A stretch of 64,000 nucleotides of DNA from positions 256,001-320,000 of the forward strand of contig CAWHHI010000006.1 in NCBI GenBank assembly GCA_963829055.1. Reading direction: 5' to 3'. How positions within the stretch are numbered: position 1 is the stretch's first letter; every line of letters starts with the position of its first letter. Made by a program: the position numbers and the translations under genes. Positions 1 through 64,000 of the stretch are shown here, one piece after another. The notes under the pieces were generated by a model, which did no database searches, was not told the DNA's origin, and worked only from the letters and a program-made list of their open reading frames with translations. This stretch comes from an uncultured Gemmatimonadaceae bacterium. GTDB lineage: Bacteria > Gemmatimonadota > Gemmatimonadetes > Gemmatimonadales > Gemmatimonadaceae.

Positions 1-2498
1 GTGTCGGCCAGGGCGCGCAGCGCGATCGTGTCGCCGGTCGGCGCGTACGCATCCGCCGCGAGCGCGTGATGCCAGCAGAAGCCGCGCGCGGCCAAAGACG
101 GCACCGGCAACTGCAGCGTCTCGCCGGGCGGGTGGGCGGGCGCGTCGTATTTGCGCGCCGCAGCCGCGTAGTCGCCTAACGAACGGAGGTTGCTGGCGTG
201 CATCATGTCGGCCTGTCCGATCGCCGTCGGCGACACCGCGACCAGACGATCCAGTGCCAGGTTCGCCGCCCGGAAACGGCCGTGCTCGCGGTCGAGCAGC
301 GTGCGCAGGTCAGTGATCGCCTCGCGCCGGTCGGCCGTCGCACTCGCTTCCATCGCCGCGATCGCCGAGTCGGCGGCGTCGTATCGGCGCGCGATCATCA
401 GCATACGTGCGAGCTCGTCCACCGCCCACGCGTCGCCGCCGGACAACGACACCGCACGCTGCATGAGAGGCAGCGCCGAGTCGGGACGCTGTGTGAAGGA
501 GTACGTCCACGCGAGCGCGCTCCACGCCGCCGGCGCATCCGGCTGCGCGCGGATCCATCGTCGAGCCCAGTCCGCTGCTCCGCGATAATCGCCGCGCACC
601 GTGTGCAGGCTCACGACATTGAAGAATCCCGCGCACTGGGTGCACGGGCCGCTGCCTGCTTTTATCGCCAGCGAGTCGAGCTCCACGGCATGGATGGCGA
701 CGCGCAGGGCCTCGTCGACTTGGCCGTGTCCCGCGAGGATGCCTTCGAGCAGCTGATAGCCCCGCGGGTCACGCGGGTACCGGCGCACCAGCGCGCGGGC
801 CAGCGCCTCACTGCGCTCACGCTCTCCGGCGTAGTTCGCATCGAGTACGTCCTGATCCAACCGATCGAACTCGGTTGCACGATCGGCGTGCCGGCGCAGC
901 GTCTCACGCAAGCGGCGTGTGAGCGCAGTATCGTTGACGCCGACGGCCAGCCCGATTCGGTCCCGCAGCGCGGTGATGAATCCGGAGTCCAGCGCGACAG
1001 CGGCGTCGAGCTCGCTCAGTGCTTCTCTGACCCGACCTGCGCGGCCGGCTTCCTGCGCCTTCATATAGTGCTGATAGGCCTCGACGCTCGATGTCTCGAG
1101 CTCCGCGAGCTGCGCGCCCTGATCTGTCACGTTCGCGGCAGCAAGAATTCGCGCGGCGGCTTCATCGGCGAGAGCGAGTGCGTCCCGTCGCGTCAGCACG
1201 ACGCTCTTCACGAGCTTGCCGGATCTCACGTCGTGCAGCGTGAGGTCGAGCACGAGGTTGTTGCCATCACGGGCGATCGTGCCGCGCACCGCGAGCGTTG
1301 CACCGACGCGCCGCGCGAGATCACTCGCTGTTCCAGCGCCGAGTTGTTCGCCAGACGGACTGCCGCTGCGCACGAGGACAGCACGCACGCGAGCAGGTTG
1401 TACGACATCGACCGCGCTGACTTGAGCGAGCTTCCCGGAAATCATCTCGGGGAGCCCGTCGGCGAGCCATGCAATAGTGGAATCTCCGCCACGCCGCTCC
1501 ATCTCGAATATCGCGATGACCGGCTTGCGGCCGTTGGCGACGACGTCGCTTTCGTCGCCTCGCTCCGCGCGATTGGCGACGGTACGAAACGCGATGACTC
1601 CGATGACGGCGGCCGCGCCGAGCGCACCGAGCACGCGCCAGAGTGTGCGACGCGGGTGCGACGGAGATGGAGGGACCGGCGAAGGAGGAGGCGGTTCCGG
1701 CGCGACCGGCTCGGGTATTGGACTCTCGACGCTTTCGGTCAAGCCCACCGGCACGAGCGTGGCGAGCTGCTCGCGAATCCGCGTCTCCAGATCGCGCACC
1801 ACCGGCGAAGGGGCGACCTCGTAGTCGCGCGCGAGGCGGACGCGTAGCTGGTCGAATTCATCCAGCGCCTGAACCAGCGCTGCCCGCGTGCCCGGTGCCT
1901 TCGTCGCGTTGAGGATGTAGAGCGCGGCGTCTGGAGAGAGCGGGTCGGTTTCGATCCAGCGCGCGGCCAGCGCGTGGCACTCCGGCCAGCGACGGGCGCG
2001 AGCGAGCGACGCGCACTGCTGGTTGCACGCCTGCAGGAACACCGCCTCGAGGCGTCGGCGCTCGCGCGTCAGCCACTGGTCGAACGACGGACTGTCGTCG
2101 ACGTGCACGCCGTCGAGGAACGGGCCGCCATACAGCTCGACGATGCGCGCGAAGTCGCGGGCTTCCGCGGCATCCCCGATCTCGAGTGCATCGACGTCGA
2201 GCGGCGCGTCGGGCGCGAGGGCGACATCCGCGTCGCGCGTGGTGATGGACTGCTGGCCGAGCGCGCGCCGGAGCGACGAGAGCGCGTTGCTGAGCGAGTG
2301 GCGCGCACGTGCCTCCTCCTGCTCGCCCCAGAACAGCTCGATCAGCGTGTCGCGCGCGACGGGCCGCCTGGCCATGGCCAGGACCGCGAGGAGCGCGAGC
2401 TTGCGCCGCCGTTTCGCGAGCGACGCGTCCTCGTCACCGGCAGCTCCACGGAGGGTCGGCCGGCCTAGCGTGACGAGTCGGAAGCGATTGCCCCGCAA
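1..2498 (-). CDS. SARP/BTAD-domain transcriptional regulator with TM segment, TolB-N-like domain and TPRs (3' end outside window)
   Basis: Manual translation: FRLVTLGRPTL...KLALLAVLA...RDTLIELFWGEQEEARARHSLSNALSSLRR...LYGGPFLDG...FDQWL, then Pro-rich linker, hydrophobic segment, AWLADGLPEMI. Missing from the ORF track because there is no stop in the window. Confidence 0.85.
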   Translation of the reverse strand, partial: MRGNRFRLVTLGRPTLRGAAGDEDASLAKRRRKLALLAVLAMARRPVARDTLIELFWGEQEEARARHSLSNALSSLRRALGQQSITTRDADVALAPDAPLDVDALEIGDAAEARDFARIVELYGGPFLDGVHVDDSPSFDQWLTRERRRLEAVFLQACNQQCASLARARRWPECHALAARWIETDPLSPDAALYILNATKAPGTRAALVQALDEFDQLRVRLARDYEVAPSPVVRDLETRIREQLATLVPVGLTESVESPIPEPVAPEPPPPSPVPPSPSHPRRTLWRVLGALGAAAVIGVIAFRTVANRAERGDESDVVANGRKPVIAIFEMERRGGDSTIAWLADGLPEMISGKLAQVSAVDVVQPARVRAVLVRSGSPSGEQLGAGTASDLARRVGATLAVRGTIARDGNNLVLDLTLHDVRSGKLVKSVVLTRRDALALADEAAARILAAANVTDQGAQLAELETSSVEAYQHYMKAQEAGRAGRVREALSELDAAVALDSGFITALRDRIGLAVGVNDTALTRRLRETLRRHADRATEFDRLDQDVLDANYAGERERSEALARALVRRYPRDPRGYQLLEGILAGHGQVDEALRVAIHAVELDSLAIKAGSGPCTQCAGFFNVVSLHTVRGDYRGAADWARRWIRAQPDAPAAWSALAWTYSFTQRPDSALPLMQRAVSLSGGDAWAVDELARMLMIARRYDAADSAIAAMEASATADRREAITDLRTLLDREHGRFRAANLALDRLVAVSPTAIGQADMMHASNLRSLGDYAAAARKYDAPAHPPGETLQLPVPSLAARGFCWHHALAADAYAPTGDTIALRALAD

Positions 2499-2666
2499 CG
2501 TGTTGATGCGGTGAGGAGCGGTTGAGCGAGAACGATAACCTGGGGCCACGTGATCAACCAATTGCGCCTGACACGATGCCGCAGAGCCGACCGACGGTCA
2601 ACCAGCGCTCCGGAACTACGGCAGCCGAGGCGGGCGATTCAGACGGAGTTCAACGCAGGAGGAATG

Positions 2667-3389
2667 ATGGACGGCACGATGAAGGACACGACCACTCGGG
2701 CGGTGATGCTCGCAGCCGTCGTGTTGTGGTCATTCGCGACCGCGGCGCAGGCGCAGCCGCAGCGGTCGACAGGACGCCGCGCCGCGCTCGCGGCGGAGCA
2801 GAAGCGCATAAGTGATGACGCACGAATGCGCGGATTCTCTCTCGGAGCGTACACGGTCGCTGCTCCGGGGATCACGGTGAGCGGTAACGACTTCGACGGC
2901 TCGATCACGACGAGCCTCGGACCGGGCGTCGGTCTCATGGTCGGGTACGGCTTCAACCGGATCTGGAGCGCGTTCACGTCGCTGGATCTCGCGAAGCAGG
3001 GCACCTCCGCCGGCGACTACGACGGCAGCTTCGGGCTGGTGCACTTCGAGGTCGGAGCGAGGGCCAACCTGCCGTACGGCTCGCCGACGAACCTGCCGTA
3101 CGTCAGCGCCAGCTACGGGCGTCGCGCCATCGGCGCCCGCGTCACCGACGACGAGCACCCGACGCCCTACGACGCGTCGTTCTCCGGCGGGATGCTCGGC
3201 CTGGGTGGCGGAATTCAGCACGTCCTCTCGCCGTCGGTGACGCTGGATGGCGGCGTGGAGCTCGGCTTCGGGCGGTTCAGCCACTACGACTGGGACGGCG
3301 AGTCGGGGACCGCGGACATGAACGGCAACACGACCGTGCGCCTCAAGTTCGGCGTGATGTGGCGGCCAGCAACGCGACGCACGAGCTGA
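2667..3389 (+). CDS. outer-membrane beta-barrel protein
   Basis: Signal peptide ending AQA; alternating beta-strands (GLMVGYGF, FEVGARANL, LKFGVMWRP); GGAGGA upstream; exact start uncertain. Confidence 0.75.
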   Translation: MDGTMKDTTTRAVMLAAVVLWSFATAAQAQPQRSTGRRAALAAEQKRISDDARMRGFSLGAYTVAAPGITVSGNDFDGSITTSLGPGVGLMVGYGFNRIWSAFTSLDLAKQGTSAGDYDGSFGLVHFEVGARANLPYGSPTNLPYVSASYGRRAIGARVTDDEHPTPYDASFSGGMLGLGGGIQHVLSPSVTLDGGVELGFGRFSHYDWDGESGTADMNGNTTVRLKFGVMWRPATRRTS

Positions 3390-3428
3390 TGCCAGCCTAA
3401 CGACTTCCACCATACACGAGACACTACC

Positions 3429-4148
3429 ATGACCTACACGACATTTCGCGTGGCGGCGACCATCCTCGCCACGCTCACGACAGTCACCGTTCCCACCACG
3501 GCGCGCGCACAGAGCGCAACCGCCGGCGCCAAGCCGAGCAGCGCGGCCCTTCGGGCAAACGACACGCAACCGACCGGCAGCGACCGCATGCGCGGCTTCA
3601 TGCTCGGAGTGCATTCGATCGCCGCGCCCGGCCTGACGCTCACCGGCGGCGAGATCGACGGCTCGTTCATTACGCAGTTCGGGGCGGGCGCGGGCGTGAC
3701 CGTCGGTTACGGGATCACCCGACTGTTCAGCGCGTTCGCGTCGCTCGACGTCGCGAAGCAGAACACGGCGCCGGACGTCGAGCCGGCCGGCAGCTGGGGG
3801 CTGTCCCACTTCGAGGTCGGTGGACGGGCCAACATCCCGTTAGGCGCGTCGTCCACGGTGCCGTACATCAGCGCGAGCGTAGGCCGGCGGGCGATGGCGG
3901 CGCGATCGACGAACGCCGACGGCGAGCAGTTCGACACGTCGATCAGCGGCCCGATGATCGGAGTGGGAGGCGGTGTCGAGCACTTCTTCTCCCGGTCGAT
4001 GGCCCTCGACGCAGGCATCGGTCTCGGCTACGGGAAGTTCAACCACTTCAAGGCCGGCGAGGAAGAGTACGACCCCAAGGCGAACCCCACCACCAGCATC
4101 CGCATGCGGCTCGGCGTGAACTGGCGGCCGGGTGGCCGGCGCTCGTGA
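3429..4148 (+). CDS. outer-membrane beta-barrel protein, tandem paralogue of the previous gene
   Basis: Shared blocks MRGFxLG, VGYG, SLDxAKQ, HFEVGxRAN, PYxSAS, GVxWRP. Confidence 0.75.
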   Translation: MTYTTFRVAATILATLTTVTVPTTARAQSATAGAKPSSAALRANDTQPTGSDRMRGFMLGVHSIAAPGLTLTGGEIDGSFITQFGAGAGVTVGYGITRLFSAFASLDVAKQNTAPDVEPAGSWGLSHFEVGGRANIPLGASSTVPYISASVGRRAMAARSTNADGEQFDTSISGPMIGVGGGVEHFFSRSMALDAGIGLGYGKFNHFKAGEEEYDPKANPTTSIRMRLGVNWRPGGRRS

Positions 4149-4213
4149 CGGCACGACAGGCCCTCTCTCGATCAACCAATACTCAACCAACACTCTGCAT
4201 AACGAGGCATCCC

Positions 4214-4756
4214 ATGCATACGACCATCGCCGGTTTCCGATCCCGGCATACCGCAGACATCACGCGGCTTGCAGCCGCACTGCTCCTCTGCACCACGCTC
4301 GCCAGCGCCACCGCGTGTGGCGGCGGCGACTCGAGCACCGGTCCGAGCACTGGTCCGAGCACCAGCACTCAGGTCGGGCTCTACGCACTGATGCAGGTCA
4401 ACACGAAGGCGATTCCCACCGAGATCAAGCACGGCCCCTTCTTCGACGCCTCGGTGTTGCCGCCGCGCTTCTACAACCTGCTCATCGTGAAGGTCACCGG
4501 CGGCGAGCTCGTTCTGCAGGACGGCGGCCGCTTTCACTTCGCCCTGGACTACTATGCGAACGCTGATGGACAGGAGGGCACCGTGACCAGGACGGTCGAC
4601 GGGACGTGGGAAGTGGATGGCGACGAGATCACCCTGACGCCGAACGGCGACAACGGGTACACGACGGCGACGATGGAGAAGGGACGCATCAGTATGGACC
4701 TCGATCTGATCGGCGAGGGGAAGTTCGTGCCCTACACGTTCCAGTACCGAAAATGA
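4214..4756 (+). CDS. putative lipoprotein (beta-rich)
   Basis: Lipobox-like ATAC-GGG, STGP repeat linker, GAGG RBS at about 4204. Confidence 0.65.
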   Translation: MHTTIAGFRSRHTADITRLAAALLLCTTLASATACGGGDSSTGPSTGPSTSTQVGLYALMQVNTKAIPTEIKHGPFFDASVLPPRFYNLLIVKVTGGELVLQDGGRFHFALDYYANADGQEGTVTRTVDGTWEVDGDEITLTPNGDNGYTTATMEKGRISMDLDLIGEGKFVPYTFQYRK

Positions 4757-5652
4757 GCGCGCGCACACTCTCACCGGTGCCTCACATGATCAACTTCACG
4801 AAAGGCCGGCCCGCGATGCGCATCGGCGCGCTCGGTCGCACGCTCGGGCTGGCGCTCGCCAGCCTCGGGCTGGCGCTGAACACGTCCCGCGCCCAGAGTG
4901 CCGACGAGCAGTCGGCGTACGTGGCGCTCATTTACACGCCGGTCGCGGGGCTTGCGCCACTCCCGCCGGTTGCGGACTCGTTAGGTCGGAAAGGCGCGTC
5001 CGGAGTCAGTCTGCTGGGTCGGCTCGGCCACATGTCACGCAATGGCGGGTTGTCGCTCAACGCGTTCGGCGTCGGCGTCGAGGTTCCGAGAGGCCGAATG
5101 CGACTGGGCGCGACGCTCGCGTACATGTCCGCGAGCTGTGGCGCGGCGTGGGCCGGAGACAGCGATTGCGCGGGCGACATCATGCTTGGTGGCAGCGTGC
5201 GAACGTTGCTCACCAGCCGGGTGGTCGGCCAAGAGGATCCATCTCCGCCGGTGAAGGGGAGACGGGCTCCCGCCCGCGCGTCGAACGAGCCTCGGCTGCT
5301 CGTCGGATTCGATGGGTCCATCGGGTATTCACCGCGCCAGGGCGAAACAGCCATGGCCATCGGCGCCGGGATCCCGACGGCGCTCGCTCTGCAGAGCGGC
5401 ACGGTGCGCATCACACCGTTCATCACGCCGGGGATCGGCTATGGCAGGTTGAGCAACGTCGCGTACTTCGAGGACGAAACGGCGACGTCTCATGGCACGT
5501 TCGCGCTCATGGTCGGTGGCGGACTCGGACTCGAGTTCGGCACGTCGGGTATCGGGGCGAACGTCGGATTTCAGCGAGTACTCAAGGGGCAAGGTGGTAC
5601 CACGCAGCTCGGCATCGGCATGTCGTGGCAGGGCCTGACGTCACCTCGCTGA
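4753..5652 (+). CDS. secreted or outer-membrane hypothetical protein
   Basis: ATGA overlap with previous stop; signal peptide ending SRAQ; glycine/aromatic beta-strands. Confidence 0.6.
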   Translation: MSARTLSPVPHMINFTKGRPAMRIGALGRTLGLALASLGLALNTSRAQSADEQSAYVALIYTPVAGLAPLPPVADSLGRKGASGVSLLGRLGHMSRNGGLSLNAFGVGVEVPRGRMRLGATLAYMSASCGAAWAGDSDCAGDIMLGGSVRTLLTSRVVGQEDPSPPVKGRRAPARASNEPRLLVGFDGSIGYSPRQGETAMAIGAGIPTALALQSGTVRITPFITPGIGYGRLSNVAYFEDETATSHGTFALMVGGGLGLEFGTSGIGANVGFQRVLKGQGGTTQLGIGMSWQGLTSPR

Positions 5653-6083
5653 GCGCCGCGTGCCGACGCCGCGCCGGATCGGTTCTCGTTGCCATCGCGC
5701 TCGCTGGCTGTGGCACCGACCGATCCGTGCCGGCGTCGGCGCCCGGCGCCGAAGCGCCGCCCGACGTCACGGCATCGCTCAGCGATATCGTGGCGTCGAG
5801 CGCGCTGGTGGGACGTCGGGTGCGACTGATCGGGCGATGCCTAACGCAACACGGTTCGTTCGAGCTCGGGCGGCCAGGCGGCGTAGGTATCGTGTGGCAG
5901 CTCGCCGCCGATGGCGTGATGGTGTTCGTCGCAGGTCCACCGCCGCCCGGATGTGCGTCCAGACACACGCCGGTGACCGTGATGATCACCGCGCTCGTGG
6001 TGGAGGATACGCTCCCCGCTATCGGCGACCTTCCAGCGGCACCGCGCCGGTACCTCGTCCGGGTCGAACCGGAGCGTCGCTGA
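5649..6083 (+). CDS. putative lipoprotein
   Basis: VLVAIALAGC lipobox; start codon uncertain. Confidence 0.5.
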   Translation: MSAACRRRAGSVLVAIALAGCGTDRSVPASAPGAEAPPDVTASLSDIVASSALVGRRVRLIGRCLTQHGSFELGRPGGVGIVWQLAADGVMVFVAGPPPPGCASRHTPVTVMITALVVEDTLPAIGDLPAAPRRYLVRVEPERR

Positions 6084-6142
6084 TCCCTGGCGCGCCAACT
6101 TCGTCGCGGGCGCCCCAGGGAGTGGAGGGGATGCAGGTCGGG

Positions 6143-7503
6143 CTATTTCACGGCGAACGCCTTGAGCGTGGACGTCACTGTCGCCGGCAGGAATCCGAAG
6201 GCGCCGCCCGCCTTTACGGTACCCGTCGCTGCGCCGCTCTCGAATTTGCCCGTCGACGGCGTGAGCGTAACGCTCCATGAAGCCGTCCCGACGCAACTCG
6301 ACACCGGTCGCGCCGGCACCCTGAACGATCGTGCCGAACTTGCCGTTGACCTTCTGCGTCTGGCTGAGCGCGACGTCGATCGCGACGACTCCCCGATCAG
6401 AGCACGTTGACCGTGCCCGTGACGGTGGCGACGCCCGTCTTTGCGTTCACGGCGACGTTAGGCGCGATCGTGAGTGTCACGCTCGCGAGCCGGTCCAGCT
6501 CGAACGCGCCGATGTCGCAGGTGACGCCCTGCGGGCGCGCCACATAACGCTGATCGGTGTCCTCGCTGCACGCGGTGCCGCCGTCGATCGCCGGACTGCC
6601 GACGCTGAGCGCGAGCGTCTTCGTCGGGCCGCCGTTGCTCGCGATCGGGCGGAGCTTCGGGTTCGCGATCACCATGGCCGCGCCGGTCCCGCACGTGTCG
6701 TCATTCGACAGATTGGTCCCCAGCAGGGTCAGGATGTGCCCATTGAGCGCGCAATTGGGCGTGACCGCAATCGTTGGGTCGTTGTCGACGTTGTCGGCGA
6801 TGATGGAGTTGCGAATGCTCACGTCGCCCGCCACGATGAACAGGCCACCGCCTTCACCGGCCGTGTTGTTCGCGATGGTGGTATTACGGATGATGACGGT
6901 GCGTTGGGACGCGATGCCGCCGCCACGCCTGGCGACATTCCCGGTGATCGTGCTGTTCAGGACCGTCGTCAGGGTTGCTGCGCCGATCGCCTCCAGTCCG
7001 CCACCGTCGCCGGTGGTTTCGTTATTCGCCAGCAGCACGTGGTCCAGGGTCAACGTCCCCTCGTTCAGCACGCCGGCGCCATTGACGAATCGGCCATCGA
7101 CGATCGACAGATTGCGCAGTACGACACTGACACCCGGATCGACACGGAACACGCGGGAGCTCAGATTGCCGCTGATCGTCATCCCCACCTGGAGCGGGCC
7201 TTCGATGGTGACGGACTTCGTGATCGCCATGAACGGCGGATTGACGAGAATCGTCCGGCCGGCGATCGCGGCGTCGAACCGGATCGTGGCGCCGTCTGTC
7301 GCGTCGATGATCGCCTGACGCAGCGACCCGGGACCCGTGTCCTCCGTGTTGGTGACGCTGATGACCGGCGAGAGCAGGTCCTGCGTCGGAGCGGTAGCAC
7401 GTGGAACGATGGCTGTGGGAGCATTGCTGCACCCGACCGAGAGCGCGATGGGGAGCAGCAGCAACCCATGCCTGAATACGCGTACGGGAGATCTAGAGAA
7501 CAC
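6143..7503 (-). CDS. lipoprotein with beta-helix / choice-of-anchor-Q-like domain (two frameshifts near 6405 and 6300)
   Basis: LSVGC lipobox; DTGPGSLRQAI; NSTITGN/NTTIANN repeats; SPAIDGG...DQR...CDIGAFE; reading continues in other frames to ...TLKAFAVK* at 6143. Confidence 0.75.
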
Positions 7504-7550
7504 TGGTGCGGCCTCGAATGATATGGTTGGAGTAGTGCACGCCTAACGCC

Positions 7551-8437
7551 TCAACACCCGATCAACGCGCGAATCCCGGTCGCTGATGCCGTGAGCGCGG
7601 CGGCCTGGGCGGGCGTGAGCTTCTTGCTCGCCTTCCCGTTCACGAGGACGATGAAGTCCTGCATCGCGACGCACGCGCCGGTGACGTCGCCAGTTCCGAG
7701 ATCGGCAAGCGCCAACTGAAGCCGGGACTGAAGGCTCTTGTCCGTTGCGCGATCCAGCCGAAAGCTTGTCACGGTGGCCTCGAGCGCCGTGATGCGACTC
7801 TCCGGCGTGTCGGCGGTGCCGATCAGTGCGAACAGGTTGTCGGCGGGACTGGAACATTCGCGGTCGGGAAGCCCGCGGTCCACGTGACGCCGTCGTTCGT
7901 CGAGAACGCTTGCTGTCCCACGACGGGGCCGAGCCCGCATGCGATCAGGGGTATCGAGCACTGGCTCTCGAGCCAGTAGGTCCCCGCGCCTAACGTGATG
8001 GGCTGCGTGAGGTCGAAGCGGAAATCCTCCTGGCCCGACTGATCGGCTGCTGTCCTGCTCACCGAGGTCAGCGTGAAACGCTGAATAACCGCGCCCGGCT
8101 GTCCCACGCCGTTCGCGCGAAACGCGAAGTTGATCGTCGGGTCGGTAGAGATCGCGGCTACCTTGACGCCGCGAATGACGATGGTCGACACGGTCCACAC
8201 CGTGCGCGTCGGGACGACGAAATCGTTCGCCGGCGTGATCACGATCGCGCCAGGTATTCCTGTCAGCGCGCCGTTCACGGGCGCCAACTCGCTCCAGAGC
8301 GGTTGGATGGCCGCGGCCGTGATCTCGGCTTTCCCGAAGCGGTCAGGTGACCGTGCAGGCGGCGCCGCGACGACGGAATCCGATTGGCAGCCGGCAAGGA
8401 GCGTCGCAGTCACTGCGATCAATACGGTATTTCGCAA
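7551..8437 (-). CDS. lipoprotein with C-terminal FIMAH-like helical domain (frameshift near 7855)
   Basis: LLAGC lipobox in ORF 7823..8536; C-terminus SLQSRLQLA...ACVAMQDFIVLVNGKASKKLTPAQAAAL...IRALIGC in ORF 7551..8198. Confidence 0.65.
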
Positions 8438-8554
8438 AGGACCTCTGAGGTGAAGGACTGAGCCACAGAGGTCAAACGAGGAAACACGGAATTCCCGGCC
8501 ATCTCGTCCCGGCCGAGACGGACTCCCGGGTATCACTCAGGTGCCAGGCTGCAT

Positions 8555-8572
8555 ATTGCCAGATCTGGCAAT
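8555..8572. repeat. palindrome ATTGCCAGATCTGGCAAT (family B)
   Basis: Perfect 18-bp palindrome in an intergenic gap. Confidence 0.8.
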
Positions 8573-8621
8573 AGGATCGTCGAGGGCACCCTCGCAGCTG
8601 TTAGCTGCATTCGACGCCTGA

Positions 8622-9600
8622 CTAACGCGGGTCGCCGACGCCGGGATGATAGAGCGAGCGAACTCGCTGCGCGCGAAACACGTAGCCGGGATTCCCCGCC
8701 AAGCGCCACACCACGGTGCCGGCCGCGTCGTACTCCTCCACACCACCGGCGCTTCCGAACGACACGAGCGTGTGGCCGTTAGGCAGCGCCTGCGTGCTGC
8801 CGCCCACCTGCGCCACGAAGCCGGCCGCCGAACCATACGACTCACGCAATCGCACCACGCGGCGCACGGCGTCTATCTCGTAACGCTCGGCCCGGCTTCC
8901 TCGCGGCTCGCCGAGGTTGTCGAGCAGAAGGAGCTGTCCGGCGCCGACGGCTCTCACGCCGTGCTGATGGACGAAGGGCGAGCCATCGACGTTCTCGAAT
9001 GCGAACGCGTTATGCGCGCCGCCCAGGCGCCACATGACGCCACCGATACGCGTGTCGATCTTCGTCACCTCACTCAGGTTTCGAAACGACACGAGCAGAT
9101 TTCCATCGCCGTCCAGATCGAGCGCGTTGCCGTGCGTCCAGTTCGACCACGGCGGCGTCGCGGTCGACTGGATCGAGCACGCGCAGCTCGATCTCGATGA
9201 TGGTCGAAACGCGGACCAGTCGAACAGGACGTCGCCAGTCACGCTTCTATGCTGGACGCTTGTGCCGAGTACGCGCGCGTCCTTCGACTTGCCCTGAGCC
9301 GAGAGGTCGACGGTGCGAACGTCATCGCAGAGGATCCAGTATGAGCCGTCGGGCTCCGCGATCAGGTCGTGCATGCGCGGCTGCAGCCCGCTCGCGCAGC
9401 CGAACGTTCGCGTGATGGCGCCGTCCGGCGCGAGCTCGACCCAGGCGGCAACGTCACCCCCTGAGGATGGCGGGCGCGCTGCGTACCGCCCGTTAGGCTG
9501 CGCCTGGAAGTCGAGCCCCGGCCCGTTCGGAAATCTGTAGTACCAGACGACTCGGCCCGCGTCATCGATGGCCAGGCCGTAGGCGCCGGCAGCGAAGACG
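8622..9600 (-). pseudogene. arylsulfotransferase (ASST)-family gene, 5'-truncated
   Basis: HDL, WTHGNALD...LLVSFRNLS, HQHG, LLLDN, STQALPNGHTLV, FRA motifs. Frame extends to VFAAG...GRVVWYY near 9600, then meets an in-frame TAG with no start or signal peptide. Confidence 0.65.
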
Positions 9601-9713
9601 GTCCTCGCGCGCTATGGCAGTCCCGCGCGATATGCCACCACGCGGCCGCGGTCAACGTGGCGGACGCGAGATCCCGGGTGCATACTCGCCCGACACCCCG
9701 CCGAGGCCGCGCC

Positions 9714-10599
9714 ATGGAGTTCTTCCTCATCCCACTCGTCCTGGCAGCCGGTTACGTGCTCTCGAGCCTTCGCGTGCTCAAGCAGTACGAACGCGGCGTC
9801 GTTTTCTTCCTCGGCAAGTACACGAGCACGAAAGGGCCGGGGCTGGTGTTCATTCCAACCGTGCTCTCGCGGATGAAACGGGTATCGATGCGCGTCGTCG
9901 CGGTCGACATCCCGCCACAGGAGGTAATCACGCGTGACAACATTCTCCGTCACCGTGAACGCGGTGCTCTACTTTCGAGTGTCCGACCCGGCGCTCGCGA
10001 TCATGGAGATTCAGGACTACCTGTACGCCACCGGCCAGCTCGCCCAGACGACGTTACTCTCGGTCCTCGGCCAGGTGGAGCTCGACGAGCTCCTCGCCGA
10101 CCGCCGGAAGGTCAACGAGCTGTTGCGACAGATCATCGACGAGCGGACGGACTTCTGGGGCGTCGAGATCTCCGCGGTGGAGGTGAAGGACGTCCAGCTC
10201 CCGGAAACCATGCGACGCGCCATCGCACGACAGGCCGAGGCTGAGCGCGAGCGGCGAGCGAAAGTCATCAGCGCGCAGGGTGAGCTGCAGGCGTCGGAAA
10301 CGCTCGCCGAGGCGGCGCGCATCATGTCGACCCAGCCGGCGTCGCTTCAACTCCGCTACCTGCAGACGGTCACCGAGATCGCAGCCGAGAACAACTCGAC
10401 GACGATCTTTCCGATCCCGATCGACATGCTGACGTCGTTCTTCCGCCGCGCGAGCGAACCTCAATCCGCGCCGGAGGCCGTTCCGGCGACCACCACGCCA
10501 GCGAGCCTTCCGGCGCCTAACGCCGCTGACGCGGTGTCCCGGACGCCTGACGAGCCGGCGCGCGTGCGCGCCGGGGACGTGACGCTGGCGGACAAGTAA
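9714..10599 (+). CDS. SPFH/band 7 (slipin, stomatin-like) protein (frameshift near 9945)
   Basis: [55 protein letters not shown]. Confidence 0.9.
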
Positions 10600-10666
10600 C
10601 GCGAACCAGGAGACTCCTCGCGAGCTATCGTCGAATCCACCCCGGCAGCGTGAGGAAGATCGCGAC

Positions 10667-10698
10667 GCGTGCTATAGCCAGATCTGGCTATAGCACGC
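10667..10698. repeat. 32-bp perfect palindrome GCGTGCTATAGCCAGATCTGGCTATAGCACGC (family B)
   Basis: Read directly from sequence. Confidence 0.85.
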
Positions 10699-10999
10699 AC
10701 CAGGGGGCTACTGCTTCGGTGGCGTGATCGTGTAGCTCTGCGACACGCCGTGGGTGGAAGGTCTGCAACCCTCGGGGGACAAACGCGAGCCCGCGTCGAC
10801 TCGGCGAACTAGAAAGAGAAGCTATGGGACCTGCTGCCCTTTCCAGACACGTGAATCCGAGGTAGCGTAGAGGCGCAATCGTCCCAGGCTCCGTCACCCA
10901 CTCCGGCGGTAGAACCCGCCCGCTGACGCTGCGTCGCCGCTGACGGCCGCGCGCGAGCTCAGTCCCGAGGTGACCGCGAGCATCGGAAGGAGGTGGACG

Positions 11000-11227
11000 A
11001 TGGTCGCCACGAAAGCCGGCTTCGCGCAGCAGCACGCCCCCTGCGGGCGGATCGTTGATGGCGAGACCTACCAGGACCGCGATGAGGAGACGGTGCTCAC
11101 GCTGGAGGTCGACTACGCGTGCGGCTGCCGAACCATCCAGCACGAATACCACGATGGGAGTGTGAGCAGGAAGGTCATTCGCCACGACGGCCACGTCGTG
11201 GTGGATGAGCTGCTCTCGGCCGAATAG
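11000..11227 (+). CDS. 75-aa Cys/His-containing hypothetical protein leading the frd operon
   Basis: Strong GGAGGT RBS; stop 12 nt before frdA; contains CGC and HEYHD. Confidence 0.7.
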   Translation: MVATKAGFAQQHAPCGRIVDGETYQDRDEETVLTLEVDYACGCRTIQHEYHDGSVSRKVIRHDGHVVVDELLSAE

Positions 11228-11239
11228 CCACGACCATCC

Positions 11240-12979
11240 GTGGCGCCAACGCACGACGTCCTCATGGTGGGTGGGGGTGGCGCCGGACTGCGCGCCGCCA
11301 TCGCCATCGCCGAGACCGACCCCCGACTCCGCGTCGCGGTCGTGTCCAAGGTCTATCCCATGCGCAGCCACACCGTCTCCGCCGAAGGCGGCGCGGCCGG
11401 TGTGGCCCGTGAGGACGACAGCTTCGACGAGCACGCGTACGACACCGTCTCCGGCGGCGACTGGATGTCCGATCAGGACGCCGTTGAAGCGTTCGTCAGG
11501 GAAGCCCCGCAGGAGCTGATGCGCCTGGAGCACTGGGGATGCCCGTGGAGTCGCGAAAGCGATGGCCGCGTCGCCGTGCGCCCGTTCGGCGGCATGAAGA
11601 AGATGCGCACGTGGTTCGCCGCCGACAAAACCGGCTTCCATCTGCTCCACACGCTGTTCCAGACGTCCCTCAAGTTCCCGAGTGTCGTTAGGTACGACGA
11701 GTGGTTCGTGACCAGGCTCCTCGTCGACGACGGCCGCGTGCAGGGCGTCGTCGCCATCGAGCTCATGTCCGGCAAGGTCGAGGCGATCACCGCGAGTGCG
11801 GTCATCATCTGCACTGGCGGCTGCGGACGCGTGTTTCCGTTCACGACCAACGCCGCGATCAAGAACGGAGATGGGATGGCACTCGCGTACCGAGCGGGCG
11901 CGCCACTCAAGGACATGGAGTTCGTGCAGTATCATCCGACGGGTCTTCCGTTCACCGGCATCCTGATCACGGAAGCGGCGCGCGCCGAAGGCGGACACCT
12001 CATCAACAAGGACGGCTACCGCTACCTCCAGGACTACGACCTCGGCAAGCCAGAGCCGAAGCCGGTGTTTCGCAGCATGGAGCTCGGGCCGCGCGATCGC
12101 CTCTCGCAGGCATTCATGCAGGAGGTGGCGAAGGGGCGAACGATCGACACGGAATACGGCCCGGTCGTTCATCTCGACCTTCGCCACCTGGGGAAGAAGG
12201 TGATCACCACCAAGCTCCCACTCGTCAGGGAGCTGTGCCTGAAGTACGAGGCGCGCGATCCGGTCACCGATCTCATCCCCGTGCGACCCGTCGTGCACTA
12301 CATGATGGGCGGGATTCACACGGACATTCACGGCGCTACACCGATTGCTGGACTGTTCGCCGCCGGTGAAGCGGCGTGCGTGAGCATCAACGGCGCAAAT
12401 CGTCTGGGGTCCAATTCCCTGACGGAGATTCTCGTGTTCGGCGCGCGCGCCGGGCGCGCGGCCGCCGAATTTGCCTCCACAGCAAGGAGCTCCGAGTCGA
12501 CCATCGTGGCTCAGGCGAAAGACGAGCAGCGACGTCTCGACCACGATTTTCTCCGCAAAGGCGGAGGACGCGAGCGACTCTCGACGCTTCGCGCGGAGAT
12601 GCACACGACGATGGAAGGGGCCGCGGGCATCTACCGGACAGGTGATGCCCTGACCCGGGCGGTCGGGGAGTTGCGTGGCCTGCAGGAACGCTCGTGCAAC
12701 ATCGCGCTCGACGATCACAGTCGCACGTTCAACACCGAGCGTCTCGCCGCCCTGGAGTTCTCGTTCATGCTCGATGTGGCCGAGGCGATCGCAATGTCGG
12801 CGTTGCGACGGGAGGAGTCGCGCGGTGCGCACCAGCGCACCGACTTCCCGAAACGAGATGATCAGCGCTTTCTGGCGCATTCATTGGCGTTCCGCGACGC
12901 GGACAGGTCGTGTCGCATCGAGTACAAGCCGGTCACCATCACCCGCTGGCCGCCGGGCGAGCGGGTGTACGGGAGGTAA
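11240..12979 (+). CDS. frdA: fumarate reductase flavoprotein subunit
   Basis: [16 protein letters not shown] (covalent-FAD His with Frd-type Glu), [31 protein letters not shown]. Confidence 0.92.
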
Positions 12980-12984
12980 CGCGA

Positions 12985-13728
12985 ATGCCGGATCGGATCA
13001 CGATGCAGGTAACGCGCTACCGCCCCGAAGAGGAGAGCGGCGAGAGCGTGCAGGAGTACGAGGTGCCATGCCCGAAAGACTGGGTGGTGCTCGACGGACT
13101 CAATTACATCAAGGATCGCCTCGACGGCTCGCTCTCGTACCGTTGGTCGTGCCGCATGGGCGTGTGCGGGAGCTGTGGCATGACCGTGAACGGCGAGCCG
13201 AAGCTCACGTGCGAGACGTTCCTGTCCGAGTACGGCAGCGGCCCGGTACGTGTGGAGCCGCTCAAGAACTTCCCGGTCATCCGGGACCTCGTCGTCGAGA
13301 TCGGCGACTTCATGCGCAAGCTGGTCATGGTGAAGCCGTGGATGATCCGCGATCAGGAAAAGCCGGTGTCCGAGGGCGAATACCTGCAGACACCTAACGA
13401 GCTCAATGAGTACAAGCAGTTCAGCATGTGCATCAACTGCATGCTGTGCTATTCCGCGTGTCCGATCTACGGGCTCGAGCCCGGCTTCATTGGCCCGGCG
13501 GCCATCGCGCTCGCGCAGCGCTACAACCTCGATTCGCGCGATGAAGGCAGCGCCGAGCGGCTCGACGTGCTGTCGGAGCACGACGGTATCTGGGGGTGCA
13601 CGTTCGTGGGCGAGTGTACGGAGGTGTGCCCGAAGCACGTCGATCCGGCGGGCGCCATCCAGCGGTACAAGCTGACTGCCGCGCTCGCCGGACTGAAATC
13701 GTTCGTGCTGCCAAGGAGTGCGCGATGA
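12985..13728 (+). CDS. frdB: fumarate reductase iron-sulfur subunit
   Basis: [35 protein letters not shown]. Confidence 0.92.
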
Positions 13729-14165
13729 GCGAACATCTCCGCGATCATCCCGCCGAACATCCCGGCTATACCGAGTACCATCCGCGCTGGCTCCGGCGGC
13801 GCCCGTCGACGTACTGGTGGCTCGAGCGCCGCGCTTACGTCTCGTTCATCACCCGTGAGCTGAGCAGCATCTTCATCGCGTGGTTCATCGTCTACCTGCT
13901 GCTGTTCATTCGCGCCGTGAGCCGAGGCGATGCGAGCTACCAGCAATTCCTCGCGTGGAGTCGTCACCCGGTCGTTCTGGTGTTGAACGTCGTCACGTTC
14001 CTGTTCGTGGTGTTTCACGCGTTCACGTGGTTCAACCTCGCGCCGAAAGCGATGGTCGTGCACGTGGGTGGTAAGCCACTTCCGGCGTCGGTGATCAGCG
14101 CGTCCAACTACGCGGCGTGGGTGGCAGCGACGGCGTTCGTGGTCTGGCTTCTGTTGGGGGGCTGA
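13725..14165 (+). CDS. frdC: fumarate reductase membrane anchor subunit C
   Basis: WW...[14 protein letters not shown]; three TM helices; ATGA coupling to frdB. Confidence 0.88.
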
Positions 14166-14519
14166 ATGGCGAAGCGCTCACTCGAGCCCATGCTGTGGCT
14201 GCTCTTCAGCGCCGGGGGCGTGGTGTCGGCGCTGCTCGTGCCCATCCTCGTGCTGTTGTTAGGCATCGCCTTCCCACTCGGCTGGCTGTCCGCGCCGAAC
14301 TACGAGCATCTGTTCGCCATCGTGCGTCATCCGCTCACGCGCGTGGCGCTGTTCGGCATCTGCGTGTTGTCGCTGTTTCACGGGGCGCACCGCTTCCGGT
14401 TCACGCTTTACGACGGGTTGCAGATCAAGCATCTGAACGAGTTGATCAACCTGTTCTGTTACGGCGGAGCGATAGTATTGTCGCTGTGGGCCGGGTATCT
14501 GCTATGGGCGGTGCCCTGA
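14166..14519 (+). CDS. frdD: fumarate reductase membrane anchor subunit D
   Basis: KRSLEPMLWLLFSAGG, HGAHR, CYG. Confidence 0.88.
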   Translation: MAKRSLEPMLWLLFSAGGVVSALLVPILVLLLGIAFPLGWLSAPNYEHLFAIVRHPLTRVALFGICVLSLFHGAHRFRFTLYDGLQIKHLNELINLFCYGGAIVLSLWAGYLLWAVP

Positions 14520-14549
14520 GCATCAGTGGACCCGAGTCGGTCGAGACGC

Positions 14550-17500
14550 TCAATTGAAGAAGTACCGCAAGCCCACCTGCGCACGCCAGCGCGACAGAAG
14601 ATCCGGATCGTCGGTGAACGTCTTCGTCGCACCGGAGAAGTTGAACACCGGCGCGCCGGCCGAGTTGAACCCAGTGAGCGTGAGTGGCGAGGTCGCCGAC
14701 GCGCTCGCGACTTTCCGGACGCCCCAGTTCGAATTGAGCAGGTTGCCGACGTTCAACAGATCCAGGCTGAGCTGAAGCGTGTGGCTCCGTCCTCCTGCCT
14801 GCGCGAGTCCCAGGTCCTGCAGCACGCGCACATCCACGTCGCTGTACCACGGGTTCACCGCGCCGAAGCGCTCGGCGATCTCGCCGCGGTGCTTGCTCAG
14901 ATAGTCGTCCTGCTTGATGAACGCGTCGAGCTCGGCCCATTGCTGCGCTGGCGTCCGGTTACCGTTGGCCGTGCTCGGCGGAGCGAACTGGATCTCCGAC
15001 TGCGAGCGCGGGAATGTAGATGAGATCATTCCCGCCCGACCCGTCGCCGTTCACGTCACCGGAGTAGATGAACGAGTACCGGTTGCCACCGGCACCCGCG
15101 AACCGGTTCCCCTCCGCCACCTCGAAGAACGCGCCGACCTGCGTGCGGTAACGCGGTGACCACGTCTTCGTGTAGGTGGCATCGCCGACGATGCGATGCC
15201 GCTGGCCGAACTCCGAGAAGCTGAGCTCCGGCTTGTTCGGGTCGCCCTGGACCGGCTGGTTCTGCCACAGCACGCTCGCGATCTCGGTGGACTTGAGATT
15301 GTTCTTCGCGTCCGTGAAGCTGTACCCGAGGCCGACGCTCGCCGACGTGCCTAACGCCTTGCGGAGTTGCGCCGTGACGTTGAACGAGTAGCCCTCGTCG
15401 GTGTTGTCGATCACGTAGATCCCGGCGCCGCCGTCAGGGTTGAGCTCGTTGGCGCCGGCTCCCCCGTAGTACGGCCGCCCGTCGGGCAGCGTCCGCGTCG
15501 GCGCCACCAGATCGGCGTTCCGCATGAAGACGTTGTTCAAGTCCTTCGAGTACAGGAGCTCGAGTGTTCCCCGCATCCCCCACGGCAGTTGCTGATCGAT
15601 GGCGAGATCCGTGGTCCACGACTGCGGCCACTTGAAGTCGGGGTCCATCGCGTTGAGGTCGAACGACTGTGCCAGCACCGAGCTGTCCTGCGTGGCCTTG
15701 GGCGGGGCGGTGGGGAACAGATTCGGATTCGCGCCCGGGTTGGAGATGACGTTGCCGATCCACACGAATGGCATCGCGTCCCGTGAAGATCCCGGTGCCG
15801 CCGCGCAGCTGCGTCCGCCGGTCGCCGACGGCGTTCCAGTTGAAGCCCACGCGCGGCGAGAAGAGCGGGTTCGCGTCAGGCAGCCGACTCTGATCCACGA
15901 CCTCCGGCTGACGGTTCTCATCGAGCGCCGTCAGGCCGCGGGAGAACGGATTGTCCACGGGATTCGTGAAGTACATGGGCACGTCCATCCGCACGCCGAA
16001 GGTCAACGTGAGGCGGTCGGTCAGGAGGTACTCGTCCTGCGCATAGAGCGCGCCCTGTCCGGTGGAGATGTCCTCTCCCTTGTACGGTCCACTCCCAATC
16101 AGGCCTCGCAGGTCGACCTTGTTCGGGTTGCTCGGATCCGTGAGCTGGAAGAACTCCTGGAGCGACGAGAACGTGCTGCCGATTCCGGTCTGCGGCGGCA
16201 GGAAGAACACGCCGTTCCGGAAGATGTTGAACGAGTTGAAGAACGAGAACGTCTCGAAGTTCGCGCCAACCGTGAACGTGTGGCTGCCGCGGAAGAAGCT
16301 CAGGTTGTCGGTGAGCTGCCAGACATCCTGGTCGAGGATGTTGTGAATCGAGAACGGCTCGTGGCCGGCCGTGGTGTACGTGACGCCTCCCTCGCCGATC
16401 TCGATCGTCGGGAATGGATCGCTGCGCGCGTCGCGGTTGTCGCGGAACCGGTTGTAGCTGGCGAAGAACCGGTTCGCGTACCGCGTCGACCGGCTGTTCA
16501 GCTCGGCCGCAACGGAGTTGAGGTGGTTGTTGATCGCGGTAGCCCGAGTTCTGGAACGGCAGGCTGCTCGCGTTAGGCCCGCGGCCCGTGTTCGCGAAGC
16601 TGAGCACGAACGGATGCGGCGGCAGGTCGCGGCGCGCGTTCAGGTAGTTGTAGCGAATCGTGAACGTGTTGCTCTCGCTGATGTTCCAGTCGAGTTTCGC
16701 CAGCAGCTTGTCGTTGTCCGTCTTGTTGATGTATCCCTCGTACGGGCCAGGGTCGTAGTCGTACACCTGGATCAGGCGCTGGCGGATCATGTCCATGGTA
16801 TCCGCACTGCACCCGCGAGACGCCGAATCCGGTCGGGCCGCGACTCGCCACGAAATTCGTTCCCGGGTCCTCCGTGCGCTCGAGCTCACCGTTCAGGAAG
16901 TAGAACAGCTTGTTGCGTTTGATCGGGCCGCTCACCGACAGCCCGGATTGCAGGAACTTGAGGTCGGGATTGGCCACGACCTCGAGGCCGCTCACCTCAT
17001 TGCCCTGGAGCGCGTCGTTGCGCGCGAATGAATAGATCGATGCGCGCAGCTGGTTCGTGCCGCTCTTGGTGACGGTATTGATGCTCGCCCCGGTGAACCC
17101 GCCCTGCCGGACGTCGAACGGCGCGATCGACACCTGCACCTGCTCCACCGCGTCGAACGGCACCGGCTCGGCGTTCGCCTGCCCGCCGGGTGCGGGATCG
17201 TCCAGGCCGAACGAGTTGTTGAAGTAGGATCCGTCGAGCGAGATGCTGTTGTACAGCCAGTTGCGGCCAGCGAAGCTGAAGTTGCCATCGCTCCGCGGGT
17301 CGATCCGCGTCAGGTCGCGCGTGCTGCGCTTGATGGATGGGAGGGCGACCACCTGAGCTGGCGTGACGAACGTCGCGGCACCGGTGCGCTCGGACTCCCG
17401 CTGCTCGTTACGCGCTCCGGTGATTTGCTGGCCAGCCAACTGCACCGCGGCGCGCGGCAGACGGAAATCCAACCGCCGCGTCTCGCCGAGGTTCAGGAAC

Positions 17501-17805
17501 ACGTCCTCCGTGCTGCGCGGCTCGAAGCCCAGAAAGGTCGCCGTGACACGATAGGGGCCACCGACCCTGACGTTAGGCAGCGTGTACGCGCCGCCGGATC
17601 GCGCGACGGCGCGATACTGCGTTCCGCTCGGCACGTGCAGCGCGACAATGGTGGCGCCGCCGATCGGGGTCGCCGAGGCCGAGTCGCTGACGATGCCGGT
17701 GACGGTTGCGGTGGTGACGCCCTGGGCTGACAACACCGGTGCGTCCATGAATGACGATACCACCAGCAACACGAGTGACGAGCCCAGCAGGCAGGAGCGT
17801 GTCAT
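14550..17805 (-). CDS. TonB-dependent receptor, Oar-like, with N-terminal carboxypeptidase-regulatory-like domain (several frameshifts)
   Basis: GATIVALHVPSG...GGPYRVTA; APFDVRQGGFTGASINTVTKSGTN; YAQDEY; FSPRVGFNW; C-terminal WRAQVGLRYFFN; spread over five ORF pieces. Confidence 0.88.
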
Positions 17806-17996
17806 GGCAACCTCCCTCGGACCGAGGAACGGGCCGGCGGAAGCAACATCGCTTCAATGCCTGAGCAAACGCTATCGCGCACCGAAGGCACGTCAAGACG
17901 GGTCTCGTTGCGTTGCGAGGCGGCGGGGCTCGGTCGTACATGTAGTTGACTATATCACGCCCGTTCCGTCGTTCCCTGCATTCTCCGCCGAACACG

Positions 17997-20963
17997 ATGC
18001 GACTCCCCACCGCACTGCTGCTGGCCGTTTGCGCTGCACTTCCCGCTGCCGCTCAGACGCAACCGGACGCCGCCATGCTGTCCACGCTCCGGCTTCGGTT
18101 CATCGGGCCCGCCACAATGTCCGGGCGCATCACCGACGTCGCCGTGCTCGAGTCGGACCCGACGACCATCTACATCGCCAGCGCGACCGGCGGCGTGTGG
18201 AAGACCACCGACAACGCGATCACGGTGACGCCGGTGTTCGAGAAGCAGAGCGTGCACTCCGTCGGCGCGCTCGGGCTCTTTCAGGGCGATCCCAACGTCG
18301 TGTGGGTCGGGACCGGCGAGGCGACCAACCGGCAGAGCTCCGGATGGGGCGACGGGATCTACAAGTCCACCGATGGCGGGCGCACGTGGGCGAACATGGG
18401 TCTGCCCGAGAGCGGTCACATCGCGCGCATCGTCACCCATCCGACGAATCGCGATATCGTCTACGTCGCCGTGCCCGGCAAGCTCTGGGCACCTAACGCC
18501 GAACGTGGGCTGTACAAGACGAGTGATGGAGGGCGGTCGTGGCAGCTCGTGCTCAAGGGCGATCAGGACACGGGCGTCACCGAGGTCGCTCTCGATCCAT
18601 CGGACGCGAACGTCCTCTACGCGGCCACGTACCAGCGGCGACGACAGGCGTTCGGCTTCGTCGGCGGGGGACCCGGCTCCGCGTTATGGAAGTCCACGGA
18701 CGCCGGCGCGACGTGGAACAAGCTCACCACCGGCTTGCCCACCGGGATACTGGGCCGGATCGGCATCTCCATCTATAGAAAGAACCCGAACGTCGTCTAC
18801 GTCTCCGTCGAGCAGGGCGCCCGCTACACCTCCAGCGTGTCGTACGAGCAGCGACTCGGCGGCATCTTCCGGTCGGATGACAAGGGCAACACGTGGCGCA
18901 GGATGGGCGACTACAATCCGCGCCCCGCATACTCGAGCAAGCTGCTCGTGGACCCTAACGATGAGCGCCGGCTCTATCAGGTGCAGTACTCGGTGTCCGA
19001 CGACAGCGGCCACACGTGGCGTGAGCCGAGGCAGACGCTGCACGGCGACGACCGCATCATCTGGGTGAACCCGAAGGACTCTCGGCACGTCGTGAAGGGC
19101 GACGACGGCGGCTTCGGCATCTCGTACGACCGCGGCGTGCACTGGCTCTATCAGCGCAACCTGCCCGTGGGGCAGTTCTATCACATCGGACTCGACAACT
19201 CCGTTCCGTTCCGTGTCTGCGGCGGCCTGCAGGACAACAGCAACTGGTGCGGACCCAGCGCTACGTCGTGGTCCGACGGGATCGTGAACGAGGACTGGTT
19301 CCTGGTCGGCGGCGGCGACGGGTTCTACACCGTCTTCGACACCACGAACAATCGCATCTTGTACTCATCGTCGCAGTACCTTGGGATCACGCGTGTAGAT
19401 CTCCAGACAATGGAGAGGCGCGCGATCCGGCCGATGTGGGCGGAGGGCGACGTCTACAAGCGCGGTAACTGGGGACCGCCGGCGCCGCTCGTGGGGCGCT
19501 TTCAGGAAGGCGCGAACTGGAACGCGCCGTTCGCCGTGTCGTCGCACGACACGAAGACGCTGTACGGCGGCATGCGCAATCTCTACCGCTCGCGCGACCG
19601 CGGCGAGACATGGACGAAGCTCGGCGACTTCACCTCGGGCGTGAACCGCCGGTCGCTCGCGATCATGGGCCAGCTGCCCGATTCCAACACGCTGTCCCTC
19701 GATGACGGTGCGTCGTTCTATCCGACCACGAGCGCATTCGCGGAGTCGCCTAACGACAAGCGGGTGCTCTACGTCGGAACGGACGACGGACGGCTGCACG
19801 TGTCGCGCGACGAAGGCGCGACGTGGAAGAACATCACCGCGAACGTGACGGGGCTGCCGGCGGGCACGTGGGTGCGGCACATCGAGGCGTCGCGTCACGC
19901 CGCGGGCACGGTGTACGCGCTGTTCGACGGTCACCAGAACGGCGACTTCCGCAACTGGCTGTTCCGCTCCACGGACTTCGGGCAGACCTGGAGCTCGATC
20001 GCGGCCGATCTGCCTGCCGAGCGCGTTCCCCTCGTGCTGCGCGAAGATCTCGTAGACCCGAACCTCCTCTACCTCGGCACCGAATTCGGTCTGTTCATTT
20101 CGCCGGACGCCGCAGCACACTGGATCCCGTTCCGCGCGAACCTGCCGATGGTGCCGATCAACGACATCGCGCTGCATCCGCGCGACCACGCGCTCGTGTT
20201 AGGCACGCATGGCCGAGGGATCTGGATTCTCGACGATGTGCGTCCGCTGCGCGGCATGGCGACGACCGCGCTCGCCGCGGCGGTCACGCTCGCGCCCACG
20301 CCTGACGTGGTGTATCAGCAGCGGCTCGCGCCGCGCCTCGCGCACAACGGCGACATGATGTTCCGCGGCGAGAATCCGGCGAACGGCCTCACGTTCACGG
20401 TTTGGGCACGTGACTCGGGCACCGCCGCGACGCTGGTCGTGAAGCGCGCTGGCGGCGGGGCCGAGGTGTGGCGGCAGCCGATCACGACGCGCCGTGGTGC
20501 GACGATGGCCACCTGGAATCTTCGCGGACTGCCGCTCCCGGCGCCGCCGTCCGCGAGTGGCGGTGAAGAGCCCGACGCGAAACCGCGTGAGATCCCCGGC
20601 GCGCTGGTGAGAGCGGGCTCCTACGAGGCGACGCTGAGCGTCGCCGATCGGGTCGTTGGCCGAAGCACGTTCACCGTGCGTCCGGATCGCAGGCAGGATG
20701 CTTCTCCCGCGGCGGTTCAGGCGTGGCACGCGGGACTCGATTCCATTGCGACGCTGTATCGCTCGACGGCCGCGCTGGCGCAGCGGGCGCGGGACGCCGG
20801 CGCGAACATGCGCGCGCGAGCCGACACGGTGAGCGAGCTGCAGACGCGCGTTGCCGCGTTGTTCCAGTCGCTCGAGCCGCAGGTCGGTCCGCCGACGGCC
20901 GACATGCGCGCGCAGCTCGCGTCGTACTCAAGGTTGTACGCGCGACTCTCGCGCGGTCAGTAA
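17997..20963 (+). CDS. secreted VPS10/BNR-repeat (sortilin-like) glycosyl-hydrolase-family protein
   Basis: Signal peptide; IGPATMSGRI; repeated Asp-boxes (STDGGRTW, SDDKGNTW); GGLQDN; GTHGRGIW. Confidence 0.88.
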   Translation: MRLPTALLLAVCAALPAAAQTQPDAAMLSTLRLRFIGPATMSGRITDVAVLESDPTTIYIASATGGVWKTTDNAITVTPVFEKQSVHSVGALGLFQGDPNVVWVGTGEATNRQSSGWGDGIYKSTDGGRTWANMGLPESGHIARIVTHPTNRDIVYVAVPGKLWAPNAERGLYKTSDGGRSWQLVLKGDQDTGVTEVALDPSDANVLYAATYQRRRQAFGFVGGGPGSALWKSTDAGATWNKLTTGLPTGILGRIGISIYRKNPNVVYVSVEQGARYTSSVSYEQRLGGIFRSDDKGNTWRRMGDYNPRPAYSSKLLVDPNDERRLYQVQYSVSDDSGHTWREPRQTLHGDDRIIWVNPKDSRHVVKGDDGGFGISYDRGVHWLYQRNLPVGQFYHIGLDNSVPFRVCGGLQDNSNWCGPSATSWSDGIVNEDWFLVGGGDGFYTVFDTTNNRILYSSSQYLGITRVDLQTMERRAIRPMWAEGDVYKRGNWGPPAPLVGRFQEGANWNAPFAVSSHDTKTLYGGMRNLYRSRDRGETWTKLGDFTSGVNRRSLAIMGQLPDSNTLSLDDGASFYPTTSAFAESPNDKRVLYVGTDDGRLHVSRDEGATWKNITANVTGLPAGTWVRHIEASRHAAGTVYALFDGHQNGDFRNWLFRSTDFGQTWSSIAADLPAERVPLVLREDLVDPNLLYLGTEFGLFISPDAAAHWIPFRANLPMVPINDIALHPRDHALVLGTHGRGIWILDDVRPLRGMATTALAAAVTLAPTPDVVYQQRLAPRLAHNGDMMFRGENPANGLTFTVWARDSGTAATLVVKRAGGGAEVWRQPITTRRGATMATWNLRGLPLPAPPSASGGEEPDAKPREIPGALVRAGSYEATLSVADRVVGRSTFTVRPDRRQDASPAAVQAWHAGLDSIATLYRSTAALAQRARDAGANMRARADTVSELQTRVAALFQSLEPQVGPPTADMRAQLASYSRLYARLSRGQ

Positions 20964-20967
20964 CCGC

Positions 20968-21104
20968 GTCATTCCGAGCGGCCTGTGTCATTCCGAGCGA
21001 GCGAAGCGAGTCGAGGAATCGCGATTCTGCGCCGCAGAAGGCCCTCTATCGCGGACAGACTCGATTCCTCGACTCCGCCGCTTCGCGGCTCCGCTCGGAA
21101 TGAC
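20968..21104. repeat. family A nested-hairpin intergenic repeat, copy 1 (extra left terminus)
   Basis: GTCATTCCGAGCG...AGTCGAGGAATCG...CGATTCCTCGACT...CGCTCGGAATGAC, 4 nt after a stop codon. Confidence 0.9.
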
Positions 21105-21179
21105 AGCCGCTAGGGTCACCGCACCGGTACGGGCGTCTCGCTCGCGACCGTGGTGCCGTTGCCGAGTTGGCCGTTGCTG

Positions 21180-22807
21180 CTACCGTCGGATCCAGCCCGG
21201 CAGCGTGAGGAAGAGGAACTTCAGCACCGCCGACGCGACGAGCATCATCACCATCATGAGCATCAGCGACAGCATGGTGAGCATGACGAGCACGATCGCC
21301 GAGAGCACGAGCGCCACCGCCATGAGTGCCGGGACCACGACGAAGAACAGAACCATGAGGACGAGCGCGAGCGGCGTCATCCTGTTCCACCGGCTGGGCG
21401 AGAGCGTGGCGCGCACGCCCGCCCAGACCCCCGGCGGCGTTTGCACGACCACCGGCTCCGCGCCTAACGCGATGAGGCGCCGCTGTCGCTGGTGCGGCTT
21501 GGGGTGCATGCGCCCGAACTGACCGACCACGGCGTCCTTCGACGCGACGGAGGTCGGCCACACGATGAACAGGAGCGACAGCGCGTCACCCTTCGGGACC
21601 ACGGTCTTCTCGGTGGCGAGATGGCGGAGCGCGCGCGCGAGGGCGTCCGGGTTCCGCGTGAGCTGTACGGCCATGGCGTCGGCGAGGTGCCGCCGAGTGC
21701 GCCACATGAACGCGACGATCGGGCCGATGAGCGCCATCGACGAGAAGAAGACCGCGAACTGCACGACGTAGCTGCCGAGCGTGAGCGGGAGCGAAAGCAT
21801 GTTGACGAACGCATCCCACTTTCCGGCCAGTCCCGTTCGTGACTGGTTCATGCGCCGCGTGATGTCCGGGTCCTCGAAGTCCATCGCGCCGCGCAGGAAC
21901 GTCTCGCTCACGAACTCCGCCTCCCACCGGTCAACGGTGCGCGCGCGGCCGCGGAACGCCGTGCGGAAGCCGCGCCACACGGCGCGACGCGCGGTGCGGC
22001 CGAACGGGCGCGTGCATGAGGATCGTGAGCGCGCCCCACGTCTGGTAGATCGAGAAGATGATCGAGGCGATGCGGAGGTCGCCGTTCCCCACGGACCCGA
22101 TCACGTGCCCGATCACGGCCTGCGTCTCGTCGCGGTCGAGCTTGTCGAGGAGCCCGCGCGTGACGAGCACCGTGGCGTCGTCGATGTCCGTGCCCATGGC
22201 GGCGGCGTTCACCGCGTCGCTCTCGATGATGAGCACGCGCGGCGACTTCACACCGGCGGCAACGGCCATCTCCGTCGACGACGTTACGGAGCTGCCGCTC
22301 CTCGAGGTCTCGTTCGTTAGGCGCCCGGGCGCCGGCCGCCTCGAGCGCATGCCCCACCGCTACGTGCCCGAAGACGCGGCGGATCGCGAGCCAGAGACCG
22401 AGAATCGCGATCGCGCCCGGGAGTACGAGCACACCGACCACCAGCGCGAGCCGCAGCAGCTCGGCCCGGGCGGCGGCGGTCGTGCCGGCATTGGCGCCCG
22501 CATTGATCGCGTCGGCCGCGCTCGACGCCGATTGCCCCAGCCCCCGCAGCGTGTCGAGCGTCTCCGGCGAGATGGGCGAGATGGCGTTGATGATGTGGCC
22601 GATCGTCATCACGACCGTGAAGACCAGCGGCGTCACGACGATGCACGCGGGGATGCCGGTGATGAGGACCGCGAGCGCGGCGAGCGCTGTGAACCGGCGG
22701 GTCGCTCGGCGATAGCGGCGCTGTTCGTCGAGGAAATGGACACGGTCGGCGGGGCCCGGCACGGGCGCCGGGCTTCGCGGGCGGGTGGTCGGGGCGTCGT
22801 GCTCCAC
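21180..22807 (-). CDS. membrane M48/HtpX-like protein with degenerate zinc motif (frameshifts near 22275 and 22000)
   Basis: NAAAMG...VTRGLLDKLDRDETQAVIGHVIGSVGNGD; LADAMAVQLTRNPDALARAL; HP..R. Confidence 0.8.
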
Positions 22808-22879
22808 GAGGATACGCTACGTCGGGCCGATTCGTCCGGCTAGCGTCCCGGGTGCCGGGTCGGTATCACTGGTGCGGTT

Positions 22880-23031
22880 GTCATTCCGAGCGGAGGCCGT
22901 CATCGAGCAGCGAAGTCGAGTGCAATGCGTGATGCATAGGAATCGGGACTACCGAGGGCCCCTCTATCGGGACGATCGCGATTCCTCGACTGCGGCGTCC
23001 GGCTACGCGGGCGCATGCCGCTCGGAATGAC
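22880..23031. repeat. family A repeat, copy 2
   Basis: Same termini and CCCTCTATCGGGACGATCGCGATTCCTCGACT core; lies between divergent genes. Confidence 0.9.
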
Positions 23032-23061
23032 CGCTATCCCATTCGATCCCAGGAGGTAGTT

Positions 23062-24743
23062 GTGGTCGCACGCCGCGGAGTGATCGCGTTGGCCATGGGG
23101 TTTACGGTTTCCGGTATCATGCCGCTCCAGGGGCAGTCCGCGAACCCACGCGTGGACTCGGTATTCGCGAGCGTCGACAAGCGCGATGCACCTGGATGCG
23201 CAGTCGCCGTCATCGACAGCGGCCGGACCGTCTTCGCCAAAGGCTACGGGATGGCGAGCCTCGAGCACGACGTGCCGATCACGCCCACGCTCGGCGTTCT
23301 ACGCGGCCTCGGTCTCCAAGCAGTTCACCGCGTTCGCCGTCGCGATGCTCGCGCAGCAAGGCAAGCTCTCGCTCGACGACGACATCCGGAAATGGATCCC
23401 CGAGGTGCCGGACTTCGGCAAGACGATCACGGTCCGTCACCTGATCCATCACACGAGCGGCCTGCGCGACTACTTCGGCTTGTTAGGCATGACCGGCTGG
23501 CCGTCGGACGGTCCGGTGACCGAAGCGCGGTTTCTCGATCTCGTCAGCCGGCAGAAGGCGCTCAACTTCGATCCCGGCTCGCGACACCTCTACAGCAACA
23601 CCGGCTACGTCCTCCTCTCGATTCTCGTCAAGCGCGTCTCGGGCCAGTCGCTGCGCGAGTTCGCCGACCAGGCGATCTTCGGCCCGCTCGGCATGAGCAA
23701 CAGCCATTTCCGCGACGACCACACCGATGCTCGTGAAGAACCGCGCGCTCGCGTATTCGCCGCGCGCGGGACGGGTGGCAGCTGGACGTGCCGGGCTTCG
23801 ACGTCGTCGGCGACGGCGGCCTCTTCACCACGGTCGACGATCTGGCGAAGTGGGCGCGCAACTTCGACGATCACACGGTCGGCGGCGACGAGCTCGCCGC
23901 GCGCGTGCTCACGCGCGGTCGCCTAACGTCGGGCGACTCGATCCCCTACGCGTTCGGCCTGTTTCACGGCACGTACCGCGGGCAGCCGATGATCGAGCAC
24001 GGCGGCGCGTACGGCGGATATCGCACACAGGTGCTCCGCTTCCCGACGCAACACTTCGCGGTGGTCACGCTGTGCAACGCTCGACCGCCAACGCCGCGCA
24101 GCTCAGTCAGGCCGTCGCCGCCGTCTACCTCGGCGACCGACTCGCGCCCGCGACACAGGCCGTATCGAACGGTACGTCGACGGGTCCGAGCACGGTCCGG
24201 CTCTCGCGCGAGCCGCTCACTCGTTATGCAGGCGCGTACTGGGATGCGAAGAACGAGGACTGCGACGGTTCGAGGTGCGCGACTCGATGCTGGCCGTGAC
24301 AGGCACGCCCGTCGTGCTGGTGCCGGTATCTGAAACGACGTTTCGAGCGAGCATCGTCAACACCTCCGTCGCATTCGCGGTCGCGCGCGACGGATCGGTG
24401 GTCATGGAGGAGACCGCCCCTGATGGCGACAAATCCACGTACCGACGCATGCCAGCGCCGAAGACCGACGCGAGCACGCTGGCGGAATTCGCTGGCGACT
24501 ACGTCAGCGATCGAGCTCGATGCGACGTGGCGCGTCGAGACGCGAGCGGGCGCGCTGATCGTCCGTCGTGGCGCGGTCCCGGACATCACGCTGCAGCCGG
24601 TGTTCCTCGATGCGTTCAATTCACCCGCCGGTGTCGTGCGCTTCCAGCGAGCGTCGGATGGCCGAGTGACTGGACTCGTCGTCGGGGCGGGGCGCGTCAC
24701 GGGATTCGTCTTTCGGCGAGTACCGAGCGCACGAACTTCATGA
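23062..24743 (+). CDS. serine hydrolase, beta-lactamase class C / S12 family (multiple frameshifts)
   Basis: PGCAVAVI, ASVSKQF (SxxK), HHTSGL, YSNTGY, GGLFTTVDDLAKW, HGG. Confidence 0.85.
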
Positions 24744-25339
24744 AGCGGCTGGGTTGTGTGCGCGCGCTTCTCGCACTGCTTATCGTCTGCCGGCCGCCAT
24801 CGGTACTGCAGGGACAGCAGACTTCGCGAACCGCGGCCGGGACCTACCAGATCGCTGTGTGCAAGCGCACGCCGTGCTCGCCGCTTGCGCCGACCGGCGC
24901 AGCCGCAGCTGGCATTCTCGTATTGCTCGACTCGGCGATCCCGCTTGGCGCGCTTCCCGAGGGCGCCCAGCTCGGCTTGCGGACGATGTACCTGGACGGC
25001 CCCGCGAATGGGTGCTTCACCCTGCGGCGTCCCTTCGTGCCGAATGAGAGCTTCGCCGGTATCGCCGGCGTAGGTTCCACGCGTTGGGCGAAGGACTCAT
25101 CGGGATATCTGACCTTCACGCTCTATCAATCCCCTGACGCCAGGCACGCCGTCCGCGCACTGCTCGTGGGTGACACGTTGCGGGGAATCGGCGAGTCGTC
25201 AGGTGCCGGCCTCGCCGAAGTCCACTGGCCTCGCGATACAGTCATAGCGGTCCGCGTGGGACCACCCGACACTGCGCCCTGCGTCGACGCGAGTTTGCGC
25301 GATTATGCCGGACGCGTGCGCTCTCCGTGGCGTCGTTGA
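24740..25339 (+). CDS. secreted hypothetical protein
   Basis: ATGA overlap; N-terminal MKRL plus hydrophobic stretch. Confidence 0.55.
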   Translation: MKRLGCVRALLALLIVCRPPSVLQGQQTSRTAAGTYQIAVCKRTPCSPLAPTGAAAAGILVLLDSAIPLGALPEGAQLGLRTMYLDGPANGCFTLRRPFVPNESFAGIAGVGSTRWAKDSSGYLTFTLYQSPDARHAVRALLVGDTLRGIGESSGAGLAEVHWPRDTVIAVRVGPPDTAPCVDASLRDYAGRVRSPWRR

Positions 25340-25349
25340 CGTCATCGCG

Positions 25350-26106
25350 ATGAAAGCGCGAGTTGACGCCGGCACCGACGTCGCCATGATCGGCGCGTGG
25401 GATGCGCAGCGCGGCGCGCAGCCGTTCACCGCGGAGGAGTTCAAGCAACTGTCGGACACGCTGGACGCCGACGCGACCCAAGGCCACGTCTTCGTCCTGC
25501 ACACGGGCGCCGACGGCGGCGGGCCTGTGGACGTCTACGTGGACGAGCCGATTCCGGCCGAGGTCATGGCGCGCCTAACGCCACTCGGGTGGGGAGTTCG
25601 TCCTGGCACTTCCGTCCGGAGCACTCGTCGTCGACGGCGTGGAGTTCTACCGCTCGAAAAAGCCAGACGTTGGCCAGGCGGATCGCGCGGTGAGCGTGCC
25701 GGCGGGTGACTATGTGCTCCGCTGCTACACACCGCCCGATGACGAGAAGTCGGAGCCCAGGTCCGAGCGGGACCTCGAGGCGATAGTCGGACCGGATGAC
25801 CTTCGCTACTACGAGCGCGTGACGCGCGGCGGCTGCCGCACGGGAGCGCTACTGCTCCTGCTGTTTCCCGCGCTGTTGCCGTTCGTTAGCTGGAAGGTCG
25901 CGTTCCCGATCACGCTCGTGGTCGTCGTCGGATATTTCAACGTGCGCGAGTGGCTCCTGAGACGGAACGAGCGCTTCGCCCGACTTCGCGAGACGATTGT
26001 CGCGTTTCGTCGCGGGCGGCGGGAGACCACGTTCGTGCTCGAGCTTCGTCGGATCGAGGATCGCGCCGGATACACGGGCCGCTCGACGACACGAGCCTTC
26101 GATTGA
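25350..26106 (+). CDS. hypothetical membrane protein (frameshift near 25590)
   Basis: Two overlapping ORFs join into one plausible protein with two C-terminal TM helices. Confidence 0.55.
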
Positions 26107-26223
26107 TGACGGCGACTCAGTGGCCAGCACGCTCTAGGTTGCTGATAATGTGTGACTTACGCTGTGCCGGACGAGTGCTTCGGAATTGCGGTTGATATAC
26201 CGGAGACAACGTGACAGATTTGT

Positions 26224-26240
26224 ATTCGCAATTCGCGAAT
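26224..26240. promoter_or_regulatory. candidate operator ATTCGC-N5-GCGAAT
   Basis: Inverted repeat in an AT-rich stretch 20 nt upstream of the HTH gene. Confidence 0.4.
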
Positions 26241-26260
26241 GAAGAACATCCGAGAGGCAC

Positions 26261-26776
26261 GTGGCAAAACAGGAATCCCTCAAGCCTCAGGACGTCGTGG
26301 TCGCCCTCCGGCTTCTCGAGACGCCAGAGGCTCCATACGCCAACCTCGGCGACGATCTGGGAATCAGCCCAAGCACGGCACACCAGTCGGTCGAGCGACT
26401 CCGAATGGCAGGCCTGCTTCGGCCGGAATCCCGCCATGTGAACAATCGCGCTCTCATGGAATTCCTCGAGCACGGCGTCCGGTACATGTTCCCGGCAAAG
26501 CTCGACGCCCCCGCCACCGGGGTCCCCACGGCGTACTCGGCCCCGGTCTTCGGGAGCGAGATCATCGCCGACGAAGCAATCGTGTGGCCGAGCATCAATG
26601 GGAGCGTGGTCGGTCAGTCGATGACGCCACTGTACGAGAACGCGCCGCAGCTCCCGCAGAGATGCCCCTCTCTGTACGATCTCCTGACGCTCGTCGACGC
26701 CATTCGCGTCGGACGCGTTCGGGAGCGCGCGAAGGCCATCGAGAAACTGAAGGCACGAATCGACCGCGCCGCCTAA
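26261..26776 (+). CDS. winged-HTH protein, probable type IV TA (AbiEi-like) antitoxin
   Basis: LKPQDVVV...LGISPSTAHQSVERL...GLL; HGVRYMFP; immediately upstream of an NTase gene. Confidence 0.65.
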   Translation: MAKQESLKPQDVVVALRLLETPEAPYANLGDDLGISPSTAHQSVERLRMAGLLRPESRHVNNRALMEFLEHGVRYMFPAKLDAPATGVPTAYSAPVFGSEIIADEAIVWPSINGSVVGQSMTPLYENAPQLPQRCPSLYDLLTLVDAIRVGRVRERAKAIEKLKARIDRAA

Positions 26777-26780
26777 CGCC

Positions 26781-27533
26781 ATGGTCCGGCGACCAATTTC
26801 CTCATCGGTATCAGTCGCTCGCATCGCGGCCATTGCGCGTGCTCTGGGCGACCTGTCGGGGCGGATGGTATTCATCGGCGGTGCGATCGCACCGCTGCTG
26901 CAAACGAACCCCGTCATTCCCAAGGTCCGTGCGACCGATGACGTGGACGCCATCGTCGCCACCACGACATACGCCGAGGCTGGCGAGCTCGCCGATCGTC
27001 TCCGCGACCGGCAATTCCGGCAGGACATCGCCAATGCCACGCATGCGCATCGGTGGCGTGCGCCCGACGGGACGCCGTTCGACGTCGTGCCGACGGGCGA
27101 GCACATGGGCGGTACCGGTAGTCAGTTCGACACCATGGCGATCGAGACCGCGGTAGAAGCGGAGATCGATGCGGGGTTGATCATTCGGCACGCGAGCGCC
27201 GCCGGCTTTCTCGCGCTGAAGTGGGCGGCCTTCTGGGACAGAGGCGCTGAGGATCCGTTCGAGAGTCACGACCTCGAGGACATTCTCGCGCTCATGGTGT
27301 CGCGCGACGCCATCGTGGACGAGGTGAAGCACGCCCCGCCAGAGATGCGTAACGCGGTGCGCCGTGGTTTCCAGTGGCTCGCGGAGTCGCGTGACTATGA
27401 GGATCTTCTGGCGGCTCATCTCGGAAACGCTCGTCCGTACCAGGGAATCGCGAGTCTGCTGCGACAGCGAGTGAACGACGTGATGGACGCCACGGGGGAG
27501 AAAGATCGACGCGGCGGCCTGACCGAGCTGTAG
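26781..27533 (+). CDS. nucleotidyltransferase, AbiEii/AbiGii-like toxin
   Basis: FIGGA...RATDDVD NTase signature; LKWAAFWDRG; HDLEDI. Confidence 0.7.
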   Translation: MVRRPISSSVSVARIAAIARALGDLSGRMVFIGGAIAPLLQTNPVIPKVRATDDVDAIVATTTYAEAGELADRLRDRQFRQDIANATHAHRWRAPDGTPFDVVPTGEHMGGTGSQFDTMAIETAVEAEIDAGLIIRHASAAGFLALKWAAFWDRGAEDPFESHDLEDILALMVSRDAIVDEVKHAPPEMRNAVRRGFQWLAESRDYEDLLAAHLGNARPYQGIASLLRQRVNDVMDATGEKDRRGGLTEL

Positions 27534-27549
27534 GCAGGCTCGCATGCAA

Positions 27550-27585
27550 TTGACTACATGTAATCTGTCGGATTATTTACATGTA
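27550..27585 (+). promoter_or_regulatory. probable promoter and operator of the RHH-PIN pair
   Basis: TTGACT at 27550; two TACATGTA palindromes (27555-62, 27578-85), the second overlapping the ATG. Confidence 0.55.
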
Positions 27586-27875
27586 TGCCCAAACGCCCCG
27601 CCAGTCCACCAGCGTCCGTTCGCGAGCCAGTCCAGGTGTATCTGGCGCCTGATGACCGGGACCTGCTCAAGCGCCTCGCTGCGGAAACCGGCCTGACGAA
27701 GGCGGAGATCCTGCGACGTGGAATGCGCAGCTTCGCACGCGAGCAGGGCGGTGCGAGTCCGATGCTGAGATTCATCGCGGAAAGCGCCGCAGGCGAATGG
27801 CCTGAAACCGTCGCCGAGAAGCACGATGAGATCCTTGCGGACTCGTACCGTTCGGCGACGAAGAAGCGTCGATGA
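27585..27875 (+). CDS. CopG/RHH-family antitoxin
   Basis: VQVYL...LLKRLAAETGLTKAEILRRG; HDEIL; ATGA overlap with PIN gene. Confidence 0.8.
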   Translation: MPKRPASPPASVREPVQVYLAPDDRDLLKRLAAETGLTKAEILRRGMRSFAREQGGASPMLRFIAESAAGEWPETVAEKHDEILADSYRSATKKRR

Positions 27876-28282
27876 GCACTGGGTTCCTCGACACCTCGGG
27901 GTGGTTCGCAGCACTGAGCCCGAAGGAGGCGAAGCACCGGGCAGCGCACGCGACCTATCGATCGTGGATCGAAAGCGACACGCGGCTCGTCACGACCAAT
28001 CTGGTCGTCGCCGAGATGCAGATCCTGCTCAGCCGGTTTCGTGGCGCGGACGAGGGACTGCGTTTCATCGATAGCCTCTACCAGGATCCGACGCACGAAG
28101 TCGTTTTCGTAAATCGAGACCTCGAGCGCGCAGCGATCGACCGCTGGCTACGCCGCTACCGTGATCAGCGTCTCAGTCTCGCGGATGCCGTGAGCTTCGA
28201 GGTCATGCGCGTGCGTCGAATTCGTCAGGCACTCGCGCTCGATGAGCATTTCGAGCTGGCGGGGTTCGAGCGCGTCCCCTGA
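27872..28282 (+). CDS. vapC: PIN-domain (VapC-family) toxin
   Basis: FLDTSGWFA, TNLVVAE, LSLADAVSF, LDEHF. Confidence 0.88.
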   Translation: MSTGFLDTSGWFAALSPKEAKHRAAHATYRSWIESDTRLVTTNLVVAEMQILLSRFRGADEGLRFIDSLYQDPTHEVVFVNRDLERAAIDRWLRRYRDQRLSLADAVSFEVMRVRRIRQALALDEHFELAGFERVP

Positions 28283-28324
28283 GCACTCCCAGGATGCCCA
28301 CAGGAGCCATGAAGCCATCTCCTG

Positions 28325-29050
28325 ATGATTCGAATCGCCGCGATCACAACGATTGTCGCGTTAGGCTGCGCACCGAACGCGGCAGCGGCTCAGGTAGCAG
28401 AGACCGCCGAGCAGCTGCAGTTGCGGACCGACTGGGCGAACCTCGCGCGGTACCGGCAGGCGAACGCCGAGCTCCCGCCTCCCGTTTCTGGCGAGCAGCG
28501 CGTGGTCTTCATGGGGAACTCGATCACCGATTCGTGGGCGCGGCTGTTCCCGACAATGTTCCCGGGCAAGCCGTACGTGGGTCGAGGCATCAGCGGACAG
28601 ACCACCCCGCAGATGCTCGTTAGGTTCCGTCAGGACGTCGTCGCGCTCAAGCCCGCGGTGGTCGTCATCCTTGCGGGCACGAACGACATCGCCGGAAACA
28701 CGGGTCCGTCCACGCTCGAGATGATCGAGGACAACCTCCAGTCGATGACGGAGATCGCGAAGGCGAACGGGATTCGCGTCGTGCTCTCGTCCGTGCTGCC
28801 GGTGTTCGAGTACCCGTGGCGTAAGGGGCTCGAGCCGGCGCCCAAGATCGTCGCGCTGAACGCGTGGCTGAAGGACTACGCGTCGCGCGCGGGCGCGGTG
28901 TACCTCGACTACCACTCCGCCATGGCGGATGCTCGGCAGGGCCTTCCGCCCGCACTGTCGAGCGACGGCGTCCACCCTAACGAGGCCGGCTATCGCATCA
29001 TGGCGCCGCTGGCGGAGCAGGCGATCGCGGCGGCGTTGCGATCGCGGTAA
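28325..29050 (+). CDS. SGNH/GDSL hydrolase, exported
   Basis: GNSIT, GISG, GTND, DGVHP blocks. Confidence 0.92.
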   Translation: MIRIAAITTIVALGCAPNAAAAQVAETAEQLQLRTDWANLARYRQANAELPPPVSGEQRVVFMGNSITDSWARLFPTMFPGKPYVGRGISGQTTPQMLVRFRQDVVALKPAVVVILAGTNDIAGNTGPSTLEMIEDNLQSMTEIAKANGIRVVLSSVLPVFEYPWRKGLEPAPKIVALNAWLKDYASRAGAVYLDYHSAMADARQGLPPALSSDGVHPNEAGYRIMAPLAEQAIAAALRSR

Positions 29051-29193
29051 GTCATTCCGAGCGAGCTCGTCATTCCGAGCGGAGCCGCGAAGCGGCGGAG
29101 TCGAGGAATCGTGACTGTGCGCGGTAGAGGGCCCTCTATCGGGACGATCGCGATTCCTCGACTCCGCGCCTACGGCGCTCCGCTCGGAATGAC
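29051..29193. repeat. family A repeat, copy 3 (extra left terminus)
   Basis: Starts directly after TAA; complete nested inverted repeats. Confidence 0.9.
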
Positions 29194-29278
29194 AACCACG
29201 TGCGTTAGGGCCCCCACGACGCACACAACTCGCCTGGCAAGCTCTCTGCGTTAAGCGTCGGCTCACAAGGAGCCAGGC

Positions 29279-30184
29279 GTGGGAGAGAAAGTCATTGTGC
29301 TCGCGGGCGCCACCGGGCGACTCGGCGGGCTGATCGCGAGGTCGCTACGGGACCGCGGGGCGAGGGTCAGGGGCATCGTTCGACCGGGAATCGCCGCGGG
29401 CAAGGCGCTGCAGCTGCGGCAGATCGGCGTCACCGTCTGTGAAGCGGACTACGACGACCCCGACCAGCTCGCGCGCGCATGCGAGGGCGGATCGTGCGTC
29501 GTGTCAGCGCTCGCCGGGTTACGCGACGTCATCGTCGACGCGCAGACCTCGTTGCTCGATGCCGCGGTCGCGGCAGGAGTGCCGCGCTTCATCCCGTCTG
29601 ATTTCGCGATCGACTTCTATAAGATGCCCGACGGCGGCAACCGGAACCTCGACCTGCGCCGCGAGTTCGCCGGCCGGCTCGACTCGGCTCCAATCGCGGC
29701 GACGTCCGTGCTGAACGGCATGTTCGCGGATCTCCTCGCGGGAGACGCCCCATTCATCGTGCGTCGGATCAAGCGCGTCGTGTACTGGGAGAACGCCGAC
29801 CAGCCGATGGACTTCACTACCATAGAAGACACGGCCGCGTATACCGCGGCTGCCGCGCTCGATCCTCTGACACCGCGATTTCTCCGGATCGCCGGCGACG
29901 TCGTGACCGCGCGCGATCTGACCCAGATCGCGAGTCGCGTGACTGGGGACCGGTACAAGCTGCTCCGCGCCGGGGACCTGGGCCGCTTCGAGAAGGTCAT
30001 CCGGCTGACGCGAACGCTGTCGCCTGGCGCCGACGAGGTGTACCCGCCCTGGCAGGGCATGCAGTACATGCGCGACATGTTCGACGGGCGCGCGAAGCTC
30101 GAGCCGCTCGACAACGCGCGGTACCCCGAGCTCCGCTGGACGAGCGTCGGGGATGTGCTGACCGAACACCAGCGCGCCGCGTAG
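29279..30184 (+). CDS. NmrA-family NAD(P)-binding protein
   Basis: AGATGRLG, RFIPSDF. Confidence 0.88.
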   Translation: MGEKVIVLAGATGRLGGLIARSLRDRGARVRGIVRPGIAAGKALQLRQIGVTVCEADYDDPDQLARACEGGSCVVSALAGLRDVIVDAQTSLLDAAVAAGVPRFIPSDFAIDFYKMPDGGNRNLDLRREFAGRLDSAPIAATSVLNGMFADLLAGDAPFIVRRIKRVVYWENADQPMDFTTIEDTAAYTAAAALDPLTPRFLRIAGDVVTARDLTQIASRVTGDRYKLLRAGDLGRFEKVIRLTRTLSPGADEVYPPWQGMQYMRDMFDGRAKLEPLDNARYPELRWTSVGDVLTEHQRAA

Positions 30185-30261
30185 GCTCTGGCGGCGCGCG
30201 CCGCGGACGTGACAACATTGGCGGACACGTCAGTCACCACGAGAGCCACCGCGAGGTCGCG

Positions 30262-31503
30262 TTGCACGTTCCCGCGCACAGCCGTCGAGACTTCCTTCAC
30301 ACGCTCGGCGCACTCTCCGCCGCCGGTCTTGCGCCGCCGATCGGGTGGAGCACCGTCGCGGCGAGCCCACGCGTCGCTCGCGGCCTCGCGCTCGGCCCCG
30401 ACGATTTCGCGTTCGCGCCCGGACTCGTCTACCTGCAGACCGGATCCCTCGGCCCCACGCCGCGGCCGGTGATGGAGCAGACGATCGCCGCCTGGAAGAA
30501 GCTCGAGCTCGATCCGGTCGCGTACGGCTATGGTGAGCACGAGCACGCGATGGACGAGGTGCGAGCGCAGGCGGCCGCGTTTCTCCACTGCAAGACCGAG
30601 GAGCTCGTGCTGACGCGCTCCACCACCGAGGGAATGAACTGGGTCGCGCAGGGCCTAACGCTCGCGGCCGGCGATCACGTGTTGACCACCGACCAGGAAC
30701 ATCCTGGTGGACGCGTCTGCTGGGACTACGTCGCGCGCCGCTATGGCGTGATCCTGGACGTCGTCGCGATTCCTCCGGGCGAGAACGACGCGCACGCGAT
30801 CGTCGATCGGATGGCGAAGGCCATCACACCGCGCACACGCGTGCTGTCGTTCTCGCACCTGCTCAGCTCAACGGGACTCCGGATGCCGGTGGCCGAGCTG
30901 TCGGCGCTGGCGCGGTCGCGCGGGTGCATCGCGGTGGTGGATGGCGCCCAGGCGGTCGGCGGGATTGCGGTGGACGTGAAGGCGTTAGGCTGCCACGTGT
31001 ACGCGACGAGTGGGCACAAGTGGCTGCTCGCGCCGAAGGGAACGGGCCTGCTGTATCTGAGTGAGGAGCTCGGGAAGGCGGTCGACCCGATCGCGCTGCA
31101 GGGCGGGCGCGCGGCTTACTCGGAATCGTCAGGCGTCACGAGCATTCCGAGCGTGTTAGGCATGGGCGCCGCGATCACGTACATCTCGACCATCGGGATC
31201 GGCGCGGTCGAGTCGCACAACCTGGGTTTGAGGAACCGCCTGTTCGCTGCGCTGCAGGGCGTGCCGAAGCTGCGCGTCGTCAGCGCGCCGCCAGGCCCAC
31301 TCGCGTCACCGCTGCTCACGTTCCAGCTGCCGGACGATATCAAGAGCGACGAGCTCCACACGCGCCTTCGCGAGAAGCATTCGGTCCAGCTCAAGGTCGT
31401 TCCGAAGAACTGGCTCAACGGAAACCGCGTGTCCACGCACCTCTTCAACACGACCGCTGACGTGGACGCGCTCGTGGCGGCGCTGAAGCAGGAGCTGGCC
31501 TAA
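30262..31503 (+). CDS. class V PLP-dependent aminotransferase with Tat-like signal
   Basis: SRRDFL; STTEG, DQEHP, DGAQ, SGHKWL. Confidence 0.88.
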   Translation: MHVPAHSRRDFLHTLGALSAAGLAPPIGWSTVAASPRVARGLALGPDDFAFAPGLVYLQTGSLGPTPRPVMEQTIAAWKKLELDPVAYGYGEHEHAMDEVRAQAAAFLHCKTEELVLTRSTTEGMNWVAQGLTLAAGDHVLTTDQEHPGGRVCWDYVARRYGVILDVVAIPPGENDAHAIVDRMAKAITPRTRVLSFSHLLSSTGLRMPVAELSALARSRGCIAVVDGAQAVGGIAVDVKALGCHVYATSGHKWLLAPKGTGLLYLSEELGKAVDPIALQGGRAAYSESSGVTSIPSVLGMGAAITYISTIGIGAVESHNLGLRNRLFAALQGVPKLRVVSAPPGPLASPLLTFQLPDDIKSDELHTRLREKHSVQLKVVPKNWLNGNRVSTHLFNTTADVDALVAALKQELA

Positions 31504-31509
31504 CGACGA

Positions 31510-31627
31510 GTCATTCCGAGCGGAGCGCCGAAGGCGCGGAGTCGAGGAATCGAGACTGTCCGCCGTAGAGGGCCCCTCTATCGGGACGATCGCGATTCCT
31601 CGACTCACTTCGTTCGCTCGGAATGAC
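31510..31627. repeat. family A repeat, copy 4
   Basis: Between convergent genes; overlaps the 3' end of the AraC ORF. Confidence 0.9.
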
Positions 31628-32488
31628 AACCTTCATGACTCCCAGCGTCGCGTCGAACGGACCGCCGAGCAGGGAGCCGGGCGTCGCGCGCGCGAGCGCG
31701 CGGAACTCTCGCGTCATGTGCGCCTGGTCGGCGTACCCGGCCACGGCGGCGACCTGCGATAGCTTCATCACCGTCCTCGCGTGCCGGACCTCCGTCAGCA
31801 CACGCTGGAAGCGCAGCATGCGCTGCATCACCTTGGGCCCGAAGCCGAGCGCCGCGGTGAACCGGCGACGGACCTCGCGTGGCGACCAGCCGAGCCGCGC
31901 GCAGAGGTCGTCGACCGTGGCGGCCGGATGACGCGCCAGCCAGGCGACGCCGAACCCGACGCCGTCGTTAGGCGCCGCCGCGACGATGCGGGGCAGCAGG
32001 GCTTCGATCAGCGGTCGATGCTCCGCGGACGTCGGGCCGAGCGCGAGCATTTCACGGCGCGCCGAGTGGGGTGCGCGGCCGAGGTCGCGCAGCAATGCGC
32101 CGCTGTCCACGAGCCGGGAGGCAGCGCTTCCGAAGAGCCGAGCACCGCACCCAGGACGCAGCCGCACGCCGACGATCGTGGTGCCGCCCGACACGATGTG
32201 GTCGGCGCGGATCGTCTCAGGCCCCATGAGGTACGGCAGCCCGCCGTCTACGGCCAGCAGGTCGAAGCAGCCGTCAGGCAGCGTCGGCTGTACAGTGAAG
32301 GCACGGCCAGCTGGGAACTTGCGCCTCCAGAGATAGAGGACGAAATCTGCGAGCGCCGGCGGTGGGGGCAGATACTCATCGTCCCCGAAGCGCTCGGCGC
32401 CGCCGCGCAGCTCGTCATGGGGAGATTGGATCGCTTCGCTCATCAGTGCAGCGCGGAATGACGGCCGGTGCGCGAGCGTGTCCGCCAC
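31511..32488 (-). CDS. AraC-family regulator
   Basis: LPDGCFDL N-terminal domain; RRRF...GFGPK...RFQR; GYADQAHMTREF. Confidence 0.88.
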   Translation of the reverse strand: MADTLAHRPSFRAALMSEAIQSPHDELRGGAERFGDDEYLPPPPALADFVLYLWRRKFPAGRAFTVQPTLPDGCFDLLAVDGGLPYLMGPETIRADHIVSGGTTIVGVRLRPGCGARLFGSAASRLVDSGALLRDLGRAPHSARREMLALGPTSAEHRPLIEALLPRIVAAAPNDGVGFGVAWLARHPAATVDDLCARLGWSPREVRRRFTAALGFGPKVMQRMLRFQRVLTEVRHARTVMKLSQVAAVAGYADQAHMTREFRALARATPGSLLGGPFDATLGVMKVVIPSERSESRNRDRPDRGALYGGQSRFLDSAPSALRSE

Positions 32489-32617
32489 AGCCCGGCCGAT
32501 TCGTTCAATAATCGACAGGATTTTCAGAATATAGTCCGAGTGCGCTGGTGGCTCCGCCGCCGCGCCGCGAACAAGAGTAGAAACACTCGCCCCTTATTCA
32601 TCGTCGGGATACCTCCC

Positions 32618-33031
32618 ATGAATCGCTTCGCACGAATCGTCTTCACCGGCGCGGGAGTCTATGGACTGATCGTCATGGTCCCGCAGTACTTTCTCGCCGC
32701 ACGGATCGGCCGCGACACGCCGCCGGCGATCACGCACCAGGAGTACTTCTACGGCTTCGTCGGACTGGCCGTCGCCTGGCAGTTCGTATTCCTGATCATT
32801 GGCCGCGAACCTCATCGCTACCGGCCGTTGATGCTCGTAGCCGTGCTCGAGAAGCTGGCGTTCGGCGTGCCGGCAATCGTTCTGTACACGCAGGGAAGCA
32901 TCACCGGGTCTGTCCTCTTCTTCGGGCTGCTCGACCTCACACTCGGCGCGCTGTTCATCGCTGCCTGGCGCGCCACTGCCGACGCGCCGAGTAGGGTTGC
33001 GGCCCTTCGCCCTCGTCAGGCAGATGCCTGA
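32618..33031 (+). CDS. small four-TM membrane protein
   Basis: Hydrophobic helices; EYFYGF, RYRPLM, LEKL. Confidence 0.75.
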   Translation: MNRFARIVFTGAGVYGLIVMVPQYFLAARIGRDTPPAITHQEYFYGFVGLAVAWQFVFLIIGREPHRYRPLMLVAVLEKLAFGVPAIVLYTQGSITGSVLFFGLLDLTLGALFIAAWRATADAPSRVAALRPRQADA

Positions 33032-33935
33032 GTCGCTGCTGGCCGAGCGGCCATTGCAATCGCCGGCCCCATCCGCACCCGCGTGGCTCGACCGGTCGCT
33101 GTATCCGTTCACCAGCCGCTATTTCCATTCGGCTGACGGCCGGATGCACTTCGTCGACGAGGGCTCCGGGCCGCCGATCGTGATGGTTCATGGCACGCCC
33201 ACCTGGTCGTTTCTTTACCGGCACCTCATCGCGCGTCTCGCTCGGCGACATCGCGTGATTGCCGTGGACCACCTCGGCTTTGGGCTCTCGGACAAGCCGC
33301 CGAAGGCTCCGTACGCGCCGAGCGACCACGCGGCTCGGCTGGTGGCGCTGCTCGACGTGCTGGACGTTTCGGGCGCGACGTTCGTCGTGCATGACTTCGG
33401 AGGGCCGATCGGGCTCGGCGCCGCGCTCCAGCGCCTCGAACGGGTGGAACGTCTCGTGCTCTTCAACACCTGGATGTGGTCGTTGAGCGACGATCCCACG
33501 ATCGTCCGTGGCGCTCGGCTGCTGGGAGGTCGGCTGGGTCAGTTGCTGTATCGACGTTTCGGTTTCGCGGTGAACGTGATGATGCCCATGGCCGTGGGCG
33601 ACAGGCGCGTCCTCACGCCGGCGATCCGTCGACATTATGCGGCGCCGCTGGCCACGCCTAACGACCGGTCGGCGACGTGGGCGTGCGCGCGAGCGTTGCT
33701 CGGATCGAGCGACTGGTTCGACGGGCTATGGGAACAGCGGGAGCGCTGCGGGGCAAGCCAATGCTGCTGCTGTGGGGATGAAGGATCCAACGTTCGGCGC
33801 GTCCTATCTCGAGCGGTGGCGACGGGAATTCCCGAAGCGCACGCGCACACGTTCGAGACCAGTGGGCACTTCGTGCCCGAGGAGGTTCCGGCGGAGATCG
33901 TGCCGATCATCGAACAGTTCATTCCGGTTGCCTAA
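33024..33935 (+). CDS. alpha/beta hydrolase, haloalkane-dehalogenase-like (compensating frameshifts near 33745-33840)
   Basis: HGTPTWS, DHLGFGLSDK, HDFGG (Asp nucleophile), GHFVPEE. Confidence 0.85.
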   Translation: MPESLLAERPLQSPAPSAPAWLDRSLYPFTSRYFHSADGRMHFVDEGSGPPIVMVHGTPTWSFLYRHLIARLARRHRVIAVDHLGFGLSDKPPKAPYAPSDHAARLVALLDVLDVSGATFVVHDFGGPIGLGAALQRLERVERLVLFNTWMWSLSDDPTIVRGARLLGGRLGQLLYRRFGFAVNVMMPMAVGDRRVLTPAIRRHYAAPLATPNDRSATWACARALLGSSDWFDGLWEQRERCGASQCCCCGDEGSNVRRVLSRAVATGIPEAHAHTFETSGHFVPEEVPAEIVPIIEQFIPVA

Positions 33936-33964
33936 CGCTGACCACTCACTCCATCCCACGTCCG

Positions 33965-34321
33965 ATGCACCAGGCCATCAATCTCGCGCAGAAGCTCTCC
34001 ACGTTTTCCGAGCACTTCCGGCCGCGGACGATCGGCCAGTTCAACGGCCACGACCTCATGGTCGCCAAGCTCGAGGGGCCGTTTCCGTGGCACAAGCATG
34101 ACGACACGGACGACTTCTTCCTCGTGGTGCATGGGCGTTTGACGATCCAGCTTCGTGATCGGGACGTGAAGCTCGGGCCGGGCGAGCTGTTCGTGGTGCC
34201 GCGCGGAGTGGAACACCGGCCGCTGGCGGACGAGGGCGAGGTGCACATTCTGCTCATCGAGACGCAGGGCACGCCTAACACGGGTGACCCAGCTACCGCG
34301 GCGCCGCGGGTCGAGATCTAG
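33965..34321 (+). CDS. cupin-domain protein
   Basis: WHKHDDTDDFF...VPRGVEHRP. Confidence 0.9.
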   Translation: MHQAINLAQKLSTFSEHFRPRTIGQFNGHDLMVAKLEGPFPWHKHDDTDDFFLVVHGRLTIQLRDRDVKLGPGELFVVPRGVEHRPLADEGEVHILLIETQGTPNTGDPATAAPRVEI

Positions 34322-34407
34322 GCGACAGGTGCGGTCGGTCGTTGCAGCGATGACGCTGGCGTTGTCGCGATGGGACACGTCCGCAGGGCTGTCGCTACCG
34401 TGGCGGA

Positions 34408-34737
34408 ATGAGCAACGATTCGAGCGACCCGATTCCAGCCTTGAAGCGTCAGCTGGCCGACGCCATTCTGGCCATTGCCGACCGCCAGCCCATCACCGTC
34501 GCGGCGCGCCGTCTGGGGATCGGTCCCGCGCGCATGTGCGATCTCCGTCGCGGCAGGATTGCGCGGTTCTCGGTAGAGCGGCTCATCCGGATTCTGGCGA
34601 CCGTCGATCGCGGGGTCAGCGTGTCGGTCGTGGTGACGGGCTCTCCGCAGGTGTGTTGGTTCCCGAAGTTGCGCGCGCAGGCAGACGCGCGGAGGCGGGA
34701 GTTTCTGATCGCGAGGAGATTGCGGCGAGGCCTGTGA
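34408..34737 (+). CDS. XRE-family HTH protein
   Basis: AARRLGIGPARMCDLRRGRIARFSVERL. Confidence 0.7.
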   Translation: MSNDSSDPIPALKRQLADAILAIADRQPITVAARRLGIGPARMCDLRRGRIARFSVERLIRILATVDRGVSVSVVVTGSPQVCWFPKLRAQADARRREFLIARRLRRGL

Positions 34738-34768
34738 CCCTGGCCTCCGTGACCCTCGTCGCGGACCG

Positions 34769-34815
34769 TATAGCCAGATTTGGCAAACGAACCCGCATTG
34801 CCAAATCTGGCTATA
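34769..34815. repeat. inverted pair TATAGCCAGATTTGGCAA-N11-TTGCCAAATCTGGCTATA (family B)
   Basis: Perfect 18-bp inverted repeat between convergent genes. Confidence 0.85.
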
Positions 34816-34886
34816 GCATCGATCTGAGAGACGGGCGTGCGACGGCGACGCGATTCCGTGCTACGGATGGCCGCGGGGATACCGGC

Positions 34887-35615
34887 TCAGGGCACGTCCA
34901 TCGCCCGCAGTCGCCTAACGGCCGCCAGCAGAAATCCACCGAACACGAGCACCGCCATCGCGATTGCCACACCGAAACTCAGATCGTGCGCGGAGGCGAA
35001 CCGCCGCGGGTCGAGGCCGTGCATGAGCGCGATCGCGTAGTGGCGGATGCTCAGCAGTCGCACGCCCGACACGAACCCCGAGAAGAAGCCCTTCCCAGAG
35101 CACGATGTAGAGCAGGCCCGACGCCGATCGCCTGCGTGCGTCACGAGCCCGAGCCACACGAAGGCCGACGCGTACAGCGCGACGCCGACGACGCGCCGAC
35201 ACCGTGACCGCGATCGTCGCGCGTCGCGTCGCCGAGGAACGCGACGTAGCTCGTGAGGAACGCGCTCAGCGGCGATGAACGGCGCGGCGATCGTGATCGT
35301 CGCCGAGCAGCTTCGGCACGGCGATCTTCCAGCGCGGCAACGGGCGACAGCGTGAGGTTCGCCAGCGTCCGATCCTCGACCTCGTTGCCGAACGCGGCCG
35401 CCGCGATCGCGAGCACCACCAGCGGCGCGATCGAACCCGCCAGCATCGCGCTCAGCATCGCCGTCTCGAACTCCTGCACCGACGGCGCGCTGTCGGATCG
35501 CAGCATCAGCGATGGCGATGACGACCGGCATCGCCGCGAGCACCGTCATGATCGCGAGGCGCCACTTGCCGGAGAGCTGACGCAGCGTGAGGCGGTAGAC
35601 GGCGCCCATGCTCAC
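34887..35615 (-). CDS. ABC-2-type permease (frameshifted)
   Basis: [10 protein letters not shown] motif and TM helices across several ORFs. Confidence 0.8.
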
Positions 35616-36547
35616 TGCTCCACCAGGTAGCCGAACACGCTCTCGAGCGAGTCGTCGAGCGGTTCGACCCGTCGCAGGCTGATCGCCGCCGACTGCGCGA
35701 GCCGCGGCAGCTCGATCTGAAGGTCGAGCACGTTGCGGCTCAGGACGACGACCGCGCCGTCGGGATCGACGTGCACGGCGTCCACCGAGTCGAGCTTCAC
35801 GACTGCCGCCGCGAGCTTGCGCGGAGCATCGCAGATCACGCGCACGTGATACGGACGCTGGTTGAGCGCGGCGCGGATCGCGCGGAACCGCCCGACGCCG
35901 CGAGCTTGCCGTTCACGATGAGCAGCACGGTGTCCGCGAGCTGCTCGACCTCCTCGAGAATGTGCGACGAGAGCACGATCGTCCGCCCCTCCGCGGCGAG
36001 CTGCTCGCAGCAGGCGCTTGAAGTGCACGCGCTGCCGCGGATCGGCGCCGTTGAGCGGCTCGTCGAGGATGAGGATCTCCGGATCGTGCACGAGCGTCGC
36101 GGCGAGGCGCATGCGCTGCCGCATGCCGCGCGAGTACGTGTCCATCGGCCGATGCTGCGCGTCGGCGAGATCGACGAGCGCGATCGCCCTGTCCACGGCC
36201 GCGCTCGAGGTCCGTCGACGCCGCGGAGCTCGCCCATCATGCGCACGAACTCGCGGCCCTTCATGAATCCGTAGACGGTCTCGTGCTCCGACATCACGCC
36301 GATGCGCCGGTAGAGCGGCGGATTGTCGCGCACCGGCTCGCCGAACATGGTCACGGTTCCGCGTCGACGTGTCGGCGAGGCCGGTCATCATGCGGAGCAG
36401 CGTCGTCTTGCCGGCGCCGTTCGGCCCGAGCAGTCCGGTGATGCCGGGCATGACGTCGAACGTCACGTCGCTCACGGCGACGACGCTGCCGAACCAGCGG
36501 GACACGCCGTCTGCACGCGAATCACGGGCTCGGATGTCGGCGCTCAT
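35612..36547 (-). CDS. ABC transporter ATPase (frameshifted)
   Basis: [29 protein letters not shown]. Confidence 0.88.
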
Positions 36548-37455
36548 GGCGTCGAGCCTCCGGTAGCGCGCACCACAGCACCGCCGCTGGCACGAGCGTC
36601 CACACGAAGTACCAGCTCACGCGAATCGCCGGGCCTAACGCGCGCGCCGGCGCTTCCTCGGTGATCTCGCTGACGTCGCCGAAGATCACGTCGTTCACGT
36701 GTACCGGGATGTTCGTGAGGTTGAACATCGAGATCCACTGGCCGGCCGTCCCGCCGATCTCCTGCGCGAGGCCGACCGTGAACGGCGTCGTGATCACGAA
36801 CAGCCCGACGAGAAACACCGACGCATACGCTCGTCGCGTCGTGAACGAGGCGGTGAGCATCGCGAGCGTCGTGGCGTAGGCGGCCATCGCCACACCCGCC
36901 GCGAGGAATCGCGGGACGTCGAGCCAGTGCTTCTGCAGATACGTCACCGGGCACGGGGTCACCGGCGGAGAGGCCGAGGAACAGGATGATCTGCGGAAGC
37001 CACGCCGCCACGATCATCACCGTGCAGGAACGCCGCCCATCGCGCGACGATGTAGTCGGAACCGGTGAGCGGCCGCACGAGATACAGGTTGATCACGCCG
37101 TCACGCCGGTCGCGACACAGCAGCTCCGGCGCGACGACGGCCGCGAACACGAACATGATGATCGACGCGATGCCGTAGTAGTCGGAGTGCGACGGCAGGT
37201 TCGCCTTCTGCGCCGTGCCTGGCCCGCCGAGTCGGTTCGGCCGCGCCGGCGACGATCGCCATCACGAGCGCCGATCACCGACAGCACGACGATGAAGAAC
37301 CACGGAAGGATCTTCGCGCGCGCGCCGCGTCCGAGGCCGAGCGCGATGCGCAGGCCGTCCTTGAAGACCGCGAGCCGCGCGCGCGCCCGCGTCCTTCGCG
37401 CGCGCCGGTGTAGCGCTGGTAGCCAATGTCGAAGACCGTGCCGGTCACTGGTCAT
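36544..37455 (-). CDS. ABC-2-type permease (frameshifted)
   Basis: [24 protein letters not shown] helices. Confidence 0.8.
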
Positions 37456-38366
37456 GCGGCTCCGCTCGAACAGCTCGGTGAGCTGCGCGACGACGCGGCG
37501 CCATGCGGCGCAGCGGCGCCTGCGCTTCGACGAGCGCGTCGCGCACGTGATCGTACACCGACTCGTCCGGCCCTTCGATCGTGAGGCCGCTGCCGTCGAC
37601 GGTCACGACGACGCCGCGCCGCTCGAGCGCGGCCACGAGCGCCTCGCGGTTGGTATCGACTTCGATGAACACCGTCTCCGTCTCCTTCGTGAACTGCGCG
37701 ACTTCTCCCGAGTGCACGAGCTGCCCGCCCTGCAGCACGATGATGCGATCGCAGGTGCGCTCGACGTCGGCCATGAGGTGCGACGAGAACAGCACGCTGA
37801 TGCCGAACTCGCGATGCGTCTTCCGGATCAGCGCGAGCATCTCCTCGCGTCCGGCGGGATCGAGCCCCGCGGTCGGCTCGTCGAGAAACACGAACGCCGG
37901 GATCGTGCACGAGCGCCTGGCCGAGCTTCACGCGCTGCTTCATGCCGGTCGAGTAGCCGCCGATCGCGCGATAGCGCTCCTCGAACAGGCCGGCGTGGCG
38001 CAGCGTGTCGGCCGCGCGCGTTCGCGCGCATCGCCGGCGGAAGGCCGCTCACCTCCGCCATGTGCGTCAGAAACTCGGCGGCACTCACCTGGCTCGGCAG
38101 ACAGTCGTGCTCGGGCATGTAGCCGACGCCGCCCGCGCACGCTCGACGCTGTCGGACGCGTTCTGGCCGAGGACCGTCGCGGTGCCCGACGTCGGCTGCA
38201 TCAGGCCGAGCAGGATCTTGATCGCCGTGCTCTTGCCGGCGCCGTTCTCGCCGAGGATGCCGGTGATGCCGTCGGTGATGGTGAAGCTGACGTCGTTGAG
38301 CGCGACGACGTTGCCGTACCGCTTCGTTAGGCGCTCGACGGCGAGCAGAACCTCTCCGGTCGTCAT
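37452..38366 (-). CDS. ABC transporter ATPase (frameshifted)
   Basis: GENGAGKS, MKQRVKLGQALVHDP, FLDEPTAGLDP, SSHL. Confidence 0.88.
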
Positions 38367-39451
38367 GAGCGCACCCCCGTGTCATCCCGAGGAGCGCCAG
38401 CGACGAGGGACCTTCTGTGAATTACTCGTGGCGAGGCTGGCCACGATGACTGTCGAGAAGATCCCTCGCTGACGCTCGGGATGACACCGCCCTTGCTCGG
38501 GATGACATACGAGACGGTCTTCGGCTTCTCGCAGGATTCCTTGTATCCGTAGTCACACGCGCGCTTGCGGAATTCCTTCGCGCGATCGGGCGCGTAGCGG
38601 ACGCCAGCGCCGCGGTCGTACAGCGACGCCAGGCGGGCACACGCCTCGCCATACTTGTTCTCGCACGACTCGCGATACAACTGCGCAGCCTCGGAGAAGT
38701 TCTGCGTGACACCCGCGCCATTTTCGAGAACGAGCGCCTGCTGAACGCAGCCGGCATACTCACCGCCTTTGCACGCCTGCTCGAACAGCGCCGCCGCCGT
38801 GGAGTCGTTATGCGGGACGCCGTTACCAGCGGCATGCAGGCGACCCAGCCCGAGGCAGCCGAGGGCGACCTTCGCCGTGCAGGACTTCTGAGAGAGGTCC
38901 GCGGCTCGGGCGAAGTCCTGCGGCACGCCTTCACCGGCAGCGTACAGCGTGCCGAGGTGGGCGCATCCCGTCATGTCCTTCCCGTCGCAGGCTTGCTGAA
39001 ACAGCGCGGCAGCGCGCGCGGCATCCCGCGTGACACCCGCACCCTGCCTATAGAGAAGGCCGAGGCGCGTACAGCCGTCCATCGCGCCCTGCCTGCAGCC
39101 CTGGTCGAACAGGGTGAACGCACGAGTGGAATCGCGCTTGACGCCGGTGCCCTTCTGGTACGCGACGCCGAGGCTCGCGCAGCCATCCCCGACGCCACCC
39201 TTGCACGCCTTGTCGAACAGCTCGGCCGCATGCCCTTCGTCGCGCAGGACGTATTCGCCCTTCGCGAGCTTGAGCGCGAGCTTGTTGCAGGCCGCGACGT
39301 CCGCGGATTCACAGGAGCTCCGCAGGCGCTTCGCCTCCTCGTTGCCCGGGTGGCATGCGGAGACCGCGAAGCCGACCACGACGAGCCCGGTGAGAAGATG
39401 CAAATGAAGAGCGCCCCGGTTCGGGTGATCCGGAGGGATTCGTGTTCGCAT
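38363..39451 (-). CDS. Sel1-like-repeat Cys-rich lipoprotein
   Basis: VSAC lipobox; repeated C..LG..Y..G.GV..D...A..LF..AC. Confidence 0.88.
   Translation of the reverse strand: MRTRIPPDHPNRGALHLHLLTGLVVVGFAVSACHPGNEEAKRLRSSCESADVAACNKLALKLAKGEYVLRDEGHAAELFDKACKGGVGDGCASLGVAYQKGTGVKRDSTRAFTLFDQGCRQGAMDGCTRLGLLYRQGAGVTRDAARAAALFQQACDGKDMTGCAHLGTLYAAGEGVPQDFARAADLSQKSCTAKVALGCLGLGRLHAAGNGVPHNDSTAAALFEQACKGGEYAGCVQQALVLENGAGVTQNFSEAAQLYRESCENKYGEACARLASLYDRGAGVRYAPDRAKEFRKRACDYGYKESCEKPKTVSYVIPSKGGVIPSVSEGSSRQSSWPASPRVIHRRSLVAGAPRDDTGVRS
38381..38506. repeat. family A repeat, divergent copy 5 (extra right terminus)
   Basis: GTCATCCCGAG...CGAGGGA...TCCCTCG...CTCGGGATGAC twice; compensatory T-to-C and A-to-G changes. 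Confidence 0.8.
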
Positions 39452-39842
39452 GCACGCTTTTAGTCGATGGTGATCGCGGCGCGGAGAGCCGTCGCCACGG
39501 TACGGCGGGCCCATTCCGGAAGTTTCGCGGCGGCCGCGATCGACCCTAACGTGTGGGCTGTGAACGGTTTCGCTCACGAACCCAGGTGATGTGGCTCCTC
39601 GGCATCGGATTTCTGGTTGTCCTCGCGCTCGTGGCGGCGGGCCTCTGGACCGCCCCGCGCTGGCTCGTGCCGAGCTGCGGGCGCGCGGGTATCGCGTGGT
39701 GACGCTGTCGGAGCTCGATGCTCTCCGTTGATACGACACTCAGCGAGAAGATCTCCCGTATGGCGCCGCTCTGGTCTGGGCATGACCGCAACTAGCGCCT
39801 ATGTTGGCTCCAGAAACGAGCCGGGACACTGGAGTCGAGGTC

Positions 39843-42586
39843 ATGGCGGCTGATCTGCGCGAGCAACTACAGGCGACGCTCGGCGACAGCTATACCCTCG
39901 AGCGCGAGCTCGGCGGCGGCGGGATGTCGCGCGTCTTCGTGGCCCACGAGGCGCGGCTCGGCCGGCGCGTGGTCGTGAAGGTTCTCGCCTCCGAGCTCAC
40001 CGAGGGGATGAGCGCCGAGCGTTTCGAGCGTGAGGTCCGCCTCGCCGCGCGACTGCAGCACCCGAACGTCGTCCCGCTGCTGACGGCTGGCGAGCGCCAC
40101 GGGCTGGCGTACTACACGATGCCATTCGTCGAAGGCGAGTCTCTTCGCGTTCGGCTCGCTCGCGAAGGGCGGCTCCCGGTAGACGCCGCCGTGTCCGTGC
40201 TCCGCGACGTGGCGCGCGCGCTCGAGCACGCGCACGCGCACGGCGTCGTGCACCGAGACATCAAACCGGACAACGTCCTCCTCTCCGGAAGCGCAGCCGC
40301 GGTAGCCGACTTCGGGATCGCGAAGGCGCTTCACGCCGCGCGGACGATGGGTGGGGTGGAGCCCGCGGGCGATGACGGCGCGCCGACCCGTGGTGTCCCT
40401 TCCGAAGCGCTGACACGCCTGGGGACCTCGTTAGGCACGCCGGCGTACATGGCACCGGAGCAGGCGCTGGGCGATCCCGACGTGGATGCACGGGCCGACT
40501 TCTACTCGTGGGGCGTCGTTGCCTATGAGCTGCTGGCGGGGGTGACGCCGTTTGCCGGCCGCACCGCTCACCGGATGATCGCTGCCCACATCAGCGAGCA
40601 GCCCGTCCCTCTGGGTGAGCGCGTGACATCGTTGCCACCAGCGCTCACCGCGCTCGTCGATGCGATGTCTGGAGAAGGACCCCGCGCGCCGTCCCCAGTC
40701 AGCGGCCGAGCTGCTCGCCGCGCTCGACGCGGCGCGCACGCCGTCGGGCGAGCAGTCGCTGGCCGACCGCTACAAGCGCGCGACGCTGGGTCGGGACCAC
40801 AGCCGCGCTGGTGCTGATCCTCATTGCCGCGTTCGCCGCGGTGACGGTCTACCGAAACCGCGGCACCTCCGCGGAGACGCCGGTGCTCGCGGTGCTTCCC
40901 TTCGAGAACGTGGGCCCTGCGGCGGATGCGTATTTCGCCGACGGACTCACGGAGGAGGTGCGGACTCGACTCGCCGGCATCTCGGGCTTGCGCGTGATCG
41001 GAGGCACGAGTGCGCGGCAGTACAAGGGCTCGACCAAGTCCGCGCGTGAGATCGCGCGCGAGTTGGGTGCGACGCACCTGCTCACCGGTACCATACGATG
41101 GGAGCGCGCGACTACTGGTGACGGCCGTGTCCGTGTGAACCCGGAGCTGGTGCGGGCCGCCGACGCGGCGAGCATATGGGCGGAGCCGGTCGATGGGCCA
41201 CTCGGCGATGTATTCGCGTTACAGGCCCGTGTTGCCGAGCGTGTGGCGGCCGCGCTCGACGTCGCGCTCCGCGCGCGCGAACGCCGAGTCGTCGCGGCGC
41301 GGCCAACCACCAACGTGGCGGCGTACGACGCGTATCTGCGCGGGATCACCAGCATAACGCGGGCGACCGTGTTCTCGGCGGCGGATACTCGCGTCACCAT
41401 CGCCGAGTTCGAGCATGCAGTCGCCTTGGACCCGCGCTTCGCCGCTGCTCATGCGCGCCTCGCGATGGCGTACTGGGACGACGCGTCGCTTGCAGGCGAC
41501 GATACGACGGCGGCCGCGGCTCAGGCGAAGGCGCGGTCAGCGGCGGAGCGGGCGTGGGCGCTCGATTCGACGCTGGTCGAGACGCGGATCGCACGCACGG
41601 GCTACCTGAGTGAGTCTGGGGATCAGGAGAGCGCCTACCGTCTCGCGCGCGAGACGGCTCAGGCGGCGCCCGGCAACGTGGAGGTTCTCGTATCTCTGGC
41701 CGACTTCGAGTGGGCGACCGGACGGTACGACGATGCGCTCGGGTCCTACGAGCGAGCGACGACTCTCGACCCGAGGTCTGCATTGGCGTGGGGACAACTC
41801 GCTGGTACTCTCGGCCGTCTGCGTCGGTACGAACAGTCGATTGCGGCACACGAGCAGGAGATCGCTCTGGTCCCGGACAACGCGGTCGCCTACGCGGTTC
41901 AGGCTTCGACGCACCTCCTCTGGCGCGCCGATACCGCCTCTGCCCGCCAGACGATTGAGCGTGCCGGCCGCGCACCACCGTGGATAGTGCGTTTCCCGAG
42001 CGGAATAGCCGGCATCGCGATCTGGACGCACGCGCTGCCACCGGACCTGACCCACGCACGTGACACGCTCACACTGGCCGGATATGTGGCGGGGGCCGGC
42101 GCGGTGGCGCCGGAGATGTTTCATCTCATGAAACTCCGCCACCTGACAGCTACCGGGCGAGCCGACCGTGCCCGCGCCCACGCCGACTCGATCGTCGTAC
42201 GCCTCGAGCCGATGCTCGAGCGTGGCGCGGACCTGCCCTGGATGTTCGGGTGGTTCTCTCGGCGGTCCGTGCTCGCGGAGGCATACGCGACGTTAGGCCG
42301 TTCAGCGGACGCCGCCAGCCAGGCAGACCGCTACATGGACGAGACGCGCAAACGGCTGAAATCCCAACGCACGACGGATTCCGAGTCGCTCTGCCACGCG
42401 CTGCATAACGCCGCTTACGTCGACGTCCTGATCGGTCGGCGCGACGTGGCGGTTGCACGCCTGGCGGAGGCGCTTGGCCTGCCGTGCGGGCTCCGGATTT
42501 CGAAAGCGCTGCTCAGGGCTGACCCGTCCTGGGCTCCCCTGCGCGGCCTTCCCGCGTTCGAGCGCCTGGTCGCCGGCACCAATTGA
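39843..42586 (+). CDS. Hanks-type Ser/Thr kinase with TM, TolB-N-like and TPR domains (frameshifts at 40660-40810)
   Basis: LGGGGMS, VKVL, HRDIKPDN, DFG, GTPAYMAPE; LAVLPFEN...YFADGLTEE; TPRs. Confidence 0.9.
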
Positions 42587-42631
42587 CATAGCCACGGTAC
42601 GTGTATTCGCCGTAGCCGCCTAACGGAGAAC

Positions 42632-44086
42632 ATGATGACGCGCTGGATCTGGAGCCGCTCTATGCCGAACAGACTTCTCGTCGCACGTCTCGGTCTGGGA
42701 CTCGCGCTCGTGATGCCGATCGCCGGATCAGCCGCGCAGCCCGGCTTCCCGCCTAACGACCCAGACAGCTGGCGCGTCGCCGGGACGGCGAAGATCCTCT
42801 GCTCGGCGCTCTTCGTCTCCGGCCGAGACTCCGCCGAAGCCCGCGCTCACGTCACGCCGTACTTCCTCGGCGCGATGGTGGACTCGATCACGAACGTCGA
42901 GGTCGATCGGAAGCGAAAGCTCGTGCGCCTCACGGTCGCCAACCGCATAACGCGGGAGGCGAAGCTCTACGGCGATCAGGGGTGCATCATCCACCAGCCC
43001 GGCCGCGATTCGATCTACTTCAAGCCGGTGCGAGTCGCGACGACGCTGCCCCCGGCGTCGACCATGCCGTGGCCGATGGGCGACGTCCTGCCGGATGGTC
43101 CGCTCCCCGCGGAGATCGACACGGTGAAGCTCAAGGCCGCCGTCGACGCGGCGTTCGCGAACCCGGCCGGGTTCACCGCGGCGTTCGTCGTCGTGCACAA
43201 CGGGCGAATCGTGGCCGAGCGGTATGGGGCGGGCGCGAACAAGGACATGCAGCTCGAGAGCTGGTCGATGGGCAAGAGCATCGTCGGTACGCTGATCGGG
43301 ATGCTCGTCCAGCAGGGCGCGTTGAAGCTCGAGGATCCCGCGCCGGTGCCGGAGTGGCACAAGACGCCTGACGATCCGCGCGCGAAGATTCGCGTGATCG
43401 ACCTCATGCGGATGTCGAGCGGCATTCGCTTCAGTCGCGGCAGTCCCGAAGACATCCCAGGGTATCACGACCACGACCTGGGCTACACGGGCGCGCTCGA
43501 TGCGTTCTGGTGGGCGACCACGCGGCCGCTGCAGTTCGAGCCGAACACGTTCGGCCGGTATCGCAACTCGGATCCGTTGACGTTAGGCATGATCATCCGC
43601 GATGTCGTCCGCAAGCGCGGCGAGGAGTATCTCACGTTCCCGCAGCGCGCGCTGTTCGACAGGATCGGGATCCGGCGACAGGTGCTCGAGACCGACCCGT
43701 ACGGCAACTTCCTGCTCAACGGCTACGACTACGGCACGGCGCGGAACTGGGCGCGACTCGGGATGCTCTACCTGAACGACGGCGTGTGGCAGGGGAAGCG
43801 GCTCCTCCCCGAGGGCTGGACGAAGTTCGTGTCGACACCGGCGCCGGCGTGGAAGGACTCGGCCTACGGCGCGATGGTATGGGTGAACGCGGGCGGCGCG
43901 TGGCCGGAGCTGCCGCGCGACGCGTTCGCGTTCCGGGGTGCCGGGCTGCAGGACGTCTACGTGATCCCGTCGCGGAATCTCGTCATCGTCCGCATGGGTC
44001 ACTACGTCGGCATGCAGCCGGGGACGGCGGACCTCCGGCGTGCGGAGGCGCTGCTCATGGAAGCGATACCGGAACGAAAGCACTGA
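42632..44086 (+). CDS. exported serine hydrolase, beta-lactamase family
   Basis: SWSMGKS (SxxK), YRN, ARLGMLYLNDGVW. Confidence 0.88.
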   Translation: MMTRWIWSRSMPNRLLVARLGLGLALVMPIAGSAAQPGFPPNDPDSWRVAGTAKILCSALFVSGRDSAEARAHVTPYFLGAMVDSITNVEVDRKRKLVRLTVANRITREAKLYGDQGCIIHQPGRDSIYFKPVRVATTLPPASTMPWPMGDVLPDGPLPAEIDTVKLKAAVDAAFANPAGFTAAFVVVHNGRIVAERYGAGANKDMQLESWSMGKSIVGTLIGMLVQQGALKLEDPAPVPEWHKTPDDPRAKIRVIDLMRMSSGIRFSRGSPEDIPGYHDHDLGYTGALDAFWWATTRPLQFEPNTFGRYRNSDPLTLGMIIRDVVRKRGEEYLTFPQRALFDRIGIRRQVLETDPYGNFLLNGYDYGTARNWARLGMLYLNDGVWQGKRLLPEGWTKFVSTPAPAWKDSAYGAMVWVNAGGAWPELPRDAFAFRGAGLQDVYVIPSRNLVIVRMGHYVGMQPGTADLRRAEALLMEAIPERKH

Positions 44087-44333
44087 GACTGCCGAAGACG
44101 GCGTCGGAAGGCGGACACCAGACGCCGGTTCGGGACCTAACGCGGTAGAGACGGTTGTCAGTCCGTGCGCGTGGCGAGCGGGACCGTCCGGGCGAACAGC
44201 CCGAAGGTCTCCTACCCATGGCGGCGCGCTGAGCACAGTTTCCGAACGGTTAGCGCACGTCACGGTCACGGTCACGGCACGACGCGACCTCACACTTACC
44301 ATCGACCTCGCAAACCCGAACGAGGACGTGGAT

Positions 44334-47016
44334 ATGAACCGCCGAGTTGTTAGCGGCGCCGCAGCCCGTGCGTTGGCGCTTTCGCTTCTAGTGTCTGCCG
44401 TTGCTTGTAAGTCCGATACCGATACGCCGTCGGAAGTCTTGACGCCGGCGGCCGTGCGACCCTCCGTGACGATGCCGGCGACTGCGCCTGCCGGCGCGCC
44501 TGCGCCCGTGTTGCCAAGTGTCGTTGTGGAAACGAGCACGGGCGAACCGGTGTCCGGCGTGACCGTCGTGTTCGCCGTCACCGCGGGAGGCGGCACGCTC
44601 ACCGGTGCCACGCCGCTCACGAACGCGTCGGGTGTGGCGACCGTCGGCGGCTGGACGTTAGGCACCGTGGCCGGGACGAATTCCCTGACGGCGACCGTTG
44701 CTGACATCCCGCCCGTCACATTTACCGCGACGGGCGTCGCTGGGCCGGCGGCGAAATTGGCCATCAGTGTACAGCCGGTCGGCGCCGGCACTGGTCAACC
44801 GCTCGCCACGCAACCCGCGGTGGTGGTACAGGACCAGTTCGGCAACACCCTAACGACGGATGCTGGACGCACCGTCACGGCCGCCATCGCCGCGGGCGGT
44901 GACGGAACGCTGAGTGGTACTCCGACCGCTAGCACCGCCGCAGGCATCGCGACCTTCTCGAACCTCACGATTGCCGGCGCGACGAATGCCACGCGTGCCC
45001 TCGTCTTCACGGCGGCCGGGCTCACCTCCGCGACATCCAGCGCCATTAGCCTGTCCCCGGTGTCGGCAGGGCCAACGATCACCGCGATCACGCCCGCGGT
45101 TCTCACGCCGGGCGCAACCGCGACGATTACCGGCACATCGTTTGGCTGCCACGCCAGAGGCAAACGCCGTGACGGTTGACGGCGTCTCGGCGATCGTGAC
45201 CGCTGCTTCCACGACGCAGCTCACTGTGACAGTTCCGGTGAGCGGACTCGCGTGCAAGCCTGTACGCGACATTGCCGTCGTGGTCGCAGCGGGCGGCGCC
45301 TCGGCAACCCGTCAGCACTCGCTTCGCACGGCCACGCCACGGGCGCTCGGCGTTGGGCAGTCGCTCATCCTCGCGAGCGCGGCTGACGTTCCGTGCAACG
45401 AGCTTCCGTCCGGCGGACAGTATGTGGTGAGCGTCTTCAACACGAGCACGAATGGAGCGGCCTCCACCGGCTTCCGTCTACAGGGTGGCCCTCAGGGTTT
45501 CGTCGCCGCGGATGTGGTCGAGCTCGCGCCGTCGCGCCGCCAGACCATCTCGCGTACGGATCTTCCGCACGGCCGCTTCTTCGAGCCATCGCGAGAGGAA
45601 TTCGATCGTCGAGTCGAGCACTTCGCGCATCTCGAGCGGAATCGCGCGGAATACCGGGAGCTCGCGGCACGCAAACGGGCATTCGAGTCGCGCGGGCGGG
45701 GAGCGGCCGTGCCTAACGACGCAGTCACACCATCCCGGAGCACCACGGCGTCGTCACTCCAGCCGTACGCGCCGATCCCCACGACGCTCGGTGCACAGTC
45801 CACCCTCCAGTTCCGGTATCTGGGGGCCGCCGAGACGCGCACCGTCACCACGGTGTACGTGGGGACCCGCGTCATCATCGTCGAAGATGTGGCGTCGCCA
45901 CTCGCGGGGACGCTGGCGACATTCTACCAGGAGATCGGAGCCGATTTCGATAGCCGGATGTACGACATCCTGCGGGCGAACTTTGGCGACCCGCTCGCCA
46001 GTGACGCTCGCCTCCATTCAACAGGGCGCGTCGTCCTCTTCTTCACTCCACGCGTGACCGAGCAATCGGTCGCTGGGTTCGTGAGCGCCTGCGACATGTT
46101 CACCACCGCAGAGTGCGCGGCGAGCAATGAGCAGGCGGTCGAGTATCTCTCGACCCCTCTCCCGAGCTGGACCCCGGCGAACGTGACGTTCTGGAAATCG
46201 TACATGCACGCCGTCATTCAGCACGAGAGCAAGCACGTCGTCTCACACGCGGAGCGAACCGCGCGGGGCGCGCCCAACTTCGAGGAATCGTGGCTCGAGG
46301 AAGGGTCGGCGGAAATTGCGCTCGAGATGTACTCACGCAACTTCTGCGGGTTCGGCGCCGGAGTCAGAGTGACGTACGCGCAGGTACAGAGCTGCATGAG
46401 TACGAAGCCGTGGACGCCCGATCTCGTCGAGGGCATCGGCTTCCAGCTCTACAACTTCTACCGATCTGTCGAATCACTGAGTCCGATCGTCGGCAACGTG
46501 GTCGTGAACGGCGTGCTCCAACCGTTCAACTACGAGAGCGCCTGGTCACTGGTGCGGTGGACCGCAGGTACCTATGGCGGATCGGACGCGGCATTCTTCA
46601 AGGGGTTGGTGCAGGAGACCGCGCTCACTGGAGTCCCCAACTTGCTCGCCCATTCGGGCCAGCCGCTTACCACGCTCCTCGGCGAATGGTCGCTGATGCT
46701 CGATGTCGACGATCGGCCGGGGTTCACGCCCGCGAGCTCGCACCTCACGTTCCCGAACATCAGGACGCGCGATTTCCTCGCCGGTGTTCGGACCGCGTAT
46801 CAACTGACGACTCCGGCGTTCCCGCTGCCTGTACGTTCCGCGCCCGCGGGCTCCAGCTTCAGCACCGACGTTCCCGGCATCGCCGCCGGTACGACGAGCA
46901 TCTTCGAGCTCGGCGGCGCGGGCGCGACGACGCAGATCATCGAGCTGCGCGACACCGGTGGCGGAGTTCTGCCCTCCGGCTCGCCGCTCCGCCTGAGCCT
47001 CGTGCGGCTGCAGTGA
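44334..47016 (+). CDS. lipoprotein with Ig-like (Big-1, IPT/TIG) domains and a zincin metallopeptidase domain (frameshift near 45145)
   Basis: AVAC lipobox; TNASGVATVGGWTLG; PGATATITGTSF; HESKH...WLEEGSAE. Confidence 0.8.
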
Positions 47017-47021
47017 GGCGC

Positions 47022-47570
47022 GTGCAGACATCTCGCGCGCTTGGGCGCCGGCGTGGGGTCGGTGGGGTCGTGGCGATCGCGCTACTCGTCGTCGTGGGGG
47101 CCTGCGCTCGTCGCGCGGCGCATGATCCGCCGGCGGCCGACGTCACGGGCTCCGTCACAGGCTCCGTGACGCTCCAGCGCACGGGCTGCTTTGGCCGTTG
47201 CCCCGAGTATTCGGTGCGTGTCGGCTCGGATGGCGGTGTTCGCTTCATTGGGCGAAGCAACGTCGCCGTACCTAACGAGTCGACGGCGAGCGTGCCGGCT
47301 GCTGACGCGCAGCGGCTCCTCGAGCAGTTCGCGGATGCCGGGTTTTTTACGCTCGACTCCACATATGTCGCGGGCAAGCCGACGTGCCGCTTTCACGCGA
47401 CCGACCTGCCGTCGGCCATGCTCGATGTCACGATAGGCGCGCGCTCGCATCGCGTGCTCTGGGACACGGGCTGCAGCGACGCGCCAGCGGCGCTCGGGCA
47501 GCTTGCCAATCGCGTCGATTCCGTCGCGGTAACGGCGCGCTGGATTGGCTCGACGCCGCGGTCGCCGTAG
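47022..47570 (+). CDS. DUF6438-like lipoprotein
   Basis: VGAC lipobox; LQRTGCFGRCPEYSVRV..DG.V.F.G; TDLP. Confidence 0.7.
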   Translation: MQTSRALGRRRGVGGVVAIALLVVVGACARRAAHDPPAADVTGSVTGSVTLQRTGCFGRCPEYSVRVGSDGGVRFIGRSNVAVPNESTASVPAADAQRLLEQFADAGFFTLDSTYVAGKPTCRFHATDLPSAMLDVTIGARSHRVLWDTGCSDAPAALGQLANRVDSVAVTARWIGSTPRSP

Positions 47571-47573
47571 GGT

Positions 47574-47729
47574 GTCATTCCGAGCGAGCGACAGCCGGGT
47601 GCCCACGCAGTGGGCGCATGAGGAATCGAGACTATACAAGGTAGAGGGCCCTCTATCGGGACGATCGCGATTCCTCGACTGCGGCCCTTCGGGCCTCCGC
47701 TCGGAATGACATAGTCCGCTCGGAATGAC
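47574..47729. repeat. family A repeat, copy 6 (extra right terminus)
   Basis: 3 nt after TAG; same termini and core. Confidence 0.9.
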
Positions 47730-47795
47730 AACCGGGGGCTCGCGATGGGGTGGCCCCGCGTTCATCTTGCGGGCCGCTCCGCCAACACGCCGCCG

Positions 47796-49023
47796 ATGAA
47801 CACGCCGCCCTCCGCTCCCGACACCACCGCTGATCCTCACGCCGCTGAACGCGCGCGACGATGGCGTCTCGTGCTCGGGTCGGATGCCCAGGCATCGACG
47901 GGCGTCTCGCTCACCGGGGCGGACGCGGGTATGGATCAGGCGCTGCAGGCGCTGTACGGCGGCGGTGGAGGTGACGCCAACGGCTCGCGCTCCAACGATC
48001 GTCGCGGCGGTCTCGGCAGCTCGGCGCCGTCCGTCGCGCGCTGGCTCGGCGACATTCGAGAGTATTTCCCGTCATCGGTCGTGCGCGTGATGCAGCGCGA
48101 TGCGCTCGAGCGACTCGACCTCAAGCGCATGCTGCTCGAGCCCGAGATGCTCGAGGCCGTCGAGCCCGACGTCCACCTCGTGTCGACGCTCATCGCCCTC
48201 AAGAGCGTCATCCCGAACAAGACGCGTGACACCGCGCGCCTCGTCGTGCGGCGGGTCGTCGAGCAGATCCAGCGACGGCTCGCCAACGCGACTCGTCAGG
48301 CCATCACCGGCGCGCTCAATCGCTCGGCGCGCACCACTCGTCCCAGGTACGCCGAGATAGACTGGCACCGGACCATCCGCGCGAACCTCAAGCACTACCA
48401 GCCGCAATACCGAACCATCATTCCGGAAACGCGAATCGGGTTCGGTCGCAAACGCAATTCGCTTCGCGACATCGTCCTCTGCGTCGATCAGAGCGGCTCG
48501 ATGGCCGCGTCCGTGGTCTACGCGAGCGTGTTCGCCGCGGTGCTCGCGTCGCTTCCGGCCGTGTCGACGCGGTTCGTCGTCTTCGATACGGCGGTCGTGG
48601 ACCTGACGGACGACATGGACGATCCGGTGGAGCTGCTGTTCGGTACGCAGCTGGGCGGAGGCACGGACATCAACCGCGCGCTGACGTACTGCGAGTCGGT
48701 CGTTAGGCGTCCCGTCCGAGACGGTGCTCGTGCTGATCAGCGATCTGTACGAGGGCGGTCATCGCGACGAGATGCTGAAGCGTGTCGCGTCGCTGGCGGC
48801 GTCCGGCGTGCGCATGGTGGCGCTGCTCGCGCTCAGCGATCAGGGCGCTCCGTCGTTCGACCACGGGAACGCCGCGGCCTTCGCCAGCCTTGGCGTCCCC
48901 GCGTTCGCGTGCACGCCCGATCTGTTCCCCGATCTCATGGCGGCCGCGATCAGCCGGCAGGATATGGGGCAGTGGGCCTCGAAGCAGGGCATCGCGGCTG
49001 GCGGTGGGGCCGCCACGCGGTGA
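47796..49023 (+). CDS. VWA (CoxE/YehP-like) protein (frameshift near 48715)
   Basis: RRWRLVLG; DQSGSM MIDAS; GGGTDI; ISDLYEG; ACTP. Confidence 0.85.
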
Positions 49024-50408
49024 AGTGGACGACGGAGAGCGTGCTGGCGCTCGCCCCCGACCCGGCGTCCGCGAAAGCGGGACGCGATCTCGCCACGCGC
49101 CGGAAGTGGGCGTCGTTAGGCTCCGGTCAGGGCGCGGACGACGCAGTGGTGCTGTGGGGCGCGTGTCAGGGCAGCGGCAAGGACCCGTACCTCACGCGCG
49201 TGGACACGGGCGAGCCGGCCTTCAAGTGCAGCTGCCCGAGCCGCAAGTTCCCGTGCAAGCACGCGTTAGGCCTGTTTCTGATCTTCGTCCAGGCGCCCAG
49301 CGAGCTCGCCGCCGGGAAACCGCCCGATTGGGTGACCGAGTGGGTCGAGAGCCGAGCGACGCGTGCGGCCAGGCGATCGGAGCGTGAAGCGCGAACGTCG
49401 GAGGTGACCGCAGCCGCCGATGACCCCAATGACGCCACACAGCGAGAGAAGGCAGCGAAGCAGACAGCCGCACGCGCGGCCGAGCGGGAGCGGCGCGTCG
49501 CGACCGGCGTGGCGGAGCTCGGGCTCTGGCTGCGCGACCTCGTTCGTCAGGGACTGAGCGCCGCCGCGGCGCGGCCCGCGTCGAGCTGGGAGACCATGGC
49601 CGCGCGCCTCGTGGACGCGCAGGCGCCAGGCGCGGCGAGACTCGTCAGGCAGATGGCGACGATACCGGCCAGCGGTGAAGGGTGGCCCGACCGACTGCTC
49701 GATCGAATGGCGCGGCTGCATCTCCTGCTCGAGGGCTACGGTCGCATTGACACGCTTCCGCCGGACCTCGCCGCCGACGTGCGCGCGGGGCTCGGATGGA
49801 CGACGACGCAGGAAGCGCTGCTCGAGCTCGACGGTGTGCGTGACCAGTGGGGCGTCGTCGGTCGCAGAGTGACGGAGGAAGACCGACTTCGCGTGCAGCG
49901 CACGTGGTTGTGGGGACGAGAGACCGGTCGCGCCGCGCTGCTCCTCCACTTCGCGCCCGTCGGAGCCACACGGACTGAGAGCAAACCCATCGACGCGACC
50001 TTCGTCCCCGGCACGGCGTTCGAGGGTACGCTCGTGTTCTTCCCGAGTGCGGCTCCGCTGCGCGCGATCGTGAAGGAGCGCGAGCGCGCGGTCACGTGGA
50101 CGACGGACCTCGGATATGCGAGCCTCTCCGACGCGGTCGCGGCCGCGTCGAACGCGGAGGCACGCATGCCCTGGACAGAGCAGCATCCGATGCTGCTGCG
50201 CGATGCGCTACCGGCAACCGCCACGTCGCCCTGGCGAGTGAGAGACGCGGACGGTCGCTGGCTTCGGGTCTCCGAGCGCTTTCGCGACCGGTGGCGTCTG
50301 CTCGCGGTGAGCGGAGGCGCGGCGGTCTCGCTGTTCGGCGAGTGGGACGGTGAGTCGCTCTTGCCGCTCACCGTGTGGGGAGACAGTGGTGCCATCGCGC
50401 TGCTGTAA
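49020..50408 (+). CDS. SWIM zinc-finger protein (YehQ-like)
   Basis: GTGA overlap; CQGSGKDPY; CSCPSRKFPCKH; RLVDAQAPG; FGEWDG. Confidence 0.85.
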   Translation: MKWTTESVLALAPDPASAKAGRDLATRRKWASLGSGQGADDAVVLWGACQGSGKDPYLTRVDTGEPAFKCSCPSRKFPCKHALGLFLIFVQAPSELAAGKPPDWVTEWVESRATRAARRSEREARTSEVTAAADDPNDATQREKAAKQTAARAAERERRVATGVAELGLWLRDLVRQGLSAAAARPASSWETMAARLVDAQAPGAARLVRQMATIPASGEGWPDRLLDRMARLHLLLEGYGRIDTLPPDLAADVRAGLGWTTTQEALLELDGVRDQWGVVGRRVTEEDRLRVQRTWLWGRETGRAALLLHFAPVGATRTESKPIDATFVPGTAFEGTLVFFPSAAPLRAIVKERERAVTWTTDLGYASLSDAVAAASNAEARMPWTEQHPMLLRDALPATATSPWRVRDADGRWLRVSERFRDRWRLLAVSGGAAVSLFGEWDGESLLPLTVWGDSGAIALL

Positions 50409-50429
50409 CCGACACGCCATGCGAGCCCG

Positions 50430-52026
50430 ATGACTCTCGCGCAACCGGACCTCGCCGTCTGGCCCACGGCGGTGAACGCCGCATTGCTCGGCATCGACCG
50501 CGCGGGGCTGACGCTTCCGTCAGGCGACGGATCGTTAGGCTCGGCCTGCACGCAACTTGCCGGTGTCGAGACTGACCCCTCGGCGGCGTTGTTGCGTGTG
50601 GCCGCCGCGGCGAGTGTGTATCGGCGCTGCGGGTGGATTCCCGTGCGCACCGACGAAGCACCGCCGGCGGCCTGTCCCCCCGACGCCCGCGTGATGTGCC
50701 CGCCGGCCGCGGCGGGGCTGCTGCGGCGCATCCTGCAAGGCGAGCACGCCTCGCTCGTTGGCGAATGGCTCACGCTGGCTGCACGCCACTCCATGAGAGT
50801 GCCGGCCGATACGCTCCCCGAGCTGCTCGACCGAGCCCTGCGCGACTCGCGGCTTCGGTCACCAGTCATCACCGTCGCTGGGACACGCGCAACCTGGCTG
50901 GCCGCGCACAACCCTGATTGGTCGTTCGCGATCGCTGGCGCGAGTGCCGACGCGTTGGCGGAGCTCTGGGAGCAGTCTGCGGACGGCCGAACGCGGCTCG
51001 CGGCGCTGCAGCAGCTCCGCGTTCTCGACCCCGAGCGTGCGCGCTCGGCACTGGAGAAGTCGTGGGCAGAGGAGAGTCCAGCCGAACGCGGCGCGTTCGT
51101 CGGCGCGCTCGTCCACGGGTTGAGCCCCGCGGACGAACCATTTCTCGAGCGCGCGCTCGATGATCGACGCAAGGAGGTACGGCAGAACGCGGCCGCCCTG
51201 CTCGCCCGACTGCCGGCGTCCGCGCTGGTGGCGCGCATGGCGGCGCGGGCCAAGGCGCTGGTCTCGTTAGGCCGATCGGGGCTGCTCAAGCGGCTGCGGG
51301 TCGACGTCACGCTGCCGGCAGCTGCCGACGACGCGCTCGTTCGCGACGGCGTCGAAGCCAAGCCGCCCGTCGGGATCGGCTGAGCGCGCGTGGTGGCTCG
51401 CGCAGATCCTCGCGGCGGTGCCGCCATCCACGTGGACCCTCGGCGGGTCGGTCGACGCCAAGGCCGTGCTGGGCGCTGTGGACGGCCACGAATGGCGTGA
51501 GCCGCTCGTCGCCGGCTGGCTCATCGCGACCGAGCGACACCGTGACGCGACGTGGGCGGAGGCGCTGTGGGCACATGACCGCGTCGCTCGCATCGACCCG
51601 AAGTGGGGCGCGCCGCAGCTGGAGCGCGTGTTCACGACCATCGTCCCCGCCGACCGCGTCGACGCCGAGCTCCGCAAATCGATCGGTGCGGGACGTGATG
51701 TACTTCGCGGAAATCACCCGGTGCTTTCCGCGATTCTCGGATGGCCTAACGAGTGGAGCGACCCGCTCGCGCGATCGGTCGCGTATCGTATCAAGGAGTA
51801 TGCGTCCGAGCGGGTGCCACTCACCAGCGAGTACGGCGTGCGCGCGCTGCTCGAGCGCAGCGGCCACGCTGTACCGATATCCGCGACCGGCGCGTTCATC
51901 GACGGTTGGCCCGAGCAGGATTCCGACGCATGGCGGACGTGGGCACCCGCCATCGACGCGCTCGCGTCAGTGCTCCGGTTTCGCAACGATCTTCACCTCG
52001 CGTTCAACGAGGCACCAGCAACATGA
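50430..52026 (+). CDS. DUF5691-like helical protein (frameshift near 51380)
   Basis: AALLG; WLAAHNPDW; DEPFLERALDDRRKEVR; WWLAQIL...PPS.W. Confidence 0.75.
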
Positions 52027-52033
52027 CCGCAAC

Positions 52034-53152
52034 ATGACCGCGTCCTCCGCGCCATCGGCGCCAGCATCGAATGGCCTCGCGATCCTGCGCGCCCATGCCG
52101 AACAACAGTTCGCCGATGAGCTGGACGCTCTCATCCGATCGGACACGCGCCCGCGCCCGCCGAGCTGGCGGATGTCACCCTGGGCGGTCGCGACGTATCT
52201 GCTCGGTGGTCGCACGGACGACGGCACCGAGATCACACCCAAGTACATCGGCAGTCGTCGCCTGATGGAGATCGCGATCGCCACACTCGCGACCGACCGC
52301 GCACTCCTGCTGCTCGGCGTACCTGGTACGGCCAAGACATGGGTGGCGGAGCATCTCGCGGCGGCGATCTCCGGTGACTCGACGCTGTTGGTGCAGGGGA
52401 CGGCCGGCACGAGCGAGGAGTCAGTGCGCTACGGATGGAACTACGCGCGTCTCCTCGCTGATGGTCCATCGCGCGCCGCGCTCGTGACGAGTCCGATCAT
52501 GCGCGCCATGGCGGAAGGACGCATCGCGCGCGTCGAGGAGCTCACGCGCATTCCGGCGGACGTGCAGGACGCACTCATCACGATTCTCTCGGAGAAGTCG
52601 CTGCCCATCCCCGAGCTCGGGCAGGAGGTGCAGGCGGTGAAGGGCTTCAACCTCATCGCGACGGCGAACGACCGCGACAAGGGAGTGAACGAGCTGTCGA
52701 GCGCGCTCAAACGCCGCTTCAACGTCGTCGTGCTTCCCGTTCCGGCGACGATCGACGAGGAAGTGGACATCGTCACGCGTCGCGTAGACGCACTCGGCCG
52801 CGCGCTGGAGCTTCCGGCCGAAGCTCCCGCGGCGGAGGAGATTCGGCGGGTGGTCACGATCTTCCGCGAGCTGCGCGGCGGCGTGACGGAGGATGGCAAG
52901 ACGAAGGTGAAGTCGCCGAGTGGGACGCTGAGCACCGCGGAGGCGATCTCGGTGCTGAACGGCGGCCTCGCACTCGCCGCGCATTTCGGTGACGGCCAAC
53001 TGCGGTCGGGCGACCTCGCCGCGGGCTTGTTAGGCGCCGTGGTGAAGGATCCGGTGCAGGACCGGATCGTGTGGCTCGAGTACCTGGAAGCGGTGGTGAA
53101 GGAGCGTGACGGGTGGAAGGACCTCTACCGCGCCTGTCGCGCAGTGAGCTAG
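52034..53152 (+). CDS. MoxR-family AAA+ ATPase (YehL-like)
   Basis: GVPGTAKT Walker A, RVEELTR, TANDRDKGVNELSSALKRRFN. Confidence 0.9.
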   Translation: MTASSAPSAPASNGLAILRAHAEQQFADELDALIRSDTRPRPPSWRMSPWAVATYLLGGRTDDGTEITPKYIGSRRLMEIAIATLATDRALLLLGVPGTAKTWVAEHLAAAISGDSTLLVQGTAGTSEESVRYGWNYARLLADGPSRAALVTSPIMRAMAEGRIARVEELTRIPADVQDALITILSEKSLPIPELGQEVQAVKGFNLIATANDRDKGVNELSSALKRRFNVVVLPVPATIDEEVDIVTRRVDALGRALELPAEAPAAEEIRRVVTIFRELRGGVTEDGKTKVKSPSGTLSTAEAISVLNGGLALAAHFGDGQLRSGDLAAGLLGAVVKDPVQDRIVWLEYLEAVVKERDGWKDLYRACRAVS

Positions 53153-53189
53153 TGGGCATTCGGCGCGGACGGCGGCATCGCTGGTCGGG

Positions 53190-53306
53190 GATAGCAGGCG
53201 ATTCCGGCCTCATTGCCAGAATTGGCAAATGTGCGTCGCATCTCGCCCGTCACAGTGAGCCTCCGGTTCGCCAATTCTGGCAATACGGCCTGCATCGCCT
53301 GCTATC
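53190..53306. repeat. long imperfect inverted repeat carrying two family B sites
   Basis: GATAGCAGGCGAT..GGCC..ATTGCCAGAATTGGC pairs with GCCAATTCTGGCAAT..GGCC..ATCGCCTGCTATC. Confidence 0.8.
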
Positions 53307-53339
53307 GCGCACTTCGAACACGTAGCCGCTCGTGGCACA

Positions 53340-55587
53340 GTGAGCAAGGCGATGGGTGCGGTGCACCTCTTCGGCATCCGCCACCATGGGCCGGGATCGG
53401 CGCGGAGTCTCGAGCACGCGCTCGCCCGCCTCGCGCCCGATATCGTGCTCATCGAGGGGCCGCCGGAAGCGGACGCGCTCATCCCGCTCGCCGCGGATGC
53501 CGCGATGCGCGCGCCCGTGGCGCTGCTCGTCTATCGCCCGGACGCGCCCAGGCGGGCCGTGTACTACCCGTTCGCCGAGTTCTCGCCCGAGTGGCGGGCA
53601 ATGCGATACGCGATCGGACGAGGAATACCAGCTCGCTTCATCGACCTCCCACAGGCGTATCAGCTGATCGATGAGGCGCTGCCTGACGCGGCGCCGAGCC
53701 GACGCGCCCGTCGCGCCGCGGGTGGTCGCGGACGACCCGTTAGGGTGGCTCGCAGCGGCAGCCGGCTATGACGATGGCGAGCGATTCTGGGAGCACCTCG
53801 TCGAGCATCGCCGGAAAGACGACGAGGCCATCTTCGACGCCGTGGCGTCGGTGATGACCGAGCTTCGCGCCGAGTCGGACGCCCGAAGCCGATGCGTCGC
53901 CAGTGAGGACCGAGCGCGAGAGCGCACATGCGGCGCGGGCCATTCGCAGGCGGCGCGCTGCGCGAAGGCTTTCAGCGCATCGCGGTGGTCTGCGGCGCCT
54001 GGCACGTTCCGGCGTTAGGTACCATGCCACCCGCCGCGCACGACGCGGCCATTCTCAAGGGGCTGCCGAAAGCGAAGGTCGAAGCCACGTGGGTGCCGTG
54101 GACGAACGGTCGCCTGTGCGTCGCCAGCGGCTACGGTGCCGGTATCGAGTCGCCCGGGTGGTATCATCACCTGTGGTCCGCGCCTGATCGCGTGACCGAA
54201 CGCTGGCTCGCGCGCGTGGCGGCGCTGCTGCGCGACGAGGATCTCGATGCGTCGTCCGCTCAGATCATCGACACGGCGCGGCTCGCGGATTCGCTGGCCG
54301 CGTTGCGCGGTCGCTCGCTGGCTGGTCTGTCCGAGCTGATGGAGGCGACGCGCGCCGTTCTCTGTAGCGGCGTCGACGCGCCGCTCGCGCTGATCGGCCG
54401 CAAGCTCGTGGTCGGCGAGACACTGGGTCAGGTCCCGGAAACGGCGCCAATGGTTCCGCTGCACCAGGATCTCATCCGTGAGCAGCGTCGCCTTCGCCTT
54501 CCACCGGAAGCCGTCGAGCGAACGCTCGATCTCGACTTGCGGAAGGACACGGACCTCGCGCGCAGTCAGCTGCTGCATCGCCTAACGCTGCTCGGAGTAC
54601 CGTGGGGACGCGGACAGCGAGCGGCAGGGCAGCGCGGGACGTTCCACGAGCTCTGGCTCGTGCAGTGGCAGCCGGAGCTGTCCGTGTCGCTGATCGAGGC
54701 GGCGGTGTGGGGCAACACCGTCGCCTCGGCGGCGACTGCGCGAGCGTCGGACCTGGCCGACAAGGCCGCCGAGCTGCCTGCGCTCACTGCGTTGCTCGAG
54801 CAGGTCGTGCTCGCCAACGTCGGTGATGTCGTGGGGCGGATCATGGCCCGCCTCCAGGAGGAATCGGCGCGAGCGCCGGACATCGCGCACCTCATGGACG
54901 GTCTGCCGGCGCTCGCCAACGTGCTGCGCTACAGTGACGTCAGGCGAACGGATCTCGGCGTCATCGGCGACGTCGTCGATGGATTCGTGGTGCGGATCTG
55001 TGTCGGCCTGGGTGTCGCCTGCAGTTCACTCGACGATGATGCCGCGGCGGCGATGCGCAGGCGGATCGAGGCGGTACACGGCGCGGTCGCGCTGCTCGCG
55101 CGCGAGGAACACACGGCTGCGTGGCACGCCGCAACAGCAAGGCTCGCGGACTCGGAGCAAGTGCACGGCACCGTCGCTGGACGATGCGCGCGTCTGCTCT
55201 TCGATGCCGGAGCGCTGGGCCCGGCCGACGCCGCCCAGCGTCTTTCGCGAACGCTGTCCGCGGCCGAAGATCCCGCGCGTGCAGCGGCGTGGGTGGAAGG
55301 ATTTCTCGCAGGGAGCGGGCAGTTGCTGTTGCACGACGATGCGCTCTGGCAACTCATCGACGGGTGGCTCGTCGCGTCTTCGCGAGGAGACGTTCGTCGC
55401 TCTGCTCCCGCTGCTGCGCCGGGCCTTCTCGGCCTTTGCTGCGCCTGAGCGACGACAGCTTGGCGACCGTGCTCGCCGGCCGAGCACCACGGATGGCCTA
55501 ACGTCTGGGGATAGCGGCGAGTTCGATCACGTCAGAGCGGAGGCGGGACTCCGTACGGTTCTGACGTTGCTGGGTGTGGACGGGTAG
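53340..55587 (+). CDS. DUF5682 / YehM-like protein (several frameshifts)
   Basis: GIRHHGPGSA, IEGP, PFAEFSPEW, VCGAWH, SGYGAG..SP, TFHELW, WVEGFL. Confidence 0.85.
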
Positions 55588-55700
55588 CCGCGACTTGCCG
55601 GTCCAGCGGCCGGTCGCCAGCTTCTCGAAGCGCGGCGATCCTTGCGCCTCGCGACCGCCTCGGTAGCTTCGCGGTCACCCCACCTCGCGCGGAGCCCCGG

Positions 55701-56129
55701 ATGCTGAAGAAGCTGGCGGCACTCTATGCCCTCACGTCCACAGCCTGCGCGTCATGGCAGACGCAAGGCGGACCACCCGCCCGCGCGATAGAGCAGAGTG
55801 CCTCCAAGGGCGAAGAGATGATCCGCGTCGAGGTCAACTCCGGCAAACGCTGGGAGATCTACGCCGCGACGCTCGTCGGCGACAGCATCATTGGCCGCAA
55901 CACGCCCAAGGCCATTCCGGAGGCCGAGCGGGTTGCCGTCGCGGTGTCGGACGTAAAAAGCATCTCCCGCCACAAATTCAGCGCCGGTCGCACTATCCTC
56001 GCCACCCTGGCGATCACGGTCGCCGTCGTTGCCCTGGTCGGCGCCACCGGATCCTCGTCATCGTCATCATCCTCGAGCTCGTCCTGCGCGTCAGCCAGCG
56101 TGTCGCCGAGCGCGCCGACCGGGGCGTAA
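55701..56129 (+). CDS. lipoprotein with C-terminal TM, poly-Ser tract and second Cys
   Basis: STAC lipobox-like at residue 16; ILATLAITVAVVALVG, eleven Ser, CASA. Confidence 0.7.
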   Translation: MLKKLAALYALTSTACASWQTQGGPPARAIEQSASKGEEMIRVEVNSGKRWEIYAATLVGDSIIGRNTPKAIPEAERVAVAVSDVKSISRHKFSAGRTILATLAITVAVVALVGATGSSSSSSSSSSSCASASVSPSAPTGA

Positions 56130-56144
56130 CCGCCGCGCCGTCGA

Positions 56145-56465
56145 TCAGCCGGCGAACTGCCTCACGAGCGCGATCGCTCCGGCGACGAACGTGACACCGA
56201 GGTAGCCGACCACGAGAGCAGGGCGCTTGAGCACACACCGGCTCTCGCGCAGCCCGCCGCGAATCGCGCGCACGTAGGCCCACAGGCCGAGTGCGCTCAT
56301 GAGCATCACGCACGCCGGCGGTCCGAGGACCCACGCGATGAGCGCGACAGTCGTCATCGCGCAGAATCGCACCGGGTCGAAGCCCGTCGTGCGACCGGGA
56401 GTCGCCGCTGGCGGCCTAACGCCGGCGGCGGCGCGTACGCTGGGGGTCGGGGTTGGCTGCGGCAT
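56145..56465 (-). CDS. small three-TM membrane protein (in frame with the radical SAM as assembled)
   Basis: ATG at 56465 within a TGATG junction; FDPVRFC...AY...SRCVLK...YL. Confidence 0.65.
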   Translation of the reverse strand: MPQPTPTPSVRAAAGVRPPAATPGRTTGFDPVRFCAMTTVALIAWVLGPPACVMLMSALGLWAYVRAIRGGLRESRCVLKRPALVVGYLGVTFVAGAIALVRQFAG

Positions 56466-58044
56466 CAGTCGGCACCGATTGGCTGCGGCGGCCCGTGCGG
56501 CGCGCGCCGCCCGCGCGACCAGCTCCGACGGCTTCATCTGGGAGAGGGGTGACCATGCCTGCACGGCGCAGAAGGGAACGCACTGGTGCGCGTCGCCGTC
56601 CTGCGTCCCGACGTGGACGCAGCACTGCACCAGACGCTCCTCGATCATGGTGTTGATGTCCATGAAGGGCTTGATGGTGATGCGCTTGATGCGCTCCGAG
56701 ACCAGCTTGCGGAAGCCGCTCCGGTCGCCGAGCATCGCCTGGCCAGCGAGCCGCACCAGCGTGCTGAGGCCGAGGTCGCACGTCTCGCACACGTCCCGAA
56801 AGATCTGCGCGAGCGATGGATGCGTGAGCGAGCTCCGCTCACTGAACAGCCCGAGCAGCGCCTCCTTCACCAACCCGCGAAGCTGCTTCGTGATCTGCGC
56901 GTCGGCGATGCGGTTGGCAACGAGGTCGAGGTGCTGCTTCAGCGTGTCTTCCCCCACGAGGCTGAGGAGCGAGCGCCACTCACCGGCGTCGGTGCGGAGC
57001 AGGTAGCCGATGCTACAGCAGTGTGGATGCGAGCAGGGGAGTGCCGTGAGGTCGCGCCAGGTGACGAGCCCGTTCGTCTGTGGGCCGAGTCGCGCGAGGA
57101 CGCCACCATGCGTTAGGCGGTCCGTGGGGTCGAGCGTGAGTGATCGCCCCGACGTGAACTGCGGCTGGATCGACACGCCACCGACGAAGGGCGTCTCGAG
57201 CATGTACTGGATCACGTCGCCGATCTCGTCGTCGTTGACGCCGAGGGACGCCGTCATCGTCAGCGTCGTGAACACGCCGGCTGCGCTCAGGCGCTCGATC
57301 GCCTCGCGTTTGACGCGGCGCAGGTCGGCGCCGCGGTGGGCGCGGTGCGTCTCCAGGCGGAAGCCGTCGAACTGGAAGTACATCTCGATGCGCGTGTTGT
57401 GGCGTTCGAAGAACGAGACGAGTTGATCGTTGCGCGCGATCTGGATGCCGTTGGTGTTGATGACGAGCCGCTGGATGTCGCGCTCGATCAGCGCCTCGAG
57501 GAGCGGAATGAGGTCGGGGTGGATCGTCGGCTCGCCGCCGCTGATCATCAGCACGTCGAGTCGGCCGTTCTCTCGCTCCAGGCGCGCGTCGACGTTCGCG
57601 AGCACCTGCTCCACCGGAACGAACCCGTGCAGGCTCGGCGACGAGTCGGCGAAGCAGGTCGGGCAGGTGAGGTTGCAGGCCGCGGTCACGTCCTCGAGCA
57701 GGATGCAGGTGTGCTGCGTCTGCATCTCGCCCAGCCCCCGCGCGTAGACCAGCGGGACGGGGTCGAAGTTGCCCGGCGTGTCGGGGATGTGGACCTTCGT
57801 CGGCGCCGTCCACTGCTCCAGCCAGCGCAGGATCTCGGGCTGCTCGTCGTACAGCGTCGTGATGCGACCGTGGTCGGGGCAGCCGCGCACGAGCCACGCC
57901 TTCCCGTCGCGCTCCGCGATGTAGCCGGACAGACGTCGCACGTTCGGCGAGGTTCTGCTCTGGCGACTCGCGGTGGCATTCGGGGCAGAACGCGGTGACG
58001 TAGCGCATGACGCGTTCGTCGCGCAGTGGCATTCCGACCGGCAT
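56465..58044 (-). CDS. radical SAM enzyme, Tes/GDGT-MAS (MJ0619)-like architecture (frameshift near 57940)
   Basis: CPEC...CPDHG; CNLTCPTC; SGGEPT; TNG; YFQFDG; PCSHPHC; QCCVH...VPFC. Confidence 0.82.
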
Positions 58045-58068
58045 GATGTCTCTGGGCCTCGGGTGGCG

Positions 58069-58879
58069 TTAGGCGGGTACGGCGCCGGCAAGCGTCTCGC
58101 GCTCACCGCGCCGGCGTCGGATGAAGTACGCGACGAGCGCGACCACACCCGGAAGCACGGTGAGTTGCGATCCACTCAGGCCCAGAGCCATCTCCGGACT
58201 ACCGCGGGTGAACTCGACGAAAAAGCGGAAGACGGCGTAGGCGAGCAGGAAGGCCTTGAAGACGTCGCCCTCCGACATCCACGGCGCTGGCAGCGCGCGT
58301 CGATTCGCGACGCGGAAGAGCACCCAGGCGGCGATTCCAAGGAACGCGGCCTCGTACAGGAAGGAGGGGTGCATCGCGAGGCCGCTCGTGCATGCGGCGC
58401 AGTTGCCGATCCGCGCCGCGGCGTCGGGCGGGACCCGCACGCCCCAGGGCAGCGTCGTTACCGTCCCTGGGCGCTCGGCCAGAAAGCAGCCGATGCGTCC
58501 GATTGCCATGCCGAGCGCGGTACCTGGAATGAGCAAATCGCCCGTCTGGCGGCGGTAGCCGATGAGTCGTTTCGTGACCACGACTCCCGCATACGCGCCG
58601 GCGAGTCCGGCAAGCAGACTCTTACCTCCATACGCGAGGAACCCGGGGAGCGAGGGGTCGCGTGCGTCCAGCAAATACCGGAAGACGAGACCATAACGCG
58701 CGAGGATCGCGGCGCCTACCAGCCCTCCCGCTATCACGAGAAGGAAATCCTGATCGGCGCGTCCGGCGCGCCTCGCGATCCGCCACGAAGTCACGAGCGC
58801 GACCGCGATCCCGAGCGCGACGAACACCGCGTGGGAGTAGATGACGTAACGCGCCCACGTGCAGGAGGACCGGTCGCAT
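58069..58879 (-). CDS. Lgt-family (prolipoprotein diacylglyceryl transferase-like) paralogue (frameshift near 58850)
   Basis: MRPVLLHVG.YVIYSH; GRIGCFL; LPWG; HPSFLYE; YAVFRFFVEFTR. Confidence 0.85.
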
Positions 58880-59186
58880 GCGCTGAGCGGCGGGAAGAGG
58901 AAACAGCTGAGGCGAATATGCAGCGAGCCCCTCACAGCGCAAGCACCGGCGTTCGGCGAGGCCTAACGTCGCCAGGCTACGAACCCGAGCGCGCCATTGA
59001 GCCACCGTCGGCTTGCGGAGCTCGGATACAGAAATAGATTGCGTTTTGTACAGATACGAGGCGGGGCCACATGGCGCGAAAGAAAGCGAGTTCAGCGCGC
59101 GGGTCGAAACCGGCTCGCCACGGCAAGTCACAGACAGCGTCCTATCCGACACCGGGGGAATCGAGCTTCGTGAAAGAAGGCTCCCT

Positions 59187-59411
59187 TTGGCCGTAAAGCG
59201 TACGCGAAAAAACATGGACATGGACCAGGCCAAGCTGGACGTGGCCAGACGCTTCTTTGGCGCACGGACGGAGACCGAAGCCGTGAATACGGCGCTGGAC
59301 CTTGCCGCATTTCAGAGTGAGGTCGAAGCCGGAATCGATAAGATGGTGAAGGCGGGCGGTGTATCGAGCGCCGTCGACGCGACCTGCCGCCTTCCTTCAT
59401 CAATGACGTGA
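59187..59411 (+). CDS. VapB-like antitoxin
   Basis: RKNMDMDQAKLDVARRFFGARTETEAVNTAL. Confidence 0.6.
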   Translation: MAVKRTRKNMDMDQAKLDVARRFFGARTETEAVNTALDLAAFQSEVEAGIDKMVKAGGVSSAVDATCRLPSSMT

Positions 59412-59525
59412 TGATCGCTGTCTCATGCTGCGAGAACGGCATCACACTCATTACAAACAACGCAAAGGATTTCACGACGATCACCCGTCATCGAAGTCCT
59501 TCGCGTTCGAAGCGCCGTGGCCAAG
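59390..59525 (+). pseudogene. C-terminal remnant of a PIN toxin
   Basis: SFINDVMIAVSCCENGITLITNNAKDF matches the PIN C-terminal D..IA......L.T.N.KDF pattern; the N-terminal part is absent. Confidence 0.6.
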
Positions 59526-59607
59526 CAGTCCCCGGCGCAAGACCCGACCAAGGTAGAGGTGCAGCGGCCGCCCGATCCCAGGGTACTCGCCCTCGACAAT
59601 CGTTAGG

Positions 59608-60300
59608 TCACGCGGTCGGAAATCCGAGCGCGCCGTTGAGCCACCGCACGAGCGGCAGCAACCCCTGGAACTCCTTCGCGAGCAGCGCCGGGAGCTTCGC
59701 GTCCGTGACCTGCGCGTCGGTGACCGGGCGGCCGCTCACGAACGACTGATAGCGAAGCCACTTCGCCGCCGGATGGTCCTCGGCGAACCCGCGCGGCATG
59801 CGCTTGAGCACTGCCTCATCGTCGAGCCCACCGTACTTCTTCGTGAGCCCGCGCGCTATGCGGTCGAAGCCAACCGGGTCATGGGCGATCGCGTCGCGCA
59901 GCCGGTTGAGTTGCGGCCGAGGAGGCATCCAGAGCCCACCGCCGACGAACGACTTCCCGGGCTCGAGGTGAAAGTAGAAGCCGGCGCTTCCGGCGTCCGC
60001 TTCGCTGCCAACGCGCGACGTCGCACGGCGGTGGTGGAACCAGCACGCCGCGTGGGTCTTGTACGGCGACTTGTCGCTCGAGAAGCGAATGTCGCGATTG
60101 ATGCGGAACATCGACCGCTTCGGGTCGCCGCCGATCTCGGGCGCGAATTTCGTGAACCGCGCGTTCATCTCGCCAATGAGATCGCGCATTGGCTCGCGCA
60201 CCTCGCCCTCGTAGTCGGCGCGGTGCGCCTCGAACCATTCCTTGTTGTTGTTCTTTGCGAGGCCGCGGAAGAACCGCAGCGCGGCCGGTGTGAATGGCAT
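59608..60300 (-). CDS. DUF2461 / TIGR02453-family protein
   Basis: LAKNNNKEWF; FRINRDIRFSSDKSPYK; LKRMPRGF..DHP. Confidence 0.9.
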   Translation of the reverse strand: MPFTPAALRFFRGLAKNNNKEWFEAHRADYEGEVREPMRDLIGEMNARFTKFAPEIGGDPKRSMFRINRDIRFSSDKSPYKTHAACWFHHRRATSRVGSEADAGSAGFYFHLEPGKSFVGGGLWMPPRPQLNRLRDAIAHDPVGFDRIARGLTKKYGGLDDEAVLKRMPRGFAEDHPAAKWLRYQSFVSGRPVTDAQVTDAKLPALLAKEFQGLLPLVRWLNGALGFPTA

Positions 60301-60563
60301 CGTCCCCTCTTCGGCTGGTGCGGTGATGCAGTATCCATGACTCTGCCATTACAGTAATCGCCTCACGCGCCGCCGCGAGGCGTCGGCAGCCGGCTCGCTC
60401 GTCTGCGCGTGTCGCGCTCGAGAAGCGTTGAGGGGTCATGAGACGGAATCGTCCCTGGCTGCGTTGAATCTGAGGAGCAGTGGACGGCGCACAGCGCCTG
60501 CCAGGCCCAGCGCTGCGGTTCGGTTGGCAGGCGCAGCGCTTCGTACAGCGCAGGAGGAGTCCA

Positions 60564-61109
60564 ATGTCGCGTATGGGTCTCTACACACCGGTCGTGCTCG
60601 GATTGGCGGTGTCGGTCGCCGCCCCTCGCATCCTCGTCGCCCAACGTACCGCCTCAGCGCGGCAAGGAGGGGCGGCAGCAACCGGGCCACTGACCGATGT
60701 CTCTGTGACGTTAGGCGGGCAGACCGTCACGGGGCGCGTCGACGCCAACTGCCACGTGGATGAGCGCGCGACGCCAAGCAACACGCGTGCGTACTTCGTG
60801 GCGATGTACCCGTGGTTCGGTCAACGCGTCGCGGCGGACAAGCCGCAGTGGCGCTTTGATCTGGAGATCCGCCGTGGTGCCACGTCGGAAGCGTCGGATC
60901 AGTTCGTGTTCTCGTTCCTCGACGGCCAGAAATCGGGAACGATTCAAACGGTGTCAGGTTCCCAGCGGATGGGGAGCGGCACCGTCCGGGTCACCCGCCA
61001 CGGCAACGGCGCCCGGTTCGACGTCGATGGGCGAACCAAGGAAGGCGACCCGGTCCGCGCGACGATCGACTGCTCGGCGTTCCAGAAGAGCGAGGGCGCG
61101 GGCGGATAA
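60564..61109 (+). CDS. secreted hypothetical protein
   Basis: AGGAGG RBS, signal peptide, two Cys. Confidence 0.65.
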   Translation: MSRMGLYTPVVLGLAVSVAAPRILVAQRTASARQGGAAATGPLTDVSVTLGGQTVTGRVDANCHVDERATPSNTRAYFVAMYPWFGQRVAADKPQWRFDLEIRRGATSEASDQFVFSFLDGQKSGTIQTVSGSQRMGSGTVRVTRHGNGARFDVDGRTKEGDPVRATIDCSAFQKSEGAGG

Positions 61110-61133
61110 GGCGCCAGGCTTCTCATTGCCCGC

Positions 61134-63813
61134 CTACCGCATCGCCGTGATGGGATCGACGCGTGTCGCTCGCCGCACCGGAACCATGAGCGCCACCGTC
61201 GCCGCAACGAGCAGCATCAGCACCGCCAGGCCGAGTGCGAGCGGATCGAACTGCGCGACGCCGTAGAGCATCCCGCGCACCAGCCGCGAGACCACCACGA
61301 CGCCACCCGCCCCGACGACCAGTCCGAGCACCATCCACGCGCCGCCCTGCCGCAGGACGAGCCGAGCGATGGCGCCGCGGCTCGAGCCTAACGCCATGCG
61401 CACGCCGAACTCCCGCTCGCGCGCCGCCGCCATGGCCGCGAACATCGCATACACACCCACTGACGCGAGCAGTAGCGCCAGCGCCACCGAACGCGGTCAT
61501 GAGCACGACAGGGAGACGCCGTCCCGCGAGCCCGTCCGAGATCAGCGAGCGAAGCGTCGCCGGATTGTTGAGCGGCAACCGCGGGTCGATCGACGCCAGC
61601 GTCTGCTGCACCGGCTTCACCAGCGCCATCGGGTCACCGCGGGTGCGGATCACGAAGATCGGGCCGTTCCACGGATTGACGCGGTTCGACATGTACATCG
61701 TGATCTCCGGATCCGGCCGCGCGGGGTCATTGCGCTCGTTGCCGACGACGCCGACCACGGTGAACACCGGCGTCTCCGGGCTCGCGTCGAGACGGACACG
61801 TCCGCCCACCGCGCCGCCGTTAGGCCACAGGCGCCGCGCCAGTGACTCGTTGATGATGAGCGTGGGCGGCCCGTCGGCGAGGTCCTGCGGGCCGAAGGTC
61901 CGGCCTTCCTTGAGTGGGATCCCCAGCGTACGGAAATAGTCATCGGACACCGTCGTGTACAACGCGAGCGGGACAGCATCGCTCGGTGGTGGCGGCGCAC
62001 CTTCGACGAAAATCGAGTTGTGATTGCCCACCCGTGTCGGGACCTCACCGGTACTCGCCACGGAGATGACGCCGGGGAGTGCTCGCACGCGCTCCTCGAA
62101 CTGCGACACGAATTCCGAACGCGACGCGTTCGTCGTGTACGTGCCCGGCGGGAGCTGCACCGCGACCGTCAGCACGTCGTCGGGGTTGAAGCCTAACGGG
62201 GTAGCAGTCATGGCCCAGAGGCTGCGAGCCAGGAGACCCGCACCGGCGAGCAGGCTGAGACAGAGCGCGATCTGCCCCGCCACGAGGATCCCGCGCAGGC
62301 GCCGTGAGCGCGTGCTCTCGCTCGTGCCGCGTCCCTCATCGCGGAGCGTGTCCTGCGGGTCGGCGCGGCTCACCGCCAGCGCCGGGGTGACGCCGAAGGC
62401 GAGCCCGGTGCCGAGTGCCACGAGCGCCGTGACGAGCAGCGCGCCTCCGTCGAGCGACAGCTCGGCGTAGGGCGGCAGCGCGCGCAGCGCGAGCCCGCGC
62501 AGCACCTTGAGGCCGAGCACCGCCAGGAGGATGCCGGCGGCTCCGCCGGCGAGCGCGAGCACCACGCTCTCCGTGAGCAGCTGCCTGACGACTCTCCCGC
62601 GATTCGCGCCTAACGCGACACGCACCGCGAACTCGCGCCGGCGAGTGAGCCCGCGTGACAGGAGCGCTCCCGCGAGGTTCGCGCAGGTGATCAGGAGCAC
62701 GAGTCCCGCGCTCGCCAGCAGCACGAGCAGGGCTTTCCGGGTGTCGCCGACCATCGACTCCCGGATCGGCATCGCGACAATGCGTGCGCTCCCGTTGAAC
62801 TGCGGGTACTCGCGCGCCAGGTCCTTGCCGATGCGTGACAGGTCCTCCCGCGCCGCCTCCACGGTGATGCCCGGCTTCAACCGGCCGACGAACCCGTAGT
62901 TCTGCTGCCGACGCAGTCGCACCGGGTCACGCATCGCCCCGTGGAAGTCGAGCGCGAAGTAGAAGTCGATCTCGCCCGGCATGGGCGCGACGAACCCGCG
63001 CGGCAGGACGCCGATGATCGTGCGGGTGATCCCGTTCACGCGCACCGCGCGCCCGATGATGCCGGGGTCGCCGCCGAACAGCCGCTGCCACGTGGCGTAC
63101 GTGGCGATGATGTTGTACGCCGTATCGGCCGCGGCGTCTTCAGCGCGAAACACGCGACCGCGGGCGGCCGGTACGCCGAGGGTCGGGAACAGTGCGGGCT
63201 CGACCCACGCGACCCGCGCGACGATCGGGTTGCCATCGCCGTTGTACACCGCCTCACGCGGCCGGCCCTCGAACGCCGCCACCTGCGTGAACGATCGCTG
63301 ACGCGCGGCAATGTCCATGATCGTGCCGGCGCTCACGGGACCGCGGTCGTTCGAGCCGTCGATCCGGCGGCTGTACCCGCGCATGACGCGGTCGGCGTCG
63401 GCGTACGGCAGCGCATCGAGGAGCACCGACTTCACGACGCCGAACACCGCGGCGTTGGCGCCGATGCCTAACGCCAACGTGAGGACGGCGAGCAGCGTGA
63501 ACAGCGGCGCGCGGAGCAGGGAGCGGACGCCGAACCTGAGATCCTGTCGGAGATCGTCGAACCATTCGGCGCGCCGCTCGAGCGCCGCGCGTTCCCGGTC
63601 TTCCGCACTCATGGCCATGCTCCAGTGGTTGGTGTCCCCGAACCGCCGATGCGCTTCCGCGCGCGCCGCCTCCGGCGTCGAGCCGCGCGCCACCAACTCG
63701 GCGACCCGCATCTCCAGATGAAACGCGACCTCCTCGTCCACGTCCGCCTCGATCCGCGGGCGCCTGAGGGCGAGGCGGAACGCGCGTCGCGTGCCGTTAG
63801 GCAGCTCTGCCAT
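61134..63813 (-). CDS. ADOP-family duplicated MacB/FtsX permease (frameshift near 61480)
   Basis: EEVAFHLEM; QDLRFGVR; LALGIGANAAVF; LLITCANLA; REFAVRVALGA; VDPITAMR. Confidence 0.9.
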
Positions 63814-63833
63814 TGTTCTTGCTGCGTCCCACG

Positions 63834-64000
63834 TCAGGCGGTGCGGAGCGCGGCGAAGATGGCCTCCGCGTAGCGCGTCCAGGTGGCGGTCCGGGCTATG
63901 AGCTGCCGGCGCCCGGCGGGCGTCAGCGTGTAGTACTTGGCCCGCCGATTGGCATCGGACACGCCCCACTCACTCGCCGCCCAGCCGTTCTTCTCGAGGC
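63834..64000 (-). CDS. PadR-family regulator (5' end outside window)
   Basis: RLEKNGWAASEWGVSDANRRAKYYTLTPAGRRQL, directly upstream of the ADOP permease. Confidence 0.88.
   Translation of the reverse strand, partial: LEKNGWAASEWGVSDANRRAKYYTLTPAGRRQLIARTATWTRYAEAIFAALRTA

What the first reader, a model, noticed from the sequence alone, without database searches (positions are those of the whole stretch)
174..63802. Highly iterated non-palindromic octamer GCCTAACG on both strands, about once per kb
Seen: a manual count gives about 55 exact copies (about 30 GCCTAACG, 25 CGTTAGGC) and about 21 more with the CCTAAC core and one flanking mismatch. Examples: 174, 3395, 3838, 5839, 6456, 7541, 9491, 16571, 26771, 33930, 49114, 49264, 63466, 63795. 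Base composition at about 69% GC predicts only 2-3 exact copies. Most lie inside CDSs in several frames, supplying otherwise rare TTA/CTA Leu or CCT-AAC codons, and some supply TAA stops (26774, 31501, 33933, 58069). Known: dispersed motifs with no strand bias at this density include Neisseria DUS, Pasteurellaceae USS and cyanobacterial HIP1, whereas Chi and KOPS are strand-polarised. Inference: this is a DNA-level signal kept at the expense of codon preference, such as an uptake sequence, a nucleoid/SMC-type binding site or a modification mark. I do not know of it being described.
Basis: partly seen in the sequence, partly recalled or inferred. Interest (0 to 1): 0.85.

Follow-up and report, generated by a model that had tools for sequence, protein, structure and literature searches.

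The report
Hyper-abundant GCCTAACG genome word
This soil bacterium has written one eight-letter DNA word through its genes about once per 1.5 kb against its own codon habits, much as Haemophilus and Neisseria tag their DNA for uptake; the same word fills a second, unrelated soil phylum and spells the core of integron cassette sites, but what reads it is still unknown.

Summary
The whole genome holds 5004 copies in 7.78 Mb. The excess survives codon-aware nulls: 3018 copies in called ORFs against 141 or 67.

It is not an assembly artefact, a repeat element, Chi or attC sites. The flanks are unconserved, stop-codon phases are avoided, there is no replication polarity, and fragmented relatives' assemblies also carry it. 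Sites turn over by point substitution yet are kept more often than other 8-mers.

The word is rich in 38 of 151 sampled Gemmatimonadaceae and 4 of 81 sampled Chthoniobacterales, and in one tailed phage. A scan of 185,579 species hit only these two groups. The second phylum uses a strict 9-mer dialect, GCCTAACGA.

My best reading is a DNA-uptake-type self tag, at about 0.4. ComEC, DprA and a type IV pilus are present but do not discriminate.

This scan had already noted the same word in at least seven other genomes.

The parts
174..181 (+). exact copy GCCTAACG
3395..3402 (+). exact copy
3838..3845 (-). exact copy
5839..5846 (+). exact copy
6456..6463 (-). exact copy
7541..7548 (+). exact copy
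7988..7995 (+). exact copy
8777..8784 (-). exact copy
9491..9498 (-). exact copy
10515..10522 (+). exact copy
15349..15356 (+). exact copy
16571..16578 (-). exact copy; its TAA ends a frameshifted piece of an outer-membrane protein gene
17571..17578 (-). exact copy
19748..19755 (+). exact copy
21462..21469 (+). exact copy
22315..22322 (-). exact copy
23921..23928 (+). exact copy
25573..25580 (+). exact copy
26771..26778 (+). exact copy; its TAA is the stop of ORF 26243-26773
28359..28366 (-). exact copy
30653..30660 (+). exact copy
30983..30990 (-). exact copy
31498..31505 (+). exact copy
31966..31973 (-). exact copy
33656..33663 (+). exact copy
33930..33937 (+). exact copy
34913..34920 (+). 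exact copy
36633..36640 (+). exact copy
38325..38332 (-). exact copy
40429..40436 (-). exact copy
42291..42298 (-). exact copy
42618..42625 (+). exact copy
42751..42758 (+). exact copy
43581..43588 (-). exact copy
44656..44663 (-). exact copy
45711..45718 (+). exact copy
48701..48708 (-). exact copy
49114..49121 (-). exact copy
49264..49271 (-). exact copy
50533..50540 (-). exact copy
51265..51272 (-). exact copy
51744..51751 (+). exact copy
54580..54587 (+). exact copy; shared at the aligned position with G001 and G005, not with G003 or G004
55496..55503 (+). exact copy; shared at the aligned position with G001 and G005
56414..56421 (+). exact copy
57111..57118 (-). exact copy
58067..58074 (-). 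exact copy; its TAA is the stop of the lgt ORF 58072-58962
58961..58968 (+). exact copy
60709..60716 (-). exact copy
61386..61393 (+). exact copy
61818..61825 (-). exact copy
62191..62198 (+). exact copy
62608..62615 (+). exact copy
63466..63473 (+). exact copy
63795..63802 (-). exact copy
14257..14264 (-). one-off copy GCCTAACA
20197..20204 (-). one-off copy GCCTAACA
23481..23488 (-). one-off copy GCCTAACA
31154..31161 (-). one-off copy GCCTAACA
34273..34280 (+). one-off copy GCCTAACA
53028..53035 (-). one-off copy GCCTAACA
4979..4986 (-). one-off copy ACCTAACG
11686..11693 (-). one-off copy ACCTAACG
13392..13399 (+). one-off copy ACCTAACG
18491..18498 (+). one-off copy ACCTAACG
18953..18960 (+). 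one-off copy CCCTAACG
28618..28625 (-). one-off copy ACCTAACG
28975..28982 (+). one-off copy CCCTAACG
29203..29210 (-). one-off copy CCCTAACG
39544..39551 (+). one-off copy CCCTAACG
44135..44142 (+). one-off copy ACCTAACG
44848..44855 (+). one-off copy CCCTAACG
47270..47277 (+). one-off copy ACCTAACG
53738..53745 (-). one-off copy CCCTAACG
54013..54020 (-). one-off copy ACCTAACG
59601..59608 (-). one-off copy ACCTAACG

Best explanation
GCCTAACG is a genuine genome-wide DNA word. It is read as double-stranded DNA in either orientation by a sequence-specific factor that has not been identified. It is built up and kept by a pressure that acts on the DNA rather than on the proteins. The most likely mechanism is the one known for DNA uptake sequences (USS and DUS). 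In that mechanism the DNA-import machinery prefers fragments that carry the word, imported kin DNA recombines into the chromosome, and any substitution that creates or improves a word is over-transmitted (molecular drive) wherever the coding cost is bearable. What is shown here: the word is real, hyper-abundant, strand-symmetric, limited by coding cost, turned over by point substitution, kept above background, densest in the most native genes, and present in dialects.
For: Abundance: 5004 copies in 7.78 Mb, the top 8-mer by observed/expected, and 55 in the window against 1.08 expected.
Codon-aware nulls: 3018 copies in called ORFs against 121-164 (synonymous shuffle) and 56-78 (codon-order shuffle) over 10 replicates each. 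1178 of 2744 TTA codons lie in the word.
Strictness: it is a strict 8-mer, and no flank position carries more than 0.13 bits.
Graded, reader-like tolerance at positions 1, 3 and 8: ACCTAACG 827, GCATAACG 583, GCCTAACA 435. By contrast, variants at positions 2 and 7 count only 9-58, and the transition product GCTTAACG counts 24.
Coding context: all four open frames are used. Only 6 of 1677 sites with concordant flanking frames sit in a stop phase. 279 ORF ends use the word's TAA or TAG.
Strand symmetry: 2457 against 2547 overall, and 298 against 367 leading versus lagging on contig C16 (summed).
Turnover: sister species carry one-off words at aligned sites, yet 18 of 53 G000 sites are kept against about 6.9 expected from all 8-mers in the same alignments.
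Nativeness: density rises from 0.31-0.36 per kb in the most atypical gene decile to 0.83 per kb in the most typical. The word is absent from foreign chimeric blocks in the same assembly.
Machinery: ComEC in 31 of 31 relatives, DprA and secretin in 5 of 5, and a pilin-PilMNO-PilQ cluster in G000.
Dialects: G000 has no preference at +9, whereas Chthoniobacterales use a strict GCCTAACGA (703 of 749 copies).
Against: No uptake experiment exists, and no cultured strain was examined.
The competence genes I found are equally present in word-poor relatives, so they do not discriminate.
No ComP homologue was found in any of the 8 word-rich genomes of the 31-genome set.
The pilin next to polA (150 of 151 genomes) and an unknown protein of the pilus cluster (138 of 151) occur regardless of word density.
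Identical words in two phyla are not expected from lineage-specific uptake receptors.
A tailed phage carries the word at host density. Uptake drive explains that only if the phage is temperate, and the integrase match is weak (24.2 bits against a cut-off of 27.1).
Unlike USS, every frame of this word forces rare codons.
The deficit of short gaps in G000 (215 observed against 611 expected below 200 bp) is not seen in the 491 kb sampled from G033 (203 against 202).
Inverted pairs of the terminator type typical of DUS are rare (9 pairs within 50 bp).
Confidence: 0.4

Rival explanations
1. A HIP1-like word. It would be a binding or structuring site for a nucleoid or chromosome-organising protein, kept by direct selection on chromosome function rather than by uptake drive.
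For: Its over-representation (21-45 fold) and its conservation above background match what is reported for HIP1: 15-300 fold, conserved between genomes, function unknown (abstract of PMC5861425). Strand symmetry and presence inside genes fit. The mild evenness per gene fits (1434 genes with one copy against 1341 Poisson). Tandem microclusters in G033 would suit cooperative binding.
Against: No candidate protein is known. A nucleoid site need not be a strict 8-9-mer. The patchy distribution, even within genera (g56: G150 and G250 rich, G208 poor), is odd for core chromosome architecture. I did not test the long-range periodicity reported for HIP1.
Confidence: 0.2
2. A self versus non-self tag read by a nuclease or defence-type system. 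DNA that carries the word would be spared or processed differently, as Chi does for RecBCD and AddAB, so chromosomes and resident phages are selected to carry it.
For: A phage with terminase, portal, capsid and tape-measure genes carries 29 copies in 46 kb, against 8 for the reversed control word. The determinant behaves like an accessory trait, patchy within family and genus and present in two phyla. Tandem copies in G033 would raise recognition probability.
Against: There is no replication-strand polarity. RecC was found in 0 of 5 genomes. AddAB-type PDDEXK_1 nuclease domains are present in word-poor G208 and not found in word-rich G150. The over-representation is far above what I recall for Chi. 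Only one of the 12 viral loci from the two-copy scan was word-rich.
Confidence: 0.12
3. A half-site for an integron-type or Xer-type tyrosine recombinase. The word is the attC/attI core (R box) that IntI recognises, spread through the genome as landing or decoy sites.
For: GCCTAAC and GTTAGGC fit RYYYAAC and GTTRRRY, the inverse core and core sites of attC (passages of PMC3053210). In word-poor relatives the only dense clusters of the word are same-strand integron arrays in which each attC starts with GCCTAACG. G000's own integron array does the same. attC sites with GCCTAACGA...GTTAGGC also occur in unrelated contigs (L085, L088).
Against: IntI over its cut-off occurs in 18 of 31 relatives, rich and poor alike, and is not found intact in rich G002, G004 and G014. 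The flanks show no attC palindrome. attC-like pairs are not in excess: 37 against 25-38 in control arrangements. Thousands of recombination cores inside genes should be harmful.
Confidence: 0.1
4. A neutral by-product of a sequence-specific repair or modification process, such as very-short-patch repair tied to a methyltransferase, that converts near-cognate words to the cognate word.
For: This was proposed historically for HIP1 (abstracts of PMC4390886, seen in the listing, and PMC5861425). The two commonest one-off variants, ACCTAACG and GCCTAACA, are G-to-A changes at the two ends.
Against: Aligned one-off words differ from the motif by several kinds of change at several positions, which a single mismatch-specific repair cannot produce. 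Vsr was found only in G007 (poor) and G033 (rich), and not in G000, G014 or G063. Sites are conserved above background. Density tracks gene nativeness. Methyltransferases were not surveyed.
Confidence: 0.08
5. A technical artefact: a systematic basecalling or consensus error at a modified site in one assembly type.
For: G000 carries indel errors and split genes. It has 20 contigs at 85.9% completeness.
Against: Same-genus assemblies of 260-1170 contigs carry 2501-5112 copies. Hits in the collection scan come from several assembler naming styles. Contigs of 20 public runs from 16 studies hold 40-64% of the sampled 31-mers of window 42001-52000. None of the 40 listed differences in four laid runs falls in any of the 21 copies in window 42001-62000, although 771 further differences were not shown. 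Stop phases are avoided. Foreign blocks in the same assembly lack the word.
Confidence: 0.01

Closest known systems
Uptake signal sequences (USS) of Pasteurellaceae
   Same: A short non-palindromic core present in hundreds to thousands of copies: 1,471 in H. influenzae, 65% of them in ORFs (table heads of PMC2817400). Both strands are used. Most copies are single and inside genes in tolerated frames. The word is lacking from genes without homologues in relatives, and it accumulates by point change.
   Different: The phyla are different. Every frame here needs rare codons. The same word occurs in two phyla. There is no evidence of uptake bias, and the receptor is unknown (the USS receptor is also unknown, as far as I recall).
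DNA uptake sequences (DUS) of Neisseriaceae, read by the minor pilin ComP
   Same: Similar density, strand symmetry, and lineage 'dialects': an 8-mer in G000 against a 9-mer GCCTAACGA in Chthoniobacterales.
   Different: No ComP_DUS match in the 8 word-rich genomes of the 31-genome set. Inverted terminator pairs are rare here, whereas about half of DUES lie in terminators (abstract of 10.1101/2025.10.24.684340).
HIP1 (GCGATCGC) of cyanobacteria
   Same: A hyper-abundant octamer, conserved between genomes, written into genes, and of unknown function after decades of study (abstract of PMC5861425).
   Different: HIP1 is a palindrome that contains methyltransferase sites and is confined to one phylum. 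Here the word is asymmetric, and no methyltransferase link was examined.
Integron attC core and inverse core sites (GTTRRRY / RYYYAAC)
   Same: The word spells one exact instance of both boxes, and it is the actual first 8 bases of attC sites in this order's integrons.
   Different: More than 99% of genomic copies lack the attC palindrome and partner box, and the word does not co-distribute with IntI.
Chi sites (RecBCD/AddAB)
   Same: An over-represented asymmetric 5-8-mer that phages can also carry.
   Different: There is no strand polarity, RecC was not found, AddAB-type nuclease domains do not co-distribute with the word, and the enrichment is much stronger.

Membership tests
DNA uptake enhancing sequences (USS/DUS) | Short word at roughly one copy per 1-1.5 kb, equal on both strands | tested here: met
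   5004 copies in 7.78 Mb, 2457 against 2547. No polarity across the C16 terminus.
DNA uptake enhancing sequences (USS/DUS) | Excess not explained by codon or amino-acid usage | tested here: met
   3018 observed against 141 and 67 in two codon-aware shuffles.
DNA uptake enhancing sequences (USS/DUS) | Shared by related species, turned over by point substitution, with dialects | tested here: met
DNA uptake enhancing sequences (USS/DUS) | Depleted from foreign or atypical genes | tested here: met
   0.31-0.36 against 0.83 copies per kb across deciles of gene typicality. Foreign chimeric blocks hold 0-1 copies in 128 kb.
DNA uptake enhancing sequences (USS/DUS) | Competence machinery present (ComEC, DprA, secretin/type IV pilus) | tested here: met
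   It is also present in word-poor relatives, so this is necessary but not discriminating.
DNA uptake enhancing sequences (USS/DUS) | Preferential uptake of DNA that carries the word | not testable with these tools
   Needs an uptake or transformation assay.
DUS specifically | ComP minor-pilin receptor | tested here: not met
   PF16732 gave 0 matches in G000-G006 and G014.
DUS specifically | Frequent inverted pairs in terminators | tested here: not met
   4 +- and 5 -+ neighbour pairs within 50 bp among 4984 gaps.
HIP1-like hyper-abundant words | Palindromic octamer containing methyltransferase sites | tested here: not met
   The word is not a palindrome (sequence itself). Methyltransferases were not surveyed.
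HIP1-like hyper-abundant words | Sites conserved between genomes above background | tested here: met
   18 of 53 kept against about 6.9 expected. The sample is small and the relatives are not independent.
Chi | Orientation bias toward the replication leading strand | tested here: not met
   298 against 367 on C16, which matches the gene-orientation effect.
Chi | Co-occurrence with RecBCD or AddAB | tested here: not met
   RecC in 0 of 5 genomes. PDDEXK_1 found in poor G208 and not in rich G150.
Integron attC sites | RYYYAAC ... GTTRRRY imperfect palindrome of 57-141 bp | tested here: not met
   Flanks are unconserved. 37 attC-like pairs against 25-38 in control arrangements. Only about 10 copies, next to intI on C20, are real attC sites.
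Integron attC sites | Co-distribution with the integron integrase | tested here: not met
   TIGR02249 over its cut-off in 18 of 31 genomes, both rich and poor.
REP/MITE-type dispersed repeats | Conserved sequence beyond the core | tested here: not met
   At most 0.13 bits at any of 30 flank positions.

The most novel reading that the evidence does not exclude
The word is an acquisition signal tuned to the conserved core of integron attC sites. Under this reading, cells of two unrelated soil phyla evolved, or exchanged, a DNA-import or capture specificity for GCCTAACG(A), which is the first bases of the gene cassettes circulating in their community. Cassette DNA would then be imported preferentially, and molecular drive would have written the same word through the cells' own chromosomes and resident phages as a side effect. 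This would tie natural transformation to integron cassette traffic, and it would explain why the identical word appears in Gemmatimonadaceae and Chthoniobacterales.
Probability: 0.08. Interest if true: 0.95.

Novelty: new variant of a known kind. Interest (0 to 1): 0.78.

Why it matters
According to the latest comparative study I saw (abstract of 10.1101/2025.10.24.684340), sequence-specific DNA uptake tags are known from only two proteobacterial families. HIP1 remains unexplained. A third strongly iterated word has three unusual features: it sits in abundant uncultured soil lineages, it is shared by two phyla, and it spells the integron recombination core.

If it is an uptake tag, it would show that kin-biased DNA exchange operates in soil bacteria and would give a handle on it: a testable 8-9-mer. 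It might also link transformation with cassette capture.

There are practical uses too. The word is a sharp marker for spotting chimeric or mis-binned DNA in these MAGs. Here it exposed four foreign contig ends.

Tried and rejected
Basecalling artefact. I took this seriously after seeing split genes. I rejected it on four grounds: stop-phase avoidance, fragmented relatives' assemblies that also carry the word, public run contigs and word-free foreign blocks in the same assembly.

Motif-free 30-50 kb blocks as genomic islands. Rejected: they carry a second set of housekeeping genes at about 46-59% identity to copies elsewhere in the genome, so they are chimeric contig ends.

Dialect in a word-poor genus. 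100 kb of G007 shows no hyper-abundant 8-mer, and neither does 40 kb of G010.

Viral scans. Two three-copy patterns found 0 stretches, but this test has low sensitivity. A two-copy 9-mer scan gave 12 loci. Only L092 was word-rich. L085 and L088 carry attC-like sites, and the rest are other repeats or plain pairs.

Search for a horizontally shared reader. ORFs from 211 kb of assorted Verrucomicrobiota loci and from 491 kb of G033 were compared with G000. The median identity was 41.6%. The best pairs were a syntenic four-gene operon whose sizes suggest succinate dehydrogenase or fumarate reductase (52-76%; I did not annotate it) and matches to chimeric ends. No outlier DNA-binding gene emerged. 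This covers only about 15% of G033.

Phyletic tests with no correlation to word density: IntI, ComEC, ComP_DUS, secretin, DprA, RecC, Vsr, PDDEXK_1 (83), the pilin next to polA and an unknown 340-aa protein of the pilus cluster (97).

attC-like pairing genome-wide: no excess.

Paper searches. The top-20 listings for the literal word showed only primers or other incidental uses. 'Gemmatimonad' + 'uptake sequence' returned 0 papers. 'DNA uptake sequence' + 'Verrucomicrobia' returned 3 irrelevant papers. PMC2843746 mentions neither the word nor these taxa.

One fetch from genomes was largely wasted on a wrong guess of contig numbering.
Full report
OBSERVATION. The window (G000:C6:256001-320000) holds 55 exact copies of GCCTAACG. 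Dinucleotide shuffles gave a mean of 1.08 and a maximum of 4. The 21 'core plus one flank mismatch' copies are also exact: 6 GCCTAACA, and 9 ACCTAACG plus 6 CCCTAACG. Window GC is 0.64-0.70. About 41 of the 55 copies lie in my crude ORF calls.

GENOME SCALE. The assembly has 7,784,024 bases in 20 contigs at 66.7% GC. It holds 2457 + 2547 = 5004 copies, and the word is the top 8-mer by observed/expected. Every contig carries it at 0.48-0.80 copies per kb.

It is a strict 8-mer. None of 30 flank positions carries more than 0.13 bits, so it is not the core of a longer repeat. One-off variants show a graded, reader-like tolerance rather than mutational decay. Positions 1, 3 and 8 tolerate particular bases: ACCTAACG 827, CCCTAACG 428, GCATAACG 583, GCCTAACA 435. 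Variants at positions 2 and 7 count only 9-58, and the transition product GCTTAACG counts 24.

CODING CONTEXT. I used a home-made ORF caller that gave 5016 ORFs and only 68% coverage. It is crude and is hampered by indel errors in the assembly. With it, the word sits in all four open frames:
- xCG-TTA-GGC: 1176
- xxG-CCT-AAC-G: 835
- xGC-CTA-ACG: 567
- xxC-GTT-AGG-C: 415

Only 33 copies sit in stop phases, and 1974 fall outside or at the edge of my calls. All four frames use rare codons: TTA is 1.8% and CTA 1.9% of Leu, CCT 7.7% of Pro, and AGG 3.7% of Arg. 1178 of 2744 TTA codons lie in the word.

The excess survives two codon-aware nulls. Called ORFs hold 3018 copies, against 121-164 after synonymous shuffling within genes and 56-78 after codon-order shuffling, over 10 replicates each.

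A gene-call-independent test used the coding potential of the 120-bp flanks. It found 1677 sites with the same frame on both sides, and only 6 of these were in a stop phase. The word also supplies the two commonest stop contexts: 152 GCC-TAA-CG and 127 CGT-TAG-GC among about 5009 ORF ends. So the word is placed wherever translation tolerates it.

NOT AN ARTEFACT. Several window genes are split: DUF5691, an outer-membrane barrel protein, and DUF5682. Public contigs insert a base behind 52067. Five results argue against an artefact:
- Same-genus genomes of 260-1170 contigs carry 2501-5112 copies.
- Contigs of 20 public runs from 16 studies hold 40-64% of the sampled 31-mers of window 42001-52000.
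- Four runs laid on 42001-62000 cover all 30 bins. None of the 40 listed differences falls in any of the 21 copies there, although 771 differences were not shown.
- Stop phases are avoided.
- Foreign DNA inside the same assembly lacks the word (see the next section).

WORD-FREE BLOCKS ARE CHIMERIC ENDS. The only long gaps are C6:5.4-55 kb, C6:591.8-623.3 kb and C11:0-46.8 kb. They encode housekeeping genes such as AroC, TrpB/A, DAHP synthase, FtsK, FolD and GreA. For seven single-copy genes a second copy at 46-59% identity lies elsewhere in the genome. C19:0-10 kb is similar: GC 0.55, 0 copies, and its best matches are to Verrucomicrobiota ORFs. These are mis-joined contig ends, not islands.

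STRAND AND SPACING. 50-kb bins show no replication polarity. Across the skew switch at about 550 kb on C16, the word is 298 leading against 367 lagging (my sums). That matches the slight gene-orientation effect of 1402 same-sense against 1591 antisense copies.

Gaps shorter than 200 bp are depleted (215 observed against 611 expected), and gaps of 500-1500 bp are in excess (2187 against 1725). Per-gene counts are near Poisson, with a small excess of single copies. Inverted pairs within 50 bp number only 9. Pairs arranged like an attC site (GCCTAAC, then 40-130 bases, then GTTAGGC) number 37, against 25-38 in the control arrangements.

EVOLUTION. In alignments with same-genus species, motif sites face one-off words such as CGTTGGGC, CGTCAGGC, CGTTCGGC, GCCGAACG and ACCTAACG, with no indels. 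Some sites are shared by G000, G001 and G005. Sites therefore arise and decay by point substitution.

Over about 64.6 kb of aligned DNA, 18 of 53 G000 sites are intact in the relative. About 6.9 would be expected from the identity of all 8-mers in the same alignments. The sample is small, and sites are counted once per relative, so the relatives are not independent.

Density rises steadily with gene typicality, from 0.31-0.36 per kb in the lowest decile of GC3 or codon typicality to 0.83 per kb in the highest. This parallels the published finding that genes without homologues in relatives lack uptake sequences (abstract of PMC2817400).

DISTRIBUTION. I call a genome 'rich' when it holds at least three times the count of the reversed control word. 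These are my hand counts from the tool tables.
- Nearest 31 genomes: 8 are rich (all 7 of the genus, plus G014). Most other genera hold 5-60 copies, well below the control.
- Family sample: 38 of 151 genomes are rich, spread over about 21 of 77 genera. Density forms a continuum up to 1.3 per kb. There are within-genus contrasts: in g56, G150 has 3896 and G250 has 4141 copies against 66 in G208; in g23, G187 and G235 are rich and G117 is not. This tally includes the unpublished genomes G013, G135, G136 and G234, none of which is rich.
- All species: a scan of one genome per 185,579 species for three spaced copies returned 39 stretches. 16 came from Gemmatimonadaceae or Gemmatimonadota MAGs and 23 from Chthoniobacterales or Verrucomicrobiae MAGs. 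Nothing else was hit.
- Verrucomicrobiota: three such genomes hold 3510-5186 copies in 3.2-4.3 Mb. 4 of 81 sampled genomes of that order are rich.

The Verrucomicrobiota word is a strict 9-mer, GCCTAACGA: 703 of 749 copies in 491 kb of G033. It shows direct tandem microclusters with a period of 7 or 10-13 bp (55 direct against 23 inverted neighbour pairs within 60 bp), and it shows no short-range depletion. G000 has no preference at that ninth position (A is 0.25), and a 58.6-kb sample of G014 is intermediate. A 100-kb sample of the word-poor G007 has no alternative hyper-abundant 8-mer.

PHAGE. One IMG/VR contig (46 kb, GC 0.675) encodes small and large terminase, portal, scaffold, major head protein, tape measure and RecT. 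It carries 29 copies (8 + and 21 -) against 8 for the control word. Only a weak integrase match, below the Pfam cut-off, hints that it is temperate.

INTEGRON LINK. In word-poor relatives the word occurs almost only as same-strand clusters spaced about 550 bp apart, with conserved downstream sequence. Examples are G021:C95, with 27 copies in the 30 kb fetched (L001 + L002), of which 26 are on one strand, and G019:C3, with 8 of 8 on one strand. These are integron cassette arrays whose attC sites begin with GCCTAACG.

The word is an exact instance of the attC inverse core RYYYAAC, and its complement is an instance of the core GTTRRRY (passages of PMC3053210). G000 has its own intI (C20:208041-208958, just at the cut-off), with an adjacent array of attC sites that start with GCCTAACGC.

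However, IntI passes its cut-off in 18 of 31 relatives regardless of word density. Genomic copies also lack attC structure. The identity is too exact to dismiss, but its meaning is open.

The following occur in rich and poor genomes alike: ComEC in 31 of 31, DprA and secretin in 5 of 5 genomes from both phyla, a pilin-PilM-PilN-PilO-PilQ cluster in G000, the pilin next to polA (150 of 151) and an unknown protein of the pilus cluster (138 of 151).

ComP_DUS was not found in any rich genome of the 31-genome set. RecC was not found in 5 of 5 genomes. AddAB-type nuclease domains are in poor G208 but were not found in rich G150. Vsr is in G007 and G033 only. Cross-phylum protein comparison over about 15% of G033 gave no outlier.

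INTERPRETATION. The combination of features matches uptake sequences better than any other known class: a strict short word, thousands of copies, strand symmetry, placement limited by coding cost, point-mutational turnover with above-background retention, enrichment in native genes, and dialects. A working DNA-import set is present.

Against this stand the missing receptor, the cross-phylum identity, the phage copies and the lack of any experiment. A HIP1-like structural role, a self-tag read by a nuclease, and a recombinase half-site all remain possible. Chi, REP/MITE, attC sites proper and an artefact are excluded.

LITERATURE. I found no paper describing this word. For the literal-word searches I saw only the top-20 listings. 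I read the abstracts of PMC5861425, PMC2817400 and 10.1101/2025.10.24.684340, passages of PMC3053210, and a term search of PMC2843746.

EARLIER NOTES OF THIS SCAN. The scan had already noted the same word on at least seven other genomes, including the cross-phylum spread, the integron match and the presence in viruses. I reached the integron match independently. I re-tested the cross-phylum and virus claims here. I did not test the plasmid claim.

Noticed in passing
G000 C6:5,440-55,037; C6:591,808-623,330; C11:1-46,789; C19:1-10,000 (outside the window): Word-free contig ends that carry a second set of single-copy housekeeping genes at about 46-59% identity to copies elsewhere. C19's end has GC 0.55 and Verrucomicrobiota-like genes. 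These are probably chimeric joins in the assembly. The word works as a marker for such joins.
   Followed up: yes
window 50409-52023; 14962-17853; about 52067: Genes split by frameshifts: DUF5691 lies in two frames, and an outer-membrane barrel gene has an out-of-frame middle part. Contigs of two public runs insert a G behind 52067. These are assembly indel errors rather than biology, and they probably lower the completeness estimate.
   Followed up: partly
window 47570-47730: An intergenic inverted repeat (GTCATTCCGAGCG ... CGCTCGGAATGAC, the right arm duplicated). Summed contig depth there is 87-311 in all four metagenome runs, against about 5-20 elsewhere, with many indels and loose ends. 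It looks like a REP-like element common in these communities. There is no tRNA or Rfam match in the window.
   Followed up: partly
G000 C20:197,000-209,000 (outside the window): The genome's own integron: intI at 208,041-208,958 (-), scoring 265.7 bits, just at the cut-off. A palindrome GTTAGGCGGC...GCCGCCTAAC lies beside it, and a same-strand run of attC-like sites begins with GCCTAACGC.
   Followed up: partly
L001/L002 (G021:C95:1-30,000), L003 (G019:C3), L004 (G021:C80): Integron cassette arrays in word-poor relatives, with 7-27 cassettes of about 500-700 bp. Each attC starts with GCCTAACG followed by a conserved GATCGCGCTTAAGCTGCGGCGC-like stretch.
   Followed up: partly
L121-L123 (IMG/VR contig, 46,090 bp): A siphovirus-like phage at GC 0.675 with 29 copies of the word. 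It has a pentapeptide-repeat protein, RecT and Gp157 next to each other, and a weak tyrosine-recombinase match at 41,099-42,481.
   Followed up: partly
G033:C2 about 24,133-24,160 and 198,864-198,900; 163,361-163,390: The word expands like a microsatellite in Chthoniobacterales: four overlapping copies at a period of 7 (CGTTAGGCGTTAGGC...) and triplets at a period of 10.
   Followed up: no
window 47715-55445: A conserved cluster of a VWA/CoxE-like protein, DUF5691 and DUF5682, all of unknown function, on the + strand.
   Followed up: no
L083/L091 and L090 (low-GC IMG/VR contigs): Repeated intergenic blocks that start with GCCTAACGA and are followed by a conserved purine-rich, ribosome-binding-like stretch before successive small genes. 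They are unrelated to attC structure and to the word-rich hosts.
   Followed up: no
L152:8826-9212 (G000 C3:516,826-517,212): A 128-aa type IV pilin gene directly downstream of polA on the same strand. It is conserved full-length at 46-84% identity in 150 of 151 sampled family members.
   Followed up: partly

Follow-up and report, generated by a model that had tools for sequence, protein, structure and literature searches.

What does a bacterium do with an Lgt-like transferase that is encoded next to a relative of the archaeal tetraether synthase (GDGT-MAS, or Tes) and a small membrane protein? The question is raised by three tightly linked genes on the minus strand, at positions 56145-58879 of the window, that is, the whole stretch of 64,000 nucleotides from an uncultured Gemmatimonadaceae bacterium that was analyzed here. 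In the order of the strand these are an Lgt-like gene, a Tes-like radical SAM gene and the gene of the small membrane protein. A preliminary description of the locus, which proposed a system for lipid or lipoprotein cross-linking, had reported the linked trio and several cysteine motifs, and all of these were found in place. The stop codon of the Lgt-like gene is separated from the start of the radical SAM gene by 24 bases, and the TGA of the latter shares one base with the ATG of the membrane-protein gene (TGATG, 56467-56463, with the extra bases described below discounted). The trio proved to be a genuine membrane module whose three genes are conserved together, and our literature searches returned no description of it. 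A scan of the region 55600-59700 for promoters and terminators yielded no sites of either kind, the same as in shuffled sequences, and is uninformative at 67% G+C.

The reading frames of the assembled DNA are interrupted by single extra bases at three positions. The extra base at 58851 breaks the Lgt-like frame, so that the start of the protein (MRPVLLHVG) and the Lgt body lie in different frames, and the one at 57946 cuts the CPEC-bearing N-terminus of the radical SAM enzyme off its body. The third, at 56485/56486 near the 3' end of the enzyme gene, puts the true end of the enzyme (QPIGAD followed by a stop, which resembles the end of the relative P0001) out of frame. Because of this base the enzyme body runs in frame into the membrane protein, forming an ORF of 676 amino acids (56145..58175), and the apparent fusion of the enzyme with the membrane protein is a by-product of the frame break. 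The preliminary description read straight through these positions and does not contain the three breaks.

The same positions were analyzed in short-read contigs of near-identical soil and rhizosphere populations, which are related to the window genome, none being demonstrated to be the source sample (best word share 0.63). At 58851, the contigs of all four runs (X1, X2, X3 and X5) leave out one base, at full depth in each. The base at 57946 is also left out in 4/4 runs, the depth without it being 7.83 of 7.83 in X1, 8.02 of 8.02 in X2, 8.16 of 8.16 in X3 and 4.99 of 7.09 in X5. At 56485/56486 the extra base is missing from all depth of X1 (3.2 + 5.4 of 8.6) and X2 (4.45 of 4.45), while X3 has a depth of 2 and gives no gap call, and X5 does not cover the site. 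Gaps were seen in 10 of the 32 contig pieces listed over 18 kb. Since the short-read contigs of near-identical populations lack all three extra bases, these are probably assembly errors, and the genes of the module are therefore probably intact in the organism. The DUF5691, DUF5682 and FtsX permease genes in the neighbourhood are split likewise, and the splitting of such unrelated genes also points to assembly. It is unlikely that the frameshifts are real and the module of the window genome is a decaying pseudogene cluster: three breaks do fall within 2.7 kb, and the contigs without these bases represent populations that are only related, but apart from three single bases the coding frames are uninterrupted and share 93% identity with a relative that is intact, the extra bases are absent from every run at two sites and from two of the three covering runs at the third, and unrelated neighbours are split in the same manner.

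The neighbourhoods of 80 loci with the radical SAM gene, distributed over five phyla but found mostly in Actinomycetota, were surveyed; Knoellia, Nonomuraea and Nocardioides are examples of the carriers. In 79 of the loci the radical SAM gene has an Lgt-like gene as its neighbour, and the sole locus without it, L068, begins at a contig end. In 71 loci the order is lgt followed by radical SAM, and in eight it is radical SAM, small membrane protein, lgt; the permutation in these eight loci indicates that the set stayed together through rearrangement. The gene of the small membrane protein with two cysteines (miniprotein) closely follows the radical SAM gene in 59/80 loci. The miniprotein is absent from the remaining 21, three of which are cut by a contig end; most of these loci contain another small membrane ORF with a cysteine-bearing helix at its end, and L044 has no obvious substitute. 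Many actinobacterial loci have a second small membrane protein between lgt and radical SAM; the window has none in its 24-base gap, and the version from locus L006 has no match in the window genome (best E 0.13). In distant relatives, LGT, Zn_ribbon_HMPTM and Radical_SAM are fused in one protein (P0200, 671 aa; P0207, 733 aa). The linkage of the module genes is far beyond chance, and the triad of the preliminary description proved to be conserved across phyla. None of the genes of the wider neighbourhood in the window (VWA_CoxE, DUF5691, AAA_5, DUF5682, DUF2461, the PadR-linked FtsX permease and a weak VapB-like match) is conserved alongside the module, and no ORF family besides the module genes is shared around eight diverse module loci. 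The module itself is sparse: sampling of further genomes found it in 4 of 200 from Actinomycetota and in 0 of 150 from the phylum to which the window belongs.

Without its two extra bases, the radical SAM gene (56465..58044, minus strand, ATG at 58044) has 525 codons, which is the length of its 525-aa relative P0001 (93% identity), and its product matches the Pfam families Radical_SAM and Zn_ribbon_HMPTM. The two halves of a rubredoxin-like site are encoded at 57976..57987 (CPEC) and 57870-57881 (CPDH, part of CPDHG), and the radical SAM cluster motif CX3CX2C at 57654..57677 (CNLTCPTC), all on the minus strand; the motifs PCSHPHCC and CCVH...VPFC are also present. Among 45 sequences, the rubredoxin-like residues C20, C23, C55 and H58 and the cluster cysteines C123, C127 and C130 are invariant, as are the extra cysteines C113, C337, C342, C474, C475, C488 and C492, while C419 and C422 are near-invariant.

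This enzyme and GDGT-MAS/Tes (M. jannaschii MJ0619; 7TOL, 7TOM; NF045702), which in the published excerpts binds lipids and couples their tail carbons, belong to the same superfamily. A phmmer comparison with 7TOL gave an E-value of 5e-37, and Foldseek matched the AF2 model of P0001 (pLDDT 84.4, pTM 0.87) to the four-domain fold of 7TOM and 7TOL over the full length (E 1e-31 to 7e-31, TM 0.70-0.76, 537-548 columns), the next match having an E-value of 3e-09 and a TM of 0.33. Both proteins have the rubredoxin-like C-X2-C...C-X2-H (given as C9X2C12X20C33X2H36 in the excerpted GDGT-MAS text), the CX3CX2C motif, the C-terminal CC.H...PFC and the Pfam family Zn_ribbon_HMPTM. Sequence and model both show the radical SAM protein to be genuinely related to GDGT-MAS/Tes along its full length, so that the relationship read by the preliminary description from the cysteine layout stands to this extent.

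The layout, however, agrees for three metal sites and not for the fourth: the ligands of [4Fe-4S]N, C73, C77 and C80, are missing, with L, Q and G aligned to them in a single pairwise HMMER alignment to 7TOL, and throughout the enzyme family (45 sequences) there is no cysteine between H58 and C113. In the alignment to 7TOL, the window enzyme also has Ile-Lys at Cys438-Met439 and Val at Tyr459, and a figure legend describes Met439 and Tyr459 as fully conserved in 1000 archaeal homologues. Owing to the absence of the N-cluster ligands, Cys438-Met439 and Tyr459, the chemistry may differ from tail coupling. The predicted cofactors are a rubredoxin-like iron, the radical SAM cluster and one or more C-terminal clusters, with none at the N-terminal position. 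Further differences from GDGT-MAS/Tes are the low identity (~23%), the extra invariant cysteines and the Lgt-like partner gene. By the NCBI cut-off the enzyme lies outside Tes, since model NF045702 gave 148.6 bits for the window body, 155 for P0001 and 144 in the whole-genome scan, about one third of the cut-off of 450, which the model passes in 3/14 control genomes. The best-scoring NCBIfam model, TrsS (NF045646), covers nearly the whole length (197.2 bits, profile 12-429/441; 195.3 bits for P0001), yet this is far under its cut-off of 490; of 68 closely related cluster representatives, the nearest ones, that were also tested, none attains the Tes or the TrsS cut-off. TrsS is known as a selenoprotein family, from one table row in the excerpted literature with nothing on function, whereas the gene in the window contains no TGA in frame.

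The Lgt-like gene (58069..58879, minus strand, ATG at 58879 and stop at 58069) comprises 269 codons when the extra base at 58851 is discounted. Its product resembles E. coli Lgt (phosphatidylglycerol:prolipoprotein diacylglyceryl transferase; 5AZB/5AZC; PF01790) over the whole Pfam LGT profile (positions 9-239 of 240), scoring 102.9 bits against a gathering threshold of 24.9, and in fold: in a structural search with the AF2 model (pLDDT 89.7), 5AZB was the sole PDB match with E <= 0.001 (4.9e-06, TM 0.58-0.63). Unlike a housekeeping Lgt, it stays under the cut-off of the equivalog model TIGR00544 (64.4 versus 118.9 bits). The Lgt motif defined in a preprint excerpt consists of 13 residues (Y26, H103, G104, G142, R143, G145, N146, E151, G154, Y235, R239, E243 and R246), 9-10 of which are kept in the window protein, including G142, R143, G145, E151, G154, Y235, R239, E243 and R246 with the catalytic arginines and glutamates, while Y26H, H103L, G104A and N146C are changes. 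In the family, Y26H and N146C are found in 76/76 members and R143, R239, E243 and R246 are retained; H103 is replaced by leucine in 71 of the 76, as in the window. According to the abstract of the same preprint, H103 helps to set the protein-substrate specificity of Lgt. N146C occurs in distant true Lgts, as an excerpt of the preprint has it, and also in two other Lgts encoded elsewhere in the window genome (162.9 and 149.2 bits with Pfam LGT). An additional Lgt was also found in all five other module-bearing genomes tested. The reading of the window protein as a paralogue is borne out by these further copies.

The combination of Y26H and N146C is reported in the same preprint excerpt for MSMEG_5408, the second homologue of M. 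smegmatis. The excerpted papers see in the second mycobacterial homologue no more than an Lgt that may be redundant or of weak activity. Within the range MSMEG_5406-5410 the literature retrieved mentions MSMEG_5406 alone, a hypothetical protein and putative module neighbour described in an excerpt as ~9-fold lower under TPEN zinc starvation. In the excerpt of PMC8939145, diacylglyceryl transferase is mentioned for ordinary lipoproteins only.

The miniprotein gene (56145..56465, minus strand) encodes 106 amino acids, among them Cys35 (codon 56361-56363) in the motif FDPVRFC and Cys77 (codon 56235-56237) in ESRC. No Pfam family was found for the protein, and its nearest Atlas clusters are unnamed, being labelled 'hypothetical protein'. 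Residues D30, P31, C35, T39, Y64, G71, C77, V85 and Y88 are invariant in the alignment of 61 sequences; they include both cysteines, to which the preliminary description had drawn attention in proposing a substrate or scaffold. The predicted topology places the N-terminus and Cys35 at the outer face of the membrane and a loop rich in arginine, which contains Cys77, on the cytoplasmic side, and the chain would then cross the membrane in the orientation opposite to that of a signal peptide. The sequence DPLRLC ahead of Cys35 is presumably not a classical lipobox.

An Lgt-family enzyme with the full set of arginines and glutamates suggests a thiol acceptor. We tentatively propose, as a plausible function, that the module is a private system for protein lipidation and tail remodelling. 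The Lgt-like transferase would attach a lipid of the diacylglycerol type to one of the invariant cysteines in the miniprotein of the module, after which a carbon-carbon (or carbon-sulfur) bond would be made by the Tes-like enzyme at the tails of this lipid; we infer the lipid donor, the role of the miniprotein as the acceptor and the chemistry of the radical step. In a more specific form, which is possible but rather doubtful, the dedicated Lgt paralogue would lipidate the two-cysteine miniprotein, and the Tes-like enzyme would weld the lipid tails together, to the second cysteine or to a lipid from the opposite leaflet. Soil bacteria, fast-growing mycobacteria among them, would then contain a membrane-spanning or macrocyclic lipid that is bound to protein. 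Mss of Thermotoga and Thermoanaerobacter, the bacterial membrane-spanning lipid synthase, is by its published description also a radical SAM enzyme and couples two lipid tails. In the excerpted text of its discoverers, the Mss-bearing producers have no Tes homologues, and Mss is known from anaerobes only.

The module might instead constitute a free-lipid pathway, which we consider possible, if somewhat unlikely. By coupling or cyclising the acyl tails of ordinary phospholipids, the enzyme would produce a membrane-spanning or macrocyclic lipid similar to diabolic acid. The Lgt-like protein would move diacylglycerol to another acceptor or swap head groups, and the miniprotein would serve the soluble enzyme only as a membrane anchor, scaffold or regulator. 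GDGT-MAS itself is described in the published excerpts as acting on free lipids and as binding even E. coli phospholipids, and the stop/start overlap and close placement of the miniprotein gene would suit a stoichiometric partner no less than a substrate. Iso-diabolic acid is made, according to a further excerpt, by aerobic Acidobacteria without mss and mostly without close Tes homologues, so some other route to it exists. Two invariant cysteines, however, would need another explanation in a mere anchor, and the complete arginine and glutamate set of the Lgt-like enzyme suggests a thiol acceptor. The sparse occurrence of the module and its location mostly in Actinomycetota also speak against a free-lipid pathway; Actinomycetota are not known for membrane-spanning lipids.

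It is improbable that the enzyme acts on the peptide, modifying the miniprotein by a thioether or cross-link of the sactipeptide type at Cys77 or Cys35, while the Lgt-like protein adds an ordinary anchor and the tails stay untouched. The invariance of both cysteines, the Cys77 loop predicted to be cytoplasmic and within reach of the enzyme, the many extra invariant cysteines of the enzyme family and the carbon-sulfur bond through which, according to an abstract, the GDGT-MAS mechanism proceeds would all be consistent with such chemistry, but the whole fold, including the helical region of the second lipid pocket, matches GDGT-MAS and not peptide-modifying enzymes (TM <=0.33-0.35), and the Pfam search of the enzyme reported neither a SPASM nor a RiPP-recognition family. 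The strongest reading of the preliminary description, a bacterial tetraether synthase orthologue making GDGT-like or branched tetraethers, is very improbable, since the shared superfamily and overall fold, and the proposal in an excerpted source that bacterial Tes homologues are brGDGT enzymes, are set against scores far under the Tes cut-off in the window enzyme and its nearest representatives, the missing N-cluster cysteines, Met439 and Tyr459, and a neighbourhood in which ether-lipid genes were not found.

The preliminary description had connected the locus with the unexplained sources of bacterial membrane-spanning lipids. This connection turned out to be weak given the sparse distribution of the module, which is unlikely to be a bulk source of such lipids; because it is rare, it would at best be a side road. 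If the proposed lipidation and tail remodelling of the miniprotein is true, the module would represent a new post-translational lipid modification in bacteria, Tes-type carbon-carbon coupling would reach beyond archaeal ether lipids, and the puzzling second Lgt homologue of mycobacteria would obtain a function. The module can be tested directly in harmless, culturable actinomycetes.

The preliminary description of this region placed three minus-strand genes between 56145 and 58879, and this is borne out by the sequence, which contains all the motifs quoted there (CPEC, CPDHG, CNLTCPTC, PCSHPHCC, CCVH...VPFC, FDPVRFC and ESRC); the features are real, but three frame breaks had gone unmentioned. 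The first gene, at the 58879 end, belongs to the Lgt family: the Pfam LGT profile is matched almost in full at 102.9 bits, and TIGR00544 gives only 64.4 bits against its cut-off of 118.9. The radical SAM gene, which carries the Pfam domains Radical_SAM and Zn_ribbon_HMPTM, starts 24 bases past the Lgt stop. The third gene, extending down to 56145, encodes a hydrophobic miniprotein of 106 residues, for which the Pfam search returned no family and all ESM Atlas neighbours are unnamed. A convergent plus-strand ORF of 142 aa (55701–56129) has a signal-peptide-like start ending in cysteine (LTSTAC), a ten-serine run and a C-terminal hydrophobic helix; Pfam assigns it to no family, and other loci do not keep it beside the module. 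The window also holds plus-strand genes for a fumarate reductase/succinate dehydrogenase flavoprotein, iron-sulfur subunit and subunit D (11228–14516).

The first break, at 58851, leaves the Lgt start (MRPVLLHVG) in a different frame from the Lgt body, and the second, at 57946, does the same to the first 33 radical SAM residues, including CPEC. At 56485/6 the natural radical SAM end (QPIGAD-stop) falls in a different frame, so that the body reads on into the membrane protein as a 676-aa ORF. The closest relative, P0001 (93% identical, 525 aa), begins MPVGMPLRDERVMRYVTAFCPEC and ends LIGAD; with two bases discounted, the window gene likewise has exactly 525 codons. Four public runs (X1, X2, X3 and X5), drawn from four studies, supplied Logan contigs for comparison with the module; the runs represent related populations, not demonstrably the source sample, the best sharing 0.63 of sampled words. 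A one-base gap was found at both 57946 and 58851 in the contigs of all four runs, and at 56485/6 in X1 and X2, while X3 had a depth of 2 there and no gap call and X5 lacked cover.

Comparison of 46000–64000 with the short-read contigs gave 38 indel places, with gaps in 10 of the 32 contig pieces listed. About 20 gapped bases cluster at 53887–53935, inside a plus-strand set of four genes (VWA_CoxE, DUF5691, a MoxR-like AAA_5 ATPase and DUF5682; 47715–55587), of which DUF5691 is likewise split into two ORFs (profile positions 2–295 and 289–488) and DUF5682 into at least two. On the minus strand at 61123–63998, an end fragment resembling PadR comes before a large FtsX-type permease, whose last FtsX domain (61134–61487) is out of frame with the permease body, probably through another indel. 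The three breaks in the module are probably assembly errors, which would make the fusion of enzyme and miniprotein an artefact; if so, the radical SAM TGA is predicted to overlap the miniprotein ATG (TGATG, 56467–56463). In an Acidobacteriota MAG (L009:2562–7005), the radical SAM gene occurs in two tandem copies, each followed by a two-cysteine miniprotein, and the first copy forms a single open frame with its miniprotein; this may reflect a genuine fusion or one more long-read indel.

The grouping of the three genes, proposed earlier as a unit, is conserved. Among 80 loci, surveyed with one genome per species and with taxa from record titles, a same-strand Lgt-like ORF adjoins the radical SAM gene in 79, the sole miss beginning at a contig end, and the two-cysteine miniprotein is present in 59, contig ends cutting 3 of the 21 misses. 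In 71 loci lgt comes before the radical SAM gene; eight have the order radical SAM–miniprotein–lgt. No other ORF family was common to the surroundings of eight diverse loci. Single-chain LGT, Zn_ribbon_HMPTM and Radical_SAM fusions occur naturally among distant relatives (P0200, 671 aa, and P0207, 733 aa; 34–35% identity to the window enzyme). Seventy-four loci belong to Actinomycetota (including Mycobacterium, Mycolicibacterium, Nocardia, Microbacterium, Nonomuraea, Janibacter and Acidimicrobiia), and the remainder to Gemmatimonadaceae (one), Thermoanaerobaculia (two), other Acidobacteriota (one), Oscillochloridaceae (one) and Rhodothermales (one). A FastTree phylogeny of 84 sequences joins the window to P0001, to locus L006 of Gemmatimonadaceae and to two proteins with Gemmatimonadaceae/Gemmatimonadetes source names (support 97). 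The distribution is sparse: with the module profile at E <= 1e-100, a sample of 150 other genomes from the window's phylum gave no match, and in a sample of 200 others from the phylum to which the M. senegalense locus belongs, four matched.

The conserved motif of the miniprotein starts at most 180 bases from the radical SAM frame end in 54 of the 59 loci and 252–990 bases away in the other five; D30, P31, C35, T39, Y64, G71, C77, V85 and Y88 are invariant in an alignment of 61 sequences. In 47 of the 71 lgt-first loci, lgt and the radical SAM gene are more than 150 bases apart, and the gap mostly contains, by inspection and not by rigorous count, a further small membrane ORF that ends with a helix bearing a cysteine. 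The two-cysteine type is missing from mycobacterial loci, which carry this second type: in L035, L040, L046, L048, L056, L058, L060, L061, L070 and L072–L075 (Mycobacteriaceae and allied) a proline-rich membrane protein with the C-terminal pattern GLGLMIGWALTS..G.CTG.NP lies between the two genes. The second type is located downstream in locus L071 and was not seen at locus L044. The window, with its gap of 24 bases, has the two-cysteine type only.

The resemblance of the radical SAM enzyme to the archaeal tetraether synthase Tes (GDGT-MAS) holds at the family level. Among PDB sequences P0001 matched GDGT-MAS (7TOL) over both halves with E 5e-37, followed by MoaA at about 4e-04. An AlphaFold2 model built from a 45-sequence alignment (pLDDT 84.4, pTM 0.87) retrieved 7TOM and 7TOL as top Foldseek ranks (E about 1e-31, TM 0.70–0.76, about 540 columns, 23% identity); the remaining matches share the radical SAM core alone (best E 3e-09, TM 0.33). 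Membership in Tes itself does not follow: the window body and P0001 scored 148.6–155 bits with the Tes model NF045702 against a cut-off of 450, and 195–197 bits with the TrsS model against 490. The best score in a whole-genome scan with the Tes model was 144 bits, the cut-off being passed in three of 14 control genomes, and of the 150 nearest 50%-cluster representatives, the 68 longest all fell short of both cut-offs.

According to the available text of the GDGT-MAS report (PMC9433317), that enzyme binds a rubredoxin-like iron through C9X2C12X20C33X2H36 and an N-terminal auxiliary cluster through C73, C77, C80 and a histidine; across 1000 archaeal homologues, full conservation holds for Met439 and Tyr459. 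In a HMMER alignment with 7TOL (chain index = residue + 20), the module enzyme retains the rubredoxin-like site and CX3CX2C, and C20, C23, C55, H58, C123, C127 and C130 are invariant among the 45 sequences of its family. Unlike GDGT-MAS, it has L, Q and G opposite C73, C77 and C80, I-K opposite Cys438-Met439 and V opposite Tyr459. Its family has invariant cysteines of its own (C113, C337, C342, C474, C475, C488 and C492, with C419 and C422 nearly so), and we infer from these alignments that it would carry a different set of auxiliary clusters.

The Lgt-like gene is, as suggested, a paralogue: the genome has three LGT matches, of which two on other contigs score higher (162.9 and 149.2 bits), and all five other module-bearing genomes tested have at least one further Lgt elsewhere. 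We aligned 76 Lgt-like proteins from related loci, adding the protein of the window, both other Lgts of its genome and E. coli Lgt, and scored a 13-residue motif taken from the accessible part of a 2025 preprint (10.1101/2025.03.27.645668). G142, R143, E151, G154, Y235, R239, E243 and R246 are retained in all 76 and G145 in 75; Y26 is replaced by H and N146 by C in every member, and H103 by L in 71. N146C alone is not diagnostic, since the genome's other two Lgts also have it. The window protein follows the family pattern, with G104A in addition, and its AlphaFold2 model (pLDDT 89.7) had E. coli Lgt 5AZB as the only significant PDB match. The two higher-scoring Lgts (contigs C4 and C20; L001:1435–2286 and L002:1423–2304) are themselves atypical (Y26F, H103W, N146C, E151D, Y235A), and a tsaD-like gene, recognised by eye from its translation, adjoins one of them. 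The preprint reports the Y26H and N146C pair in the second M. smegmatis homologue, MSMEG_5408, and assigns H103 a contribution to protein-substrate specificity. MSMEG_5408 is treated as a possibly redundant Lgt in a mycobacterial lipoprotein-labelling preprint, and PMC7174638 lists MSMEG_5406, two genes away, as hypothetical and about 9-fold lower in TPEN zinc starvation.

Zeng et al. (2022; PMC8941075) propose 456 bacterial Tes homologues for brGDGTs, and Sahonero-Canavesi et al. (2022; PMC13159169) deal with the bacterial membrane-spanning lipid synthase Mss. The words 'Gemmatimonad' and 'diacylglyceryl' do not occur in the text of the former, nor 'diacylglyceryl' in a review from August 2026 on radical SAM enzymes that modify lipids (PMC13459092), nor 'radical' in the Lgt preprint. 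The full-text literature searched does not describe an Lgt or diacylglyceryl transferase paired with a radical SAM enzyme, tetraether synthase or GDGT-MAS, and the family might appear in supplementary figures, for instance in the GDGT-MAS paper's sequence similarity network. The module combines two known kinds of enzyme in an uncharacterised variant.

Lgt enzymes move diacylglycerol from phosphatidylglycerol onto a cysteine thiol. By the positive-inside rule and the lengths of its hydrophobic stretches, the predicted position of Cys35 in the miniprotein is the outer end of its first helix, and that of Cys77 an arginine-rich cytoplasmic loop, where the cytoplasmic enzyme could reach it. The accessible texts on GDGT-MAS (PMC9433317, PMC13459092) describe abstraction of hydrogen from a lipid tail, at the terminal carbon, while the tail sits in a hydrophobic tunnel, storage of the radical as a carbon-sulfur bond to the C-terminal cluster, and then the making of a carbon-carbon bond. 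The Lgt paralogue retains residues which the available preprint text ties to head-group binding and gating, and is altered at residues tied to protein-substrate choice; the module comes with a small membrane protein of its own that bears one or more invariant cysteines. The main rival explanation, a free-lipid pathway in which the miniprotein would serve as an anchor, appears rather unlikely. Of the interpretation first offered, the conserved triad and the Tes-like enzyme stand, but Tes proper, with its score below the cut-off, does not. The simplest combined reading, which we put forward tentatively, is that the Lgt paralogue would lipidate the miniprotein and the radical SAM enzyme would then remodel the tails of the miniprotein-bound lipid.
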